From: an uncultured Rivularia sp.
GTDB lineage: Bacteria; Cyanobacteriota; Cyanobacteriia; Cyanobacteriales; Nostocaceae
Length of the DNA: 64,000 nucleotides
NCBI GenBank assembly: GCA_963665115.1
Contig: OY762007.1
Coordinates: 6,336,001-6,400,000 of the forward strand
Direction of reading: 5' to 3'
Shown here: one piece after another, positions 1-64,000 of the stretch
How positions within the stretch are numbered: the first letter of the stretch is position 1
Layout of the letters: each line of letters starts with the position of its first letter
Notes under the pieces: model-generated
The model's database searches: none
Seen by the model: only the letters and a program-made list of their open reading frames with translations
What the model was told of the DNA's origin: nothing
Made by a program: the position numbers and the translations under genes

Positions 1-3000
1 TATCTATACCACGTTCGACGCAGATTCCTACTCGCGTTTCTGGTTTTACTCCCAGTTTGATTAAATAGCGAGCGAGTTGATTGGATTTAATATTTAATTC
101 TTGATATGTAAATTGTTGATTCTCATCTACAACTGCAATACTATCGGGGGTTTTCTCAACTTGTGCAGCAAATAACTGATGAATAGTAGTTTGGGGATAA
201 CTTGCATGAGTTTGATTCCATTCAACAAGTAATTGCTGCTCTGTAACGGTTAATAAAGGTAATTCATATAGTTTTTGTTCGGGATTTGCAACTATTCCTT
301 CTAACAAAGTTTGCCAGTGTCCAATCATTCGTTCGATGGTGCTAGTTGCGAATAAATCCCGGTTATATTCAAAACTACCAATTAATCCGTTTTCCGTCTC
401 GCTCATAGCAAGGGTTAAATCAAATTTAGCCGTACCACTATCGCTATTAATCGGACTCCAGCTTAAATCTTCCAATGTCAACGTTTGGATCGGAGCATTT
501 TGTAAGAGAAACATTACCTGAAATAAAGGTGTATAACTCAAAGAACGCACTAACTGCAATTCATCTACTAACTGTTCAAAAGGTAAATCTTGATGAGCAT
601 AAGCTCCTAATGCTACATCCTTCACCCGTAGCAAAAGTTCCTTAAAGTTGGGATTTCCCGATAAATCGGTGCGGAGAGCAAGTGTATTTGCAAAACAACC
701 AATCAAACCTTCTAATTCACTGCGTTGACGATTGGCGATCGCACTTCCAATTACAATATCTTCACTGCCACTATAGCGATATAGTAAAGTTTTAAATGCA
801 GCTAATAACGTCATAAATAGCGTGCATCCCGACTTCTGACTCAACTGTTTTAAAGCTTGGGATAACGACCGAGGTAATTCAAATTTGATACTTCCACCCC
901 GCGCAGTTTGTACAGCAGGACGAGGATAATCTGTGGGTAATCCTAATAACTTGGGAGCATTTTGTAACTGATTCTGCCAGTAATTTAACTGATTTTCTCG
1001 GACTTCCTCTTGAAGGTAATTGCTTTGCCAAGCTGCAAAATCCGCGTATTGAATTGGTAATTCATTTAACCTCACCCCGTCTTTACGGACACCCCTCTCC
1101 TTGACAAGGAGAGGGGACGGGGGTGAGGTTTCCTCTTGATATATAAGAGCAACTTCTTTTACTAATACTCCCATTGACCAACCATCTGCAACAATATGAT
1201 GCAAAGTTATTAATATTACATGATTTTGGGAGTTTAGACGTAGTAATTTAACTCTTAATAAAGGAGGTTGATCGAGTTGAAAAGGTTGTTGTGCTTCTTG
1301 TTGTGCAATTTTTTCAACCTGTTCTTTTTGCACTATTTCTGTTAAATGACTTAAATCAATTACTTTTAAATTAAATTCATTTATAGATGATAATTGAGCG
1401 ACGGGTTTTCCTTCAACAGTGAGAAAAGCAGTACGTAAAACTTCGTGACGATTGAGAATTTCTTGAAAACTGCGCTCCAATCTGAAAATATCAAGTTCAC
1501 CGTTAATTTGTATCGCAGCAGGAATATTATAAAAAGGACTTTCCGGTTCGAGTTGAGATAAAAACCACTGACGTTGTTGAGCAAAGGAAATCGGTAACTT
1601 ATCTTGACGTTCGATTTTTTTAATTTCAGGTTGTGATAATTCCGATTTGCTCGTAGTAATAGCTTTAGCTATTCCTATAACCGTAGGAGTTTCAAACAAT
1701 TTTCTTAAAGGTAATTCTATCTTAAATACTTCTCGAATCTGAGAAATAGCACGAGTAGCGAGTAGAGAATGTCCTCCTAACTCAAAGAAATTATCATCAA
1801 CGCTAATTTTTTCAACTTCGAGAATATCCGACCAAATATTTACTAAAAGTTCTTCAATTGGATTACCAGGAGCAACAAAATTTTGTGATTGGATATGAAT
1901 TTGTTCTGGATTCGGTAAAGCTTTTCTATCAACTTTACGATTTGGGGTGAGGGGAAATTCTTCTAACACCATATAGTTAGAAGGAATCATATAACCAGGT
2001 AACTTACCTTGCAAAAATTGCCGTAATTCGCTTTGTGATATTTCTGATGATGGTATTACATAAGCAATTAATTTTTCATCATCTTGATTTTGATATAACG
2101 TCACCACCGCTTGTTTCACATTGGGATGCTGTATTAAAACGGATTCAATTTCTCCCAACTCAATCCGAAAACCACGCAATTTAACTTGATAATCAATTCT
2201 ACCTAAATATTCTAAATTTCCTTCAGGTAAATAGCGTACTAAGTCTCCAGTTTTGTATAACCTCACCCCGTCCTCTCGGACACCCTTCTCCTTACTAAGG
2301 AGAGGGGAAAGGGGTGAGGTTTTTTCCAAAAACGGATTCTTGATAAATTTTTCCGCTGTTAATTCTGGCTTATTTAAATAACCCTTTGCTAATCCCGCAC
2401 CACCAATATATAACTGTCCTGGAACACCAATCGGAACGGGTTGTAAATAATCGTTTAAAACGTAAAATTGGGTATTATTAATTGGTTTACCAATAAAAAC
2501 AGATGCAGGGACATTCTGGGAGACGTTATGTATAACGTCTCTACACTGTGCTACAGATGACCAAATAGTTGCTTCCGTAGGACCATATAAATTCCATACT
2601 TCTTTGCTACGTTCTAATAATTCTTCTGCTATTTTTATATCTAAAGCTTCCCCACCACAAAGCACTTTTAATTGCTGATTACCCTTCCATCCTGCTGTTA
2701 ACAATAATCTCCAAGTCGCAGGAGTAGCTTGCATTATTGTTACTTGATTATCTGCTAAACTTTGCTTTAAAAGTCTTGCATCAGTTGTAGTTTCTCTGCT
2801 AGCAATTATTAAACGCGAACCTGTAATTAAAGGTAAATATAATTCTAATCCAGCAATATCAAAAGATAACGTTGTCACCGATAGTAAAATATCATTTGAT
2901 GTAATTCCTGGTTGCTGCTGCATTGATTCGAGACAGTTAACTAAAGCGGAATGCAAAATTTCCACACCTTTTGGTTTACCCGTGGAACCGGAAGTGTAGA

Positions 3001-4990
3001 TAATATAAGCTAAATGTTCGGGGGTTGTTTGAATTGCTAGATTTTCAGAAGGTTGTTTTTCAATAAATTCCCAATCGTTATCAAAATTAATAACCTCACC
3101 CCGATAAAGCTGCGCTTTATCACCCCTCTCCTTGTCAAGGAGAGGGGTTGTAGATTCTTCTCCTGTTCCCCTCTCCTTAATAAGGAGAGGGGCTAGGGGT
3201 GAGGTTCGAGATTCTGTGACTAAAAAACCCACCCCCGAATCTTCCAACATAAACCTCAAACGTTCTTCGGGAAAAGCTGGATCTAAAGGAATATAAGTCC
3301 CACCCGCTTTCAAAATACCCAATAAACCCACAAGCATTTTTTCAGAACGTTCCAAACAAATCCCTACTTTCGTTTCCCTTCTCACACCAACGGATTTTAA
3401 ATAATGAGCAAGTTGATTTGCTTTTTGGTTTAATTCTTTATATGTAAACTGTTGCAATTCAAATACAACCGCAATTTTATCTGGTGTTTTCTGTGCTTGT
3501 GCTTCAAATAGTTGATGAATACAAAGCTTTGAATAATCACAACTTGTATTGTTCCATTCAAGCAGTAACTGCTGTTGTTCAAGGGGTGTTAATAAAGGTA
3601 GTTCGCAAATATTTTGTTCTGGATTCGCGACAATTGCTGTTAACAAAGTTTCAAAATGACCGATAATTCTTTTAATCGTCTCTACAGCAAATAAATCGGT
3701 GTTGTATTCAAAAATTCCTGTCAAACCTGAAGCTGTTTCATACATATCTAGACTCAAATCAAATCTGGATGTTTCATGTTCTGGTTCGAGATATTTTAAT
3801 GATAATCCAGATAAATCTATTGTTTGTGTGGGTGTGTTGTGAAGAATGAACATTACCTGAAACAATGGATTATAACTAAGATTTCTTTCTGGTTGTAGCT
3901 GCTCTACTAAATACTCGTAGGGTAATTCCTGATTTGCGTATGCGTTTAAGGTAACGTCTCGAACTTGTTGGAGGAAATTAGTAAAGCTAGGATTATCTGA
4001 TAAATTGGTACGGAAAATCAGGTTATTAACAAATAATCCGATTAAATTGCTTATTTCAGCGCGATTTTCTCGATTTGTAATTGTAGAACCAATCAGTATA
4101 TCTTCTTGATTGCTATAGCGATAAAGTAATACTTTAAACACTGCAAGCAATGTCATGAATAGTGTAGTATTTTGTGATTGACTAAGCTTTTTGAGAGCAT
4201 TTGATAAGTCTTGGGAAAGCAAAAAAGATGCTCTAGCACCCTGAAATCTTTGTACGGGGGGACGGGGATAGTCGGTAGGTAAATTTAATAAAGGAGGATA
4301 ATGCGCTAAATTTTTCTGCCAGTATTCTAATTGAGTAGCGCGTTTTTCACTTTTCAACCATTCTTGTTCCCAAGTCGCATAATCACCATATTGAACGGGT
4401 AATTCTGTTAGTTTTGCTGTTTCTCCTTTGGCTAAGGATTGATAACTAATTGCTAATTCTCGGATTAATAATCGCATCGAATAATAATCTGAGATGATGT
4501 GATGCATTGTAAATAACAACACATTTTCTTCGGAATTCAATTTAATTAATTTTGCTCGGAATAAAGGAGCTTGAGATAAATCAAATGGTTGTGTAGCTGT
4601 TTCTTTAATTTGCTGCTTTACTTCTTTTTCTTGCTGCTCGGTTGGTAATACTTGTAAGTCAATTAAAGGAAATTGTAAATTTAATTTATGACAAAATTGC
4701 TGTATCGGTTCGTCTTTTACTACCGTAAAACTAGAGCGTAATACTTCATGACGCTGAATTATTTGATTGAGACTTTTTTGTAAAGCAATAATATTAAGAG
4801 AACCAGTTAAACATAAAGCTGCGGGAATATTGTATGCTGATAATTCTGGTTGGAGCTTATCGAGAAACCATAGCCTTTTTTGAGCAAAAGATAGGGGAAA
4901 GTTTTGAGGTTTGTTGGCTTTTTGTTGGAGAAGTTTGGCTAGTAGTTGACGCTTTTGTTCTGGAGAGAGGTTTTCTAAAGATTTAGACAT
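1..4990 (-). CDS. NRPS, C-A(Gly)-T-C-A(partial); continues past the left window edge
   Basis: Not in the ORF track because there is no stop in the window. ATG at 4990 (MSKSLENLSPEQKRQLLAKLL). The same frame holds at spot-checked motifs HHIVADGWS (~1200), LYKTGD (~2260) and KLGVKPETRVGICVER at the edge. Also HHIISDYYS (~4500), YTSGSTGKPKG (~2990), GGHSLL (~1770). A-domain code read as DILQLGLIWK (Gly). Confidence 0.93.
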   Translation of the reverse strand, partial: MSKSLENLSPEQKRQLLAKLLQQKANKPQNFPLSFAQKRLWFLDKLQPELSAYNIPAALCLTGSLNIIALQKSLNQIIQRHEVLRSSFTVVKDEPIQQFCHKLNLQFPLIDLQVLPTEQQEKEVKQQIKETATQPFDLSQAPLFRAKLIKLNSEENVLLFTMHHIISDYYSMRLLIRELAISYQSLAKGETAKLTELPVQYGDYATWEQEWLKSEKRATQLEYWQKNLAHYPPLLNLPTDYPRPPVQRFQGARASFLLSQDLSNALKKLSQSQNTTLFMTLLAVFKVLLYRYSNQEDILIGSTITNRENRAEISNLIGLFVNNLIFRTNLSDNPSFTNFLQQVRDVTLNAYANQELPYEYLVEQLQPERNLSYNPLFQVMFILHNTPTQTIDLSGLSLKYLEPEHETSRFDLSLDMYETASGLTGIFEYNTDLFAVETIKRIIGHFETLLTAIVANPEQNICELPLLTPLEQQQLLLEWNNTSCDYSKLCIHQLFEAQAQKTPDKIAVVFELQQFTYKELNQKANQLAHYLKSVGVRRETKVGICLERSEKMLVGLLGILKAGGTYIPLDPAFPEERLRFMLEDSGVGFLVTESRTSPLAPLLIKERGTGEESTTPLLDKERGDKAQLYRGEVINFDNDWEFIEKQPSENLAIQTTPEHLAYIIYTSGSTGKPKGVEILHSALVNCLESMQQQPGITSNDILLSVTTLSFDIAGLELYLPLITGSRLIIASRETTTDARLLKQSLADNQVTIMQATPATWRLLLTAGWKGNQQLKVLCGGEALDIKIAEELLERSKEVWNLYGPTEATIWSSVAQCRDVIHNVSQNVPASVFIGKPINNTQFYVLNDYLQPVPIGVPGQLYIGGAGLAKGYLNKPELTAEKFIKNPFLEKTSPLSPLLSKEKGVREDGVRLYKTGDLVRYLPEGNLEYLGRIDYQVKLRGFRIELGEIESVLIQHPNVKQAVVTLYQNQDDEKLIAYVIPSSEISQSELRQFLQGKLPGYMIPSNYMVLEEFPLTPNRKVDRKALPNPEQIHIQSQNFVAPGNPIEELLVNIWSDILEVEKISVDDNFFELGGHSLLATRAISQIREVFKIELPLRKLFETPTVIGIAKAITTSKSELSQPEIKKIERQDKLPISFAQQRQWFLSQLEPESPFYNIPAAIQINGELDIFRLERSFQEILNRHEVLRTAFLTVEGKPVAQLSSINEFNLKVIDLSHLTEIVQKEQVEKIAQQEAQQPFQLDQPPLLRVKLLRLNSQNHVILITLHHIVADGWSMGVLVKEVALIYQEETSPPSPLLVKERGVRKDGVRLNELPIQYADFAAWQSNYLQEEVRENQLNYWQNQLQNAPKLLGLPTDYPRPAVQTARGGSIKFELPRSLSQALKQLSQKSGCTLFMTLLAAFKTLLYRYSGSEDIVIGSAIANRQRSELEGLIGCFANTLALRTDLSGNPNFKELLLRVKDVALGAYAHQDLPFEQLVDELQLVRSLSYTPLFQVMFLLQNAPIQTLTLEDLSWSPINSDSGTAKFDLTLAMSETENGLIGSFEYNRDLFATSTIERMIGHWQTLLEGIVANPEQKLYELPLLTVTEQQLLVEWNQTHASYPQTTIHQLFAAQVEKTPDSIAVVDENQQFTYQELNIKSNQLARYLIKLGVKPETRVGICVERGID

Positions 4991-5036
4991 TTTTTAATTT
5001 TTTAATAATTATAAGCATATTTTTTAACGCAATATT

Positions 5037-5200
5037 GTAGGTTGGGTTAGGCACATTTATAGTTATAGTTTTTTACGAAAATTTATATTTGTGCCGTAAC
5101 CCAACATCTTTTATTTATAGATTATCGTGTTGGGTTACGACAGGATTGTTACAAATTTTCGTTACATATTTAAATGCTTTTCCTGTCTAACCCAACCTAC
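5037..5200. repeat. REPIN-like element (GTAGGTTGGGTT family) between NRPS genes
   Basis: gtaggttgggttaggcac...gtgccgtaacccaac ... gttgggttacgacagga...tcctgtctaacccaacctac. Confidence 0.72.
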
Positions 5201-5217
5201 AAACTACAAACTATTCC

Positions 5218-8200
5218 CTATTCCTCCATCATCTGTTTTAATAATGCATCAACATCTTCTTCTGAAATTTCTTCGAGGTTTTCTAATATCTCTTTATTGT
5301 TATTTCGTTCAACTTTTTTAATTGTTTCTACATTCTTTAAAGTTTGTTTTGGTTGCTGTTCAATTACTTGCGCTTGCTCTAAAATTGTGGGAGCTTCAAA
5401 GAAGTGACGGATTGTAATTTCTACTTGAAAGGTTTGTCGCATTTGGGTAATTACTTGAGTTGCTGATAAGGAATTACCACCCAACTCGAAGAAATTATCA
5501 TGAATTCCGATTTGTTCGAGCTTAAGAGCATTTTGCCAAATTTGTGCGATCGCCTTTTCTAATTCCGTCTTAGCTGCTACATATTCTACATTTATTTGTC
5601 CGTGTAATTGCGGTTTTGGTAAGGCTTTACGGTCGATTTTACCATTGCTTGTTAATGGTAATGTATCTAATAGCATATAGTGAGATGGCACCATATAATC
5701 GGGAAGTTTTTGTTGGATATATTGACGCAATCTTTCCGATATTGACATTGACTGTTGGGGTTCGGATGACATCCATTTTTGCGTCCAAGTTGGGTCAATT
5801 TTTCCACCAACAAAGCTATGTAATAAAATTTGACTGGATTCTAAATTAAACCATTCTCGTATACTTTCAAATTCTAATACTCCGATGGGACATAAACCAA
5901 TATCAAAATCTGGTGCTGTTTCCATCAATAGTTGACTGATATAACCAGCTTCTAATAAACAAAAATCTCTCGCTTTATCACCATAAACGGGAGTAATTGC
6001 TGCTAGTTTCTGCTATTAGGAATAACGAAAAGCCAGATTCTGCAAAAATTTCTTGATTGCTGCTGTAAACCTGATTATCAACAACTGATTCTTGATGGAG
6101 TAAAGTTAAATTATGCTTTGCGGGATGATAATAATAAATTCCTGCTTCTAATCCTTCAATGCGGTTATTTTTAACGTGTAAATAAGCTTGTACCGGATAG
6201 AGACTACCAGCAGAACCGTAACGATATTTTGGTAGTGGAGAATCCTTTAATTGCATTTGCGCTAAACTACCAATCCACTGACTAAATTGGTTTAAATTAA
6301 TCGGTTTTTCGAGAAAATGACGGTAACTTTGTCGTCTTAAATAAGCTTGATTTGTATTTTCATCCCGTTCCAGTTGTGGGAGTTCAATAATTTTTTCATC
6401 TTCATCTTTACGAATACCAAGTTGCTGTAATTTAAAATCAATTTTTTCTACAGGATTGGGGACAATATAAGCTACTAATTGTTTATTTTCAAAATCACCT
6501 ATAGCAGTAACAACCGCTTCTTGAATCAAAGGATTTTTGAGCAATACTGTTTCAATTTCCCCTAATTCAATCCGATAACCATTTACTTTTACCTGAAAAT
6601 CTTCTCTTCCCAAAAATTCGATGCTACCATCTGGGAGATATCTTCCTAAGTCTCCGGTTTTGTAAAGATTGGAGGGGGTAGAGGGGGTAGAGGGGGTAGA
6701 AAACGGATTTGAGATAAATTTTTCTGCTGTTAATTCTGGTTGATTTAAATATCCTTGTGCTAATCCAATTCCACCGATATAAAGTTGTCCTGTTACCCAA
6801 ATCGGACAGGGTTCCATTGCTTTGTTTAATACATAAAACTGTTGATTAGTCAATGGATAACCGTAAGGAATACTCTTCCAACTGGGATTGATTTCTTTGA
6901 TAGGATAAGCAATCGACCAAATAGAAGCTTCTGTTGCTCCACCCAAACTAATAATTTCTGCATTTGCAAACCTACTCCAAATTCTTTCGGGTAGATTCAA
7001 AGGTATCCAATCACCGCTGATCAATACCAAACGTAAGGAATCTGCTTTTTGTTCAACTGATTCTAAATGTTCTACTAATAACTGCATCAAAGCTGGAACA
7101 GAATTCCAAATTGTTACTGAATATTCATGTATTAATTTTTCCCAATGTGCGGGGGTCTTTTGCTAAATCCGCATCGGGAATAACTATAGTTGCTCCTGCG
7201 GCTAAGGTTCCGAAAATATCATATACAGATAAGTCGAAACTCAAGGAAGATAAGGCTAAAACCGAATCTTTTTCTGTGATTCCAAAGCGTTGATTAATAT
7301 CCAAAATTGTATTAACCGCACCTTGATGACTAATCATTACACCTTTCGGTAATCCCGTAGAGCCAGAGGTGTAGATTGTGTATGCGAGAGCGGAGGGGGC
7401 AGAGGGAGCGGAGGGGGCAGAGGGAGATTTGATTAGAATTCTTGTAATATCATCTTCCCATTCCAAGGTGTTATCTAACCAGGGTTGGGTGACGACGTAT
7501 TCAATTTGTGCTTGTTGGAGTATTTGCAAGCGTCTTTCTTTGGGTAATTCTGGATCTATGGGAACGTATGCTGCACCTGCTGTTAATATTCCTAAGACTG
7601 CTACTATTTGTTCCCAACCTTTGGACATTACAACTGCTATTAGTTGATTTTGTTGTACTCCTAGTTGTTGTAACTCTAGCGCTAGGGTTTTGCTGTAGTT
7701 GCTCAATTCTTGATAAGTCAAGCTTTTATTTGAGGTAACTATTGCTTGTTTGTCGGGATTTAGCGCAACTCTATCAAAGAATAATTGGTGTAAAAGCGGT
7801 TGTGTATCTACTAAATCAGCTTCTGTAGCGTTTACTTGTGTAAGTGTTTCAAGTTGTGCTGATGGTAATAGTTTTCTGGTAGTATTTTGCCATTCTGCTT
7901 CATTCTCTAAACTTTCTAGAAAATTACTATAGCTAGCAAACATATCATTGAGCATTCCATCGGGAAATAGTTCGTCAATGGTATCCCAGTTATAAACTAA
8001 GGCTCCGTTAATTTCGGAAACTTGATGATCGAGGTAAACTTGGGATGTTTGACTCACACTGTAGACGACTTCTCCTTCCCAATTCCGATTTCTAGATGAT
8101 TCTTCGGAATTATTTTGCGTCAGGGTGCTGGTAAATACAACGGGCATTAATGCGCCAGTCATTCGTTGTTTAGTGCGAGCTAATTGCCGTAATACTTCAA

Positions 8201-11200
8201 CTCCACTGACGTAACGGTTATCTAAATCCTCCCATAGTTGCGCTTGAATTTTTTGTGCTACTGTCGCAAATGTATCTTTAGCGCTATTATTTATTTCTAA
8301 TAATGTTGATGAGGTGAAATCTCCAACTAATTGATTTACTTGGGGATGTAAAGGTTGACGATTGAAAAGGGTTAAATTTAAAGTAAATTGCGGATTATTG
8401 CTCCAAAATGTCAAAATTTCCGCAAAAGCTGCCAGCAATAAACCCGAAGGAGTAATATTATTTTGAGTTGCACGCTGTTTGATTTTCCCCCACAATTCTG
8501 GGTTTAAGGTATGGGTACGACGAATAAAGCGAGGTTTTTCTATAGCGCTAGGGTTTTTCTGTAGCGGTAGTTGAGGAGAAGCTGGTAAAGTAGCAAGTCG
8601 ATTTTGCCAATAATTTAGAGATTGTTTATATTTATCGGAATTGCGAAATTCTTTTTCAGCTAAGACGTAATCTCGGAAGGATATTTCTAAAGGTGGAAAA
8701 TCTCTCCCTAACCCTCTCTTACCAAAAGAGAAAATTGATTTTTGCTGAATTAACATGACTAACTCTAGCGCTAGGATTTGTAAACTCCAAGCATCACCCA
8801 TCAAGACATCAAAACTAATTAAAAATCTGACTCTCTCATCCGACAACAACACAGCTTGAATATCAAATAAAGGATATTTATCTGTTGATAACACCTGATG
8901 AGAAAGCTTATCCCGTAAATTTGTTAATTCCCTATCAATCTCTTCCCGAGATGAACAACGTAAATCGGATATTTTAATCTGATACGGTGGTACTTCCGGT
9001 AGAATTCGCTGTTTACCGTCAGATTCCACAATTACCCGCAGCATATCATGACGGTTAATCAACTGCTGCCAAGCTTGCTCAACCTGCTCAACACTTAACC
9101 CCACCGTTTCAATTTCTCGATAACCGTGAGTAGAAACATTTCCCAACTCAAAAGCTTGATTTCGTCCAATCCAATAAGCTTGTTGAATGTCAGTTAAGGG
9201 AAAAGGTTCGTAACGTTGATTTAAATTTGGTACGAGTTTGGGTAACTGCGAACTTGATGCTACTTGATTATTTTCTACTTGCTCAACCAATCCCGCAACG
9301 GTTGGATTTTGGAACAAACCACGTAAAGGAATATCAACTTGTAAACTCTCGTTAATAAGAGCAATTATTTTGATTCCTAGTAAAGAATGTCCCCCCAACT
9401 CAAAGAAATTATCGTTTAAACCAACTTGTTCTACATTTAATTCATCTTGCCAAATTTTGGCGATCGCCTTTTCAATTTCCGTGAGTGGTTTAACAAAAGT
9501 CGTCTCTAATTCCGGATTTAAAGCTAATGGTTTGATTAAGGCACGCCGATTTATCTTACCATTTGGCAAACGCGGTAATTCATCCAACTCCACGAAAGCA
9601 GAAGGAATCATGTAAACCGGAAGTCTTTCTGACAAAAACTGACGAAGAGAAATTGATATTTGATTATCTTTATTTTCAAAATCCTTAAATACAACATAAG
9701 CAATCAACAGCTTATTTTCTTCCTCTTCCACAACAGTCACGACACATTCTTGCATTTGTGGATGTTGACTCAAAACCGCTTCAATTTCACCAATTTCAAT
9801 CCGATATCCCCGAATTTTGACCTGACTATCTAACCTACCAATATATTCAATATTTCCATTGGGGAGGTAACGTACTAAATCGCCAGTTTTGTAAAGAGCA
9901 GAGGGAGCGGAGGGAGCGGAGGGAGCGGAGGAAGCGGAGGAAGCAGAGGGAGCGGAGGGAGCAGGGGTAGAAGAAAACGGATTGGGAATGAATTTATCTG
10001 CGGTTAATTCTGGTTTATTAAGATATCCGCGCATTAAACCCGCACCACCAAGATATAATTCACCAATTACACCCACGGGAACAGGTTGTAGATAACTATC
10101 GAGGATGTAGGTTTGAGTATTCGCAATTGGAAAACCAATCGGAGGAGTGGGGGTAGAGGGGGAAGAGGGGGTAGAGGGGGTAGAGGGGGAAGAAATTTGT
10201 CTCCTTGTCTCCTTGTCACCTTGTCCCCCAACTAATGCATAAGTAGAATAAGTCGTATCCTCACTAGGGCCATATAAATTAAATATTTGCTGAATCTGGG
10301 GATGTTTTTGTTCGAGTTGCTTTACTAAACTCCATTGCAAAGCTTCTCCAGCTAAGTTAATGGTATTAACTAATTGTGGAATTGCATTCAGACGAGATAA
10401 TTGAGAAATTGCGCTTGGTACGGTATTTATTGCGGTTACTTGGGAAGCACCTGGTAAATCTATTAATTCTAAAACGTTTTCTACCAGGATAATTTTTCCA
10501 CCCCAACTTAAGGGTACAAATAATTCAAATACCGATAAGTCAAAGCAAATCGAAGTTGAAGCTAACATCCCGGCAATAACTTCATCATTAAATACTTCCC
10601 TTGCCCAATGCAATAACGTCACAGTACTTTGATGAGCGATCGCAACTCCTTTGGGTTTACCTGTAGAGCCGGAGGTGTAAATTAAATATGCTAGGTTGTC
10701 TGGTGTAACTTCGCTTTTGGGATTATCTGTGCTGTATAGAGCAATTTTTTGCCAATCATTAAATAACCTCACCCCGTCCTGACGGACACCCCTCTCCTTC
10801 AGGTCAGGAGAAGAAAAGCTTTTTCCGGCTCTCCTCTCCTTAATAAGGAGAGGGGCTGGGGGTGAGGTTTCCGAGGTTTCCGTCAATAAAATTTCTATTT
10901 GAGCATCTTTAATAATATATTCTGTGCGAGCTTCTGGATAAGTTGGATCTAAAGGAACATAAGCAGCACCAGCTTTGAGAATACCTAAAATACCAATTAC
11001 TAATTCTAAATTTCTTTCTAAATAAACCCCAACTTTCGACTCTGGTTTTACACCCAATGTTTGTAAATAATGAGCAAGTTGATTTGCACGATTATTTAAT
11101 TCTCTATAAGTTAACTGACAATCATCATGAACAAGCGCAATTGCATCAGGGGTTTTTTCGACTTGGTTTTCAAATAACTCATGAATACACAAACCACTTT

Positions 11201-12713
11201 CATACTCGCGCTGTGTTTGATTCCATTCCCACAATATTTGTTTTGATTCTGCTTTCGTCAACAAGGGTAAATTACCAATTTGACAATCGGGATTTTCAAC
11301 AATTCCCTCTAACAATACCCGAAAATGTTCTACAAAACGGATAATTGTTTCTTCGTCAAATAAATCGCTGCTATATTCAACTTGTCCACAAATACCTTTT
11401 TCCGAATCCTGTAAATTTAACCGTAATTCATATTTTACAAATTCTTGTTCGTATGCATCTCTTTCTACCGTCAAACCGTTTAATTCTAAAGGTTTAACTG
11501 TAGCCAACTGTAAATCAAACTTCACCTGAAACAACGGCATCATTTGACTAAAATCGCGGTTGGGATTGAGGATTTCTACTAACTTTTCAAATGGTAAATC
11601 CTTGTGAGCAAAAGCCCCTAAAACGACTTCCCTAACTCGCTGTAATAATTCCCGAAATGTGGGATTTTGGGATACATCTGTTCGCAATACTAAAGTATTT
11701 ACCAATAAACCAATTAAAGGTTCCACTTCAGTGCGATCGCGATTTGCAATATCCGTTCCGACAACAATATCATCTTGATGGGTGTAGCGATGCAGCAACA
11801 CTTGAAAAGCAGTTAACAGCATCGTAAACAGCGTCACTCCGGATTTAGCACTTAAATTCCGCAGTTGTTCTGATAAACTTTGAGAAAGACTTAGAGGATA
11901 ATGTGCGCCTTTATAACTTGGTACTGGTAATCTTTTGCGATCGGTAGGTAATTCTAATACCGAAAGATTATTTAATTTTTCTTTCCAATAATTAGTTTGG
12001 GTTTCTAAAACCTCACCTTGTAACCATTGACGCTGCCAAATTGCAAAATCACCATATTGAATCGGTAATTCATTTAACGGGTTTTTCGTTGCATCTCCTC
12101 CGGAGATAGTTTGATTATTACAAAAAGCATTATAAAGTGTTGAAAGTTCTCTTAAAAATACTCCAATTGACCAACGGTCGGATATGATGTGATGGGTAGT
12201 AATTAATAAAATATTTTCAAACTCGCTTAATCTGAGCAAGATAAGTCGTAATAGAGGTTTAGTTAAATCAAAAGGAGATTCATAAGCATTTCTAACCAAT
12301 TTATTTATAGTATCAACATTTGCTTCTAAACCTTCCAAATCTATCACAGGTAAACTGAATTTTTCGGGTAAAGCAATCTTTTGAACTGGTTCTTTTTGAG
12401 AATTACTTATAAAAGTAGTGCGAAGAGCTTCATGTCTTCTGATGATTTCCGAAAGCGATTTTTCTAAAACTGATATATTTAATTTACCCTTTAATTTAAG
12501 AGCGCTAGGAACATTATAAGTACTGCTTTCTGATTCAAGCTGTTGAATAAACCACAAACGCTGTTGAGCAAAAGATAAAGGTAATTCATCCCCAGATTCT
12601 CGTGGATAAATTTGATTATCAGCAATTACTATTCCTTTTTCCCTAAGACGACGTTTAAATAGTTTACGTTGTTCGGGAGACAGTTTTGCAAGTTGTTCGT
12701 AAATATTATCCAT
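5218..12713 (-). CDS. NRPS C-A(Ala)-T-Cy-A(Cys) with embedded Ox-T (thiazole-forming), ~2497 aa after repairing two +1 frameshifts
   Basis: ORFs 7125..12713, 5978..7090 and 5218..5928 join on removing one G at 7151-7155 (gives KDPAHWEKL...IWNSVPALM) and one T at 6007-6009 (gives AELAAITPVYGDKARDFCLLEAGY). Motifs: HHIISDRWS; code DLFNNALTYK (Ala); Cy DVLMGDAWS; code DLYNLSLIWK (Cys); nitroreductase-type Ox RRQSYRHF / SAGSLYP inside the A domain; T GGHSL and GGNSL. Confidence 0.9.
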
Positions 12714-12920
12714 ATCGGGAGTTATGAGTTTGGCAACGGATGGAGTTAGGAGTTAATTAGAAGATTACTGAATTAAAAAAACCGCAGAGACGCACAGAGC
12801 GCAGAGCAAAGAAGTTTCATAGAGTGTAGAGACGTAGCAGTGCTACGTCTGTTAGGAGTTAGGAGTTATGAGTTATGAATTTTCTACCCCCTCTCCCCCT
12901 CTCCCCCTCTCCCCCCTCTC

Positions 12921-15900
12921 TCATTCCCCTAACTCCTTCATAACCTCTTCAGCCGATAAACCTTGAATTTCAGCCAAAACATCAGCCATTTGAGCTAAAT
13001 CATCCTCTTTCGGCTGCTCTTTCTCTACTAACTCGGCAATTTTACCCACCGTCGGTGCTTCAAACAAAACACTCCGCATTTCTAACTCAACTTGAAACAT
13101 TTCTCTAAGTCTTGCAATTGCTTGTACTGCTAACAATGAATGTCCACCCAATTCAAAGAAACTGTCATTGACTCCAACTTTATCTATACCTAATAAATCT
13201 TGCCATATTTGAGCTGTTGCTTGCTCAATATCATTTCTAGGTGCAATATATTCATTAGTTAAATTCGGTCTTTTATGACTGGAATTATTACTAATGGTAG
13301 ATGTTTCATTTAATGGTTTTAAGTTTATCCACTGCTTAATTCTTGCATCTAACTCTCCCTTACTCACCACAACTTGAGGAAAAGCAGCCATATCTAAAAT
13401 ATTTTGAGTTGCTTTCCATACTTCATTAGGAGTCAGAGCAAAATCAGCCATATTGGAACTAAATTCACGATGTTGATTTAATTCAAAATCATAAGCATCC
13501 CAATTGACGCTAAACCAAGGAGTTGAATTAGTATTACTATTTAGATTATTGCTTAATTGTTGTTGAGCAAAAGCATCGACAAAATAATTTGCAGCACTAT
13601 AAGCTCCTAACCCCAATCCACCAACAACAGTAGATAAAGAAGATTGCAAAATACAAAAATCAACTTTCCTCGACTGCAAAACCTTCTCTAAAACCTGCAA
13701 ACCATAAACCTTATAGCGGAAATTATACTCGCAATGATTCCTAGTCAATTCCCCAATTGTTGCTGTTGAATTCTCATTACTCATCGGAGTTGAATAAAAT
13801 ACCCCGTTAATTTCCCCAAAATGTGATTCTGCTTGAGAAATAGCATCCTCCATTTCCGACTCAGAGGTAATATCCGCTTCCACAAACAAATATTCTTCCC
13901 ATTCCCAACTTGGTTTTTCATCCCCAATCAAAACCAGTCTTGCTCCCAACGTGTTAACTAAATACTCAGTAAAAACCCTACCAAGCCCACCAACCAAATC
14001 CCCAATAATTAAATAACTCCCCCCCTCACGCAACACAACCTCCGTACCTCCTCCCTCAGCGCTCTCAGCGTCTCTGCGGTTTTTTAATTCCGTAAACACC
14101 TGTTCCCAACGATATCTTCCCCGATAAGCAACAGTAAAATCACTAACTTCACTTACAACCTCAGTCAATAACTGCTTGACTAACCTTTCATTCCCTTTCT
14201 CATCGAGGGTTACATCAATATTACAGCAAGCAATATTAGGATATTCCTGCCCAATCACCTTACCCAAACCCACTATCGGAGATTGAATTGAGTGTAAATC
14301 CTCTTCCCCAACAACGTCATAAAGACAATTAGTAATAATCTTGATATAAATCGAATTCTTAATTTTCTGTTGAGCGATCGCCTTCGTTAAATACAGTAAA
14401 CTATAAAATCCCAACTTCTGAGCATCTGCAAAGTTCGTACTAACATCATCTAAATTCCACAGATGAATCACCCGCTCAACACTTAATTCCCGTAATTCCA
14501 AATCTTCCAACAACTCAACATAATCTTTTCTATTTTCAGGATTAATACAAAATTGTCGATAACCAAGTTGGTCAAACTTATCACCAACGGCAACAGTAAT
14601 TACATCATGTCCGGCATTTCCCAATTGTTGACTAATTTCGCTACCAATACCAGCAGCATCAACAAAAATTAACCACACATACTTATTAGAAGCAAGTTTT
14701 TCCGCAGTTACAAACTCGACTTTATCCCGTTCCCAAGAAGGTACATAAAACCAATCTCCATCATGATTGATTTTAACTTTATTCTTACCCCTTAAATCCT
14801 GACTTATTGAGCTAGAAGCATCTATCCAGTAACGCTTTCTCTCAAACGGATAAGTTGGTAAAGGTATTCGATAACGTTTTTGTTGCTGATAAAAACCATT
14901 CCAATTAATTGTCAATCCATTTAACCACAGTTTACCCAATGTATTTAAAATAAAATCAACATTACTATTATCTTCCTTGGGATGTCTCAAACTTGTTAAA
15001 ACCAGTTCCCCTTGTCCCTTTGCAAAAGTACTAAGTGTCCTTCCCGCACCAACTTCTAATAAAATCCTACTAGAATCTTTCGTCAACTCTTCAATACCAG
15101 CAGCAAACTGTACCGTTTCTCGTAAATGTTTCACCCAATAAGCTTTATCAGTTGCTTGAGTTGCAGTAATCCAAGTACCAGTAACATTAGATATAAAAGG
15201 AATCGCAGGAGGATTTAATTTAATAGATTCCAATACTTCCATAAACGGTTTTTCTGCACCAGACATCATTGGTGAATGAAACGCATGAGATGTATGTAAA
15301 AGCCGACAAGCTATATTTGATGATTCTAAACGTTGTTGTAAGTCGGCGATCGCCTCACAATTTCCCGACACTACACATAATAATGGTGAATTAATCGCAG
15401 CTAAAGTAATTTCTTCATTTAACCAAGATTGAATTTCAGCAACAGATAAAAACACCGAAAGCATACTACCACTTGGCTGTTGCTGCATTAACTTTCCTCG
15501 GTTAGCAACCACCTTTAAAGCATCTTCTAAAGAAAATACTCCAGCCAAACAAGCCGCTACATATTCCCCAATACTATGTCCAATAGTAACTTGTGGAATA
15601 ATTCCCCATGACATCCATAACTTAGCTAAAGCGTATTCGATGATGAATATTGCAGGTTGAGCTTGAGCGGTTTGGTTGAGAGAGGGGGAAGAATTCCGAT
15701 TTCCTATTCCCTGTTCCCTATTCCCTGTTCCCTTATTAGGATAAATTAAGGCTAGTAAATCAAAACCGAGATGGGGTTTGAGTAAGGTGCAGCAATTATC
15801 TACTGTTTCTCTAAATACTGTTTGCGTTTCATATAATTCCCGTCCCATGTTAACGTATTGACTTCCTTGTCCGGAAAACATGAAAGTAATACTTCGAGTT

Positions 15901-17571
15901 GTCGGGGTGTGAGTGTGGGTAAAAACTTCCGGTGCAGAAGATGATTTTAATAATTCAATAGCGGATTCAATGTTTTGACAAACCAAGAAGCGACGATGTT
16001 CAAATTCTTGTCTACCAACTTTTAATGTATAAGCTACATCGGCTAGGTTTGAATTGGGATTTGTTTCTAGATAATTAGCTAAATTTTTTGTCGCTGTTTG
16101 TAATGCTGATTCTGTTTTAGCAGATATTAATAACAGTTCCCACGAATCGTTAACCTCACCCCCGTCCCCCTCTCCTTGTAAAGGAGAGGGGTGTTTGATA
16201 ATCTCCTTCCCCTCTCCTTAATAAGGAGAGGGGTGTCCGTAAGGACGGGGTGAGGTTTTCTTCCAATACCACATGAGCATTTGTTCCGCCAATTCCAAAG
16301 CAACTGACACCAGCACGACGCGGTAATTTATCGGTTTCCCATGCTGATAAACTCGCATTTACATAAAAAGGACTATTCTTAAAATCAATTTGCGGATTCG
16401 GTTGCTCAAAATGCAAACTAGGAGGAATCTGCTTATATTTAAGCGCTAACACTGCTTTAATTAAACTAGCGATTCCCGCAGCAGTATCTAAATGTCCGAT
16501 ATTAGTTTTCACCGAACCAATACCGCAGGGTTTTTGTTTTTTCTCTACCCTCTCTACCCCCTCTACTCTCTTCTCACTTCCAAATACTTGAGTTAATGCT
16601 GCAATTTCAATTGGATCTCCTAATGCAGTACCCGTACCGTGAGCTTCAATATAACTAATACTCTCAGGTTCAACTTCCGCTATCAATTGTGCAGCACGAA
16701 TTACTTTTGCTTGAGCGTCAATACTCGGAGATGTATAACTAACTTTGAAAGCACCATCATTATTAATAGCACTTCCTTTAATTACTGCATCAATACTGTC
16801 TCCATCATTTAAAGCATCTTCCAATCTCTTGAGAACAACAATTCCGACTCCACTTCCCGAAACTGTTCCTTTTGCATTAGCATCGAAAGCACGGCAATGT
16901 CCATCCGGTGAATAAATACCACCTTCTTGATATAAGTACCCCAGCTGCTTGGAAATTGCTACCCCACCTGCCAAAGCCATGTCGCATTCACCGCTCAATA
17001 AACTTTGGCAAGCTATATGAACTGCAACTAAAGATGTCGAACAAGCAGTTTGTACATCAACGCTTGGCCCTGATAAATTCAGTTTATAGGATACTCGCGT
17101 TGTTAAAAAGTCCTTGTCGCTGGCTAAAAATAATTGATAATTACTGACAGAATTACGAATATTTGGATTTGTGTAGAGATTGAACAAATATCCATTCATT
17201 CCCGCACCACCATAAACCCCAATCAAACCTGGATAAGTTTGCGGGTTATATCCTGCGGTTTCTATTGCTTCTTGGGCACATTCTAAAAATAAACGCTGTT
17301 GTGGATCTAAAATTTCAGCTTCCCTGGGACTAAAACCAAAAAAATCAGCATCGAATAGTTCGACATCTTCGAGTACTGCACCCGCTTTTACATACTGGGG
17401 ATGCTTCAAAGACTCCTTATCTACACCTTGAGAAAGCAAATATTCATCCGTCAAAGGACGAATTGATTCAGTTCCATTCTGAATATTTTGCCAATACTCG
17501 TCGATATTTCTAGCACCTGGAAATCTCCCAGCCATGCCGATAATAGCTATTTCTAATCCGTTCGTATTCAT
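12921..17571 (-). CDS. Type I PKS module KS-AT(malonyl)-KR-ACP, ~1549 aa after repairing one +1 frameshift
   Basis: KS ACSTSLVAVH, EAHGTGT, NIGHLD; AT GHSIGE and HAFHS; KR YSAAN; ACP GGHSLL. ORFs 16156..17571 and 12921..15986 join on removing one C from gtccccc (~16166-16170) within an inserted palindromic repeat, restoring DSWELLLISAKTESAL. Confidence 0.9.
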
Positions 17572-17638
17572 AAAACTTTCAATCGCACAATAAATGAGCG
17601 CGAATCATTTTTATCTAATCAATTTATAATTTCAATTT

Positions 17639-17655
17639 ATGAGAAGTATTCTTAA
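17639..17655. promoter_or_regulatory. Fur-box-like 7-1-7 inverted repeat upstream of the PKS-NRPS operon
   Basis: aTGAGAAGtATTCTTAa, ~70 bp upstream of the PKS start; resembles TGA(G/T)AATnATT(C/A)TCA. Confidence 0.55.
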
Positions 17656-17774
17656 TAGACTCCTGACATTTGGCTATTATTGCACAGATATTGCAAGTAA
17701 TTACGTAATTTTTGTTACTATTTTGAGAAATGTAAATATAAAAAATAAAAAAACTGTTTAGCCCATGTAGAGTA

Positions 17775-18806
17775 TCACAGCTTTACTGGTGCAAATTCCA
17801 AGCCAGATGCCAAAATCGCTTGCTGACACCTTTCTTGAGACATATCACCCCCAATAACTTTTCGATTGAATTTATTTGCGATCGCAATCATTTCTGGATA
17901 TGGGAGCCAAGGAAAAACGATTGCTTCTCCAGGTAGAGAAAACATATTAATCAACTGTTCCAACTTATTCTGCTGCAATACCGACTCTTCTAAAACAATC
18001 AACGTTTGGGCTACATCAATCAACCAATCGTGATCCCAATTGTTGGAAGTCGCAGCCACAGCCAAGCTCACATCGGGTATATGAGAATGAAATTCAGGTG
18101 CTGCGGTATCTCCACAAAAAACCATATGTTGTCCTTCCAATACATACCAACCCGCTTCAACTTTTATATCGCTAAGGGAGTATGTTTGTTTTTGTTTTAA
18201 TTCTGGTTCGGGGACTTCTACTGATTTAACGTCAATTACTGTAGGTGTAGGAGGAATTAATTGAAGAATTTCGGGAATAGAAGTAGCAGTTATAGGTAAT
18301 TGTGTTTCAGCAACAGGTGTAGAATCATTCTGCTTAACTTCAGGAGGGTTAGATTTCTGCTTGTTCTGCTTAATTTCCGAACTCAATTCCTTGTGAGTAA
18401 TTTTTTCTCCATCATAAGCTTTTAGCAAATACTCTTCCCGTAATTCGTCAGGTGTAGATGGTGCTGCTAAAAGATAAAGAGCAGAAGTAGCAATATCAAT
18501 TTGTGCAAGATTTGCACGTTCCCCAAAAGTTTCATAGACATTTATGAAATTGTATGCTGTACGCCTGCTCCATTCAAATTCCGCTTTTACCCAAGCCTCA
18601 AATTGACCATGCTTCAGTTGAGCGCGTACATCCGCTAACCGCTGACCAATTTCCCAGATATCCTGTGCCGAACGCTGCAAACGCTCCTGAATCTCGCCAG
18701 TTCTTTGCATGACTAGGTTTCGTTGCTCTACAGTCAACGCTTCGTAATCAAACACAGAAGTAGTAATTTGTTTGCTTTTATCCAATTTACTCACACCTAG
18801 CTCCAA
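17775..18806 (-). CDS. DUF3102-domain protein with a degenerate C-terminal DNA-methylase-like segment
   Basis: N-terminal FDY...IWEIGQRL..VRAQLKHGQFEAWVKAEFEWSRRTAYNFINVY...SALYLLAAPSTP is typical of cyanobacterial DUF3102. C-terminal WYVLEGQHMVFCGDT and PGEAIVFPW...RKVIGGD...C resemble N6/N4 methylase flanks. Start is TTG 18806 or GTG 18794. Confidence 0.75.
   Translation of the reverse strand: MELGVSKLDKSKQITTSVFDYEALTVEQRNLVMQRTGEIQERLQRSAQDIWEIGQRLADVRAQLKHGQFEAWVKAEFEWSRRTAYNFINVYETFGERANLAQIDIATSALYLLAAPSTPDELREEYLLKAYDGEKITHKELSSEIKQNKQKSNPPEVKQNDSTPVAETQLPITATSIPEILQLIPPTPTVIDVKSVEVPEPELKQKQTYSLSDIKVEAGWYVLEGQHMVFCGDTAAPEFHSHIPDVSLAVAATSNNWDHDWLIDVAQTLIVLEESVLQQNKLEQLINMFSLPGEAIVFPWLPYPEMIAIANKFNRKVIGGDMSQERCQQAILASGLEFAPVKL
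18503..18517. promoter_or_regulatory. Palindrome GTGCAAGATTTGCAC inside the DUF3102 gene (putative operator)
   Basis: Encodes RANLAQ; matches intergenic copies at 33465, 45913 and 60586. Confidence 0.5.
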
Positions 18807-18928
18807 CTTATCTATTAGATCATAATTTATTTCTTGTCCTAAAAATATGCACCCAGCTATAAGCTATCGCAAAGCATCTCATAAGTTTTGATTAATATAT
18901 AACTTTTGTTAAAAAAAATACGGCGGGG

Positions 18929-18971
18929 TTGACAAGTAACCGCTTTCGTAAGTTAATGAGAATTATTATTA
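18929..18971 (+). promoter_or_regulatory. Sigma70-like promoter overlapped by a Fur-like box, between the divergent DUF3102 and VOC genes
   Basis: TTGACA 18929-18934, 17-bp spacer, GTTAAT 18952-18957; TGAGAATtATTATTA 18957-18971. Confidence 0.5.
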
Positions 18972-19516
18972 TTTGGATTTAAGTATACTTAGTTGCTTAT
19001 GAATTCACCGACTTGAGTCTTGAAAATCTATTAGTTTTTCCGTTTGGAATGCAGTACATATCATTCATATTTATGTCCAAAGGAGGGACACAGAAATAGC
19101 TGTGAATAGTATTGTTTACAAGCCATAACCAAGAAACTTATGTTTTTGACTTAATGAATCCGAATGCAAATTTACATTCATCATAAATTTTGTATAAATT
19201 AAATTCTTCTAGCTGGCTGGTGCAGAAAATTGTCTAAGTACATATACATTGTTAAAGAAGCATCAAATTTTGTTGATAATAATGAGAGATAATCATGTCA
19301 AATAAATAAGAAATTTTAATCATTGCAAACTTTATAGACGATGCAATGAAGCACAATTTCGATAAGTAAAAGCATTTATAAAATGTATTTGTTGCAGAAA
19401 CGAAGAAAAAAATTTACATAACTAGACAAATCTATATATAGATTTTCATGATTATAAGGGTGAATGGGCTTCGGATTAGTTGGACTAAAAACTCAAAAAC
19501 AAATAATAAATAGAAG

Positions 19517-20227
19517 ATGACACAATTATTAGTAGATGAGACGTTGCTGCAAATAGATCACATTTTTGTCTGTCTTGAAACCGCACCTGATAAACTATTC
19601 TTGAAAGATTTAGGTTTAATTTGTACGGATAATGTAACTTTTCATCCACAGCAAGGAACCGCTTCTAGCCTTATTTTTTTTGAAAATACCTATATCGAAT
19701 TAATTTGGGTTGAGGATGAAATGATGGCAGAAATATATGCTATGCGTTCGGGGATAGACTTTACCGCACGTTCCTATTCTCCACAAAAAGCAACTTCTCC
19801 ATTTGGGATTGCTCTTCATCAAAAACCTAAAATTGTTCATCCCGAGTATGGTTCTTCAAGTAGCCTAAATCATCAACCCCCAGAACAATTTATTAATTTT
19901 GCAGCTTCAAATCTTGCTGCTCAAACAGAACCGCTATGTTTTATGATTCCTGAGTCAGTTTCTTTCTCAACCATATTTAATCCTCTTTTAGAAACTCATC
20001 GAAAATTAATAAATCATCCCTTGGGAATCAGAAAGTTAACAAATACTAGTATTGCGATGCGGAAATTCGGATTACTCACCAATCCTATTTCCATGTTGAA
20101 AAGAGACGGAATTATAGAAATAGAACAAAATTCTTCTCCATTATTAGAGTTGACATTTGACTATGGTGTTCAAAGAGAGAGTATTGATTTGCAATCGATT
20201 GGGATTCCGATTGTGTTGAAATATTGA
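19517..20227 (+). CDS. VOC/glyoxalase-like (Glyoxalase_3-type) protein
   Basis: IDHIFVC, HPQQGTASSLIFFENTYIELIWVED and SPFGI pattern; 236 aa. Confidence 0.75.
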   Translation: MTQLLVDETLLQIDHIFVCLETAPDKLFLKDLGLICTDNVTFHPQQGTASSLIFFENTYIELIWVEDEMMAEIYAMRSGIDFTARSYSPQKATSPFGIALHQKPKIVHPEYGSSSSLNHQPPEQFINFAASNLAAQTEPLCFMIPESVSFSTIFNPLLETHRKLINHPLGIRKLTNTSIAMRKFGLLTNPISMLKRDGIIEIEQNSSPLLELTFDYGVQRESIDLQSIGIPIVLKY

Positions 20228-20543
20228 CTCAAAAGTATTATTGTTTTAGGAATATGAATTTAAGTCATGGGTAAAGGTTGAGAGAAAAACATAAACTCTG
20301 TGACCTTTGATTTGCATCTATATATCATGTCTGGTTTAACTTTTATATGACTTTTATGACTGGTGACACACGTAAGGTAATTGGTATTAAAGAATAAATT
20401 AATTCCAGCCTTCGTGCGTATTTTTTATGTCTTTGGGACATTTACAACTTACCGTCATGGTTATATAAAATTGTTGGCAGTACATGAATAAAAAAACACT
20501 TCCGTATAAATATTGATGTTCGCGTAATTTTAAGAATCAAATT

Positions 20544-22145
20544 ATGACAATTGCAATCAGTGCAAATCCCACAGTCCTGACTGAAGAACAGGGAACAGAA
20601 CTCGTTCTTACACTCACTTCAAGCGAACCAATACCGTCGGGTGGTTTGGTTGTTACTATTGATAGTCCGACTGAAAATGCTTTGGGCCAATTGGATGTAT
20701 TCGCAGCCCAATTCCAGAATGGTCGGTTTGTCAGCGTTAATGATGATACTAGTGGGTTCAATTTTCAAATTAACGCATCACCAGCAACTATAACTGTACC
20801 GATTTTTGATGACCAAGATCCTGACGCAGGTAATTTAAGTTTTGCGCTTCAACCAGGTGCAGGATATACAATTGACCCAAATGCAAGTTCGGTAAATTTG
20901 ACTTTGGCAGATGCTGAAAGCCCAACACCAGAACCAGAACCCGAACCAGAACCAGAACCCGAACCAGAACCTGAACCTGAACCTGAACCCGAGCCAGAAC
21001 CAGAGCCAGAACCAGAACCCGAACCCGAACCTGAACCTGAACCAGAACCAACTAATACCATTCCAGTTGCTCAAAACGATAGCTACGCGACTCAAGCGGG
21101 TCAACAGCTGAATATAGATGTAGCTTTAGGAGTATTGACAAATGATACGGATGCTGAGGGCAACCCATTAAATGCTACGATTGTGGATGCTCCAGATAAC
21201 AACGCCAATTTTACCTTTAGCAGTGATGGGTCATTTGCATATACTTCCCTTGATGACTTTAGCGGTACCGATAGCTTTACTTATACAGTTAGCGATGGTG
21301 AGTTAACTTCCGAACCTGCAACGGTAGAAATAAATGTTGCAGCAGCACCCGAGCCGGAACCCGAACCAGAACCAGAACCCGAACCCGAACCAGATACCGA
21401 TACTAGTGTTCCACCATTAGGTTCGGGACCAGAACCAGAACCGGAACCAACTCCGGAACCCGAACCCACACCAGAACCAGATTCATCAGAATCAGAAGTT
21501 AGTGAGATTGTCAATATTGCCTTTAATACAAACGAAGCCGATGCAGCCAGCAATTTAATTTTTGATACAACTCCAGCAGGTGAAGGAACTAATGTCGTTG
21601 CTAGACTTGTTGATGATGTAGAAGATTTAGGAACTGATGCAGCATTTGAGAACCTTGTAGGTTTGTATGAAATAGTAGACGCAAACGGTGGAATAGATAC
21701 TAACGGTGATGGTCAAGCTGATATACTTCCCGGACAAGAAGGTTATGCACTAGCTGCAATCGAAAATCGCGTTGATAATTTTGTATTGCAAGCTGGTGGT
21801 TCGGGAGATGAAGATGATAATACCTCGGTAGAGGAATTTGGAGATGTAATTCTTGAAGGAGGAAAATTATTTGCTCCGTTTATAATTGCTAACGGTGGTG
21901 AATTAGGTTTTGATGGATTTATTGAAAGCGAAGGTGGAGAAGGAAATGCGTTTAACAATGCTGCTGAATCCATTGATGATGCAGTAGCTTATTTCGGCTT
22001 TACCGAAGCGAATCCCGATGGAGTTGCACACTTACAATCTCGTGGGAATAACATCTTCGGCTTTGAAGACCTTCCCAGTAACCTCGCTGGTGTTAGCGAC
22101 AACGACTTCAACGATGCTGTATTCGGGTTTGAATTTTCAGCATAA
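20544..22145 (+). CDS. Acidic modular protein: array-type N-terminal domain, (EP)n linkers, cadherin-like/Big_9 repeat, C-terminal DUF4114-like domain
   Basis: N-terminus [18 protein letters not shown] nearly matches those starting at 45416, 57817 and 59731. [11 protein letters not shown]...GSFAYT...[14 protein letters not shown] repeat; ends FGFEDL...DNDFNDAVF. Confidence 0.8.
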
Positions 22146-22170
22146 TTAATTAGTTAATACCGTTAACTAA

Positions 22171-22351
22171 TGTAGAGACGTAGCAGTGCTACGTCTCCGA
22201 GTATTTAGATTTGCAACGATAATTTTACAGAATGATATTAATAATTTGAGAATTTAGATATTACATAAGTCATTCTCAAACATAATAAAAATAACAAATA
22301 TTTTCGCCGCATTATCATCATTAGGGAGACGTAGCATTGCTACATCTCTAC
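22171..22351. repeat. REPIN-like inverted pair of GTAG-type REP palindromes between convergent genes
   Basis: tgtagagacgtagcagtgctacgtctcc ... ggagacgtagcattgctacatctctaca. Confidence 0.75.
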
Positions 22352-22375
22352 ATTAGTTGCGGGTAATAATTAGAT

Positions 22376-25300
22376 TTAATTATTTCTTTTTCTTAAACGC
22401 TGTTTCAAACGTTCTTTACCGGCGGAAATTTGCTCGTTTCTAGAATTATCTTGCTGAACCTGCATTGAATTAACATTACTAAAATAATTAACAAGCGCAC
22501 TAATAGTTGGATGACGAAACATTTCTACTAAGGGAATATTGGAAGAGAATTTTTCGCGGAGTTGACTCTGAACTTTCACCATTGATAATGAATGTCCTCC
22601 CAAATCAAAAAAATTGTCGTGAATGCCGATTTTTTCTACTTGTAGAACTTGCTGCCAAATTTGAGCAATTTCCCGCTCAATTTCCGATGAAGGTATGACA
22701 TAATTTTCTAATTTAGGACGATTATTATCTGGACTAGGTAAAGCTTTGCGGTCAATTTTACGGTTTGGAGTCAGAGGAAATTCTTCTAACGTAATATAGT
22801 TAGAAGGAATCATATAACCAGGTAGCTTATCTTGTAAAAATTGCCGTAATTCTATTTGTGAAATTTCGGAAGATGATATTAAATAAGCAACTAATCGCTC
22901 ATCATCTTGATTTTTAGATAAAGTTACCACAGCTTGTTTAACATTAGGATGCTGCATCAAAACCGCTTCAATTTCCCCCAACTCAATCCGAAAACCTCTT
23001 AATTTGATTTGATAATCAATTCGTCCGAGATATTCTAAATTACCATCAGGTAGATAGCGTACTAAATCTCCAGTTTTATAAAGATTAGAGGGGGAAGAGA
23101 GGGACGAGGGGGAAGAGGGGGTAGAAGAAGAAAACGGATTGGGAATAAATTTTTGCGCTGTTAATTCTGGTTTATTCAAATAACCCTTTGCTAATCCCGC
23201 ACCACCAATATATAATTGTCCCGGAACACCAATCGGAACAGGTTTTAAATTATCATCAAGAACGTAAAAACTAGTATTATTAATTGGTTTACCAATCGGA
23301 ACATTGGGGGAGACGTTAAATTTAACGTCTCTACATTCAGCTACAGCAGACCAAATTGTAGCCTCCGTTGGACCATATAAATTCCATACATCCTTACTAC
23401 GTTTCAATAATTCATTTGCAACATTTATATCTAAAGCTTCCCCACCACAAAGAACTTTTAACTGTTGATTTCCTTTCCATCCTGCTGCTAACAATAATCT
23501 CCAAGTTGCAGGAGTCGCTTGCATTATGGTAACTTGATTTTCTTCAATGCTTCGCGTTAATTCAATTGCATTTGCAGAAAATTCTCTACTAACAATTACA
23601 AGACGCGCACCTGAAATTAAAGGAAGATATAATTCTAATGCAGCAATATCAAAAGATAATGTTGTTACTGATAGCAATACATCGCTTTCTAATAATCCTG
23701 GTTTTTCCTGCATTGATTCGAGACAGTTAACCAAAGATTTGTGCATAATTTGCACCCCTTTAGGTTTACCAGTGGAACCGCTTGTGTAAATAATGTAGGC
23801 TAGATTTTCGGAAGTTGCTTGGGGTGGTAGATTCTCACAAGATTGCTTTTCAATTAATTCCCAGTCATTATCTAAATTAATCACATTCTGTAGAGACGCG
23901 ATATATCGCGTCTCTACAATATATCGCGTCTTTACAGATTCTATAACTAAAAAATTCACCCCAGAATCTTCCACCATAAACCTCAAACGTTCTTGTGGGA
24001 AAGCTGGATCTAAAGGAATATAGGTTCCACCTGCTTTGAGAATTCCTAATAGCGCGATCGCCATTTTTTCAGAACGTTCTAAGCAAATTCCTACTCGTGT
24101 TTCTCTGGTAACTCCTAACGATTGTAAATAACGAGCAAGTTGATTTGCTTTTTGGTTTAATTCTTTATATGTAAGCTGTTGCGATTCAAATACAACTGCA
24201 ATTTTATCGGGTATTTTTTCCGCTTGTGCTTCAAATAATTGATGAATACAAAGATTTGAATATTCGCAATTAGTCTTATTCCATTCAACAAGTAATTGCT
24301 GCTGTTCTTCCGATGTTAATAAAGGTAATTCTGATAAAACTTCCTGAGAATCAATAAGCATTCCTTCTAGCAAAGTTTGTAAATGACCTAATATTCTTGT
24401 GACTGTTGCTTCATCAAAACGATAACCATCATATAGCATTCGTAACGTGATTTTTGAATCTACAACTACATACAATCCTAAAGGAAAATTATTTTGTTCT
24501 GTTGTATTAATATTTTGTAAACTCAGGTCTTTGATTGCCGATTTTATAGTTGTTTCTACAGGATAATTTTCAAATACAATAATACTTTCAAATAAAGGTA
24601 AACCTCTAGGAACATCACTCCAGCGCTGAATTTCTATTAATGGACTAAATTCATATTGCTGTAATTCTATTTGCTGTTTCTGAAGTTGTTGCAACCAAGG
24701 TAAAAGTTTTTGTTTACCATCAATTTGGACTCGCAATGGTAGAGTATTTATAAATAAACCTACCATTGATTCAGAATTTACAAGCGTTGCCGGACGACCC
24801 GAACTAGTTACACCAAATACAATATCATTCTCACCACTATATCTACTCAACATTAACGCAAAAGCCGCTTGAACCAAAGTATTAAGAGTGAGTTGATGAT
24901 TTTTCGCAAAAGTTTGTAATTTAGACGTAATTTCCTCTGAAACTTGAATTTCTTGCTTTTGATTGTTGGAATTAGGTTTGATTGAAGGCTCTAATTTTTT
25001 ATCTACTCGAAAAGGTGTTGGTGATAGAAAACCCGCAAGATTTTTTCGCCAAAATTGCTCTGCTTCAGGTAAACTTTGTTGTTGTAACCAAGCTATATAA
25101 TCTTTGTATGGACGAGATTTATTTAAAGGTTTATTTAATAGAGATTTACCTTTGCTAATAATACTGTAGCTGCTCAAAACATCTTGAAGTACCAAAGGAA
25201 CAGACCAACCATCAAGTAATAGGTGATGATAAATCCAAATAAACTGATAAATTTGTGGCTGTTTGCGAATTAAAATTAACCTAATTAACGGTGCTTTGCT

Positions 25301-25654
25301 AAGGTTAAATCCTTGTTTTTGCTGATTCTGGAATAACTCTTCTAACTGTTGGTTTTGTGTTGATAATTCAAGAGACAACCAATCAATTAATATAATAGGT
25401 ACTTTAACTTTTCTTCCCACAACTTGAAGCGGTTTTTCCACCTTCTCCCATACAAAAGCCGTGCGTAAAACCGGATGTTTGTCAATAGCTACTTGCCAAG
25501 CTTGTTTAAATGCAGCAATATCTAAATTACCGTGAATTTCAAAACTCACCTGAATTATATAGACACCAGAATTGGGAGCATAAAGACTATGAAACAACAT
25601 CCCCTGCTGCATCGGGGAAAGTGGATAAATATCTTCAATTTGCTTGTTAGTCAC
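22376..25654 (-). CDS. NRPS C(DCL-type)-A(Gly)-T, 1092 aa
   Basis: GTG start; IEDIYPLSPMQQGMLFH and HHLLLDGWS (DCL-like); code DILQLGLIWK; T GGHSL; basic C-terminus GKERLKQRLRKR resembling NRPS-to-PKS docking. Confidence 0.92.
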   Translation of the reverse strand: MTNKQIEDIYPLSPMQQGMLFHSLYAPNSGVYIIQVSFEIHGNLDIAAFKQAWQVAIDKHPVLRTAFVWEKVEKPLQVVGRKVKVPIILIDWLSLELSTQNQQLEELFQNQQKQGFNLSKAPLIRLILIRKQPQIYQFIWIYHHLLLDGWSVPLVLQDVLSSYSIISKGKSLLNKPLNKSRPYKDYIAWLQQQSLPEAEQFWRKNLAGFLSPTPFRVDKKLEPSIKPNSNNQKQEIQVSEEITSKLQTFAKNHQLTLNTLVQAAFALMLSRYSGENDIVFGVTSSGRPATLVNSESMVGLFINTLPLRVQIDGKQKLLPWLQQLQKQQIELQQYEFSPLIEIQRWSDVPRGLPLFESIIVFENYPVETTIKSAIKDLSLQNINTTEQNNFPLGLYVVVDSKITLRMLYDGYRFDEATVTRILGHLQTLLEGMLIDSQEVLSELPLLTSEEQQQLLVEWNKTNCEYSNLCIHQLFEAQAEKIPDKIAVVFESQQLTYKELNQKANQLARYLQSLGVTRETRVGICLERSEKMAIALLGILKAGGTYIPLDPAFPQERLRFMVEDSGVNFLVIESVKTRYIVETRYIASLQNVINLDNDWELIEKQSCENLPPQATSENLAYIIYTSGSTGKPKGVQIMHKSLVNCLESMQEKPGLLESDVLLSVTTLSFDIAALELYLPLISGARLVIVSREFSANAIELTRSIEENQVTIMQATPATWRLLLAAGWKGNQQLKVLCGGEALDINVANELLKRSKDVWNLYGPTEATIWSAVAECRDVKFNVSPNVPIGKPINNTSFYVLDDNLKPVPIGVPGQLYIGGAGLAKGYLNKPELTAQKFIPNPFSSSTPSSPSSLSSPSNLYKTGDLVRYLPDGNLEYLGRIDYQIKLRGFRIELGEIEAVLMQHPNVKQAVVTLSKNQDDERLVAYLISSSEISQIELRQFLQDKLPGYMIPSNYITLEEFPLTPNRKIDRKALPSPDNNRPKLENYVIPSSEIEREIAQIWQQVLQVEKIGIHDNFFDLGGHSLSMVKVQSQLREKFSSNIPLVEMFRHPTISALVNYFSNVNSMQVQQDNSRNEQISAGKERLKQRLRKRNN

Positions 25655-25741
25655 AATTGTTATTATTTTGACTCAATATTCATAGTTCTTATTATAGGGA
25701 ATGAGGAATAGGTAATGAAGAAAAATCCAATTACCAATTAC

Positions 25742-28700
25742 CTAACCAAACACAAAATCGTCAGCAATCAAGCTATTAGTACCAATCCCCTGCAAAATGG
25801 CTAAATCCGAACCATTTGCAGCAATCAAGGTATTATTATCTTGTTGAGTAATGCTTAAATCATCAAAGCTAATACCTAAACCAGCAATACCAAGCACATC
25901 TTCACCACTGGTAAAGTCAGTAATAATATTCACGGAATCGGGAATTTCCGCTGTTGCAATCCAGAATTGATCTGTACCTTCCCCACCAGTAATGATATTA
26001 TCACCACCGTTCGTTGCAAAGAAGCTGTCATTACCTTCACCACCAGTAATTCTATCTCCGGTTCCCATTATCAAAGTATCGTCACCGCTACTTGCATAAA
26101 TTCTATTCCTACCTTTACTGTTGATGGAAGCATCAACAACATCGCTTTCGTCACCACCAAAAATCAGTTGACTGCTACCGCTAACTTCAATAATATCTGC
26201 TTCAAGGCTACCAAAAATCGGTTCTGGTATTGCTTCTATTAATGAATCTACAATAGTAAAATTACCCGTTTGAGCATCAGTTTCAACTTCATATCCTTCC
26301 CCTACTTCAACAGTAAAAGTTGCGATTTCTTCTCCTTCAATTTCCCCATCATTTAAAATAGGTAAACTTATTTGAGCATCTTGCTCGGTGATAGTAAAAT
26401 TAAACTCGCTGTAAGCGCTAGTATTACCAACTGTAGGAATCACACCTTCTGTAAATGCAGGTATGGTATCAACTACTAATTCTTCATTAGTCCGACCGTT
26501 AGCTAAATCAACATAGGTAAAATCATCTTCTGATGAATACCACATATTAGCATTAAAACCGAGAGTTCCTCCCCTATGACCTACAACTGTTCCTAAATCG
26601 GGAGTTTCAAAGCTCATCATTCCTAAGCCATAGGAAAATCCTCTACCAGTATCTACCAAGGTAAACATTTGAGCTAAACTTTCTTGTGAAAGTAACTCTT
26701 CTGCGTACAAAGCTCGCGCAAATTGGCTTAAATCCTGGGTATTAGAAACTATCGCACCGCTAGTCCATGTCCAAGAAGGATTAGCAATAGAAACATCATC
26801 CAAAATACCATCGAAGTCAAAATCTAAATAACCGCTAACATAACCTCCTGGGATTTCTTCTTCTACTGCAAAAAATGTATTTTCTAAATTCAGAGGTTCA
26901 AGAATTTGTGACCTAATTTCGGCAGCTATATTATTATCGCTAGCTGCTTCGATAATCATTCCTGCCAAAATATAATTGGTATTGGAATATTGCCAAGATT
27001 CTCCCGGTGCAAAAAACGGTTCTACACCATCAATTAATTCTACTATTTGTTCCGGTTGCCAATCGTTTAAAAATATAGTGGGATTAAAAGCTGCTTGCTG
27101 TAATAAAATGCCATCGTATTCTGCAATGCCACTGGTATGATTTAGTAGTTGCCTAACAGTAATCTCGTCGGCTGAAGGAATATTTGCTGTTACTTGTTGC
27201 GGTAGCCAATCGGTAATAGTATCTTCAAGAGTCAGCTTTCCTGCTTCTGCTAATTTTAAGACGGTAGTTGCAGTAAATGTTTTAGTAATACTACCAATTT
27301 GAAAACGGTCATCGGGTTGTAAGAGTGTATTGTTTTCTATATTGGCTACTCCCGCAGCTTCTGACCAATTTCCCAGAGGAGAAGTAATCGCTATAGTTGC
27401 TCCCGGTACTTGTGCTGTAACTTTTTGGGCTAAAGCGGTTTCTAATTTCGACTGAATACCATTATTAAGATTAATTTCACCGCCTTGTGTTTGAATTGAA
27501 CTGAGATTAAATTCCGATAAGTTAGGAGTACTAACAGTTAGAGTTGTTCCTATTTCTGGCGGTGGTTCGCTGAGGCTAAAGTTAAGTAAGGAAACTGTTT
27601 CTTGGGATTCAATTAATAATTCGGGTTCGGTACTCAAACTAACTATTGGTTCGATTTCAGAATTTTCATTTCCTGAATCCACAATAGTAAAAGTACCGCT
27701 ATTCGCATCAGGATTTACTCCATATCCTTCCCCTACTTCAACAGTAAAAGTTGCGATTTCTTCTCCTTCAATTTCCCCATCATTTAAAATAGGTAAACTT
27801 ATTTGAGCATCTTGCTCGGTGATAGTAAAATTAAAATTATCGTCGCTAATTCCGACTCTAAAAGGTGGTAAAAGGTCGCGAACTAAATTATCATCAGAAA
27901 ATCCATTAATTAATTCAATATAAGTAAAATCATCTTCGGGAGAATACCACATATTTGAACGGTACCCCAAAGTTTGACCGCGATGAATGTACCAGAAACG
28001 ATTGGGGGATTCGATGGTTCCGACTCCTAAACCATAGGAAGAATAATTATTATTATCAATCGCAGGAGTAGTATCGAGCATTTGCTCTAAAGTTTCGGGT
28101 TCGAGCAAATCTCCTTTAAACAAACTACGAGCAAAAGTATCCAAATCTTCCGTATTAGAAACCATTGCACCAGTAGCCCAAGTCCAAGATAGATTCGCTG
28201 AGGTAATATTATCTAAAGTCCCGTCTTGGTTGAAATCCCAGTAACCGCTAACGTAACCTCCAGGTATTTCTTCCTCTTCAGCGAAAAAGGTATTTTCTAA
28301 ATTTAACGGTTCAATAATCCGTGTCTTAATTTCGTCAGCAATATTATTATCCGTCGCTGCTTCTACTATTAATCCCGCTAAAATAAAGTTGGTATTAGAA
28401 TACTGCCAAGATTCCCCTGGTGCAAATAAAGGTTCTACACCATCAATAAAATCAATTAATTCTTCTGGTTGCCAATCTGTTAAAAATACACCAGGATTAG
28501 TGGCAGCTTGATTAAAAAGTACATCAACATAATCAGCAACACCGCTTTTATGTTGTAATAACTGCTCTAAAGTAATTTCTTCAGCAGACGGAATATCAGC
28601 AGTTATACTTTCAGGTAGCCAAGTAGTAAGAGTATCATCTAAATTTAACTTACCTTCCTCAACCAACTGCATTACAGTTGTAGCCACAAAAGTTTTTGTA

Positions 28701-29068
28701 ATGCTGCCAATTTGAAAACGGTCATCTGGTTGTAAAGGTGTATTATTTTCTAGATTAGCAACACCACTCGCACCAAACCAGCTTCCGAAAGGAGAAACAA
28801 TTGCCACAGCAGCACCCGGTACATCTTCTACACGAGTTCCATCCAAAGCATCGTTTAATTGTTGCTGTAATTCCGGCTCTAAAGTAATTTCACCCCCTTC
28901 AACTTGAGTTTTAGTTAAATTAAATTCAGCTAAATTCGGTGCATTAATATTTAATACGATACCCGATTCGGTCGGTGGTTCGCTGAGGTTAAAGTTAAGT
29001 TTAGAAACCGTTTCCTCTGCTTCGATTAATAATTCTGGTTCGGTGGTAAAGGTGATTTTTGGGTTCAT
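25742..29068 (-). CDS. Putative secreted protein with two serine beta-lactamase/D-peptidase (S12-like) domains and RTX-like tail, 1108 aa
   Basis: Twice GSITK (SxxK), YSN (YxN) and HRG; shared C-terminal tail with GGEGND / GGEGTD repeats. Confidence 0.88.
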   Translation of the reverse strand: MNPKITFTTEPELLIEAEETVSKLNFNLSEPPTESGIVLNINAPNLAEFNLTKTQVEGGEITLEPELQQQLNDALDGTRVEDVPGAAVAIVSPFGSWFGASGVANLENNTPLQPDDRFQIGSITKTFVATTVMQLVEEGKLNLDDTLTTWLPESITADIPSAEEITLEQLLQHKSGVADYVDVLFNQAATNPGVFLTDWQPEELIDFIDGVEPLFAPGESWQYSNTNFILAGLIVEAATDNNIADEIKTRIIEPLNLENTFFAEEEEIPGGYVSGYWDFNQDGTLDNITSANLSWTWATGAMVSNTEDLDTFARSLFKGDLLEPETLEQMLDTTPAIDNNNYSSYGLGVGTIESPNRFWYIHRGQTLGYRSNMWYSPEDDFTYIELINGFSDDNLVRDLLPPFRVGISDDNFNFTITEQDAQISLPILNDGEIEGEEIATFTVEVGEGYGVNPDANSGTFTIVDSGNENSEIEPIVSLSTEPELLIESQETVSLLNFSLSEPPPEIGTTLTVSTPNLSEFNLSSIQTQGGEINLNNGIQSKLETALAQKVTAQVPGATIAITSPLGNWSEAAGVANIENNTLLQPDDRFQIGSITKTFTATTVLKLAEAGKLTLEDTITDWLPQQVTANIPSADEITVRQLLNHTSGIAEYDGILLQQAAFNPTIFLNDWQPEQIVELIDGVEPFFAPGESWQYSNTNYILAGMIIEAASDNNIAAEIRSQILEPLNLENTFFAVEEEIPGGYVSGYLDFDFDGILDDVSIANPSWTWTSGAIVSNTQDLSQFARALYAEELLSQESLAQMFTLVDTGRGFSYGLGMMSFETPDLGTVVGHRGGTLGFNANMWYSSEDDFTYVDLANGRTNEELVVDTIPAFTEGVIPTVGNTSAYSEFNFTITEQDAQISLPILNDGEIEGEEIATFTVEVGEGYEVETDAQTGNFTIVDSLIEAIPEPIFGSLEADIIEVSGSSQLIFGGDESDVVDASINSKGRNRIYASSGDDTLIMGTGDRITGGEGNDSFFATNGGDNIITGGEGTDQFWIATAEIPDSVNIITDFTSGEDVLGIAGLGISFDDLSITQQDNNTLIAANGSDLAILQGIGTNSLIADDFVFG

Positions 29069-29131
29069 GATTTAAAAAGGGAATTGGGCATGGGGGATGA
29101 GATATAAACCTTTAACCTCTAACCAATATTT

Positions 29132-29305
29132 AGTAGGGTGCGTGAAGACCTTGACAAATTACTGTTTTCTATGAATGAATTAATATTGTCTTCACGCACC
29201 TTGTTTTGATAGATAACGAATAACTGGTAATCAAAGGCAATGGTGCGTGACGCTACAATAAATTATCACTACGTACAAAATTTCTCGAAGCGTCACACAC
29301 CCTAC
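29132..29305. repeat. REPIN-like element (GTAGGGTGCGT family)
   Basis: gtagggtgcgtgaagac...gtcttcacgcacc ... ggtgcgtgacgct...agcgtcacacaccctac; truncated copy at ~45728-45760. Confidence 0.7.
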
Positions 29306-29312
29306 AAATTAA

Positions 29313-32300
29313 TTAACCAAACGCAAAATTATCTACAATCAAGCTATCCGCACCAATACCTTGTAATATAACTAACTCGGAATTATTTGCAGCAATCAAA
29401 GTATTATCTTCCTGTTGACTAATACTTAAATCATCAAAGCCAATACCCAAGCCAGCGATACCAAGGACATCTTCACCGCTGGCAAAGTCGGTAATAATAT
29501 TCGCCGCTCCAGGAATTTCAGCAGTTGCAATCCAGAATTGGTCTGCACCTTCTCCACCTGTAATGATGTTATCACCACCGCTGATGGCAAAGAATTTATC
29601 ATCACCTGCACCACCGACTATTCTATCTGACATTCCCAGTATTACGGTATCATTACCGCTACCAGCGTAAATACGATTTCCGCCTTCGCTACTGATAGAA
29701 GCATCAATTAAATCATCGGAATTACCAGCGAAAATAATCCCGTTACTACCTTCTACTTCAACTATATCTGCGTCAATTGTTCCTAATTCAGGTAAAGGTG
29801 TTTCTGGTTCGGGAGGATTGGGATTGAACATATCTCCTAAACTAAATTCAACTTGGTAAACGTCGGGTGCAAAACGTTCGCCAAATGTCCAACCGCTACC
29901 GCTTCCGAGGACGAAGGGGTCGTAGAAGTCGTTACCTAAGTTACTAATTCCTGCGTAGTATGTACCGGCTTCTGGTGCGGTAAATTTTAGGTAAGGGGTC
30001 GCCTTCTGCTTGAAATATTTCATCTGCTGCTGCACCTTGGTTATTGATGGCTAATTCGTTACCTTCTGCATCAAAGATACGCAGTACTGAATCAAGAGTC
30101 GAACCAAGTCCCGTATCACCAATACCGTTGGCATCGATATCAATTGTAATGGTTTGTCCGCCGTTTAAGTCGAAGGAATAAAAATCAACGTCTTCTGATG
30201 CATCTACTGTGTCTTCTCCCCCGAAGCGTTGAGCAATTTCTCCTTCGATTGTGACGGAAAGATTATCGAAAGCTGGATTTAAACCTAAGTCTACCGCATT
30301 CGGAATAGTATCGTTATTGTTAGTACGTCCGTCGTTATCGGTGGGTGCTTCTGGAAATCCTTCCGGTAATCCTCCTTGTTCTTCTGGTTCGATAACTACG
30401 GAATCGGGGCTTTCACCATCAAATTCTGTAAATGTCTCTACTATAGGAGCATCTGGGTTAACTTCTACTGATAAATTATACTCACCTGCACCTATACCAA
30501 ATCTAGGTAAAGTTACACCATCTCCCGAAGCTGGCACGTTGGGGTCGTAATTTTCATTAAATGCTTGGGATACGCCGATGTAGTAAGTTCCGGCATCTTC
30601 GACGGTATAATCGATGTAGGCATCTCGACCAGATTCTAACGATTCTCCGGGTGCTGAACCTTCAGCGTTATAAACTAATTCTTCCCCTGCTGCATTAAAT
30701 AATCGTAAATCCGCACCCGCTTCTAGAGTTTCACCTGCGGAATTTTCAAAGGGAATTGAATCAATATCAAATGTAACTCTATCCCCTGCTGATAATTCTA
30801 AGGAGTAAATATCAACGTCTTCGGTTAAATCGGTTCTTTGAGATAATTCGGAATCGAAGAAGTTACCGGAGATTTCCCCGTTGATGGAAACGACTTCGGT
30901 TTCGGGGGTTATATTTGTAGCTGTTGCGGTGGCTATTGTATCGTTAAATGATTCTTCGGTAACAATTACCGGAGCATCGCTAACGGTGTCGTAAATATCA
31001 AAACTGGATTGATTGGCTTCAGAATCTAAACTAATTTGATAACCAGCATCTTCTCCAGGTTCAACTAAGGTAAAGACAGCGGTTTCTAAACCTTCTATCA
31101 TACCATCATTACTTACCGGAAGATTAACTGTAGCAGTTTGTTCGGTAACTAAAATATTAACTGTACCATCATCACCAATACTGACGATATTACCACCAGT
31201 TACATCCAATTCTGAAGCATCGAAATCGCTAAGATTTTCCGAATTAATTGCGACGGTAATTCCTTCTTCTGGTGGTGGAGCGCTGAGGTTTAAGGTAAAT
31301 ACAGCCGTAGTTGCCGATGATTCGATTAAAATTTCGGATTCGGTTGTTAAGCTAACCTGAATTTGAGCATCTGCATCATCTGCGATACTAAAGTTAACTG
31401 CTGCATCGCTGTCAATGTTGTAACCAACCTGCTGTTGTAAGGTAAAAGTAAATTCTTCAATTCCTTCCCCAGTCTCGGAATCTAAATTATCATTTCTCGG
31501 AGTCAAAGTAATACTAGCTTCCGGCTCGGTAATCTTGAAAAAGAAACCGCTACTATCACCATTCGTAACCGGGAAAACTCCACCTTCAATATCAGCGTTT
31601 AATATGTCAAACTCACCCAAACCAAATCGGACATCGCTATCAACTAAAACTATTACACCTTCGGGGGGAATTTCTCCATCTACATTAAAGCTGATGGTAG
31701 TTTCGGTTTCTCCTTCAATCAAAGAGTTTTCGCTAATGCTTATTCCTACTGTTGGTGTTGATTCCGAGGTAGGAACTTGGTCTAAAGTATCATAAATTGT
31801 CACCGCAGAAGCAGCATTAGTATCGCTAACCGTATAACTTTCACTTGGTTCTACAAATAAGTTAAAATCTTGTACCCCTTCTCCCAAACCAACATTAGAA
31901 AAGTTAACGATCGCATTGGGATTGAGTAACTTTACCTGAAAACCCGTAGCGACTCCCGCATCATTATAAATTGCGCTGACAAATTCTCCACCGAAAACAA
32001 ATGGAGCAAAAGCAGGTTCGTCTACTAATTCTGCAATATTAGCTAAATCGCTATTGATATTAACGATTAAACCATCTTCCGGTACCGGAATATTAGAATT
32101 TATCGTCACGCTTAAAATAGGTGTTCCTGATTCGATAGAATCCACCAAATTAGGAGTAATTAAATTATCGTCAGCGTCAAATGTTCCTGCTAAAGTATCT
32201 ATGGAAATAACTGGTAATTCATTCATCGGTGGTGCTGGATTATTCGCATCTTCTACATCAGTGATGCTGATAGTAATTGCACCATTCTCGGAATCTACTT

Positions 32301-33169
32301 GATAACCTTCCCCATCAATTACCTCAAAAGTAAAAGATTCTGCTGCTTCATCCTCGTTTGCACCTTCATCAAATACTGGTAGAGTAATCGTAGCCGTAGG
32401 TTCGGTAACGGTGACGAATATTCCACTATCCCCTTCAGCAGGAGCGGGAATTCCGCTGATTCCCGTTAATTCAATATTGAAAACATCAAATTCACTTAAT
32501 GAGCGGCGTTGATTTTCAACGCTATTAGTGTCATTAATTAAAACTCTAATCCCTTCTGCTGGAATATCTCCATCAACAGTAAGAGTTAAAGTAATCGAAT
32601 CTCCCTCAACTACATCAGTTTTATCAGCAGTTAAACCGACAATTGCATTCGTAGGTTTTGGTGTCGGTTCGGGATTGGGTTCGGGATTTGGTTCTGGATT
32701 TGGTTCCGGTTTCCGTAGATGCGCTCGAAACATTAAAAGCTAAGGTATAATCGCTCGTTGCTCCTATTTGTTGTAAAGCAAAAGTATATTCACCGCTTGG
32801 TAAAGCACCTTCAAAACCAATTGCATTTAGACCATTACCAACTTCATCTAAAATATCAGTACCAACTTGTCTGGGATTTCCGAATAAGGTATAGCCTAAA
32901 ATATTTTCTCGAATCGCAGAATCATCAAGGGGTTCGGTAAAAGTATTTCCCTCTTGTACCCCAATAAAAGCCACATCCGACGGATTATAAGATTCCAACA
33001 CCACGGAATCTAACACAGAACCTTCGGGAACACTTACCGTCAAATATTCTTGGTCGCTATCTCCCGTACTAGCTGTAACTTTATTAGTTCCTTCGGACAA
33101 AGAAAGCTCTAACGGGTTTGTGGGATTATTAGAAATATCCCCATCAATCCTTTCATCGTAATTACTCAT
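29313..33169 (-). CDS. Acidic modular RTX-tailed protein (unknown N-terminal domain, Calx-beta-like repeats, two PPC-like domains), ~1284 aa after two +1 frameshifts
   Basis: ORFs 32624..33169, 29944..32733 and 29313..30035 join on removing one T at 32710-32712 and one G at 29995-29998 (restores DPYLKFTAP). EDVD.Y...LRLF...G.YY.G.S PPC-like motifs. Confidence 0.82.
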
Positions 33170-33364
33170 AATTAGGTTATAATTTTCAAAACAATATTTA
33201 ATGCGCTCAACCGCATGGTCAAGGCGATCGCAAATTTAAAGCAGTTAATATTTACTAGAAAATAAAAGTATAAAATTTATCCTCATAAATATTTTGAGGT
33301 TAATTGAACTTTCAATCCTTCAAATTCCCTTGCTGCTTATATTGACATTCTTTTAAGTAGGTTA

Positions 33365-33479
33365 TTGCAAATAATTTTCAGTGTGTTGTTTACGTAAATT
33401 CTACTATAAATTTTCGTGAGTGAAAGTAGTAGTTTTATGAAGTTTTCGTTAAGCAGTAGCGGTTGTGCAAAATTTGCAT
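33365..33479 (-). promoter_or_regulatory. Composite promoter: Fur-like box, TTACGTAAATTCTACTATAAA element, distal AAGTAG..TGAAGTTTTCG element and GTGCAAAATTTGCAT palindrome
   Basis: ttgcaaataattttcag 33365-33381; ttacgtaaattctactataaa 33390-33410; tgaagttttcg 33438-33448; palindrome 33465-33479. Confidence 0.7.
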
Positions 33480-33540
33480 TTGGTGGTTGAACTGTTAGAG
33501 TAACGCAAACCCGACCATTTAATTACCAATAATACATAAA

Positions 33541-33708
33541 TGTAGAGACGTAGCACTGCTACGTCTCCCCGGATTTTGCGATTTATATTAATAATTTGGT
33601 TAATCGTAGGTGAATGGTATAATCCGTTCGGTTTTGTGCGGTGGTTGTTGGAGACGGTTTCGTTTTGTGCGGTGATTGATATGAGACGTAGCAGTGCTAC
33701 GTCTCTAC
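33541..33708. repeat. REPIN-like inverted REP pair, duplicated at 38968-39107
   Basis: tgtagagacgtagcactgctacgtctccccgg ... gagacgtagcagtgctacgtctctacaccagttattta; spacer is homologous to the 38968 copy. Confidence 0.75.
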
Positions 33709-33717
33709 ACCAGTTAT

Positions 33718-36700
33718 TTATCCAAACGCAAAATTATCTGCAATTAAGCTATCAGTAGCAATTCCTTGCAAAATTGCTAATTCAGAATTATTTGCAGCAA
33801 TTAAGGTGTTATCATCCTGTTGAGAAATACTCAAATCATCAAAGCCGATTCCTAAGCCAGCGATACCGAGGACATCTTCACCGCTGGTAAAATCGGTTAT
33901 AACATTAGGTGCTCCAGGAATTTCGGCTGTTGCAATCCAGAATTGGTCTGCACCTGCGCCACCAGTAATGATATTATCACCACCACTCATAGCGAAGAAT
34001 TTATCAGCACCATCTCCACCAACAAGGCGATCGCCATTCCCTAAAATCAAAGTATCGTCACCGCTACCTGCATAAATCCGGTTTCCACCTTCGCTACCGA
34101 TAGAAGCGTCAATCAAATCATCGGAACTACCAGCGAAAGTAAACCCATTACTACCTTCGACTTCGATAACATCTCCCTCAAGAGAACCAAACACAGGTGG
34201 TACGGGTTCTGGTTCTGGTGCGGAAGTTAATTTAAAGCTGATGTCGTATTCACCAATATTAATGCCAAAGTCGGGGAAGATACGACCGCTACCTGTACCC
34301 GCTTCCAAGGGGTCGTAGGTGCGATTACCTAATTGCGCGACACCCGCATAATAAGTTCCGGCTTCCTCAGCAGTAAACTCTAAATAAGCATCACGGTTAG
34401 CGTTGAAGATTTCATCTGGTGCTGGTGCGCCGGTAACTAGGTCTAATTCGTTACCTTCTGCATCAAATAGACGCAGTTCGGAATCCAACCTTTGTGTTTC
34501 TTCAATTCCTTCAATTTCGTAGGGTATTGAATCTACATCAACGCTGACTGTATCTCCAGCTTGTAATTCAAAGCTGTACATATCAACGTCTTCGGAAGCA
34601 TCGACTAAGTTACGAGTTGCGCGAGCGGAATCGATTTCACCGCTAACGGTTAAGGTGGGACTGTCTGCGCTTAAACCTGTGATAATTGCGTCAGTAATTG
34701 TATCATTACCTTCGCTAAGGTCGGGGCCTGATTCACCTGGTTCTTCTGGTTCTTCGGGTTCTTCTGGAAATGCTACAGAGTCTGGATTATCGGAAATGCT
34801 GTAGGTGACGGAAGCGTTATCCGAAGCGATGCTATAACCGGGACTTTCAATTAAGGAAAGCGTAAATTCTTCAATTCCTTCTAAAGCGTCTTCTGCATCA
34901 ATTTCCGGATTGGTGGTTTCGTCAAAAACATTTAAGGTAATACTAGCTCCGTCTTCAAAAGCTCGGAAGTATAAACCGGAGGAGGAAAAGTTAGTGGTGG
35001 GGAAAACTCCTCCACTCACTTCTGCTTCAAAAATATTAAACTCACCAACTGCTGCCCTTTCATCTGTATTAGCGTAAATTAATACGCCGTCTTCAGGAAT
35101 TTCACCATCAATATTGAAACTGAAGGTAACACCTGTTGCTTCGGATTCAATTAGGTTAGTTTCGCTGATATTAATTCCAACGGTGGGTTCGGAAGTCGGA
35201 GCGGGAACATCGGCTAAGGTATCGTATACGGTGACGGAAGTTGTTGCTGCACTTTCGTTAACGACGTAACCAGTTGATGATTCTAAAGCAAAGTTTAGTA
35301 CTTCTGGCCCATCAGTTTCCGCTTCTTCTAGGTCTTCAATATCGATACTAATTAAAGCATTCGGACCAGTTGCTAAGAAACGAATACCGCTAGGATTACC
35401 GCTATCATCGTATACCGCTCCGATAACTTCTCCACCTAGAGTAAAAGGCGATCGCCCTAATCCCCCAAAGTATTCAGTAAGGTCAAAGTCGCTGTTGATA
35501 ACAACTTCCACACCATCTTCAGGAATTTCTCCTTCTACCTTCAAGGCTAAAGATAAGAGAGAAGCACCTCTTTGTTCTCCGAGAAATTCAACTAAATTGG
35601 GAGCTAAAACGGTATCGCGTAATTCGCTGCGTTCTCCGTTAAAGGTACCATATACCGATTGCAGAGAAACTGTTGGCCCGCTGCCATCTCCGGGAGTAAT
35701 TTCTGTTGCTGAAGGAGTATTATCTGTATTCAGACTGAGATTAAGGGTGTATTCCCCACTGCTGCGTCCGGTACCGCTAGCGGGTTCTGTAGGTTCGTAT
35801 GGGTTATTTTCACCTGGATCGAAATTCTCAAATTCACCATTCGGGTAACTGCTAATTCCCGCATAATAAGTACCATCAGTTTCCGCTGTATACTCAATGT
35901 AGGAATCTCGGAAAGCCAAGAAAGTTTCACCTGGTGCCCCGTCATCATCGCTTATAGCTAGTTGATTTCCTTCTGCATCAAATAAACGCAGTGCTGTATC
36001 TAAATCGGAAGGGTTTTCCAAATTAGTTTGACTAGCATCTGTATCCAGACGAACGGTGTCTCCGGCTTTTAAATCAAAGGAGTAAAGGTCAACATCTTCG
36101 GTAAAATCAACATACAACCTTCCATCTTCAAGTTCGTAGCGGTTGCTGTTGTTATAGTCAATCTCTCCAGTGATGGAAACTTGAGAATTAGCTTGATTTA
36201 AGCCTGACGCTTGAGCTAGTTCGAGAGTGTCGTTAGGTTCGCTAACTTCTTCGGTAGCGGGAGGAATTTGTTCTACGGTATCCACTAAATTGAAAGTACC
36301 GCTGTTAGCTTCTGGATTTACTTGATAACCGTCACCAGATTGTAAAGTAAAGACAGCAGTTTCTAATCCTTCATCTGCACCGTCATTTGCAACAGGTAAA
36401 TTAATAGTTGCCGATTGTTCGGTAATTGTAAACTGCAATTGGGGAGGAGAACTTTCGAGAATTTCAATATCACCAGAAATTCCAGTGGTTTCAATTCCTG
36501 TAGCGTCAAATTCTTCTAAACCATCAGCAGTGACTCTAACAGTTATCCCTTCTTCAGGTGGTGGCGAACTGAGACTAAAATTATGAACCCCAACAGTTGT
36601 TTCTGCTTCAACTAAAGTTTGTGGTTCAATAGTATAGCTAACTTGAATTTGAGAATCGGGATTATCCGCAATAGTTACACTTACTTCACCAGCATCGTCA

Positions 36701-37567
36701 CTAACCGAATATGAAGGGTCCATTGACTACTTCAAAGGTAAATTCTTGAACTCCTTCAACAATTCCCTCTTCAATTTCCGGATTGGTGGTTTCATCAAAA
36801 GCAGGTACGGTAATTGATGCTCCATCTTCGAGAATTTTGAAGTAAAAACCACTAGCAGCAAAGTTGGGGAAAGGAGTTGTACTACCAGAAATTTCCGCGT
36901 TAAAAACGTCGAATTCCCCTAAAGCACCTCTGCTAGGGCTATTAACATAAACTAATATCCCATCGGAGGGAACATCACCATCAACATTAAAAGTAAACGT
37001 AGTGGTATTTCCTTCGCTTTCCACTAGTTGATTTTCGTTTACATTCAAGCTAACTTCAGGAAAACCACCTTCCGGAGCATCGATAGCTGGTAAATCATCT
37101 AAACTGTCATTGAAAACTACAGTTGAAGAACTATTATCAGCATCAACAGTGTAACCAGAACCAGCTTCTAAACTAAAAGTTGCTTGTTCAACACCGTCTG
37201 TTTCGGCTTCATCTTTGTTTTCCAAAGGTAAACTAAGCAAAGCATTCGGACTATTAACTAATAGACGAACACCCGTTGCTACTCCTTCGTCGTTATAAAC
37301 AGCTTCTATAACTTCCGCTCCAAAGGTTAGAGGAGTTCTACCTAAATTAGCGAAATAATCAGTTAAAGCGATATCGCTGTTAATTACAACTTCTACACCA
37401 CCTTCAGGAATATCACCTTCGGTTTGTAAGCTGAGAACTAAAATTGATGAACCTGGTTGCTCTCCGAGGGATTCTACTAAACTTTCAGTAAGAAGAGTAT
37501 CTCGTAGCTCGGTTCTTTCACCATTAAATGTACCAGTTAAAGTTTGCAGGGAAATGTTTGGTGACAT
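33718..37567 (-). CDS. Acidic modular RTX-tailed protein (Calx-beta-like repeats plus two PPC-like domains), ~1282 aa after one +1 frameshift
   Basis: ORFs 36701..37567 and 33718..36723 join on removing one G at 36716-36718 (VNGPSYSVSDDAG); shared tail. Confidence 0.83.
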
Positions 37568-37753
37568 GATGTTTGTTTGTGATTTTTAATTGACGTGGTA
37601 AATGTGGAGACGCGATATATCGCGTCTCTACAAGATTGTGGTTATTCTCAGTCAAAAGAAGCGATTATGTCGGGTTAGTAATTTTTGACTTGTGAAAAGT
37701 ACATTGCCCTCATTTATCCAGATGCACTACTAATAGAATAAATTTTTATTTTG

Positions 37754-37838
37754 TTGAGAATATATTTCATTAAACTTCTTACGTAAATCATACTATACAT
37801 TTGAGATTGTCTAGTATTTTTTTATAAACTTTTATGTG
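37754..37838 (-). promoter_or_regulatory. Composite promoter copy (Fur-like box plus TTACGTAAAT element)
   Basis: ttgagaatatatttcat 37754-37770; ttacgtaaatcatactata 37779-37797; degenerate distal element. Confidence 0.62.
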
Positions 37839-38074
37839 CGTACTGCTTTTTTAGAGTCGAATCATTAAAACAATTACACCTGTAATGGGGATTGGAGATG
37901 GGGAGAGGGGGGAAGAGAGCAGTGAGCAGAGAAGGCAGGGGAGAAAAGGCTAAGAAAAATGAAATTGCTTCCTCCGCTCCTAACTCATAACTCCTAACTA
38001 CTTCCTACTCCCTATTGCCGGAAATATGATTCAATATATCCCAGGTTTAATAAATAATTGCAGCAAAATCCTTT

Positions 38075-38938
38075 ATGCGTCGAGATTCGATTTTTTATAA
38101 GCTGTTTCAACAATATCCACCTTTACTGTTTGAATTGTTGACAAATCCACCAGAGAATGCTTCTGAATACACATTTGATTCCAAAGCCGTTAAAGAAACA
38201 AAATTTGAAATCGATGGGGTGTTCGTACCACCGGAAAATAAAAGTCCAGGAGTGGTTTACTTCGTAGAAGTACAATTTCAAAAGGATGAAAAATTGTATG
38301 AGCGATTATTTGCGGAATCTTATCTATATTTCTACCGAAACCGCGATGACTTTAGCGATTTACAGATGGTTATAATTTATCCGTCACGAAGCATCGAACA
38401 AAGTAAAATTCGTCCTTACCGGAATCTGCTCAACAGCGATCAGGTAAATCGGATATATTTGGATGAATTAGGGGATATTCGCGAATTACCTTTGGAAGTA
38501 GCGGTAATGCTGTTGACTACGGTTTCCGAGGAGCAAGCACCAGAAGAAGCTAGGTATTTATTACAAAGAACTCAACAGGAAAATCCTCAACCTTCTTCTC
38601 AAGCCATAATAGAACTAATTACGACGATAATAGCCTACAAGTTTGTACAATTTAGTCGAAGGGAGGTAGAAGAGATGTTAGGGATTACGTTTGAAGAAAC
38701 CCAATTTTATCGGGATATTAGAGAAGAAGCACTACAAGAAGGAGAACAAAGGGGACGAGAAAGAGAACGAAACCTTATTCTCCGTCTGCTAACTCGACGG
38801 GTGGGAGAATTATCCCCAGAAGTGCGAGAAAAAGTTGAAAATCTCTCCTTAGAACAATTAGAAAATCTTGGTGAAGCACTGCTTGATTTTAACAGCATGG
38901 GTGATTTACAAGTTTGGTTGGATGGGAATAAGGAATAA
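38075..38938 (+). CDS. Rpn-family recombination-promoting nuclease/putative transposase (DUF2887 plus C-terminal DUF4351)
   Basis: MRRDSIFYKLFQ, FEIDGVF, YFVEVQFQKD (PD-(D/E)XK-like core); C-terminal LILRLLTRRVGEL...LSLEQLENLGEALLDF. Confidence 0.85.
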   Translation: MRRDSIFYKLFQQYPPLLFELLTNPPENASEYTFDSKAVKETKFEIDGVFVPPENKSPGVVYFVEVQFQKDEKLYERLFAESYLYFYRNRDDFSDLQMVIIYPSRSIEQSKIRPYRNLLNSDQVNRIYLDELGDIRELPLEVAVMLLTTVSEEQAPEEARYLLQRTQQENPQPSSQAIIELITTIIAYKFVQFSRREVEEMLGITFEETQFYRDIREEALQEGEQRGRERERNLILRLLTRRVGELSPEVREKVENLSLEQLENLGEALLDFNSMGDLQVWLDGNKE

Positions 38939-38967
38939 CGATTAATTTAGGTAATACACATAACTAA

Positions 38968-39107
38968 TGTAGAGACGTAGCAGTGCTACGTCTCCCCGGA
39001 TTTAGCGATTTATATCAACAATTTGGTGAATCGTCGTAGGTGAATAGAATAATCCCTTTGGTTTTGTCCGCTGATTGTTGGAGACGTAGCACTGCTACGT
39101 CTCTACA
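38968..39107. repeat. REPIN-like inverted REP pair between the convergent Rpn and array genes
   Basis: tgtagagacgtagcagtgctacgtctcc ... ggagacgtagcactgctacgtctctaca. Confidence 0.75.
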
Positions 39108-39115
39108 CCAGTTAT

Positions 39116-42100
39116 TTAACCAAACGCAAAGTTATCTACACTCAAACTATCCATACCAACACCCTGCAAAATCGCTAACTCAGAATTATTCGCAGCAATC
39201 AAGATATTATCATCTTGCTGAGTAATACTCAAATCATCAAAACCGATACCCAAACCAGCTATACCTAAAACATCTTCACCGCTGGTAAAGTCGGTTATGA
39301 CATTCGCTGCGTCGGGAATTTCAGCCGTAGCAATCCAGAATTGGTCGGCACCTTCTCCACCAGTAATGATATTATCACCACCGCTCATCACAAAAAACTT
39401 ATCTTCACCAACACCACCAACAATTCTATCTGAAGTTCCCATTATTACAGTATCGTCACCGCTACCGGAATAAATACGATTATTACCTTCGCTACCAATA
39501 GAAGCGTCAATTAAATCATCGGAATCACCAGCAAAGATTAGGCGATCGCTACCTTCAACTTCAACAACATCGACCTTAATTGTCCCGAATATGTTTTCAA
39601 AAGTAGATTCTATTGGTTCGCTTTTACCTGCTGTTAATTCGACATTGAGTTCGTATTCTCCCGAAAAAACGCCGATTTCTGGAAAAATCCAACCGCTACC
39701 GCTACGCTCGACATTTGGGTCATAGTTGCGGTTTCCTAATTGACTTATTCCTACGTAATAATTACCAGTTTCTTCAGCGGTAAATTCAAGGTAAGGATCT
39801 CTCCCGGCTGGTTCGTCTGGTGCTGCTGCGTTGTTTACTCGAACTATTTCGTTACCGTCAGCATCAAATAAACGCAGCTCGGAATCTAACCTTTGTTCTA
39901 CTTGTGGAAATCTTGCGGTTTCAAAGGGGATGGAATCAATATCAATTTTTACGGTATCTCCCGATTTTAATTCCAAGCTGTAAAAATCTACGTCTTCGGA
40001 AAAATCTCGATAATCTGCTCTTTCTACTCCGTCTTCTCTGGGGAAGAGATTTCCTTTTACTCTAGCGCTAGTGTTTTGCGGATTGAGATTTAAGTCAACT
40101 GCTTGTGATATGGTGTCATTTGGGCCGGTTTCTTCAGCAGGTGCGGGAGTTTGTTCGGGAATATCTACTATAGTGAATGTGGTTTGATTATTTTCTGCAT
40201 TGACGAAATAGTTATCGGAATTTTCAATTAGCGCAAAACTTGCTGTTTCTACTTTTTCTGCTTCACCGTCGGATAATACGGGTAATTCAACTGTAGCGGT
40301 GGTTTCTTTGATATTGAGCAAAAATTCCGTATCGGTAACTTCGGTAATTTCTCCCCCAATAACTTCAACTGTTTCTAAATCAAATTCTGACAAGTTGGTT
40401 GCGTTAACCGTTACTGTAACTCCGTCTGATGGTGGTGGTGCTGTGAGGTTAAATTTATGAATGCTCTTGGTATTTTCCGACTCAATTAAAATTTCGGGTT
40501 CCCCACTCAAGCTGACTTCAACTACAGAATCGGGATTATCTCCAACGATAAAGTTAATTGCTCCAGCATTTTCGTTGATAGTATATAGCGAAGTTTCTTG
40601 TAGAGCAAAATTATAGCTTTGCAATCCTTCTGATATTGGATTGGGGAAAACTGAAAAGTTAATTGATGCTTCTTGCTCGGTTATTTTGAAGTAGAAACCG
40701 CTGAATTCACCGTTGGGAAAGGGAAAAGCACCTCCAGATACTTCTGCATTCAATACATCAAATTCTGCAAGCGCTGGTTTGTCTGCTTTAAGATAAACTA
40801 GTACACCTTCTTCTGGAGGAGGTTCGCTTAAAGTAAATTTGAGCGTGGTTTCCGATGCTTCGGATTCATATAGTTCGCTGTTAGTAATCGAAATGCTGAC
40901 TTCTGGGATAACTTCGGGTATGGGAGCTTGTTCTGGATTATCGTAAAAAGTTGCGGTAATTTGATTTTTAGCTTCAGATACCCCGTAACCTTCTCCTGCT
41001 TCTAAGAAAAATGTCGCTTCTTCTGGCCCATCGGTTTCAGGTTCTACTAATTCTCCTCGCAATTGAGTTCTAGCATTCAAGGGGAAGAAAGTTTTGGGTT
41101 GAAAAACTCGTAACTGCACCCCCGTTTCTCTTCCGGTGTCATCCGTCACCACATCAATTAATTCCGCACCAGGGGAAAAGGGAGCAGAGATTAGCGATCG
41201 CACCGTAAAATAATCTCGTAAATAAGTATCGCTGTTTATCGTTACCAGAATACCCTCTTCCGGAATTTCACCTTCGGTTTCCAAAAGTAAAGTTAAGATG
41301 GAACCTTGAATTGGCAGCCCTTCGACTAAATTATTACTAATTAAGTTGTCTTCACCATCGTAAGTTGCGCCCAGGAAATCTAAAGAAACCGTTGGTTCTC
41401 CCGGTGCTGCGATATCAACAGTTTCCGGAGGAGTATTATTGCTTCTATCCAACTGTGGAGCAACTAAAAGCGGATTTTCTGGATTTAAAGTAATTTGTAA
41501 ATCGTATTCGCCAATTCCCCGGTAATCTAAACCACCGCGACTGTCTCCATCTCCAGTTTCAGGTACAAAAGGATTATAAGCTCTTTCCTTATACTGTTCC
41601 GGGTCGCCAAATAAATCTCCGCCAAATCGGTAGGGAGTTCCATTAGTAAAAACACTTAACCCCAAGTAATAGCTGCCGTCCGCAGGAGCTTGAAATTCTA
41701 AGTATGGGTCGGTAGAAGTTGCAAATAATTCCCCAGCACCCGAACCCAAATCTTTCGCAGCTAATTCATTCCCCGACTCATCGAACAACCGAAAAATTAC
41801 ATTTCCTTGAGTGCGATCGCGTTCCAAATCGGGAATAGCTGGATTACCTTTAACAACCGCATCAATGTCAAAAGCAACAATATCATCAGCTTTCAAATCA
41901 ACTTGATAAAAATCTACATCTTCGGTTCCATCAACATAAGTAAAGCTACCATCCGGATTTTGATAGCGATTGCCAATATCAAAATCTAAACTACCACTCA
42001 ACGTCACCTGGGGATTTTCCGAACTAATTCCCGAATCTACCGCAAGCGGAATAGTATCATTCGGTTCGCTGACATTAAACGGAATTTTCTCTACTGTATC

Positions 42101-42478
42101 GGTAATATTGAAACTACCACCGCTCAAATCAGAATTTACCTCATATCCATCACCAGATTCTAAAGTGAAAGTCGCAGTTTCCAAACCCTCAGCTTCCCCA
42201 TCAGCAGCAACAGGAAGATTAATTAAAGTAGTTAAATCGGTTAATCTTAAATCAAAACCATCCTCGCGGACGTTGACAATTTCTCCATCAATAACTTCTA
42301 TATTATTTAAATCAAATTCGCTCAGATTAGTAGCTTTAACAGAAACAATCAATCCATCTTCAGGTATTATCCCCCCAGTCACATTAAAAACGTGAGCGCT
42401 AAATGTTTGATTATTTTCGACTAAATAATTCGGACCTAGATTCAAGCTAACTTTGGGTAAACCAGTTGTTGAAGCCAT
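39116..42478 (-). CDS. Acidic modular RTX-tailed protein (Calx-beta-like repeats plus two PPC-like domains), 1120 aa
   Basis: Intact ORF; colinear paralogue of the 46156 and 50377 genes but lacking their first domain; shared tail. Confidence 0.87.
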   Translation of the reverse strand: MASTTGLPKVSLNLGPNYLVENNQTFSAHVFNVTGGIIPEDGLIVSVKATNLSEFDLNNIEVIDGEIVNVREDGFDLRLTDLTTLINLPVAADGEAEGLETATFTLESGDGYEVNSDLSGGSFNITDTVEKIPFNVSEPNDTIPLAVDSGISSENPQVTLSGSLDFDIGNRYQNPDGSFTYVDGTEDVDFYQVDLKADDIVAFDIDAVVKGNPAIPDLERDRTQGNVIFRLFDESGNELAAKDLGSGAGELFATSTDPYLEFQAPADGSYYLGLSVFTNGTPYRFGGDLFGDPEQYKERAYNPFVPETGDGDSRGGLDYRGIGEYDLQITLNPENPLLVAPQLDRSNNTPPETVDIAAPGEPTVSLDFLGATYDGEDNLISNNLVEGLPIQGSILTLLLETEGEIPEEGILVTINSDTYLRDYFTVRSLISAPFSPGAELIDVVTDDTGRETGVQLRVFQPKTFFPLNARTQLRGELVEPETDGPEEATFFLEAGEGYGVSEAKNQITATFYDNPEQAPIPEVIPEVSISITNSELYESEASETTLKFTLSEPPPEEGVLVYLKADKPALAEFDVLNAEVSGGAFPFPNGEFSGFYFKITEQEASINFSVFPNPISEGLQSYNFALQETSLYTINENAGAINFIVGDNPDSVVEVSLSGEPEILIESENTKSIHKFNLTAPPPSDGVTVTVNATNLSEFDLETVEVIGGEITEVTDTEFLLNIKETTATVELPVLSDGEAEKVETASFALIENSDNYFVNAENNQTTFTIVDIPEQTPAPAEETGPNDTISQAVDLNLNPQNTSARVKGNLFPREDGVERADYRDFSEDVDFYSLELKSGDTVKIDIDSIPFETARFPQVEQRLDSELRLFDADGNEIVRVNNAAAPDEPAGRDPYLEFTAEETGNYYVGISQLGNRNYDPNVERSGSGWIFPEIGVFSGEYELNVELTAGKSEPIESTFENIFGTIKVDVVEVEGSDRLIFAGDSDDLIDASIGSEGNNRIYSGSGDDTVIMGTSDRIVGGVGEDKFFVMSGGDNIITGGEGADQFWIATAEIPDAANVITDFTSGEDVLGIAGLGIGFDDLSITQQDDNILIAANNSELAILQGVGMDSLSVDNFAFG

Positions 42479-42521
42479 GATATTTTTATTGATTATTGAG
42501 AGATTTAAATTCTCGTTAAAT

Positions 42522-42630
42522 TCTCGTTACAAGGCTCTGCCTTGTGACGCAGGTTTTAGAAGGCTCTGCCTTCTACTTGTAAGGCAGAGCCTTAAGAATA
42601 TGGGTTCCCAGCCAGAGACTGGGAACCAGT
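42522..42630. repeat. Multi-hairpin dispersed repeat (aggctctgcct / ctgggaac type)
   Basis: acaaggctctgccttgt, agaaggctctgccttct, aaggcagagcctt, ggttcccagccagagactgggaacc. Confidence 0.55.
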
Positions 42631-42664
42631 TATGAATCAATTCACGGAAAAACGATAAATTGGA

Positions 42665-45416
42665 TTAACCAAACGCGAAATTATCCGCAATCAAACTATC
42701 GGCACCAATTCCTTGCAATATCGCTAACTCAGAACCATTCGCAGCAATCAAAGTATTATCATCCTGCCCAGTTATGCTCAAATCATCAAAGCCAATACCT
42801 AAACCAGCAATACCAAGCACATCTTCACCACTGGTAAAATCGGTTATGATATTCGCTGCTTCCGGAATTTCTGCTGTAGCAATCCAGAATTGGTCGGCAC
42901 CTTCCCCACCAGTAATCATATTATTACCACCGCTCATTGCGAAGAATTTATCGTCACCTGCTCCACCGACAATTCTATCTTCGGTTCCCAGTATTACAGT
43001 ATCGTCACCGCTACCCGCGTAAATCCGGTTTCCACCTTCGCTACCGATAGAAGCGTCAATCAAATCGCTTTCGCTACCACCGAAAATAAATTGACCGCTA
43101 CCTTCTACTTCAATTATGTCTGCATTGATAGTTCCGAATTCCGGTGTAGTTGTTGGAGATGTAGGTTCGGGTGTTGTAGGACGCTGATCTTCAATAGTAA
43201 CGGTAATGGAACTGGCGTTGGCACCTACTTCGTAGAGTTCACCATCGCGCAGGGTGAAAGTTAAGGTTTCTAGACCTTCTGCCACATCATCCTGGAAAAC
43301 TGGTACCGTAATGCTAGAGTTTTCTTCGGTAACGCGGAAGAAAAATCCACCTGCGGTTTCGTCGGTACCGACAATACTACCACCTTCTATTACTGGCCCT
43401 GTAACTTCGGTTTCGTCTTCTGGTAGACGCGGGTTGGTTGCATTAACATCGAATTCTGCAATTGCTCTTGGTGGTCCTTCAATAAAGACGACTAAGCCTT
43501 CGGCTGGAATCTCACCCTGGGTTGTCAAGTTAATTGTGATTGGTGTCTGCTCATTTTCAAAGAGCGTATCGGTAGTAGCTGAAATTTCTACTGTCGGACC
43601 AACTCCACCCGGTACACCATCTGTAACAGTAAAGGTAGATTCATTAGCTTCCGGATTAACTGCGTAACCATCACCATCCACCAAGGTGTAGGTATAAGTT
43701 GCATCGGCTTCCTCAAGAATATCATTGAACACCGGAAGAGTAATGCTCGCATCCGCTTCGGTAATCGTAAAGCTAAAGTTACTCAAGAAACTAGTTCCGG
43801 CAGCGGCTTCATCGGATGCAGTTTCACTGGGGGTCCCCATCTTCGAGAGAGAAACGGTTGAGGGTACCACCGACGATATTACCATTGGTATTCTCGGCAA
43901 AACCGTTATCAAAACGATAGAAAATGCTACCTGTTTCCGCGTCAAAACGAGTTTGAGCTACGGTAAACTGCTGCATGATACCAGCAGCGTCACCTTCTAG
44001 GTCAACGGTAATACCAGCTTCGGGTATTTCACCGTCCACGCTGAAGTTCATCACCAACGCGGTACCTTCCGCTTCGTTGATTGTGGTTGGGATTGTGCTA
44101 AAGCTAACAGTGGGTTCACCAGCTTCACCTCCTTCAGATAGTTGAACCCATTCTTCAGGAAGTAAGTTAGCAAGGATTTCAAAATCACCGTTACCGTCAG
44201 GTTCGAGAACGTAAGCTATCCCTTGGGGATTGGGATAAATGCCTGTTCCTGCTTCAAAGAGATCGTCATGTCCAACGAGAATCGTGTTTGTTCCTGCTTC
44301 TGGTGGAGCAGTTAATAAAGGCAAAACATTTGCCCTCATCTCTTCTACCTGTTCGTCGGTATAGTCTTCAAAGGGTAGAAAATTGAGTGCGGGGTCTTTT
44401 TCATATTGACCAAAAGCTATTGCAGCAGTATTAATAGCACGACCGTATTCGCTGGTAATCACGTCGTCGTAAGGTATTTGAGATATTTCAAAACCTTCGC
44501 CAATAGCTAAAGATTGTTTCACCCCAAATTCACTTAGCACTCTCTGCGTAGAGAAGTCAGTCACATCAGCAGTAACTTGATCCGCAAAATCTTTCTCTGT
44601 TTGAGCGTGTCTGAAGTATATTACGTTACCACCATCTTGGAGTTCGTCTAATAATTCTTCACCTACTAACTTGTCTACAAAATCAACATTTGCTTGTTCC
44701 CCAGGAGTTAATTCACCTTCATAGGTAGGAGCAGGAGTTACTAATTCAAAACTATCTCCCGGTTGATAACCTTCGCCAACCGTTCCAGCTTCGCCGCCTT
44801 CACCGCCTTCTCCGCCTTCTGTAGGGGTTCCAGCTTCGCCGCCTTCACCACCTTCTCCTTCTGTAGGGGTTCCAGCTTCGCCGCCTTCACCGCCTTCTCC
44901 TCCTTCTGTAGGGGTTCCAGCTTCGCCACCTTCTCCTTCTGTGGGGGTTCCAGCTTCGCTGCCTTCACCACCTTCTCCTTCTGTGGGGGTTCCAGCTTCT
45001 CCACCTTCACCACCTTCGGTAGATTCGTTGGATGGACTACCTTCCGCATCTTGGAGGGACAAAGTTACAGAACCGGCGCTAGAGTCAATTGTGTATCCCT
45101 CACCCGGTTGAACAGCAAAAGTTATATCTTGTGCATCATCAACTTGGTCGTCAAAAATCGGTACGGCTATAGTTGCTGGCGATGCGTTAATGAGAAAATC
45201 AAAACCACTGGTAGTATCATTAACTCTTACAAATCGCCCATTACTGAATTGGGCTGCAAACACATCTAATTGACCTAGAGCATTTTCGGTTGGACTGTCA
45301 ATACTAACAACCAAACCATCTTCTGGTATTGCTTCACTTGAAGCCAGCGTAATTGTTAATACAGTTCCTTCTTCTTCAACGAGAACTGTAGGATTCGCAC
45401 TTATTGAAACTGCCAT
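42665..45416 (-). CDS. RTX-tailed protein with G/E-rich repeats and a histidine-phosphatase domain, ~916 aa after one +1 frameshift
   Basis: ORFs 43824..45416 and 42665..43945 join on removing one G at 43829-43833 (DGDPSETASD). Motifs VIYFRHAQT, SEYGRAINTA, ILVGHD. Confidence 0.82.
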
Positions 45417-45605
45417 AATTTATGTTGATTATAGAGTAAGTGTTTATACAATCTATTTTTTAGGCAATTGTGATTATGCCACCGTGGAATTAGTCATGCT
45501 ACAAGTATTATTTCGCGCTTATCATCAAACAAAAAGCTTCTAATTACCTAACAGAGCGTAGGTATAACGTCGGACAAAGTTTTTACTTTACTGTTGAATA
45601 AATTA

Positions 45606-45690
45606 TTGCGAAATAATCTCAAGCTTTTTGACTTACGTAAATTCTACTATAAACGATACTTTATAGAAGTAGCAATTTGTGAAGTTTTCG
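45606..45690 (-). promoter_or_regulatory. Composite promoter copy
   Basis: ttgcgaaataatctcaa 45606-45622; ttacgtaaattctactataaa 45633-45653; aagtag...tgaagttttcg to 45690. A second Fur-like box ttgcgaaagcttctcaa lies at 45794-45810. Confidence 0.72.
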
Positions 45691-45912
45691 TGAAGAGCAT
45701 GGGAATTGGGCATTGAACATCGAGTTTGTAGGGTGCATGAAGACCTTGACCAATTATTGTTTTATGAATTAGCACTTATTGAAAAAGCCATTGTTGCGAA
45801 AGCTTCTCAAAATTTAGACCTACTATAGGAATTAAGATGATTTGAGGCGATCGCAAATAATCTTTAGTTCTATTTTTCTAATTTGCATTTTCCTCTGGGT
45901 AGAGTTTTATAA

Positions 45913-45927
45913 GTGCAAATTTTGCAT
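45913..45927. promoter_or_regulatory. Palindrome GTGCAAATTTTGCAT (putative operator)
   Basis: Matches the copies at 18503, 33465 and 60586. Confidence 0.5.
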
Positions 45928-45965
45928 GATTAAAACTCGATTCGTAGTTGTGGTGACAAAAAATT

Positions 45966-46074
45966 GGCATTGCTTAATCAAAATATAAATAGCCCCCTAA
46001 CCCCCAAATTTGGGGGATTTAGGGGGCTGTTGTTAGATACCAATTAGGAATTCATATCTGTATTCAGCAACGCC
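45966..46074. mobile_element. MITE with GGCRTTGCT terminal inverted repeats and 8-bp TSD
   Basis: ggcattgcttaat...attcagcaacgcc flanked on both sides by AAAAAATT. Confidence 0.75.
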
Positions 46075-46155
46075 AAAAAATTAATAATGTAGAGACGTAG
46101 CACTGCTACGTCTCCAAATTGATGCGAAATAACGCCTAATTCAGGGAATGATTAT

Positions 46156-49100
46156 TTAAGCAAACGCAAAATTATCCGTAATCAAACTATCAGCACCAAT
46201 TCCTTGCAATATCGCTAAATCCGAGCCATTTGCAGCAATCAAGGTACTATCATCTTCTTGAGAAATACTTAAACCATCAAAGCCAATACCCAAACCAGCA
46301 ATACCAAGCACATCTTCACCACTGGTAAAATCAGTAATAATATTTGCCGAAGAAGGAATTTCAGCAGTCGCAATCCAGAATTGGTCTGCACCTTCCCCAC
46401 CAGTAATGATATTATCACCACCGCCCATTGCAAAGAATTTATCGTCACCTGCTCCACCGACAACTCTATCGGACATTCCCAATATCAAAGTATCGTCACC
46501 GCTACCAGCGTAAATCCGGTTTCCACCTTCACTACTTATAGAAGCGTCAATCAAATCATCGGAATCACCACCGAAAAGCAGTTGACTGCTGCCGCTAACT
46601 TCGATAATATCTGCTTCAAGGGAGCCAAATACGGTTTCGGTAGTAGGTGGTTCTGGTTCGGTATTACCGTCAACTAAAGTAGCAGTTAAATCGTAGAAGC
46701 CATTAAACACGCCGATTTCTGGGAATGTCCAACCACTACCACTTCTTGCTACATTAGGGTTGTAGTTGCGGTTGCCTAGTTGACTCACGCCTACATAGTA
46801 AGTCCCTGCTGTTTCGGCAGTGTATTTAACAAAAGGGTCGCGGGAAAACTCTTCATCGGGGGCTGCACCATCATTATTGGCAGCAAGTTCATTTCCCTCT
46901 GCGTCAAACAACCGCAGTTCGGTATCGGGCTTTTGGAGTGTTTCTGCCAAAGCAGGAGAAACCACAGGTCTGGCATTAATTGTCTCAGGAAGTATTTCTT
47001 CTGTATCAATGTCAAGGTTAACGGTTTGTCCAGCTTCTAGATTAAAGGAGTAGAAATCAACATCTTCGGGAAGATCGACAAAGCTTTCACCAATTAGTCC
47101 GCTAAGGGAAACAGAAGCACGCTCGGAACTTAAACCTAAAGCATTAGCTTCGGATAGAGTACTGTTGCTTTCACTTTCTTCGGCAACAGCAAGTTGATCC
47201 AAGGTTTCGGCTAAAGAGAAGCTAGCCTCTGTTGCTGCTGGGTTGATCTCATAGGTATCGCCCGGTTCTAAAGTAAAGGTTGCGGTTTCGTTGCCTTCAT
47301 CTGTACCATCATCAAGAACGGGTAGACTAATAGTTGCTTCGGGTTCGGTAATAGTAAGGTCAAAGCCATCGTCGCGCAGGTTAGCAATCGTACCACCTGT
47401 TACTTCAATCGCATTCAAATCAAAATCATCAAGAGACTCTGTACTGACGCTAACGGTTAAGCCTTCTTCTGGTGGTGGCGTACTGAGACTAAAGGTATGA
47501 ACGCTAACCGTACCTTCTGATTCAATCAAAGTGGTGCTTTCTTCATCTCCCTCAGTAGAAGCAGTCAAAGCTACTAGAATTTGTGAATCTGGGTTATCGG
47601 CAATGCTCAGGTTGATTTCGCTAGCATTACTATCGATGGTGTAACCCTCTTGCGGTTGTAAGGCAAAGGTAAGATCGAGAATGCCTTCTTGTAAAGTTTC
47701 TGGGGGAACTTCTAGACCAACTGTTAGTTCATCAAACACTGACAGCGTAACAGTTGCAGTCTGCTCGGTGATAGTGAAGAAAAAGCCAGAAGAATCTCCA
47801 TTCGGAACTGGGAAGTTGCCCCCGCTAATTTCAGCGTTCAAGACATCAAACTGACTGAGAACAGTACCGACAACTGGATTATCTTCGCTGTCTAAATAAA
47901 CTGTCACGCCCTCTGCGGCAGGAGCTTCGGACAAGGTAAACGTTAGCGTGGTTTCAGTTCCTTGCGTCTCAATTAGCTCTGTCTCACTGATGGTTATTCC
48001 CACTTCAGGAACGATGTCTCCGCCGCCAGTAGACGCGGGGACATCTTCTACAGAATCGTAGTAAGTTACCTGTGTCTCCCCAGCATCGGAGGCAATTTCA
48101 TAGCCTTCCCCTGGTTGTAAGAAGAAGTTAACATCTTCTGCCCCATCCGTCTCCAGAGGCTCAAATACATCTAATAATCCTTCTCCAAAGAAACGCGGAA
48201 TAATCGCATTAGGATTAGCGGCTTCGTAGTTAACCGTCATTAAAGGTTCTTCAATACGAAGACGAATACCAGTAGGTATCCCATCTTGATTATAAAAAGC
48301 GCCTAATGACTGTCCGCCAATCGTGTTAGGAAGCTGGCTTTGACCTTCAAAGGAAACGTAATCAAATAAATTAGCATCGCTGTTGAGAACAAATTCAATA
48401 CCCTCTTCGGGAATTTCACCCTCAGCTTCAATCGTAAAGGTAACGCTAGAAACTCCGCCTATTTCAACATATTCTACCACTGCACTACTGAAGTTACCTT
48501 CACTATCAGCAGTTGCAGGGTTGGCACTTAACGAGAGTGTGGGAGGATTTGTAATGCCTGGGTTACTAACAGGTGGTGTGGGTGTGCCTTCTATCCGAGG
48601 ATTATCTGGCGTTAACAAATCGATATTAATCGCATAGTCTCCAAACGCCGAGCGATTGCCGTTACCCGATTCAAACACAAGAGGATCGTATAGTGGCTGA
48701 GAGAATTCTCGGGTAAACGGGACATCGAGAACGTTACCGCTTCCACTACCCACTGCAAAATAGTAAATACCGTCTTCGGATGCGGTAAATTCTTCATAAC
48801 CATCCGTCTCATTCTCGTCAAAAGGGGTGGAGCCACCGAACAACTTATCGGGAGCAGCGGTTCTTCTGGCAGCACCGTAATCTCGAAGCGGGTTCCCTTC
48901 GGCATCGAATATCATGGTATCTAACCTAAGACCATCATCAAATGCATTAAGATTTGTATCGAAGTCAAAAGTTTCAACGGCGATTGTATCTCCTGCGCTC
49001 AGGTTTATCTTGTAAAGATCCACATCTTCGCTGTAGTCGATATAGCTATAGGTACCGTCTGGGTTTAGTTGGCGATTGCCGATATTAAAGTAGATGGAAT

Positions 49101-50106
49101 CGCTGCCAGAAAAGGTCGGATTCTCAGGGGTGATTTTAGTATCTGTTGCTAATGGGATAATATTGTTTGGCTCAGTAATAACGCCTTGTGGAAGATCCGA
49201 CTCTGTATCCACCAAGTTAAAACTACCGCTACTGTATTCCTCTACAACTTCGTACCCTTCTCCCGCAGCCAAACTGAAAGTAGCCGTTTCCGTTTCCTCA
49301 GCAACTCCATCAGCCGCAATAGGAAGATTAACTAAAGTGGTATATTCCGTCATCCGCAGGTCAAAACCATCATCGCGAACAGCAACAATTTCGCCCCCTT
49401 CAACCGAAACACCTGTTAAATCAAACTCGCTCAAAGAAGGTGCATTTACCTTTAACACCAAACCTTCGGCAGGAATTACTCCATCTGTAAGGTTAAAAGC
49501 ATGAGCGCTAACTGTTCCTTTGTCTTCAATTAAGTATGATGGTCCTGAGAACAAGCTTGCCTTGATTAAACCCGATGTAGGTGGCTCTGTAGGAGGTTCT
49601 GTATCGGTAAGCTGACTTTCTTCATCGGCAAATAATACGGTAGAAGAGCCTAAATCAATGTTAATTGTGTAATCTCCCAAAGTTCCTACATCGGCTAAAT
49701 CTTCTTGTTCTACTTCTCCTGGTGCGACGAGTGAAAAATTAGCTTCAACCAAACCATCAAAGGTTTCAGGTAAAAAAGTATCGAGTTCATCATTGTCAAA
49801 AACGTTGATGGTAAAACTAGCAGTAGTTGCACCCGAGTCGATAGTTAAGAAGAAGCCCGAATTATCGAAATTAGTGCCAACCAACGAAGGGTTGATATTT
49901 TCAACTATTGGATTAGCCCCAAACCCAGGCAAATCCAGACGGTTGACAATTTGCTCTACATCGCTATCTACATAAACTTTTAAACCGCCTTCTGGGGCTG
50001 GTTCATTGAGTTCAAAATTAAAGGTTAACGCCGTTCCCCGATCTTCAATGAGGGCTTTTTGTTGTCCGTCAAAGTTGGTGGAAATCGATAAACTTGCTTG
50101 TACCAT
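46156..50106 (-). CDS. Acidic modular RTX-tailed protein (Calx-beta-like repeats plus two PPC-like domains), 1316 aa
   Basis: Intact ORF; N-terminal domain (EPAPEGGLKVYVDSDVEQIVNRL) shared with the gene starting at 54319; shared tail. Confidence 0.88.
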   Translation of the reverse strand: MVQASLSISTNFDGQQKALIEDRGTALTFNFELNEPAPEGGLKVYVDSDVEQIVNRLDLPGFGANPIVENINPSLVGTNFDNSGFFLTIDSGATTASFTINVFDNDELDTFLPETFDGLVEANFSLVAPGEVEQEDLADVGTLGDYTINIDLGSSTVLFADEESQLTDTEPPTEPPTSGLIKASLFSGPSYLIEDKGTVSAHAFNLTDGVIPAEGLVLKVNAPSLSEFDLTGVSVEGGEIVAVRDDGFDLRMTEYTTLVNLPIAADGVAEETETATFSLAAGEGYEVVEEYSSGSFNLVDTESDLPQGVITEPNNIIPLATDTKITPENPTFSGSDSIYFNIGNRQLNPDGTYSYIDYSEDVDLYKINLSAGDTIAVETFDFDTNLNAFDDGLRLDTMIFDAEGNPLRDYGAARRTAAPDKLFGGSTPFDENETDGYEEFTASEDGIYYFAVGSGSGNVLDVPFTREFSQPLYDPLVFESGNGNRSAFGDYAINIDLLTPDNPRIEGTPTPPVSNPGITNPPTLSLSANPATADSEGNFSSAVVEYVEIGGVSSVTFTIEAEGEIPEEGIEFVLNSDANLFDYVSFEGQSQLPNTIGGQSLGAFYNQDGIPTGIRLRIEEPLMTVNYEAANPNAIIPRFFGEGLLDVFEPLETDGAEDVNFFLQPGEGYEIASDAGETQVTYYDSVEDVPASTGGGDIVPEVGITISETELIETQGTETTLTFTLSEAPAAEGVTVYLDSEDNPVVGTVLSQFDVLNAEISGGNFPVPNGDSSGFFFTITEQTATVTLSVFDELTVGLEVPPETLQEGILDLTFALQPQEGYTIDSNASEINLSIADNPDSQILVALTASTEGDEESTTLIESEGTVSVHTFSLSTPPPEEGLTVSVSTESLDDFDLNAIEVTGGTIANLRDDGFDLTITEPEATISLPVLDDGTDEGNETATFTLEPGDTYEINPAATEASFSLAETLDQLAVAEESESNSTLSEANALGLSSERASVSLSGLIGESFVDLPEDVDFYSFNLEAGQTVNLDIDTEEILPETINARPVVSPALAETLQKPDTELRLFDAEGNELAANNDGAAPDEEFSRDPFVKYTAETAGTYYVGVSQLGNRNYNPNVARSGSGWTFPEIGVFNGFYDLTATLVDGNTEPEPPTTETVFGSLEADIIEVSGSSQLLFGGDSDDLIDASISSEGGNRIYAGSGDDTLILGMSDRVVGGAGDDKFFAMGGGDNIITGGEGADQFWIATAEIPSSANIITDFTSGEDVLGIAGLGIGFDGLSISQEDDSTLIAANGSDLAILQGIGADSLITDNFAFA

Positions 50107-50376
50107 GTTATTTGTTTTTAGTGAAATTAAATAGTTTGTTGGTCTTCAACGCCGTCCACAAAAATAATGCTTTGAAAAGTGCGATCGCCAATATTATAGT
50201 TTCTACCTTCAACATTAGTTAAAGCAAAATCCAAAAACTGAGCTTCTTCGTCAATTGCATCGGGAATAATTGGAATGATGTAAAAATTTGAAATTTTAGT
50301 TCATAAGATGTAGAGACGTAGCAGTGCTACGTCTCCAAATTGATGCGAAATAACGCCTAATTCAGGGAATGATTAT

Positions 50377-53300
50377 TTAAGCAAACGCAAAATTATCCGT
50401 AATCAAACTATCAGCACCAATTCCTTGCAATATCGCTAAATCTGAGCCATTCGCAGCAATCAAAGAGTTATCTTCCTGCTGGGTGATGCTCAAATCATCA
50501 AAGCCGATTCCTAAACCAGCAATACCAAGCACATCTTCACCGCTGGTAAAGTCAGTAATAATATTTGCTGCTTCCGGAGTTTCGGCTGTAGCAATCCAGA
50601 ATTGATCGGCACCGGCTCCACCAGTAATGATATTATCACCACCCGAAAGTGCAAAGAATTTATCGTCACCTTCACCACCAATCAGGCGATCGCCATTCCC
50701 CAAAATCAAAGTATCATCACCGCTACCAGCATAGATACGGTTTCCACCTTCACTACCAATAGAAGCGTCAATCAAATCATCGGAATCACCACCGAAAACA
50801 ATTTGACTGCTACCTTCTACTTCGATAATATCTCCTTCTAAGGAACCGAATATTGGTTCGGTAGTGGGTTTAGAGCCACCACTATCGGATGCTAATTCGA
50901 CGTTGAGTTCATATTCGCCGAAAAGAATGCCGATTTCGGCGAATATCCAACCGCTACCAACGCTTAGATTATTTTCTACCAAGGGGTCATAATCGGTATT
51001 TCCAAGCTGACTGACACCGACGTAGTAAGTACCCGCTTCCGAGGCTGTAAATTCAAGATAGGGGTCACGGCTAAATTCTTCGTTGGGTGCTGCACCGTTA
51101 TTGACGCTAGCTAATTCGTTACCCGAAGCATCGAATAAGCGCAGTTCCGAATCTAAACGTTGTTCTACTCCTTCAAATTTAGCTGACTCAAAGGGAATAG
51201 AATCAACATCAAGCTTAATCGTATCTCCTGCTTCCAAAGTAAAACTGTAGAAGTCAACATCTTCTGAAGCCTCTACGATTTCACCAACACTAGAATCTAC
51301 TCTTGCGGATTCACCTGGTTCGCGACTACTAAGAGCAGCGGTAAATTTTGCAGTGGGATTAAAGGGATTGATATTGAGATCGATCGCTTCAGAAATCGTA
51401 TCATTAGAATCAAATTCTTCAGTTGGAGCAGGAACTTGTTCTGGAATATCTACCACCGTAATTGTGGCTTCGGGTGCATCGGGGGTCGATTAGGTAATTT
51501 GTAGTTTCAACCAAAGAGAAAGTAGTTGTTTCTACTCCCTCATCTTCACCATCTGATATTGGTGGTAGCTCGACGATAGCAGTAGCATCGGTAATATTAA
51601 GGGAGAAACCCGTGTCTGTAACTTCTGTTATTTCTCCTCCCGTTACGGTAAATGCTTCGGTATCAAACTTCGATAAATCGTCAGCACTGACTGTTACGTC
51701 AACACCTGATTCTGTGGGAAATGCAGTCAGATTAAAGGTAAGCTCGCCTGCTGTATTATCTGACTCAACCGCAACAGTTTCGCTTCTTAAGCTAACTTCT
51801 AAAACAGAATCTGGATTATCAGCAATAGTGAAATTGACGAACGAAGCATTCTCATCAATCGTATACAGAGATCCTTCTTGAAGCGCAAGGTTAAAGCTTT
51901 GTAAACCTTCTTCAAAGGGGTCTTCAAAAGCAGATAAGCTAATAGATGCTTCTTGTTCAGTAATTTTGAAAAAGAAACCGTTAAATTCTCCATTAGGAGT
52001 TGGATAAACACCTCCGCTAACTTCAGCATTGAGAATATCAAATTGAGGTAGGATACCTACTGCATCACCCTTGACAAAAACCAGCACACCTTCAGAGGGC
52101 GGAGCTTCATTAAGGCTAAAGTTGAGCGTTGTTCGATCTCCTTCGGATTCAACTAGTTCGGTTTCGGTAATTGTTAGGCTGATTTCAGGAATAACGTTAG
52201 GTTCTGGAGCTTGCTCTTCACTGTCATAGAATGTGGGTGTGACTTGATTTTCGGTTTCAGATACCCCGTAGCCTTCACCGCCTTCTAAGAAGAACGTTAC
52301 CTCTTCTGGACCATCAGTTTCAGGTTCTAATAGCTGACCCCAATAAGGAGTTCTTGCATTCAATCCGACAAAAGTAACCGGCTCAAATATTCTAAGTTGA
52401 AAACCCGTTTCTCGTCCAGTGTTATCGGTTAGAACATCTACTAATTCTGCTCCAGGCGTAAAAGGAGGAAGAATTAGAGAGCGTACTGAAAAGTAGTCTC
52501 TTAGATAGCTGTCGCTATTTACATTAACTAAAATACCTTCTTCAGGAATTTCTCCTTCAGTTTCTAATACCAGGTTTAAAAGTGAACCCTCTAGGTCAAG
52601 TCCTTCGATTAAATTGTTTGAAAGTACGGTGTCTAAACCAAGCTCCCCAGAAATAACGCGGGGATCTGAAAACTGAGCATAAGTAGCACTGTTAAAGTTC
52701 AAAGAAACCGTTGGCTCACCATCTTGAGCTAAATCGATTGTTTGGGGAAGTGTGTTATTACTACGATTTTGCTGTTCCACTAAAAACGCTCGCTCTTCTG
52801 GATTAAGAGCAATTGTTAGTTCATACTCACCAATATTAAGAGAATCTTCGGAAGCATTAAACCCATCTCCACTAGCTGGAATGAAGGGGTTGTATGTCAG
52901 ACCACCCCAAGTATCGGGCGCACCAAATCTTTGAGGCGCGCCGTTGGAAAAAGAGCTAAGACCTAGATAGTAAGTTCCATCTTCTGGTGCTTCAAATTCA
53001 AGGTATGAATCTCCACTCGATCTGAAAATTTCACCTATCCCTGGACTGAGACCTCTTCCAGTAAGTTCGTTACCGTCTGCGTCAAATATGCGTTGTATGC
53101 CTACAATGCTATTAACCGTATCGAATTCAACGTTTGGAAAAGCTGCTCCATCTGTAGCACGAGAATCGATGTCAGAAGAAATAACGTCTCCTGCTTTAAG
53201 GTCAAATCTGTAGAGGTTTACGTTTTCTACCGCATCAACATAAGTAAAGCTGCCATCTTCATTTTGGTAGCGATTGCCAATATCAAAATCAAAGGTTTCA

Positions 53301-54319
53301 ACAATCGTAACTACTGAATTATCAGCACTGAGTCCAATATCGCTAGCTAAAGGAATAATATCGTTAGGCTCGCTGATATTATCAGGAACTTCTTCGGCAG
53401 TATCGGTAATAGTGAACTCACCACTACTAAAATCATCATTCACCTCATACCCATCACCCGCTTCCAAACTAAAGCTAGCCGTTTCTAACCCCTCAGCTTC
53501 CCCATCAGCAGCAACAGGAAGATTAATTAAAGTCGTAAAATCCGTGAGTCGAATATCAAAACCATCCTCTCGGACGTTGACAATTTCCCCACCATCACTA
53601 ACTTCAATCGCATCTAAACGGAAGCTACTCAAGTTGGGTGCATCAACTCCAACAACTATTCCACCTTCAGGTATTGTTGCTCCAGTGACATTAAAAACAT
53701 GAGCAGAAACCGTTCCGTCTTCCTCTACCAAATAATCCGGTCCCGTATTTAAACTAACTAACGGTAAACCAGTTTCTGGAGTTGGTTCCGGTGTCGGATT
53801 CGGTTCCCGTGTCTGCTCGGTAAGCTGGCTTTCAAGGTCAGCAAATAATACACTACTTGTTGCTGCATTACTATCAATAGTGTAATCGCTGAGATTGCCC
53901 ACATCCCCCAAATCTGCTGCATCCACCTGCTCGCTCGTCTTCAACTGAAACACCGCTTCTACCAAACCATCAAAAGTTTCTGGTAAAAACGTATCGGGTT
54001 CAGAATTATCAAACACATTAATCGTAAAGCTCGCATTCGTAGCTCCTGGATCAATAGTGAGGAAAAAGCCAGAATTATCAAAATTAGTTCCAAGCAACGA
54101 GGGGTTGATATTTTCGACGATTGGATTAACCCCAAACCCCGGTAAATTCAAACGGTTGACAATTTGTTCTACATCGCTATCTACATAAACTTTCAAACCA
54201 CCTTCGGGAGCTGGTTCATCTAAGGAGAAGTTTACAGTTAATGCATTTCCCTTCTCTTCAACGAGCGCATTCTGTTCACCCGAGTAGTTCGTAGTTGTAG
54301 AAAGGCTAACTTGTACCAT
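50377..54319 (-). CDS. Acidic modular RTX-tailed protein (Calx-beta-like repeats plus two PPC-like domains), ~1313 aa after one +1 frameshift
   Basis: ORFs 51419..54319 and 50377..51456 join on removing one G at 51481-51485 (IDPDAPEATITVVDIP). Confidence 0.84.
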
Positions 54320-54490
54320 TATTAATTTTCCTGAAGTTATTGTTATTTTTTCTCGTTACATGAAATGGTGCGCTCACAGCGCGAAAAAGACATATTTTTT
54401 TATAATCCGAATTATTCGTCGCGCCATAACAGAACGGCAGTTTTGCGGCTTTGTGCATCCACACCGCAAACTGCCTCCCCTACGAGTGAT

Positions 54491-57400
54491 TTAAGCGAAA
54501 GCAAAATTATCAGCAACCAAACTATCCGCGCCAATACCTTGCAAAATTGCTAATTCAGAATTATTTGCAGCAATCAAAGTATTATCATCTTGTTGAGAAA
54601 TACTCAAATCATCAAAACCGATACCCAAACCAGCAATACCTAAAACATCTTCACCACTAGCAAAGTCAGTAATAATATTTGCTGCTTCCGGAGTTTCGGC
54701 TGTAGCAATCCAGAATTGATCGGCACCGGCTCCACCAGTAATGATATTATCACCACCCGAAAGTGCAAAGAATTTATCACCACCTTCACCACCAATCAGG
54801 CGATCGCCATTCCCCAAAATCAAAGTATCATCACCGCTACCTGCGTAAATCCGGTTGCTTCCCGTGCTACCAATAGAAGCATCAATCAAATCGCTTTCGT
54901 CACCACCGAAAACAATTTGACTGCTGCCTAACACTTCGATAACGTCTGCTTCGATTGTTCCGAAGGTAGGGGAAGGTGTTGCTGCAACTTGACTATCATC
55001 AATGCTGAAAGCAACTTGTTGAGCGTTGGAATCAACTTCGTAAATTTCTCCATCTATTAAGCTGAAACTAAATTCTTCTAAACCTTCGTTTGCACCGTCG
55101 TCAAAAGTGGTTAAGGTAAGACTCGCATTACTGTCGGTAATCGTCGCTAAGAAACTACTTCCTCCCGAATCTCCCACTGTGGGAAAACCATCGATACCAG
55201 TTGTTTGAATTGCAAAATTTCCATCTTCGTCAAAGATGCTAAATTCACCTAGAATACCACGGGTTTCGCTATCAACGAGAACGGTTAAACCATCTTCAGG
55301 AATTTCTCCATCAACATTAAAGTTGACTGTAAATTGTTCTCCTTCACTTAGTTCGGTTTCGCTGAAAGAAAGTCCAACTGTGGGACCAATTCCAGCACCA
55401 CCATTACCGTCGATTAAGGTAACTCCATCGCTGTTAGTATCGGAAACAGCGTAATTTGAATCTATCGAACCATCATTTTCTATGACAGTAAAGCCAAAAT
55501 CTCGATCTTCTTCTTGAATAACATCGTTGAGGATGGGGAAAACAATAGAACCCTCATTTTCTGAAATAATTAATTCAGTAGTACTGGTTTCGGGGTCGAA
55601 AAATTCACCGATTGCAATATTGTTAAAGGTAACATCAATCTCACCATCTACTTGATCTGTTAAATCTAAATCCCCACTAATAAGAAATGAAAGTCCGTCT
55701 TCGGGAATTTCCCCATCTACGCTAAAGTTAGCAAAAACTGTTGCTTGTTCGTCTTCTTCGGAAACTAAATCTGGTTCAATGCTGAAGCTGACTACTGGTG
55801 CTTCTCCTGTAGGTGGTGTTGGTGTAGTACCGCTTGCATCGCTAAAATTGAGAGTAACTGCACCGTTTTCGGAATCAACTTGATAAGCTTCCCCATCAAT
55901 CACCTCAAAGGTAAATGATTCTAAAGCATCATCCTCATCTATACCTTCATCAATTACGGGTACGGTAATAGTAGCGGTGGGTTCGGTGATAGTAACAAAG
56001 AAACCGCTATCTCCGTCGGCAGGTCTGGGAAACTCGCTAAGTCCTGTAGTCTCAATTTGAGCCACATCAAATTCAGTTAGCGACCTTTGTTGAGTTGCTG
56101 CACCATCGATATCGTTAACTAAAACGGTAAGTCCTTCTGCTGGAATCTCCCCATCAACGTTAAGGGTTAAAGTAATCGAATCTCCTTCAACTACGTCGCT
56201 GTTATCTACAGTTAATCCAACGGTAGGCCCCGCTGGTTGTGTTTCATCGACTACGTTTAAAGTTATGCTACCAGCGTCGGGAGCAACTTCGTATTCTTCT
56301 CCATTCACAATCGTAAAGGGAAGTTCTAAAGGTTCTTCGGCAAGAATATCGTCAAAAACTGAGGTAGTAATTGATGCTTCCGGTTCGGCAATAGTCACGA
56401 AGAAACTGCTACCACCAGCATCCCCAACTTCGGGTAATCCTGCGATTCCATCTAGTTGCAAAGTACTTAAATCGGATAAGTCAAATTGTCCTAAAGCACC
56501 GGGAACCGAACTTTGAACTAAAACCTGTACTCCATCTTCGGGAATTTCCCCATCTGCACTAAAGTTAATGGTTATTTCATCACCTTCAGTTAAATCGGTT
56601 GCACTAGCAGAAATTCCCACATTCGGGCCAATTCCGGGACCACCGTTATCATCAGTTATGGTAAATAGGGTAGAGTTTTGAGATGAATCAACTGTATATC
56701 TTTCTCCTTCCACAAGTTGGAAATCAAAAGGTTGAGTACCTTCTTCGATAATGTCGTTAATGAAGTAAAGCTTGAATGAAGCTTCAGGTTCAGACAATAA
56801 GATATTTATTCTACCAGTGTCATCAGAATCAACGATTTCAGAATTAATGAATTCTGCTTCTGGTTCGGCTGCAAACTGATTGGTAAAGTCAAAAGGAATA
56901 TCAGGATTGCCACCCGAAGTATCCAAGTTTACTATAATTCCTTCTTCGGGAAAATCTCCGGTAACTGTCCACTTCCACTCAACTAAATTATTTTCAGCTT
57001 CTTCCGATAGGGTTGCGGGGGTTGTTTCAAAGCTGACTACTGGTAGTTCTCCCGTGGGTGGTTCTGTTGGAAGTTCGGATTCCGTTGCTGCTTCAACTGT
57101 AATCTCAACGGTTGCAGGTTCGGAAAATATTTCACCGTCGTTAGTTAAATAAGTAAAGGTATCTGTTCCGGAAAATCCCTCGTTAGGAGTATAGCTAAAA
57201 GAACCATCCTCATTTAAAGACAGTTGCCCACTGTCGGGAGTATCTAAAACAGAAACAATTAATTGATTTCCCTCAGCATCAGAATCATTAGCTAATATCC
57301 CCGCATCTACATCTACACTTAATTCCTCTCCCTCAGCAGTTGTATAACTATCGCTTTGAGCAACTGGAGGTGTATTATCTGATGGTTCTGGTTCTACAGG

Positions 57401-57817
57401 AACTTCTGGTTCTTCTGGTGGTGGTTCGATTGTCGTACTTTCCGCATCTTGAAGCGTCAAACTAATAGAATTTGCACTTTCATTAACTGTATAACCTTCA
57501 CCCGGTTGGACGGTAAACGTTAAACCTTCAATTGCATCGGCAACATCATCGTCGAAAATCGGTAAACTTAAAGTTCCCGTTTGCTCGGTGAGTCGAATAC
57601 TAAAACCGGAAGTGTCATCATTCACCCCCACCAAACGTAAATTTTCAAACTCGGTTGCGAACACATCTAATTGAGCCAAAGCATTTTCGGTTTCGCTATC
57701 CACAGTGACAACCAAACCACCTTCGGGTATTGGTTCATCTGAAGTCAGCGTAATCGTTAATACAGTTCCTTCTTCTTCAACTAGAACTGTGGGATTCGCA
57801 CTTATTGAAACTGCCAT
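54491..57817 (-). CDS. Acidic modular RTX-tailed protein (AISANPT domain, cadherin-like/Big_9 repeat, Calx-beta-like repeats), 1108 aa
   Basis: Intact ORF; NTPPVAQSDSY...DGSFSYTPNEGFSGTDTFTY repeat; shared tail. Confidence 0.88.
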   Translation of the reverse strand: MAVSISANPTVLVEEEGTVLTITLTSDEPIPEGGLVVTVDSETENALAQLDVFATEFENLRLVGVNDDTSGFSIRLTEQTGTLSLPIFDDDVADAIEGLTFTVQPGEGYTVNESANSISLTLQDAESTTIEPPPEEPEVPVEPEPSDNTPPVAQSDSYTTAEGEELSVDVDAGILANDSDAEGNQLIVSVLDTPDSGQLSLNEDGSFSYTPNEGFSGTDTFTYLTNDGEIFSEPATVEITVEAATESELPTEPPTGELPVVSFETTPATLSEEAENNLVEWKWTVTGDFPEEGIIVNLDTSGGNPDIPFDFTNQFAAEPEAEFINSEIVDSDDTGRINILLSEPEASFKLYFINDIIEEGTQPFDFQLVEGERYTVDSSQNSTLFTITDDNGGPGIGPNVGISASATDLTEGDEITINFSADGEIPEDGVQVLVQSSVPGALGQFDLSDLSTLQLDGIAGLPEVGDAGGSSFFVTIAEPEASITTSVFDDILAEEPLELPFTIVNGEEYEVAPDAGSITLNVVDETQPAGPTVGLTVDNSDVVEGDSITLTLNVDGEIPAEGLTVLVNDIDGAATQQRSLTEFDVAQIETTGLSEFPRPADGDSGFFVTITEPTATITVPVIDEGIDEDDALESFTFEVIDGEAYQVDSENGAVTLNFSDASGTTPTPPTGEAPVVSFSIEPDLVSEEDEQATVFANFSVDGEIPEDGLSFLISGDLDLTDQVDGEIDVTFNNIAIGEFFDPETSTTELIISENEGSIVFPILNDVIQEEDRDFGFTVIENDGSIDSNYAVSDTNSDGVTLIDGNGGAGIGPTVGLSFSETELSEGEQFTVNFNVDGEIPEDGLTVLVDSETRGILGEFSIFDEDGNFAIQTTGIDGFPTVGDSGGSSFLATITDSNASLTLTTFDDGANEGLEEFSFSLIDGEIYEVDSNAQQVAFSIDDSQVAATPSPTFGTIEADVIEVLGSSQIVFGGDESDLIDASIGSTGSNRIYAGSGDDTLILGNGDRLIGGEGGDKFFALSGGDNIITGGAGADQFWIATAETPEAANIITDFASGEDVLGIAGLGIGFDDLSISQQDDNTLIAANNSELAILQGIGADSLVADNFAFA

Positions 57818-57851
57818 AATTTCTTTCCTATCGATTGGTATCTTTTTACAC

Positions 57852-58015
57852 GGCGTTGCTGTTAGCGTAGCTCGACGTTAGCCATATAAAAGTATGAATA
57901 GCCCCCTGACCCCCCAATTATGGGGGAGAAATATATTTTAAATTCCCCCAATACCCCCAAAATTGAGGGGGTCACGCGGGCAGGGGATTTAGGGGGCTGC
58001 GCTAACAGCAACGCC
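57852..58015. mobile_element. MITE with GGCGTTGCTG TIRs and 8-bp TSD
   Basis: ggcgttgctgttagcg...cgctaacagcaacgcc flanked on both sides by TTTTACAC. Confidence 0.8.
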
Positions 58016-58112
58016 TTTTACACGTTAATTTTGTTTTGCAGCGGAAATCGGAACTCGAATTAACGCACCTTCAGAGCCGGAAGAACTTTACTGATTAATC
58101 TTGAACTAATTA

Positions 58113-58228
58113 TTGCGAATTAATCTCAAGATTATCACTTACGTAAATTCTATGATAAATTCTGCTTCACGAAAGTAACTTTTCATGAAGATTTCGTAAA
58201 GTCAACTGATAAAGTAAGCAATTTGCAA
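58113..58228 (-). promoter_or_regulatory. Composite promoter copy
   Basis: ttgcgaattaatctcaa 58113-58129; ttacgtaaattctatgataaa 58139-58159; aagtaa...tgaagatttcg to 58196; degenerate palindrome gtaagcaatttgcaa 58214-58228. Confidence 0.72.
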
Positions 58229-58318
58229 ATTTATTTTTTCTTAAAAAAAGGTGCATTGAGCCTTATGTAAAGCAACAATGCACCCTGGGTTTGAATGTGG
58301 ACTAAAAAAAGCGGGCTT

Positions 58319-58361
58319 GTAGTAAGGGCTTAAGCCCTTTGAGGACTAAAGTCCTTACTAC
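58319..58361. repeat. GTAG-type REP doublet / possible terminator downstream of the 58375 gene
   Basis: gtagtaagggcttaagccctt tg aggactaaagtccttactac. Confidence 0.55.
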
Positions 58362-58374
58362 GAACTTTGATTAA

Positions 58375-59731
58375 TTAACCGAAAGCAAAGTTATCTCCGC
58401 TTAAACTATCGGCTGCGATATCTGTCAATATCGCTAAATCTGTACCGCTAGCAGCAATCAACGCATTATCTCCCTGCTGAGTGATGCTGACATCCTCGAA
58501 GCCAATACCTAATCCAGCAATACCAAGGACATCTTCGCCACTGGCAAAGTCTTTTATCGTATTGATCCCGTCGGGTAGTTCTGCGGTTGCAATCCAGAAT
58601 TGGTCTGCACCTGCACCACCATGTATGAGGTTGTCCCCACCGCTCATGGCAAAGAACTTGTCGTCACCCGCACCACCGGAGTAATGGTCATCTTCTCCAA
58701 GTATGAAAGTATCGTCACCGCTTCCACCATAGATCCAGTTTCCACCTTCGCTACCAATAGAAGCATCAATCAAGTCATCTGAACCACCACCAAAGACTAG
58801 CTGTGCGCTACCTTCGACTTCAATAACGTCCATTTCCGTGGTTCCGAATTCTGTTGTGAATTCGGTATCAGTTTCACCTTCTCCCGGTTCGGGTAATTCC
58901 GGTTCTGGCTCAGGTTCTGGTTCGGGTTCTGGTTCGGGTTCTGGTTCCGGCTCCGGCTCAGGTTCTGGCTCAGGTTCTGGTTCCGGCTCGGGTTCGGGTT
59001 CTGGCTCAGGTTCGGGTTCTGGTTCTGGTTCTGGCTCAGGTTCGGGTTCTGGTTCTGGCTCAGGTTCTGGTTCTGGCTCAGGTTCGGGTTCTGGTTCTGG
59101 CTCAGGTTCGGGTTCTGGCTCAGGTTCGGGTTCTGGCTCAGGTTCGGGTTCTGGCTCAGGTTCGGGTTCTGGTTCGGGTTCGGGTTCTGGCTCAGGTTCG
59201 GGTTCTGGTTCTGGTTCTGGCTCAGGTTCGGGTTCGGGTTCTGGTTCTGGCTCAGGTTCGGGTTCTGGTTCTGGCTCAGGTTCGGGTTCTGGCTCAGGTT
59301 CTGGTTCTGGCTCAGGTTCTGGTTCTGGCTCAGGTTCGGGTTCTGGTTCTGCACCATCCGCGTCTTGGAGTGATAAAGTCACAGAACCAGCACTTCCATC
59401 AACTTCATATCCTTCACCAGGTACAACATTAAAAGTTAAATCTTGTGCATCATCATCTTGGTCGTCAAAAATCGGTACGGTTATAGTTGCTGGCGATGCG
59501 TTAATTAGAAAATCAAAACCACTGGTATCATCGTTAACGGTTGTAAACCGCCCATTTACAAATTGGGCAGCAAATACGTCTAATTGACCCCAGAGCATTT
59601 TCAGTGGGACTGTCAATAGTAACAGTTAAACCACCTTCCGGTATTGGTTCGCTTGAACTCAGTGTAAGTACTAGCGCAGTCCCTTCTTCTTCCACAAGAA
59701 CTGTGGGATTTGCGCTGATGCTAATTGCCAT
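58375..59731 (-). CDS. RTX-tailed protein: AISANPT domain, (Glu-Pro)~75 spacer, tail; ~451 aa after one +1 frameshift
   Basis: ORFs 59534..59731 and 58375..59616 join on removing one C at 59588-59591 ([10 protein letters not shown], as in paralogues). Confidence 0.83.
58899..59350 (-). repeat. Coding hexanucleotide tandem repeat GARCCN (Glu-Pro)~75
   Basis: ~450 bp of ggttct/ggttcg/ggctca/ggttcc units; shorter copies at 20926-21051 and 21348-21479. Confidence 0.95.
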
Positions 59732-60170
59732 AATTTCAGTGTTAAAACTACATAAACGACGTTGAACCGAATGTATATTTTTAGCTAGCTAAAGGTTCAC
59801 AGATGGTAAATCCGGTAATCTAAAAGTCCGTCTACAAGGACTAATTACGCCCCAGCACGCCTTCTTAAAGCTTGCTGAAACACTCGAACGCACGCAGCAA
59901 AACTCAGTTTATTGATTCCCATGAAGGCATATGGATAGCCAACATCACTTGCTTAAATTTACAAATGCCTTATATCAAAGGGATATAAATGAGTTTGGGT
60001 TGCGTTTACGTCAATTCCGTGGTAAATGATTGGAAAGAGAGTATTAAACTTGACTATTCGGAATACATCCATAGTTAAATCTAACTTCATTTCCATTTAC
60101 ATCTTCCTAAAGACAGACTCGTTCTCGACTAAGTTAAAAACCTATCTTCTTTACTCGATAAGTATTTTTA

Positions 60171-60263
60171 TTGAGAATAACTCTCAAAATATTTACAAGC
60201 AAACACAGTAACATTGTAGTTTTAAATTTTGTAATGCAAGTAGAATCTTCATGAAGTTTGTAT
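60171..60263 (-). promoter_or_regulatory. Fur-like box plus distal element upstream of the 59731 gene
   Basis: tTGAGAATaACTCTCAa 60171-60187; aagtagaatcttcatgaagtttg 60238-60260. Confidence 0.65.
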
Positions 60264-60349
60264 AAAGAGATTTTGCTTATCAGTATATTTGACAAGAATT
60301 GGTAATTGGGAATGGGGGATTGGGCATTGGGCATTGGGCGTTGGTAATA

Positions 60350-60489
60350 GACATCTCCGGAAATAAAAAAACACCTCTCTCCAAACCTCTCTCCTGAGAC
60401 GAGAGAGGCTTTAAACCCCACTTCCCTGGCAGGGAAGGGGGGTAGGGGGGTTAGGTTTTCAACTGTAATGAATGTTTTCCGGAGATGTC
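60350..60489. mobile_element. MITE with GACATCTCCGGAAA TIRs and TA flanks (IS630-like ends), inserted in an STRR tract
   Basis: ta-gacatctccggaaa ... tttccggagatgtc-ta; internal GC-rich hairpins. Confidence 0.7.
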
Positions 60490-60585
60490 TAATGGGGAAA
60501 TTGAGGAATAGTTATTTAAGTAACAATGTCAAAATTATATTTTTTAATGCACATTTATGTGCAAATTAGTGTAACATATTGTGCC

Positions 60586-60600
60586 GTGCAAAATTTGCAC
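60586..60600. promoter_or_regulatory. Palindrome GTGCAAAATTTGCAC (putative operator)
   Basis: Best copy of the motif; a related tgcacatttatgtgca lies at 60548-60563. Confidence 0.5.
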
Positions 60601-60620
60601 AAGAAATGAGAAAGAACATT

Positions 60621-60870
60621 GGGGTTGCTGATTCAAAGTATGATTTGCCCCCCAACCCCCAATTTTGAGGGAGAAAAGTAATTTCAAGTCCCCCAGAATT
60701 GGGGGATTTAGGGGGCTAGTACCGCTGCGCGGAAGTAAAAAGTAAAAAGTAAAAAGTAAAAAGTATTATATGATAAGGCTTTCAAACTTTTTAAATGGGT
60801 GCTTTATTTACGCCGTACTGTGCTAGTAAATATAAGAAAAAATAAATTCATACTTCAATTCAGCAATGCC
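60621..60870. mobile_element. GG(C/G)GTTGCTG-type MITE with a nested CTAG-ended element (60716-60826)
   Basis: ggggttgctgattcaaagtatga...tcatacttcaattcagcaatgcc with near-perfect TSD agaacatt/aaaacatt. Nested ctagtaccgc...(agtaaaa)4...gtactgtgctag. Confidence 0.7.
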
Positions 60871-60897
60871 AAAACATTAATCTAACACCTTTAACCT

Positions 60898-62214
60898 TTA
60901 ACCTTTGACCTTCTCAAGCTGCTCCTCGCAATCGGGTAAAAGCTTTTCGACATTGCGTAATGTGGGGACAAAGTAACCGCCTATACCTACCAGCAAAATC
61001 CAAATAGAAGCGATCGCGTATATTACGGTAATCCCAGCGCCGTCACCAGTACCAAATATTGAACCGAAAATTGGAACTAAAGCACCATTCGGCTGCATTG
61101 CTGGTTCAAATACTTTATCTGCTAAAGGACCCGCGATTAAAGGGGCTGTTAAAGAAATTACGATACCAATGGATTGATCTGCTGCTAAAACTCTTCCTTG
61201 TAAGCTAGAGGGAACTTTTGCATACCAGATGGCATTGCTTGAACTGTAAAACAAGGGGGTATGCATGGTGGAAAGAAACATTGATGACATCCAGAGCCAG
61301 GGAATTTGCGTAAAAGCGAGGAAAGCTCTAAAGAAGCCAGCACCGATAAAACCAATTAACATTCCATGAATTTTACGTCTGAAACCACCCCAAGCACTTA
61401 GCAATAATGCTCCGATAACTCCCCCTAAACCAGCAGCAGTTGTGACGCTGCCTAAAATTTGGGAGTTACCGTTTGTTCGCGCCAAAATCAAGGGATTATA
61501 CAATACTTTAGCGATATCGTTGGGCAAAGCGAATAAAGTAAAAGCAATTACCATCGCTAATAAAGGTGGTTTAGCAAAGATATAACGGAAGCCAAAAGTT
61601 AATTTTTGCCAAATATTTTCTTTGACAGGATTTTCATTATCTGATTCTTCGGGTGAAGGTTGGGGAATATGGGAAATTAGTAAAGTGATTAAACCAACAA
61701 AAAAGGTGGCAATATCTACAGCGATTACTCCACCCAAGCCAATTATAGGATAAAGACCACCAGCTAAAGCCGGAGAAAGAATTGCTGAAGCGTAGTTGAC
61801 AGCAGAACTCATGCTACCGGCGCGGGTATACTGTTCTTTGGGAACCATTAAAGGAATTGAAGCAGAATAAGCTAGAGTTTGGATTTGTCCAAAACCGCCA
61901 TAAATTGCCACTACACAATAAAGATGCCAAACCTCTAATCTATCGGTGAAATGTAATAAACCGATGGTGAAAGTGCATAAAAAAGCCACAATATCGCCGA
62001 GCAGCATTAAGTGTTTGCGGTTAAAACGGTCTACAATAATTCCCGAAAATGGAGTTATCAGCAAACGCGGTAGTTGAACAAAAAAACTAACCAAAGTTAA
62101 AGCAGTAGCCGAACCAGTAACGTTCCAAACCCAGATTGACAGTGCAAATACGGTCATGTAGCTGCCGATGCTAGATACTATTTGACCGAGCCAGATGATG
62201 ATGAAGGTACGCAT
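60898..62214 (-). CDS. MFS transporter (DHA3/MefA/EntS-like exporter), 438 aa
   Basis: IWLGQIVSSIGS, GIIVDRFNRKHLM (motif A), QGRV; about 12 hydrophobic segments. Confidence 0.9.
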   Translation of the reverse strand: MRTFIIIWLGQIVSSIGSYMTVFALSIWVWNVTGSATALTLVSFFVQLPRLLITPFSGIIVDRFNRKHLMLLGDIVAFLCTFTIGLLHFTDRLEVWHLYCVVAIYGGFGQIQTLAYSASIPLMVPKEQYTRAGSMSSAVNYASAILSPALAGGLYPIIGLGGVIAVDIATFFVGLITLLISHIPQPSPEESDNENPVKENIWQKLTFGFRYIFAKPPLLAMVIAFTLFALPNDIAKVLYNPLILARTNGNSQILGSVTTAAGLGGVIGALLLSAWGGFRRKIHGMLIGFIGAGFFRAFLAFTQIPWLWMSSMFLSTMHTPLFYSSSNAIWYAKVPSSLQGRVLAADQSIGIVISLTAPLIAGPLADKVFEPAMQPNGALVPIFGSIFGTGDGAGITVIYAIASIWILLVGIGGYFVPTLRNVEKLLPDCEEQLEKVKG

Positions 62215-62222
62215 TTTTTATT

Positions 62223-62425
62223 TTGGGCATTGGGGATTGGGCATGGGGCATGGGGAGAGAGGGTAGAGGGGGTAGAGGGGGGAGATGGGGGAGATGGGGT
62301 AGAGGGAGGAGATAATTCTTAATTCTTAATTCTTAACTCCATCCGTTGCCTAACTCCATCCGTTGCCTAACTCCATCCGTTGCCTAACTCATAACTTTTT
62401 CAATCCAAAATCTAAAATCTAAAAT
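62223..62425. repeat. Mixed STRR heptamer and 9-mer tracts, plus three copies of the 17-mer taactccatccgttgcc
   Basis: ttgggcattggggattgggca, gagggggta, aattctt, aaaatct runs. The 17-mer also occurs inverted near 12730. Confidence 0.8.
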
Positions 62426-64000
62426 CTAAAATTCAACTGATACTTTTCCGAAAACTGTGAAGGGAGCGCCGGGGATAACGCGCAAGTCGTTACGGGCACC
62501 TTGGTAAAAGTCTACGTCAAATAAGTTTTGGAAGTTTAATGATGCGGACAAGTTTCTGCGTCTGTAAAATAAGGAGGCATCTGTTCGCACGTAGCTGGGA
62601 AGACTGAAGCTATTGTTAAAGTCTCCTTGGCGTTCTCCGACGTAATATAGTCCTAAACCCAATCCCCAACCTCGCAGGTTTCCGGATTTGATTTGATAGG
62701 TAGTCCACAAGCTAGCCGCGTTTTCGGGGACGTTTCGCAAGGAGTTGCCTTCGGTGAAGACATCATCTTCGGAAATTATGGCATCTGTATAGGCATAACT
62801 GGCTATAATATTCCACTCGGGTGTAATTTCACCTGCTACGCTAACTTCTACTCCTTGGCTGCGCTGTTTTCCTGTTTGCTGGGAGCCTAAAGGACTGTTT
62901 GCTCCTTCTTCGATGACGTTTGTCCGTTCTAAATGAAATAGTGCGAGTGTTGTTGAAAGTTTATTGTCTAGTAAATCGGCTTTGACACCGATTTCAAACT
63001 GGGTACCTTTTTCTGGCTCGAATGGTTCCCCGGTAATCAAATCGTTGGTAACTGGATCTAGGCTTGTTTCTCGTCCAATCACGGGCTTAAATGACCGGGT
63101 ATAGCTACCATAAAAGGATATATTTTCTGCTGGTTTATAAACAACACCCGCACGAGGACTAAACGCTTCATCTGTACGGTCAAAACTTTGCCTTATGTCC
63201 AGACTGTCTTCATAAGTTTGGTCGGCTACGTCAATGCGTCCACCTAATACCACAATCCACTGCTTGGATAATGAAATTTGGTCTTGGAGATAAAAGCCGA
63301 TGGAATTTGTTTCTGTTCTGACATCTTCAAGAGGAATCGGAAAATCGTTGAGGCTTTCGGGTGAATATTCGGGATTAAAAATATCAATGGGACCAATTCC
63401 TCTGATATCGAGCGCGTCTTCAAATGTATCTCGCGATATTTCTACACCAAAGAGCAGTTCGTGTTTTATATTCCCCGTGGCAAATTTTCCAGATAAACTG
63501 GTGTTTAGATTCAAGCTGCTTAATTCATTGGGATTTTCTACGACAATCCGGTCTAAGGTACGATTATCACCTCTGAGTCCCCTTGGCAAAATAAAATTAC
63601 TTGTTGGAACATCTGCATTAGAAATTAATAACTCGTTGGCAAATGTCAAGTTATCGTTAAATTCATGTTTGAATCGATAGCCCCAACGAGTTGCTCTACT
63701 TTCATTTTCCGAAAGTGATGGTTCTCCTAAGTTGACACTCGAATCAATTTCACCTTCGGGACTATCTATTACTGTTCCCAATGCTGGTAGTTCTGGCGCA
63801 CTTCCATTAGTGTTGTATGTAAGATGCTCTAATTCTGCGATTAATTGTGTGCGATCGCTATTTATTAATTTGAGTACGGGAGATACAAAAAATGTACGTC
63901 TTTCTTCAAAGTCTCTAAAACTTTCTGACCACTGATAAGAACTTGTCAAACGATATGCAGGAGAATCGGTTCTGTTACCTAAAGGTCCGGTAATATCAAT
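62426..64000 (-). CDS. TonB-dependent siderophore-type outer-membrane receptor (5' part outside the window)
   Basis: Frame open to the right edge (IDITGPLGNRTDSPAYRLT). GFYLQDQI, FSPRAGVVYKP, PEKGTQFEIGVK, QRSQGVE, NLFD; terminal VSVEF. Confidence 0.93.
   Translation of the reverse strand: MDITGPLGNRTDSPAYRLTSSYQWSESFRDFEERRTFFVSPVLKLINSDRTQLIAELEHLTYNTNGSAPELPALGTVIDSPEGEIDSSVNLGEPSLSENESRATRWGYRFKHEFNDNLTFANELLISNADVPTSNFILPRGLRGDNRTLDRIVVENPNELSSLNLNTSLSGKFATGNIKHELLFGVEISRDTFEDALDIRGIGPIDIFNPEYSPESLNDFPIPLEDVRTETNSIGFYLQDQISLSKQWIVVLGGRIDVADQTYEDSLDIRQSFDRTDEAFSPRAGVVYKPAENISFYGSYTRSFKPVIGRETSLDPVTNDLITGEPFEPEKGTQFEIGVKADLLDNKLSTTLALFHLERTNVIEEGANSPLGSQQTGKQRSQGVEVSVAGEITPEWNIIASYAYTDAIISEDDVFTEGNSLRNVPENAASLWTTYQIKSGNLRGWGLGLGLYYVGERQGDFNNSFSLPSYVRTDASLFYRRRNLSASLNFQNLFDVDFYQGARNDLRVIPGAPFTVFGKVSVEF

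Follow-up and report, generated by a model that had tools for sequence, protein, structure and literature searches.

The symmetric 15-bp palindrome GTGCAA-N3-TTGCAC, one copy of which lies within a gene of the DUF3102 family, marks an entire 140-kb siderophore-type NRPS/PKS cluster of Rivularia sp., coding regions included. Evidence from sequences and structural models supports the proposal of the initial annotation that the DUF3102 protein is a cluster-dedicated DNA-binding regulator, and in our best reading this regulator would be phage-derived, likely Fur-controlled, and active at a distance. The gene content of the cluster points to a siderophore as its product, with NRPS/PKS genes, a TonB-dependent transporter and Fur-like boxes (individually weak), as in FurA-regulated cyanobacterial siderophore clusters.

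In the window, namely, the whole stretch of 64,000 nucleotides (64 kb) analysed, the word is present five times with at most one mismatch, compared with 0.09 times in shuffled sequences, and five matches were reached in 0 of 100 shuffles. The positions given by the initial annotation and its claim of an excess over chance were thus both confirmed. Two copies are perfect, the in-gene one (18503..18517, GTGCAA-GAT-TTGCAC) and an intergenic one (60586..60600). Three others carry one mismatch each, two of them intergenic (33465..33479 and 45913..45927) and one located in the KGVQIMH-coding segment of an NRPS adenylation domain (23741..23755); no strand is assigned to these sites. The proposed degenerate copy at 58214..58228 does lie at an offset equivalent to that of 33465 (87 and 86 bp from a Fur-like box, respectively), but it is a half-site only, with five mismatches, and possibly a decayed copy. 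The array continues outside the window at genome positions 6306049, 6322018, 6435700 and 6444863, each within coding sequence, and the sites cover the whole cluster rather than the promoters of the array alone. Sites 23741 and 6435700 belong to duplicates of one NRPS segment (88% flank identity), so that the array comprises eight independent sites.

A genome-wide count, named beforehand as the observation that could refute the proposal, revealed that the motif is not generic. The cluster, which represents 1.7% of the genome, holds four of the seven perfect and nine of the 37 near-perfect sites, where 0.05 and 0.49, respectively, are expected. Among 3898 words of the 6-N3-6 form, to which the comparison was confined, the word ranked 16 for clustering before tandem or repeat-flanked copies were collapsed, and first of the top 150 words re-scored after this collapse (corrected P about 0.009). 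On the basis of this rank and of the 9/37 sites in so small a part of the genome, a generic repeat or a global-regulator site was rejected. The other NRPS cluster of the Rivularia genome, which has no DUF3102 gene, contains one site with one mismatch.

Gene, sites and cluster also co-occur in relatives, as found in the orthologous clusters. The eight orthologue regions fetched each lie within an NRPS/PKS cluster or at its margin and harbour 2, 5, 2, 3, 2, 1, 1 and 2 extra sites. At 72 further orthologue loci, nine of which have no cluster gene within 10 kb, 27 extra sites were counted for 3.9 expected. The P values of this analysis overstate the effect, since many of the sites are orthologous and related genomes do not count as independent samples. 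Perfect copies of GTGCAAAWTTTGCAC outside the gene were observed in 6 of 10 gene-bearing genomes versus 3 of 141 others, and, within a single genus, in all five gene-bearing genomes versus none of 13 others. In one genome (G296), the five matches all fall inside 76 kb around the DUF3102 gene, while a gene-less genome (G300) has five scattered one-mismatch sites. A proven siderophore cluster, carried by a plasmid without a DUF3102 gene match, has no site in 98 kb. Dispersed palindromic sites confined to the cluster element, a pattern characteristic of KorB-, ParB- or VirB-type systems, are therefore what was found.

Starting at codon 97, the in-gene copy codes for R-A-N-L-A-Q, directly after the HTH-like helix WSRRTAYNFINV as first described, and it is kept in 57 of 72 orthologues (more than one mismatch in 15). 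Synonymous codons at this site are 88–94% fixed, compared with 31–66% for the same residues nearby in the 72 orthologues, and such codon comparisons show the site to be under DNA-level constraint. The copy at 23741, initially suspected to be a coding coincidence, is probably not one: in the same NRPS peptide context, a site with at most one mismatch is present in 8/8 cases in gene-bearing genomes and in 0/30 elsewhere. The in-gene palindrome was lost in L177, L185 and L178, in about two events rather than three given that L177 and L185 are sister rows in the tree (a quick version based on few columns). In these three, the peptide is changed and the helix and perfect outside sites are retained, which disfavours the palindrome-encoded peptide as a specificity determinant. 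Both the helix and the RANLAQ peptide are shared by an orthologue, P0121, which has Nostoc sp. PCC 7120, a strain amenable to genetics, as its source name.

At this codon, each DUF3102 clade examined possesses a palindrome of its own, which changes together with the helix. Site arrays are not a feature of all paralogues: of the four paralogous words tested, three are essentially absent outside the gene, and the fourth has a perfect own-word copy 3–4 kb upstream in both genomes. The one Streptococcus phage DUF3102 homologue checked has no in-gene palindrome.

The DUF3102 gene (17775..18806, minus strand) is an ORF of 343 residues (339 in the database form), and the only one in the Rivularia genome above the cut-off of Pfam PF11300 (50 bits, cut-off 24.4). 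The predicted protein consists of a KorB/ParB-type DNA-binding domain, a disordered linker and a degenerate beta-class methylase domain, and its AlphaFold2 model (mean pLDDT 82) starts with a long helix. A sequence search against solved structures gave no match for the protein, nor did Foldseek give one at E ≤ 0.001 for its model. Structure comparison of the N-terminal domain (residues 16–153; 18348..18761, minus strand) indicates a fold of ParB/SopB/Noc type, the best matches being KorB (8qa8, Z 7.2, rmsd 2.9, 95 residues aligned), ParB (6s6h, Z 6.6) and Spo0J (1vz0, Z 6.4). Among 48,161 chains, KorB, ParB, Spo0J, KorB, SopB and SopB occupy ranks 1, 2, 3, 5, 7 and 9. Fold Z-scores of 6–9 are modest for a helical domain, and Raf1 scores similarly. 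The domain is predicted to be a ParB-type helix-turn-helix DNA-binding domain, with WSRRTAYNFINV (18537-18572, minus strand) as the putative recognition helix. With regard to the ParB N-terminal (ParB_N) CTPase domain, no match was obtained for the DUF3102 protein, whereas a control protein encoded in this genome was recognised, and the GxxRxxA arginine patch is present in only 1 of 101 orthologue N-termini; the protein is thus predicted to lack this domain.

The C-terminal domain (residues about 219–343; 17778..18152, minus strand) resembles beta-class DNA amino-methyltransferases in its predicted fold, with Z-scores of 9.4–11.2 over 109–120 aligned residues in the top eight rows, including M1.HpyAVI (Z 11.2, rmsd 2.1, 109 aligned) and MboIIA (Z 10.9). 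Methylases of this class carry a catalytic [DNS]PP[YF] motif and a SAM-binding FxGxG motif, which were detected in 0 and 1 of 101 orthologues, respectively, and conserved GDT, WDHDW and FPWLP stand in place of the catalytic motifs. An active methylase with the word as its target was rejected owing to the absence of these motifs. The usual neighbour of the DUF3102 gene is a divergent glyoxalase-like gene (19517..20227, plus strand; PF13468 below cut-off), which is no more than 10 kb away at 52 of the 72 orthologue loci. A gene coding for a ParB_N–pseudo-methylase protein was also considered as an obligate partner, which is not supported: it is present in 95 of 151 genomes, not found in G043, and not listed for G135 or G110.

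A FurA-like box (18951..18969, minus strand) precedes the DUF3102 gene; it matches 14 of 19 positions of the FurA consensus (PMC4005646) and comes right after a -10-like TATACT. A repeated cassette with putative promoter function, formed by TAGAATTTACGTAA and then a FurA-like box, lies at 33360..33406 (minus strand), with further copies ending at 45649 and 58152, and another box (14/19) at 60166..60184 (minus strand), downstream of site 60586. The intergenic sites had been described as each lying upstream of a Fur-box promoter. This order holds for 33465, 45913 and 60586, at 86, 293 and 401 bp from their boxes, a variable spacing; the boxes match the published consensus (PMC4005646) at 12, 14, 15 and 14 of 19 positions, and each is weak by itself because 22 places in the window reach 14/19. 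Among orthologues, a similar box (at most two mismatches) precedes 42 of 71 gene copies, compared with 8.6% of shuffles.

Sequence covariation and structural models make it very probable that the DUF3102 protein binds the palindrome. That it does so as a dimer, and acts as a second-tier, cluster-wide regulator supporting expression when iron is short, has in our view about an even chance of being correct, the positive sign of regulation being the weakest step that we infer. Fur would then free the DUF3102 gene together with the cluster, and the WSRRTAYNF helix would read GTGCAA half-sites. Since there is neither a CTP clamp nor a fixed promoter spacing, the protein would bridge or insulate sites, both those at operon junctions and those within long NRPS genes, rather than contact the polymerase at a set distance. 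The in-gene site could limit the protein's own synthesis and couple reader and address when the gene moves, and the pseudo-methylase domain might dimerise or sense a ligand. A more speculative and, on the whole, unlikely extension is that cyanobacteria domesticated a phage DUF3102–methylase fusion as a portable cluster address system, each gene having its own site, so that reader and address diverge as a unit. The siderophore clade would, without any CTP clamp, bridge sites over 50–140 kb so that the cluster folds into a single regulated domain, the dead methylase serving as dimeriser or ligand sensor, and other clades would address other clusters, e.g., tolyporphin-like ones.

The opposite sign of regulation would result if the protein bound the same sites as a KorB- or stoperator-like repressor or roadblock, limiting read-through and capping the expression of a costly cluster. 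Sites near the stop of the upstream gene in 16 of 18 co-directional gaps (median 0.12 of the gap), as for a read-through barrier, are consistent with such a role, and so are the sites inside long NRPS genes, a conserved one at a repressor-like position 45–47 bp before the FAAL start, and a best fold match, KorB, described in the excerpts of PMC11790492 as a long-range repressor. However, the gene's own Fur-like box would leave little protein at the time when silencing is required, the majority of sites lie clear of the promoter cassettes, and the CTPase domain needed by KorB for distant repression is missing. A brake is thus somewhat unlikely. It is quite improbable that the system serves DNA maintenance instead of transcription, with the cluster being partitioned, positioned or moved as a genomic island with a phage or plasmid heritage. 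The ParB/SopB/Noc-type fold would suit this function, as would the patchy distribution of the cluster (5 of 18 genomes in one genus), look-alike proteins that are mostly viral DUF3102–methylase fusions (scores under 0.9, a lead only), and a paralogue in G037 adjoining an ORF judged ParA-like from its N-terminal sequence. Nevertheless, the ParB N-terminal domain is absent, the clusters of G000, G135, G296 and G303 are on multi-megabase contigs, a Fur-like box accompanies the gene, and operon junctions are among the places where sites occur. Moreover, no ParA ATPase neighbour was seen in the window or in 10 orthologue clusters, where the neighbours are glyoxalase-like, NRPS/PKS and transport genes (labelled by BLAST to this cluster's proteins rather than by a ParA profile).

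Binding by the DUF3102 protein is deduced from sequence and models, and the glyoxalase-like and other cluster genes likewise co-occur with the sites, so another regulator of the cluster or host might read the palindrome, the DUF3102 gene being merely one target. We regard this as very improbable given the clade-specific palindromes that change with the helix and the perfect word, which as sole query retrieved DUF3102 genes in three of four matches outside the family; among the ORFs scanned, no further DNA-binding gene common to the clusters was recognised. Still more remote is a by-product, be it of an RNA hairpin, of common ancestry of a few sites, or of coincidence in coding sequence (codons for A-N-L-A and V-Q-I-L-H), even though adenylation domains naturally contain V-Q-I-x-H, several sites have orthologues in other genomes, and DUF3102 family peptides are near-palindromic through their codons. 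Synonymous positions are frozen at the site only, the same peptide elsewhere avoids these codons (0/30), and this reading is largely refuted by the codon tests. In addition, a list of 33 non-coding sites, which includes some duplicates from different loci, shows a sharp 15-bp consensus across diverse gene contexts, and the flanks of the Rivularia sites are unrelated save for one pair.

The sites of the ParB–parS, SopB–sopC and Noc–NBS systems are palindromes of 15–16 bp, some inside genes, and mycobacteriophage stoperators are asymmetric sites oriented with transcription. The proposed regulator shares a predicted DNA-binding fold and site architecture with the former, but it has no ParB N-terminal domain, no ParA neighbour was seen, and its sites are confined to one biosynthetic cluster; the symmetric consensus differs from stoperators. 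The parS/sliding-clamp analogy fails mechanistically owing to the missing CTPase domain and the degenerate methylase fold. According to the excerpts of PMC11790492, KorB of plasmid RK2 has palindromic OB operators at distances from promoters that range between 45 bp and more than 1 kb. Both systems have a ParB-type DNA-binding fold (predicted for the DUF3102 protein), palindromic sites and one protein per large element, whereas KorB is a plasmid-borne CTPase clamp with a KorA partner, and the DUF3102 protein, predicted to lack a CTPase, has a pseudo-methylase domain, a chromosomal biosynthetic cluster and an in-gene site. The ParB-related VirB of Shigella, as summarised in PMC10770331 and other papers, is a positive, position-flexible anti-silencer of one large gene set, which needs CTP and counters H-NS; in our best reading the DUF3102 protein would likewise be a positive, position-flexible regulator, but with no CTP domain and no known silencer. 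Phage DUF3102/N6-N4 methylase fusions have the same domain order, whereas the present protein has lost the methylase motifs and is encoded on the chromosome by a gene that has a Fur-like box and is tied to siderophore clusters.

In Anabaena, a nine-gene siderophore cluster is under the control of FurA, with Fur boxes at several promoters of the NRPS/PKS cluster; FurA is a global regulator, and the excerpts of that report mention neither a cluster-specific factor nor such a palindrome (PMC4005646). A DUF3102 gene at the edge of tolyporphin clusters was filed among transport-related genes, with no site or regulatory role given in the excerpts (PMC8401325, PMC10459692), and the clade presumed to be the tolyporphin one carries a different word. 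Literature searches covering titles and the beginnings of abstracts found no prior description of a cluster-specific palindrome regulator in cyanobacterial clusters, and the excerpts of papers that mention DUF3102 do not explain its function. The link of the DUF3102 in-gene palindrome to chromosomal siderophore clusters is new. DUF3102 thereby gains a specific putative DNA target and a biological setting. The findings suggest that a ParB-type domain can regulate over long range without CTP and that siderophore synthesis in cyanobacteria has, below Fur, a further level of control specific to the cluster. The word also delimits these clusters and could serve as a handle for switching them on.

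Nine sites of the 15-bp palindrome GTGCAA-N3-TTGCAC span a gene cluster that is classified as siderophore-type because of its gene content, namely, NRPS, PKS, a fatty acyl-AMP ligase (FAAL)-like gene, a TonB-dependent transporter, ABC and MFS transporters, and a large acidic protein array. Three sites are intergenic, one lies in the DUF3102 gene (17775..18806, minus strand) and five in other coding sequence, two of the nine being duplicates of one NRPS segment. The cluster harbours the sole DUF3102 gene of the genome above the Pfam cut-off; a DUF3102-like remnant at 573262-573480 of the same contig is degenerate and carries an internal stop. A promoter cassette that contains a FurA-like box recurs ahead of several cluster units (33406, 45649, 58152 on the minus strand, about 37770, and contig position 6316095). 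Within it, the -10-like element and the Fur-like box flank a TTACGTAA palindrome, which may be a site for a further factor. The array comprises at least ten paralogous large acidic proteins (20544-59616), with PPC, Big_9, DUF4114 and twin beta-lactamase-like domains, a histidine-phosphatase-like insert and a common RTX-like tail, and its relatives are present in orthologous clusters too. Some NRPS/PKS genes are split by frameshifts at 6007, 7151 and 16166, where contigs of sequencing runs X4, X5 and X6 lack one base and X3 agrees with the window, indicating isolate-specific changes or assembly errors.

The initial annotation placed copies of the palindrome at 18503 and 60586, which are perfect, and at 23741, 33465 and 45913, which have one mismatch each; at 58214, where it saw a degenerate copy, a half-site is present but the whole palindrome is not (five mismatches). 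As it argued, chance is an unlikely source, since shuffles predict 0.09 sites against five in the window. The genome-wide count that it proposed gave 37 sites in 8.69 Mb (7 perfect and 30 with one mismatch), and the interval 6.30-6.45 Mb, picked post hoc from data already seen, contains four of the 7 perfect and nine of all 37, compared with 0.05 and 0.49 expected. Owing to this choice, each of the 3898 words with the pattern 6-N3-6 was scored by its best 150-kb window. GTGCAA-N3-TTGCAC ranked 16, with many of the words ahead tandem or repeat-borne, and first (corrected P about 0.009) once close and repeat-flanked copies were collapsed among the top 150 words. The perfect sites outside the cluster lie at contig positions 1761340 and 6934668, each within a longer hairpin-like palindrome, and at 5751700. 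The gap from the DUF3102 stop to the PKS start holds an inverted arrangement, TTGCA-N7-TGCAA (17681-17698), at a place where some orthologues carry a normal site 55 bp past the stop.

Among 151 genomes of the family, a match occurs in 46 and the full-length form in 10, the source genome included, and all 10 keep the palindrome in the gene. Eight of the nine other full-length loci were fetched; each is situated within an NRPS/PKS cluster or on its margin, adjoins the same glyoxalase-like gene and has one to five extra sites. No site was present in the long flanks of G135, G043 and G133. Scanning species genomes yielded 76 loci, 72 of them parsable and six overlapping regions already fetched. 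The in-gene site was perfect in 52/72 and near-perfect in 57/72; an NRPS, PKS or FAAL gene lay within 10 kb in 46/72, and some cluster gene in 63/72. These loci have 31 further sites, or 27 without the four in tandem second gene copies, versus 3.9 expected. The tandem copies (L133, L135, L155 and L156) are situated 1.5-2.5 kb from the first and have one-mismatch in-gene sites.

The perfect word occurs outside the gene in 6/10 gene-bearing versus 3/141 other genomes, although P values overstate such contrasts, as kin are not independent. Within a genus represented by 18 genomes, the five with the gene have 5-8 sites, 2-3 of them perfect, whereas the 13 without it have 0-5, none perfect. In G296, all five genome-wide matches fall inside 76 kb around the gene, and with a looser pattern G296 and G303 have six sites each, every one inside the cluster. 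An order-wide sample revealed the perfect word in 6/151 genomes, and three of the four hits outside the family are inside DUF3102 genes. The cyanochelin B plasmid, described as bearing a proven siderophore cluster (PMC12628792), has no DUF3102 gene match and no site across 98 kb.

The AlphaFold2 model of the DUF3102 protein has two ordered domains and a disordered linker. Top matches of the N-domain among 48,161 chains were KorB (Z 7.2, rmsd 2.9, 95 aligned), ParB, Spo0J and SopB, with modest Z values and Raf1 scoring alike. The proposed analogy with parS and ParB/KorB-type systems thus stands for the predicted fold, but not for the ParB N-terminal CTPase domain, which was not found in the protein and which KorB is described as requiring for repression at a distance (PMC11790492). 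The system may work like KorB-OB or VirB-virS, although KorB and VirB are CTP-clamp proteins and the DUF3102 protein is not. The C-domain has the fold of a beta-class DNA methylase (Z up to 11.2) and lacks both catalytic motifs. Viral DUF3102 or methylase proteins make up most of the look-alikes outside cyanobacteria, which are taken as leads only and agree with a phage origin; ParB-methylase fusions are reported as enriched in phages (PMC12704722), and the one phage DUF3102 homologue checked had no in-gene palindrome. Our literature search found no description of such a DUF3102 palindrome/siderophore-cluster system. A ParB_N protein with the same pseudo-methylase C-domain is encoded elsewhere in the source genome (L119:7512-8897; G000:C1:7849512-7850897, minus strand) and is present in 95/151 family genomes. 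Its gene has its own palindrome, GTGAAA-N3-TTTCAC, each half-site of which is one base away from that of the DUF3102 word; it is single-copy in the source genome and retained in the few homologues parsed.

That the sites are a by-product is most improbable: the in-gene codons are near-fixed (CGT 53/57, GCA 64/69, CTT 42/48, GCA 62/66), compared with 31-66% for the commonest codon of the same residues nearby. The NRPS site at 23741, which had been ascribed to possible coding coincidence, is probably no accident either; it sits in a natural motif, PKGVQI[LMIF]H, and matches with at most one mismatch in 8/8 gene-bearing instances and 0/30 elsewhere, with the caveat that the modules may be orthologous, against which stands the free variation of codons just upstream. 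In G088, a perfect site occupies the same NRPS region in a different reading frame. Gene and sites co-occur in orthologues. Three orthologue loci have lost the in-gene palindrome and keep perfect outside sites and the putative recognition helix, which points to the helix, rather than the palindrome-encoded peptide, as the reader; recognition by another factor seems quite improbable.

The intergenic sites do lie upstream of Fur-like boxes, as claimed, by 86, 293 and 401 bp, distances too unequal for an activator site of set position. Of 18 sites in co-directional gaps, 16 are closer to the upstream stop, and others are internal to long genes. Fur-like boxes precede 42/71 gene copies versus 8.6% of shuffles, so that the protein is probably produced while the cluster is active. 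A brake on the cluster is possible, if doubtful, and a maintenance role, which the ParB-like fold might recall, is unlikely. The lack of fixed spacing, the stop-proximal and intragenic sites, and the Fur-like boxes together favour a bridging or insulating supporter. We give an even chance to a cluster-dedicated dimer, whose binding, looping and sign of effect we infer, that would sit on the palindromes, bridge or insulate transcription units and, on balance, support cluster expression, the in-gene site limiting the protein's own synthesis.

The RRTAYNF helix type forms a single clade (60 rows, 98% support in a quick tree). Paralogous clades differ from it in the helix and also in the palindrome, whose centre stays at the same codon: RSTAYNYI with GTCCAA, VRTAARFM with GTGCCA, ISTATKFM with CGTAA, and WTARKFM with CTGTGA. 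One of the 30 loci compared has no in-gene palindrome. Most other paralogues (L081-L117) adjoin PKS, NRPS, acyl-CoA ligase or DevBCA-like genes, as judged from ORF sequences, and one in G037 adjoins a ParA-like ORF. The CTGTGA clade (L099, L102-L103; G006 and G057) neighbours DevB/DevC- and HemF-like ORFs, a setting that we judge from the ORF sequences to resemble tolyporphin clusters, where a DUF3102 gene is listed (PMC8401325); in both genomes, a perfect intergenic copy of its own word, CTGTGAAATTCACAG, lies 3-4 kb upstream. Copies outside the gene are essentially lacking for the other three words, so that the in-gene site is a constant of the family and the array a feature of a clade.

What the first reader, a model, noticed from the sequence alone, without database searches (positions are those of the whole stretch)
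25742..59731. Tandem array of nine RTX-tailed, mix-and-match acidic proteins embedded in a metallophore-type NRPS/PKS cluster
Seen: ~34 kb between the NRPS and the MFS/TonB receptor holds nine co-oriented genes (~450-1320 aa, very D/E-rich, no N-terminal signal peptide). All end in one highly conserved ~155-aa tail (FG..EAD.IEV.GS...RIYAGSGDD...GG.GDDKFF...[15 protein letters not shown]...[20 protein letters not shown]...NFAF[GA]). Bodies are shuffled modules with different cargo. Established: C-terminal GGxGxD repeats mark type I secretion substrates. Inference: an iron-induced extracellular protein suite (sheath/scaffold, mineral or metallophore binding, product processing) expressed with the peptide. 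I do not recognise this as a described BGC component; it is the best candidate for a new system here.
Basis: partly seen in the sequence, partly recalled or inferred. Interest (0 to 1): 0.88.

Follow-up and report, generated by a model that had tools for sequence, protein, structure and literature searches.

The report
Secreted giant proteins of siderophore clusters
Nine related genes for large, acidic, repeat-built proteins sit in the middle of a cyanobacterial gene cluster predicted to make an iron-scavenging molecule; their relatives are inherited with such clusters across many cyanobacteria, so they are likely an overlooked exported, sticky protein partner of iron scavenging.

Summary
The array is real: nine minus-strand genes of about 450-1316 aa end in a 160-aa RTX-type tail (62-88% identical). 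Five are split by frameshifts here; four breaks are absent from two other runs, so they are probably assembly errors. The bodies are strings of a Calx-beta-like Ig module and a collagenase-CBD/PPC module, some with hydrolase cargo. The array lies inside one ~140-kb FAAL-PKS-NRPS cluster orthologous to the Anabaena PCC 7120 siderophore cluster.

The bodies, not the tail, define the family. All 14 of 401 genomes with strong body matches carry the cluster's marker gene (23 of 401 overall); in Nodularia both occur in the same 4 of 11 genomes. The PCC 7120 homologue All2655 is a published exoprotein of unknown function. Syntenic Nodularia genes are co-induced with the cluster and isiA. Fur-like boxes precede five of twelve family genes here.

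Against: some copies are unlinked, all2655 fell on furA depletion, and no binding or function is shown. Best reading: iron-starvation-induced, type I-secreted adhesin-like rods that likely hold cells, siderophore and hydrolases at iron-bearing surfaces. It is a new variant of known RTX/Ig-repeat exoproteins.

The parts
25742..29068 (-). Gene 1, 1108 aa: two serine-hydrolase (PF00144) domains, each inserted inside an Ig module A, then the RTX-type tail; SxxK and YxN motifs present in both
29313..33169 (-). Gene 2, about 1284 aa: unnamed N-terminal domain, A-A-A-A-B-B, tail; two frameshifts in this assembly; not covered and apparently skipped in run X4
33718..37567 (-). Gene 3, about 1282 aa: A-A-A-B-A-A-B, tail; one frameshift in this assembly
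39116..42478 (-). Gene 4, 1120 aa: A-B-A-A-A-B, tail
42665..45416 (-). Gene 5, about 916 aa: A, Glu/Gly-rich linker, histidine-phosphatase-fold domain (PF00300, NF004841; RH motif present), A-A, tail; one frameshift in this assembly
46156..50106 (-). Gene 6, 1316 aa: A-A-B-A-A-A-B, tail
50377..54319 (-). Gene 7, about 1313 aa: A-A-B-A-A-A-B, tail; one frameshift; body 83% identical to the copy at genome 6.116 Mb
54491..57817 (-). Gene 8, 1108 aa: A, Big_9, five A modules, tail
58375..59731 (-). Gene 9, about 451 aa: A, long Pro-Glu repeat, tail; one frameshift near the start (untested)
20544..22145 (+). Gene 10, 533 aa: A, Pro-Glu linker, Big_9, DUF4114 C-terminus; same family with another tail; DUF4114-tailed members also lie in the cluster in G678, G392 and Nodularia
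33364..33382 (.). Fur-like palindrome (4 mismatches to the idealised box) upstream of gene 2, part of a ~60-bp shared promoter element
37753..37771 (.). Weaker Fur-like palindrome (5 mismatches) upstream of gene 3
45605..45623 (.). Fur-like palindrome (4 mismatches) upstream of gene 5
58112..58130 (.). Fur-like palindrome (3 mismatches) upstream of gene 8
60170..60188 (.). Fur-like palindrome (2 mismatches; one of 4 such sites in the genome) upstream of gene 9
38075..38938 (+). DUF2887/DUF4351 gene that interrupts the array; not a family member
1..25654 (-). Left arm of the cluster: NRPS, PKS, NRPS with cyclisation module; continues left of the window to the CmlA-reductase fusion, methyltransferase, aminotransferase, heme-peroxygenase-like pair and tyrosinase
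60898..62214 (-). MFS transporter conserved with the cluster
62426..64000 (-). TonB-dependent siderophore receptor (TIGR01783 above cut-off); starts beyond the window, divergent from the FAAL-PKS-LLM-NRPS right arm

Best explanation
The nine genes encode acidic Ig-repeat proteins of a family that is co-inherited with cyanobacterial siderophore and iron-uptake loci; they are likely switched on by iron starvation, likely exported by a type I secretion system, and most likely act as calcium-stiffened adhesin-like rods in the sheath or biofilm that keep filaments, the lipid-tailed siderophore and its hydrolases close to iron-bearing surfaces. Shown here: module architecture, position inside the cluster, co-inheritance, homology to All2655. 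Published for homologues: All2655 in culture medium; co-induction of the syntenic Nodularia genes with the cluster and isiA. Inferred: Fur control, type I export in this organism (by an unlinked HlyB/HlyD), calcium binding, rod shape, adhesion, siderophore chemistry. The array likely grew by tandem duplication and module shuffling; other genomes put the same modules into one or two giant genes.
For: Position: the right arm ends in an epimerisation-type NRPS and the left arm starts with the matching NRPS (read from the sequences), and orthologues of both arms form one cluster in G059, G312, G678 (best hits 42-76% identical). Co-inheritance: 14 of 14 genomes with module A best E<=1e-30 carry the CmlA-reductase marker, found in 23 of 401 (seven families; cut-off chosen after seeing the data); in Nodularia 4 of 11 for both, the same four. 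In 22 of 30 inspected genomes a module-A gene lies within 10 kb of a cluster or uptake marker (48 of 80 ORFs). A diverged subfamily sits by isiA/flavodoxin, MFS, TonB receptor, FecB or a different NRPS/PKS cluster in 6 of 9 genomes that lack the marker. Export: HlyB-HlyD(-PPIase) lie inside the cluster in G059, G482, G678, G699, L161, L162; All2655 (= P0175 by mass and peptide position; 21 A + 2 B modules) gave 10 unique peptides in an exoproteome (PMC4390845) and is listed among abundant exoproteins (bioRxiv 10.64898/2026.06.08.730779). Regulation: Fur-like box with <=4 mismatches before 5 of 12 family genes against 92 of 5230 genes genome-wide, and 17 of 46 homologues against 20 of 267 unlabelled neighbours. 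BMF81_00519 and _00520 rise log2 1.86 and 1.75 with the cluster (PMC5955973 suppl. 5). Folds: A is Calx-beta-like (pLDDT 95; Z 9.7, rmsd 3.5, 106 aligned, 3ead), B is like the ColG collagen-binding domain (pLDDT 84; Z 12.7, rmsd 1.9, 107 aligned, 5iku). Modules have almost no His, Cys or Met, which fits calcium/carboxylate binding better than a soft-metal site.
Against: No binding, adhesion or mutant data exist in what I could read. all2655 fell 2.6-fold (RPKM 1.79 to 0.68) on furA depletion while alr2679/alr2680 rose (PMC4788461); counts are low and the text holds no word 'replicate'. All2655 was detected in ordinary ammonium medium, not an iron-removal experiment, and not in the supplements of two other exoproteome papers. 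The Nodularia induction came from methylphosphonate growth (3 against 2 libraries). Unlinked copies exist (G059 C1 2.32 Mb, G678 C1 4.84 Mb, G468, G559; a seven-ORF array on G585 C20 with no marker within 41 kb on one side and a contig end on the other). Nine marker-positive genomes lack strong module A, so a Dmaq-type cluster does not need it. No type I secretion genes lie in this genome's cluster. The Fur box is AT-rich, idealised from recall, missed isiB and PiuC here, and duplicated promoters are not independent. No retention (LapG-type) or membrane anchor was seen.
Confidence: 0.5

Rival explanations
1. The proteins are soluble or sheath-held carriers that bind the ferric siderophore (through the PPC-type B modules) and hand it to the TonB receptor, in the manner of a hemophore, privatising a public good.
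For: Module B is a ligand-binding-type beta-sandwich with many invariant acidic and aromatic residues. In G490 a family gene sits between MFS and TonB receptor/FecB genes with no synthetase in the 40 kb fetched. BMF81_00519 has the highest counts among the cluster rows seen.
Against: Many members, including both Nodularia G700 genes and the G490 gene, have no B module. The family accompanies chemically different clusters. No metal-type ligand set is conserved.
Confidence: 0.2
2. The repeats are spacers whose job is to display hydrolases outside the cell; the conserved serine hydrolase processes the siderophore (for example removes the acyl tail or frees iron), and the rest of the array is spare scaffold.
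For: The serine hydrolase recurs with the cluster either inserted in module A (here, G678, G405, G392, G585) or as a separate gene with a signal-peptide-like start and PEP-CTERM-like end (G059, G312; 54-77% identical). Homologues carry phosphatase-fold, amidase and TIGR03118 domains. Deacylating enzymes are known for other siderophores (bioRxiv 10.64898/2026.07.24.740629, passages).
Against: Seven of nine array genes and All2655 carry no recognisable enzyme. G700's cluster stretch has no serine hydrolase beside the two family genes.
Confidence: 0.15
3. They are general biofilm or aggregation adhesins that hitch-hike on the same mobile, low-iron-induced island and have no functional link to the siderophore.
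For: Unlinked copies and arrays exist; gene order around them is shuffled between genomes; a related strain (X4) appears to lack gene 2; furA depletion did not raise all2655.
Against: Exact co-presence in Nodularia; presence beside different siderophore loci and bare uptake cassettes; Fur-like boxes also on unlinked copies (G059 2.32 Mb, G678 4.84 Mb, G202 C142); family genes lie inside operons between biosynthetic genes.
Confidence: 0.15

Closest known systems
All2655 (Q8YTQ8, 3262 aa) of Anabaena/Nostoc sp. PCC 7120, in its NRPS/PKS siderophore region
   Same: Same A and B modules and Big_9, RTX C-terminus; 33-54% identity over aligned blocks to all 11 array pieces that matched; a second 1417-aa member lies on the same chromosome (P0221); exported (PMC4390845).
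   Different: One or two giant genes against nine mid-sized genes; tail of another subtype; no enzyme cargo; listed only as 'unknown/no similarity' in the papers seen.
RTX adhesins and large repetitive Ig-like type I substrates (LapA, SiiE, MpIBP type; recalled)
   Same: No signal peptide, tandem Ig-like beta-sandwiches, acidic, C-terminal glycine/aspartate repeats; Atlas neighbours carry Calx-beta and LapA domains.
   Different: Shorter; no retention module seen; PPC modules interspersed; tied to siderophore loci; RTX repeats few.
Fabrubactin (Agrobacterium) and anachelin (Anabaena cylindrica) Dmaq siderophore clusters
   Same: The host cluster has FAAL/PKS/NRPS, a luciferase-like monooxygenase, terminal reductase, aminotransferase, methyltransferase, tyrosinase and an SfmD-like peroxygenase; PMC12971057 names FbnL/M as Dmaq markers; PMC5955973 likens the Nodularia cluster to those of PCC 7120 and Agrobacterium.
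   Different: Product of the cyanobacterial cluster is not structurally known (PMC6562677); I did not compare with the Agrobacterium sequences; no exoprotein array is described in the passages seen.
Secreted metal-acquisition proteins: HasA hemophore (recalled), Anabaena ZepA (PMC10957091, listing only)
   Same: Exoproteins tied to metal starvation and TonB-dependent uptake.
   Different: Unrelated folds; those are small single-ligand proteins.

Membership tests
RTX / type I secretion substrate | No N-terminal signal peptide | tested here: met
   (hydropathy of first 45 residues; no dedicated predictor run)
RTX / type I secretion substrate | C-terminal GGxGxD nonapeptide repeats | tested here: inconclusive
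   2-3 motifs per tail; PF00353 16-21 bits, below cut-off 23; homologue All2655 98.7 bits
RTX / type I secretion substrate | Cognate HlyB/HlyD exporter | tested here: inconclusive
   None in this cluster; orthologues (52-59%) of the in-cluster exporter of G059 lie at 2.66 Mb; in-cluster in six other loci
RTX / type I secretion substrate | Export depends on the type I machinery | not testable with these tools
   needs mutants; All2655 found in medium
RTX pore-forming toxin (HlyA type) | Hydrophobic pore-forming N-terminal domain | tested here: not met
   NF033943 matches only the tail at 19-27 bits against cut-off 1000; bodies are acidic beta modules
RTX adhesin (LapA/MpIBP type) | Tandem Ig-like extender domains | tested here: met
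RTX adhesin (LapA/MpIBP type) | N-terminal retention module anchoring the protein in the outer-membrane pore | tested here: inconclusive
   no such Pfam/NCBIfam match; most genes begin directly with module A; not searched with a dedicated profile
RTX adhesin (LapA/MpIBP type) | Demonstrated adhesion to a ligand or surface | not testable with these tools
   no data found
Calx-beta domain (PF03160) | Profile match above cut-off | tested here: not met
   best 17.9 bits here and 23.1 in a homologue against 27
Calx-beta domain (PF03160) | Ig-like fold of Calx CBD | tested here: met
   Z 9.7, rmsd 3.5, 106 aligned to 3ead; next unrelated Ig folds at Z 8.7, so the margin is small
PPC domain (PF04151) / DVUA0089 | Profile match and collagenase-CBD-like fold | tested here: met
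   PF04151 27-74 bits above cut-off 25.9; NF038127 38-40 bits above 29; Z 12.7 to 5iku
Fur regulon | Fur box in the promoter | tested here: inconclusive
   enriched match to an idealised palindrome; no binding assay
Fur regulon | Derepression on iron or Fur loss | tested here: inconclusive
   Nodularia homologues up with isiA; all2655 down on furA depletion
PCC 7120-type Dmaq NRPS/PKS siderophore cluster (host locus) | Orthologous FAAL-PKS-LLM-NRPS-reductase set with FbnL/M-like pair and TonB receptor | tested here: met
   gene order matches the Nodularia table; PCC 7120's own synthetase sequences were not fetched
PCC 7120-type Dmaq NRPS/PKS siderophore cluster (host locus) | Product shown to chelate iron | not testable with these tools
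   deletion evidence for PCC 7120 cited in PMC6562677 (passage); structure unknown

The most novel reading that the evidence does not exclude
Cyanobacterial siderophore loci encode a dedicated extracellular protein arm: a modular, type I-secreted Ig/PPC scaffold family that tethers the amphiphilic siderophore and its processing hydrolases to the sheath and to iron minerals, so the producer keeps what it dissolves; in this mat-type organism it has expanded into a combinatorial nine-gene toolkit with interchangeable export tails.
Probability: 0.35. Interest if true: 0.85.

Novelty: new variant of a known kind. Interest (0 to 1): 0.68.

Why it matters
Siderophore clusters are read as synthetases plus transporters. 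A conserved, co-inherited family of giant exoproteins inside them points to a protein layer of iron capture in cyanobacteria, bearing on how mat and filament formers reach particulate iron and limit siderophore theft. It gives a long-unassigned, abundant exoprotein of a genetic model (All2655) a testable role, and module A may serve as a marker of cyanobacterial siderophore loci.

Tried and rejected
Tail as the defining feature: rejected; related tails in 51 of 401 genomes against module A in 10 of 401 of the phylum sample, and tails group by genome on a 35-row tree. Pseudogene graveyard: rejected for four of six breaks. Pore-forming toxin: rejected. Two separate clusters flanking the array: rejected by orthology. 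Cyanochelin cluster as host: not supported; gene set points to the Dmaq type; two cyanochelin preprints (passages) hold no 'RTX'. Degenerate-pattern scans with the module alignments could not run; a single-protein scan gave 7 loci. Expression in this organism: no RNA holder listed. Supplements of PMC10957091 and PMC10936207: no all2655. IutR motifs could not be read, they are in a figure. Gene 2's N-terminal domain has no Pfam match. No complex prediction was run. Literature: searches found no paper tying this family to siderophore clusters; Jeanjean 2008 and the fabrubactin paper are not held, bioRxiv supplements are closed, and any of these may mention the genes. Earlier scan notes held nothing on this family.

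Full report
1. Observation. Nine minus-strand genes between 25742 and 59731 end in a common 160-aa tail, 62.5-87.5% identical pairwise. They run from about 451 to 1316 aa, are strongly acidic, and none starts with a hydrophobic signal-like stretch. Five are split by frameshifts in this assembly, as are several neighbouring synthetases. Laid on 29200-45500, contigs of runs X1 and X2 lack one base at each of the four breaks there; X4 agrees at the two it covers; X3 reads like the window. I take these as probable assembly errors. The gene 7 break is ambiguous and gene 9's is untested. A DUF2887/DUF4351 gene interrupts the array.

2. Anatomy. Iterative profiles resolve the bodies into a ~125-aa module A and a ~165-aa module B in varying order. 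The predicted A fold (pLDDT 95) is an Ig-like sandwich closest to Calx-beta domains (Z 9.7, rmsd 3.5, 106 aligned; other Ig folds follow at 8.7). B (pLDDT 84) matches PF04151 and the ColG collagen-binding domain (Z 12.7, rmsd 1.9, 107 aligned). Across 315 A and 47 B modules the conserved residues are Gly, Pro, acidic and aromatic; His, Cys and Met are nearly absent. Cargo: two serine-hydrolase domains inserted within A modules in gene 1, a histidine-phosphatase-fold domain in gene 5, Big_9 in gene 8, a Pro-Glu repeat in gene 9.

3. Context in this genome. The array lies in one divergent cluster of about 140 kb. Right of the window: FAAL-acyl-CoA dehydrogenase, three PKS, a luciferase-like monooxygenase, two NRPS, two ABC transporters. 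Left: NRPS, PKS, cyclisation NRPS, further NRPS, a CmlA-reductase fusion, methyltransferase, aminotransferase, tyrosinase, DevBCA. The orthologue of a small left-arm gene matches SfmD peroxygenase (E 2e-10), the type of enzyme used as a Dmaq marker in PMC12971057 (passages). With the TonB siderophore receptor this predicts a lipid-tailed catechol-type siderophore; the chemistry is inferred. Twelve genes carry close body modules: nine in the array, two more in the cluster, one beside the genome's second large NRPS/PKS cluster; two distant module-A loci are unlinked. Related tails without A/B bodies occur on a phosphatase-type array beside HlyB/HlyD at 2.62-2.66 Mb.

4. Other genomes. The tail matches 51 of 401 phylum genomes at E<=1e-20, module A 10 of 401 at E<=1e-18. 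In an order-level sample of 401, module A matched 47 at E<=1e-8 and 14 (with this genome) at E<=1e-30; the CmlA-reductase marker matched 23. All 14 are among the 23, over seven families; the cut-off is post hoc and kin are not independent. Of the nine marker-only genomes, five have a stand-alone CmlA-like gene, G206 and G601 have a different synthetase layout, and G128 and G624 are fragmented and showed no module A. Among 11 Nodularia genomes both features occur in the same four. In fetched loci 48 of 80 module-A ORFs, in 22 of 30 genomes, lie within 10 kb of a cluster or uptake marker; many misses are at contig ends, and the G172 C22 array and G556 gene adjoin Fec-type transporters that the tally did not count. 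Clear exceptions: G059 at 2.32 Mb, G678 at 4.84 Mb, G468, G559, the weak subfamily (G552, G098, G557), and G585 C20. Nine genomes with intermediate matches lack the marker; six have the gene beside isiA/flavodoxin, MFS, TonB receptor, FecB, a PiuC-type dioxygenase or another FAAL/NRPS cluster. Multi-gene arrays recur (G172, G585, G678, G392); others use one giant gene of up to 4358 aa. Every named source among the 120 listed homologues that gives an organism is cyanobacterial. HlyB-HlyD lie inside the cluster in six loci but not here. Tails group by genome, which fits recent duplication or homogenisation of an interchangeable export signal.

5. Published data on homologues. P0175 (BAB74354.1, 3262 aa) has the mass and peptide position reported for All2655 and the same modules. 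All2655 was found in the PCC 7120 exoproteome with 10 unique peptides in ammonium medium (PMC4390845: passages and supplement rows) and among abundant exoproteins (bioRxiv 10.64898/2026.06.08.730779: passages; supplements closed). It changes together with all2647-all2652 in a sigma-factor study (PMC4390870: table passages). The neighbouring all2641-all2649 genes are FurA-bound siderophore genes (PMC4005646: passages; PMC6562677: passages). In Nodularia spumigena the 34-gene cluster rose with isiA under methylphosphonate (PMC5955973: passages and 38 supplement rows); BMF81_00519 and _00520 rose log2 1.86 (P 5.6e-5) and 1.75 (P 1.3e-4), flanking genes 0.41-0.45. I did not see those two sequences; a congeneric genome, G700, has module-A ORFs of 1434 and 1067 aa in the same order with neighbours of the same lengths, so orthology is inferred. 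Against: all2655 fell 2.6-fold on furA depletion at low counts, while alr2679/alr2680 rose (PMC4788461: passages and supplement rows); it is absent from two other exoproteome supplements.

6. Promoters. A palindrome like the Fur box (idealised from recall; similar to the FurA consensus quoted in PMC4788461) occurs with <=4 mismatches before genes 2, 5, 8, 9 and the 6.116-Mb copy, and with 5 before gene 3 and the left-arm copy; background is 92 and 451 of 5230 genes. Gene 9's site was masked by a short ORF and is taken. Genes 1, 4, 6, 7 follow short gaps and lack boxes, so five transcription units are likely. Controls were mixed: a second TonB receptor, FecC and ExbB scored 3-4, the isiA operon 5, isiB 6, PiuC 7. 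In relatives 17 of 46 family ORFs score <=4 against 20 of 267 unlabelled and 19 of 71 reference-labelled neighbours. PMC8634477 (passages) and PMC11221513 (passages) give their motifs only in figures.

7. Mechanism. Shown: architecture, position, co-inheritance, homology. Inferred: under low iron the genes are derepressed with the synthetases; the unfolded chains leave through a type I exporter; calcium folds and stiffens the Ig modules (established for RTX adhesins; recalled); the rods stay in the sheath, where acidic surfaces and PPC modules bind polysaccharide or iron-oxide surfaces and hold the amphiphilic siderophore and hydrolases near the receptor. I give this 0.5; a siderophore-carrier role 0.2; enzyme display 0.15; hitch-hiking adhesins 0.15. 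That the family is a secreted, iron-locus-linked accessory of some kind I put near 0.8.

8. Novelty. The parts are known kinds (RTX-tailed Ig-repeat exoproteins; a known siderophore cluster; a catalogued unknown protein). The link between them, and the nine-gene shuffled expansion, were not found in the searches; the two key primary papers were not held. Verdict: new variant of a known kind, interest 0.68.

Noticed in passing
window 25742-29068; L068:16176-17453; L104:14861-16219: The serine hydrolase inserted in gene 1 is a separate gene with a signal-like start and PEP-CTERM-like end in G059 and G312: the same enzyme appears to switch export route between genomes.
   Followed up: partly
G000:C1:2624390-2664760: A second exoprotein array (phosphatase-type bodies, related tails or DUF4114-like ends) beside HlyB/HlyD/PPIase, with no A/B modules; likely the exporter nearest in sequence to the in-cluster one of G059.
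   Followed up: partly
G000:C1:6071864-6119520: A second FAAL/PKS/NRPS-reductase cluster with dioxygenase, aminotransferase and MFS, flanked by a family gene 83% identical to gene 7 and by conjugation-like genes; product unknown.
   Followed up: partly
window 33364-33442, 45605-45684; genome 6316054, 6115268: A ~60-80 bp promoter element with a conserved octamer 9-11 bp before the Fur-like box; 4 strict matches in the genome, all before family genes. A second regulator site is possible.
   Followed up: partly
window 32711-33169: N-terminal 150-aa domain of gene 2 has no Pfam match yet recurs in family proteins of G172, G585, G563, G392, G678, G166 (53-76% identical).
   Followed up: partly
window 38075-38938: DUF2887/DUF4351 (Rpn-like, recalled) gene inserted on the opposite strand inside the array.
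   Followed up: no
L002:11687-13304: A 2OG-Fe(II) oxygenase and a small zinc-peptidase-like gene (weak PF07737 match, below cut-off) inside the left arm, without counterparts in the G059, G678 and G312 clusters.
   Followed up: no
window 17775-18806 and 19517-20227: DUF3102 and glyoxalase-like genes are conserved with the cluster in many genomes; the DUF3102 gene has a Fur-like box.
   Followed up: no
L121-L124 (G206), L127-L130 (G601): A different Dmaq-type NRPS/PKS cluster layout with TonB receptor and no module-A gene; likely another undescribed siderophore.
   Followed up: no
G000:C1:8646973-8649902: A distant module-A repeat protein among filamentous-haemagglutinin-like genes, unlinked to iron genes; the weak subfamily in G552 has a similar setting.
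   Followed up: partly
window NRPS genes 1-12713: Adenylation domains carry low-complexity inserts from short tandem repeats.
   Followed up: no
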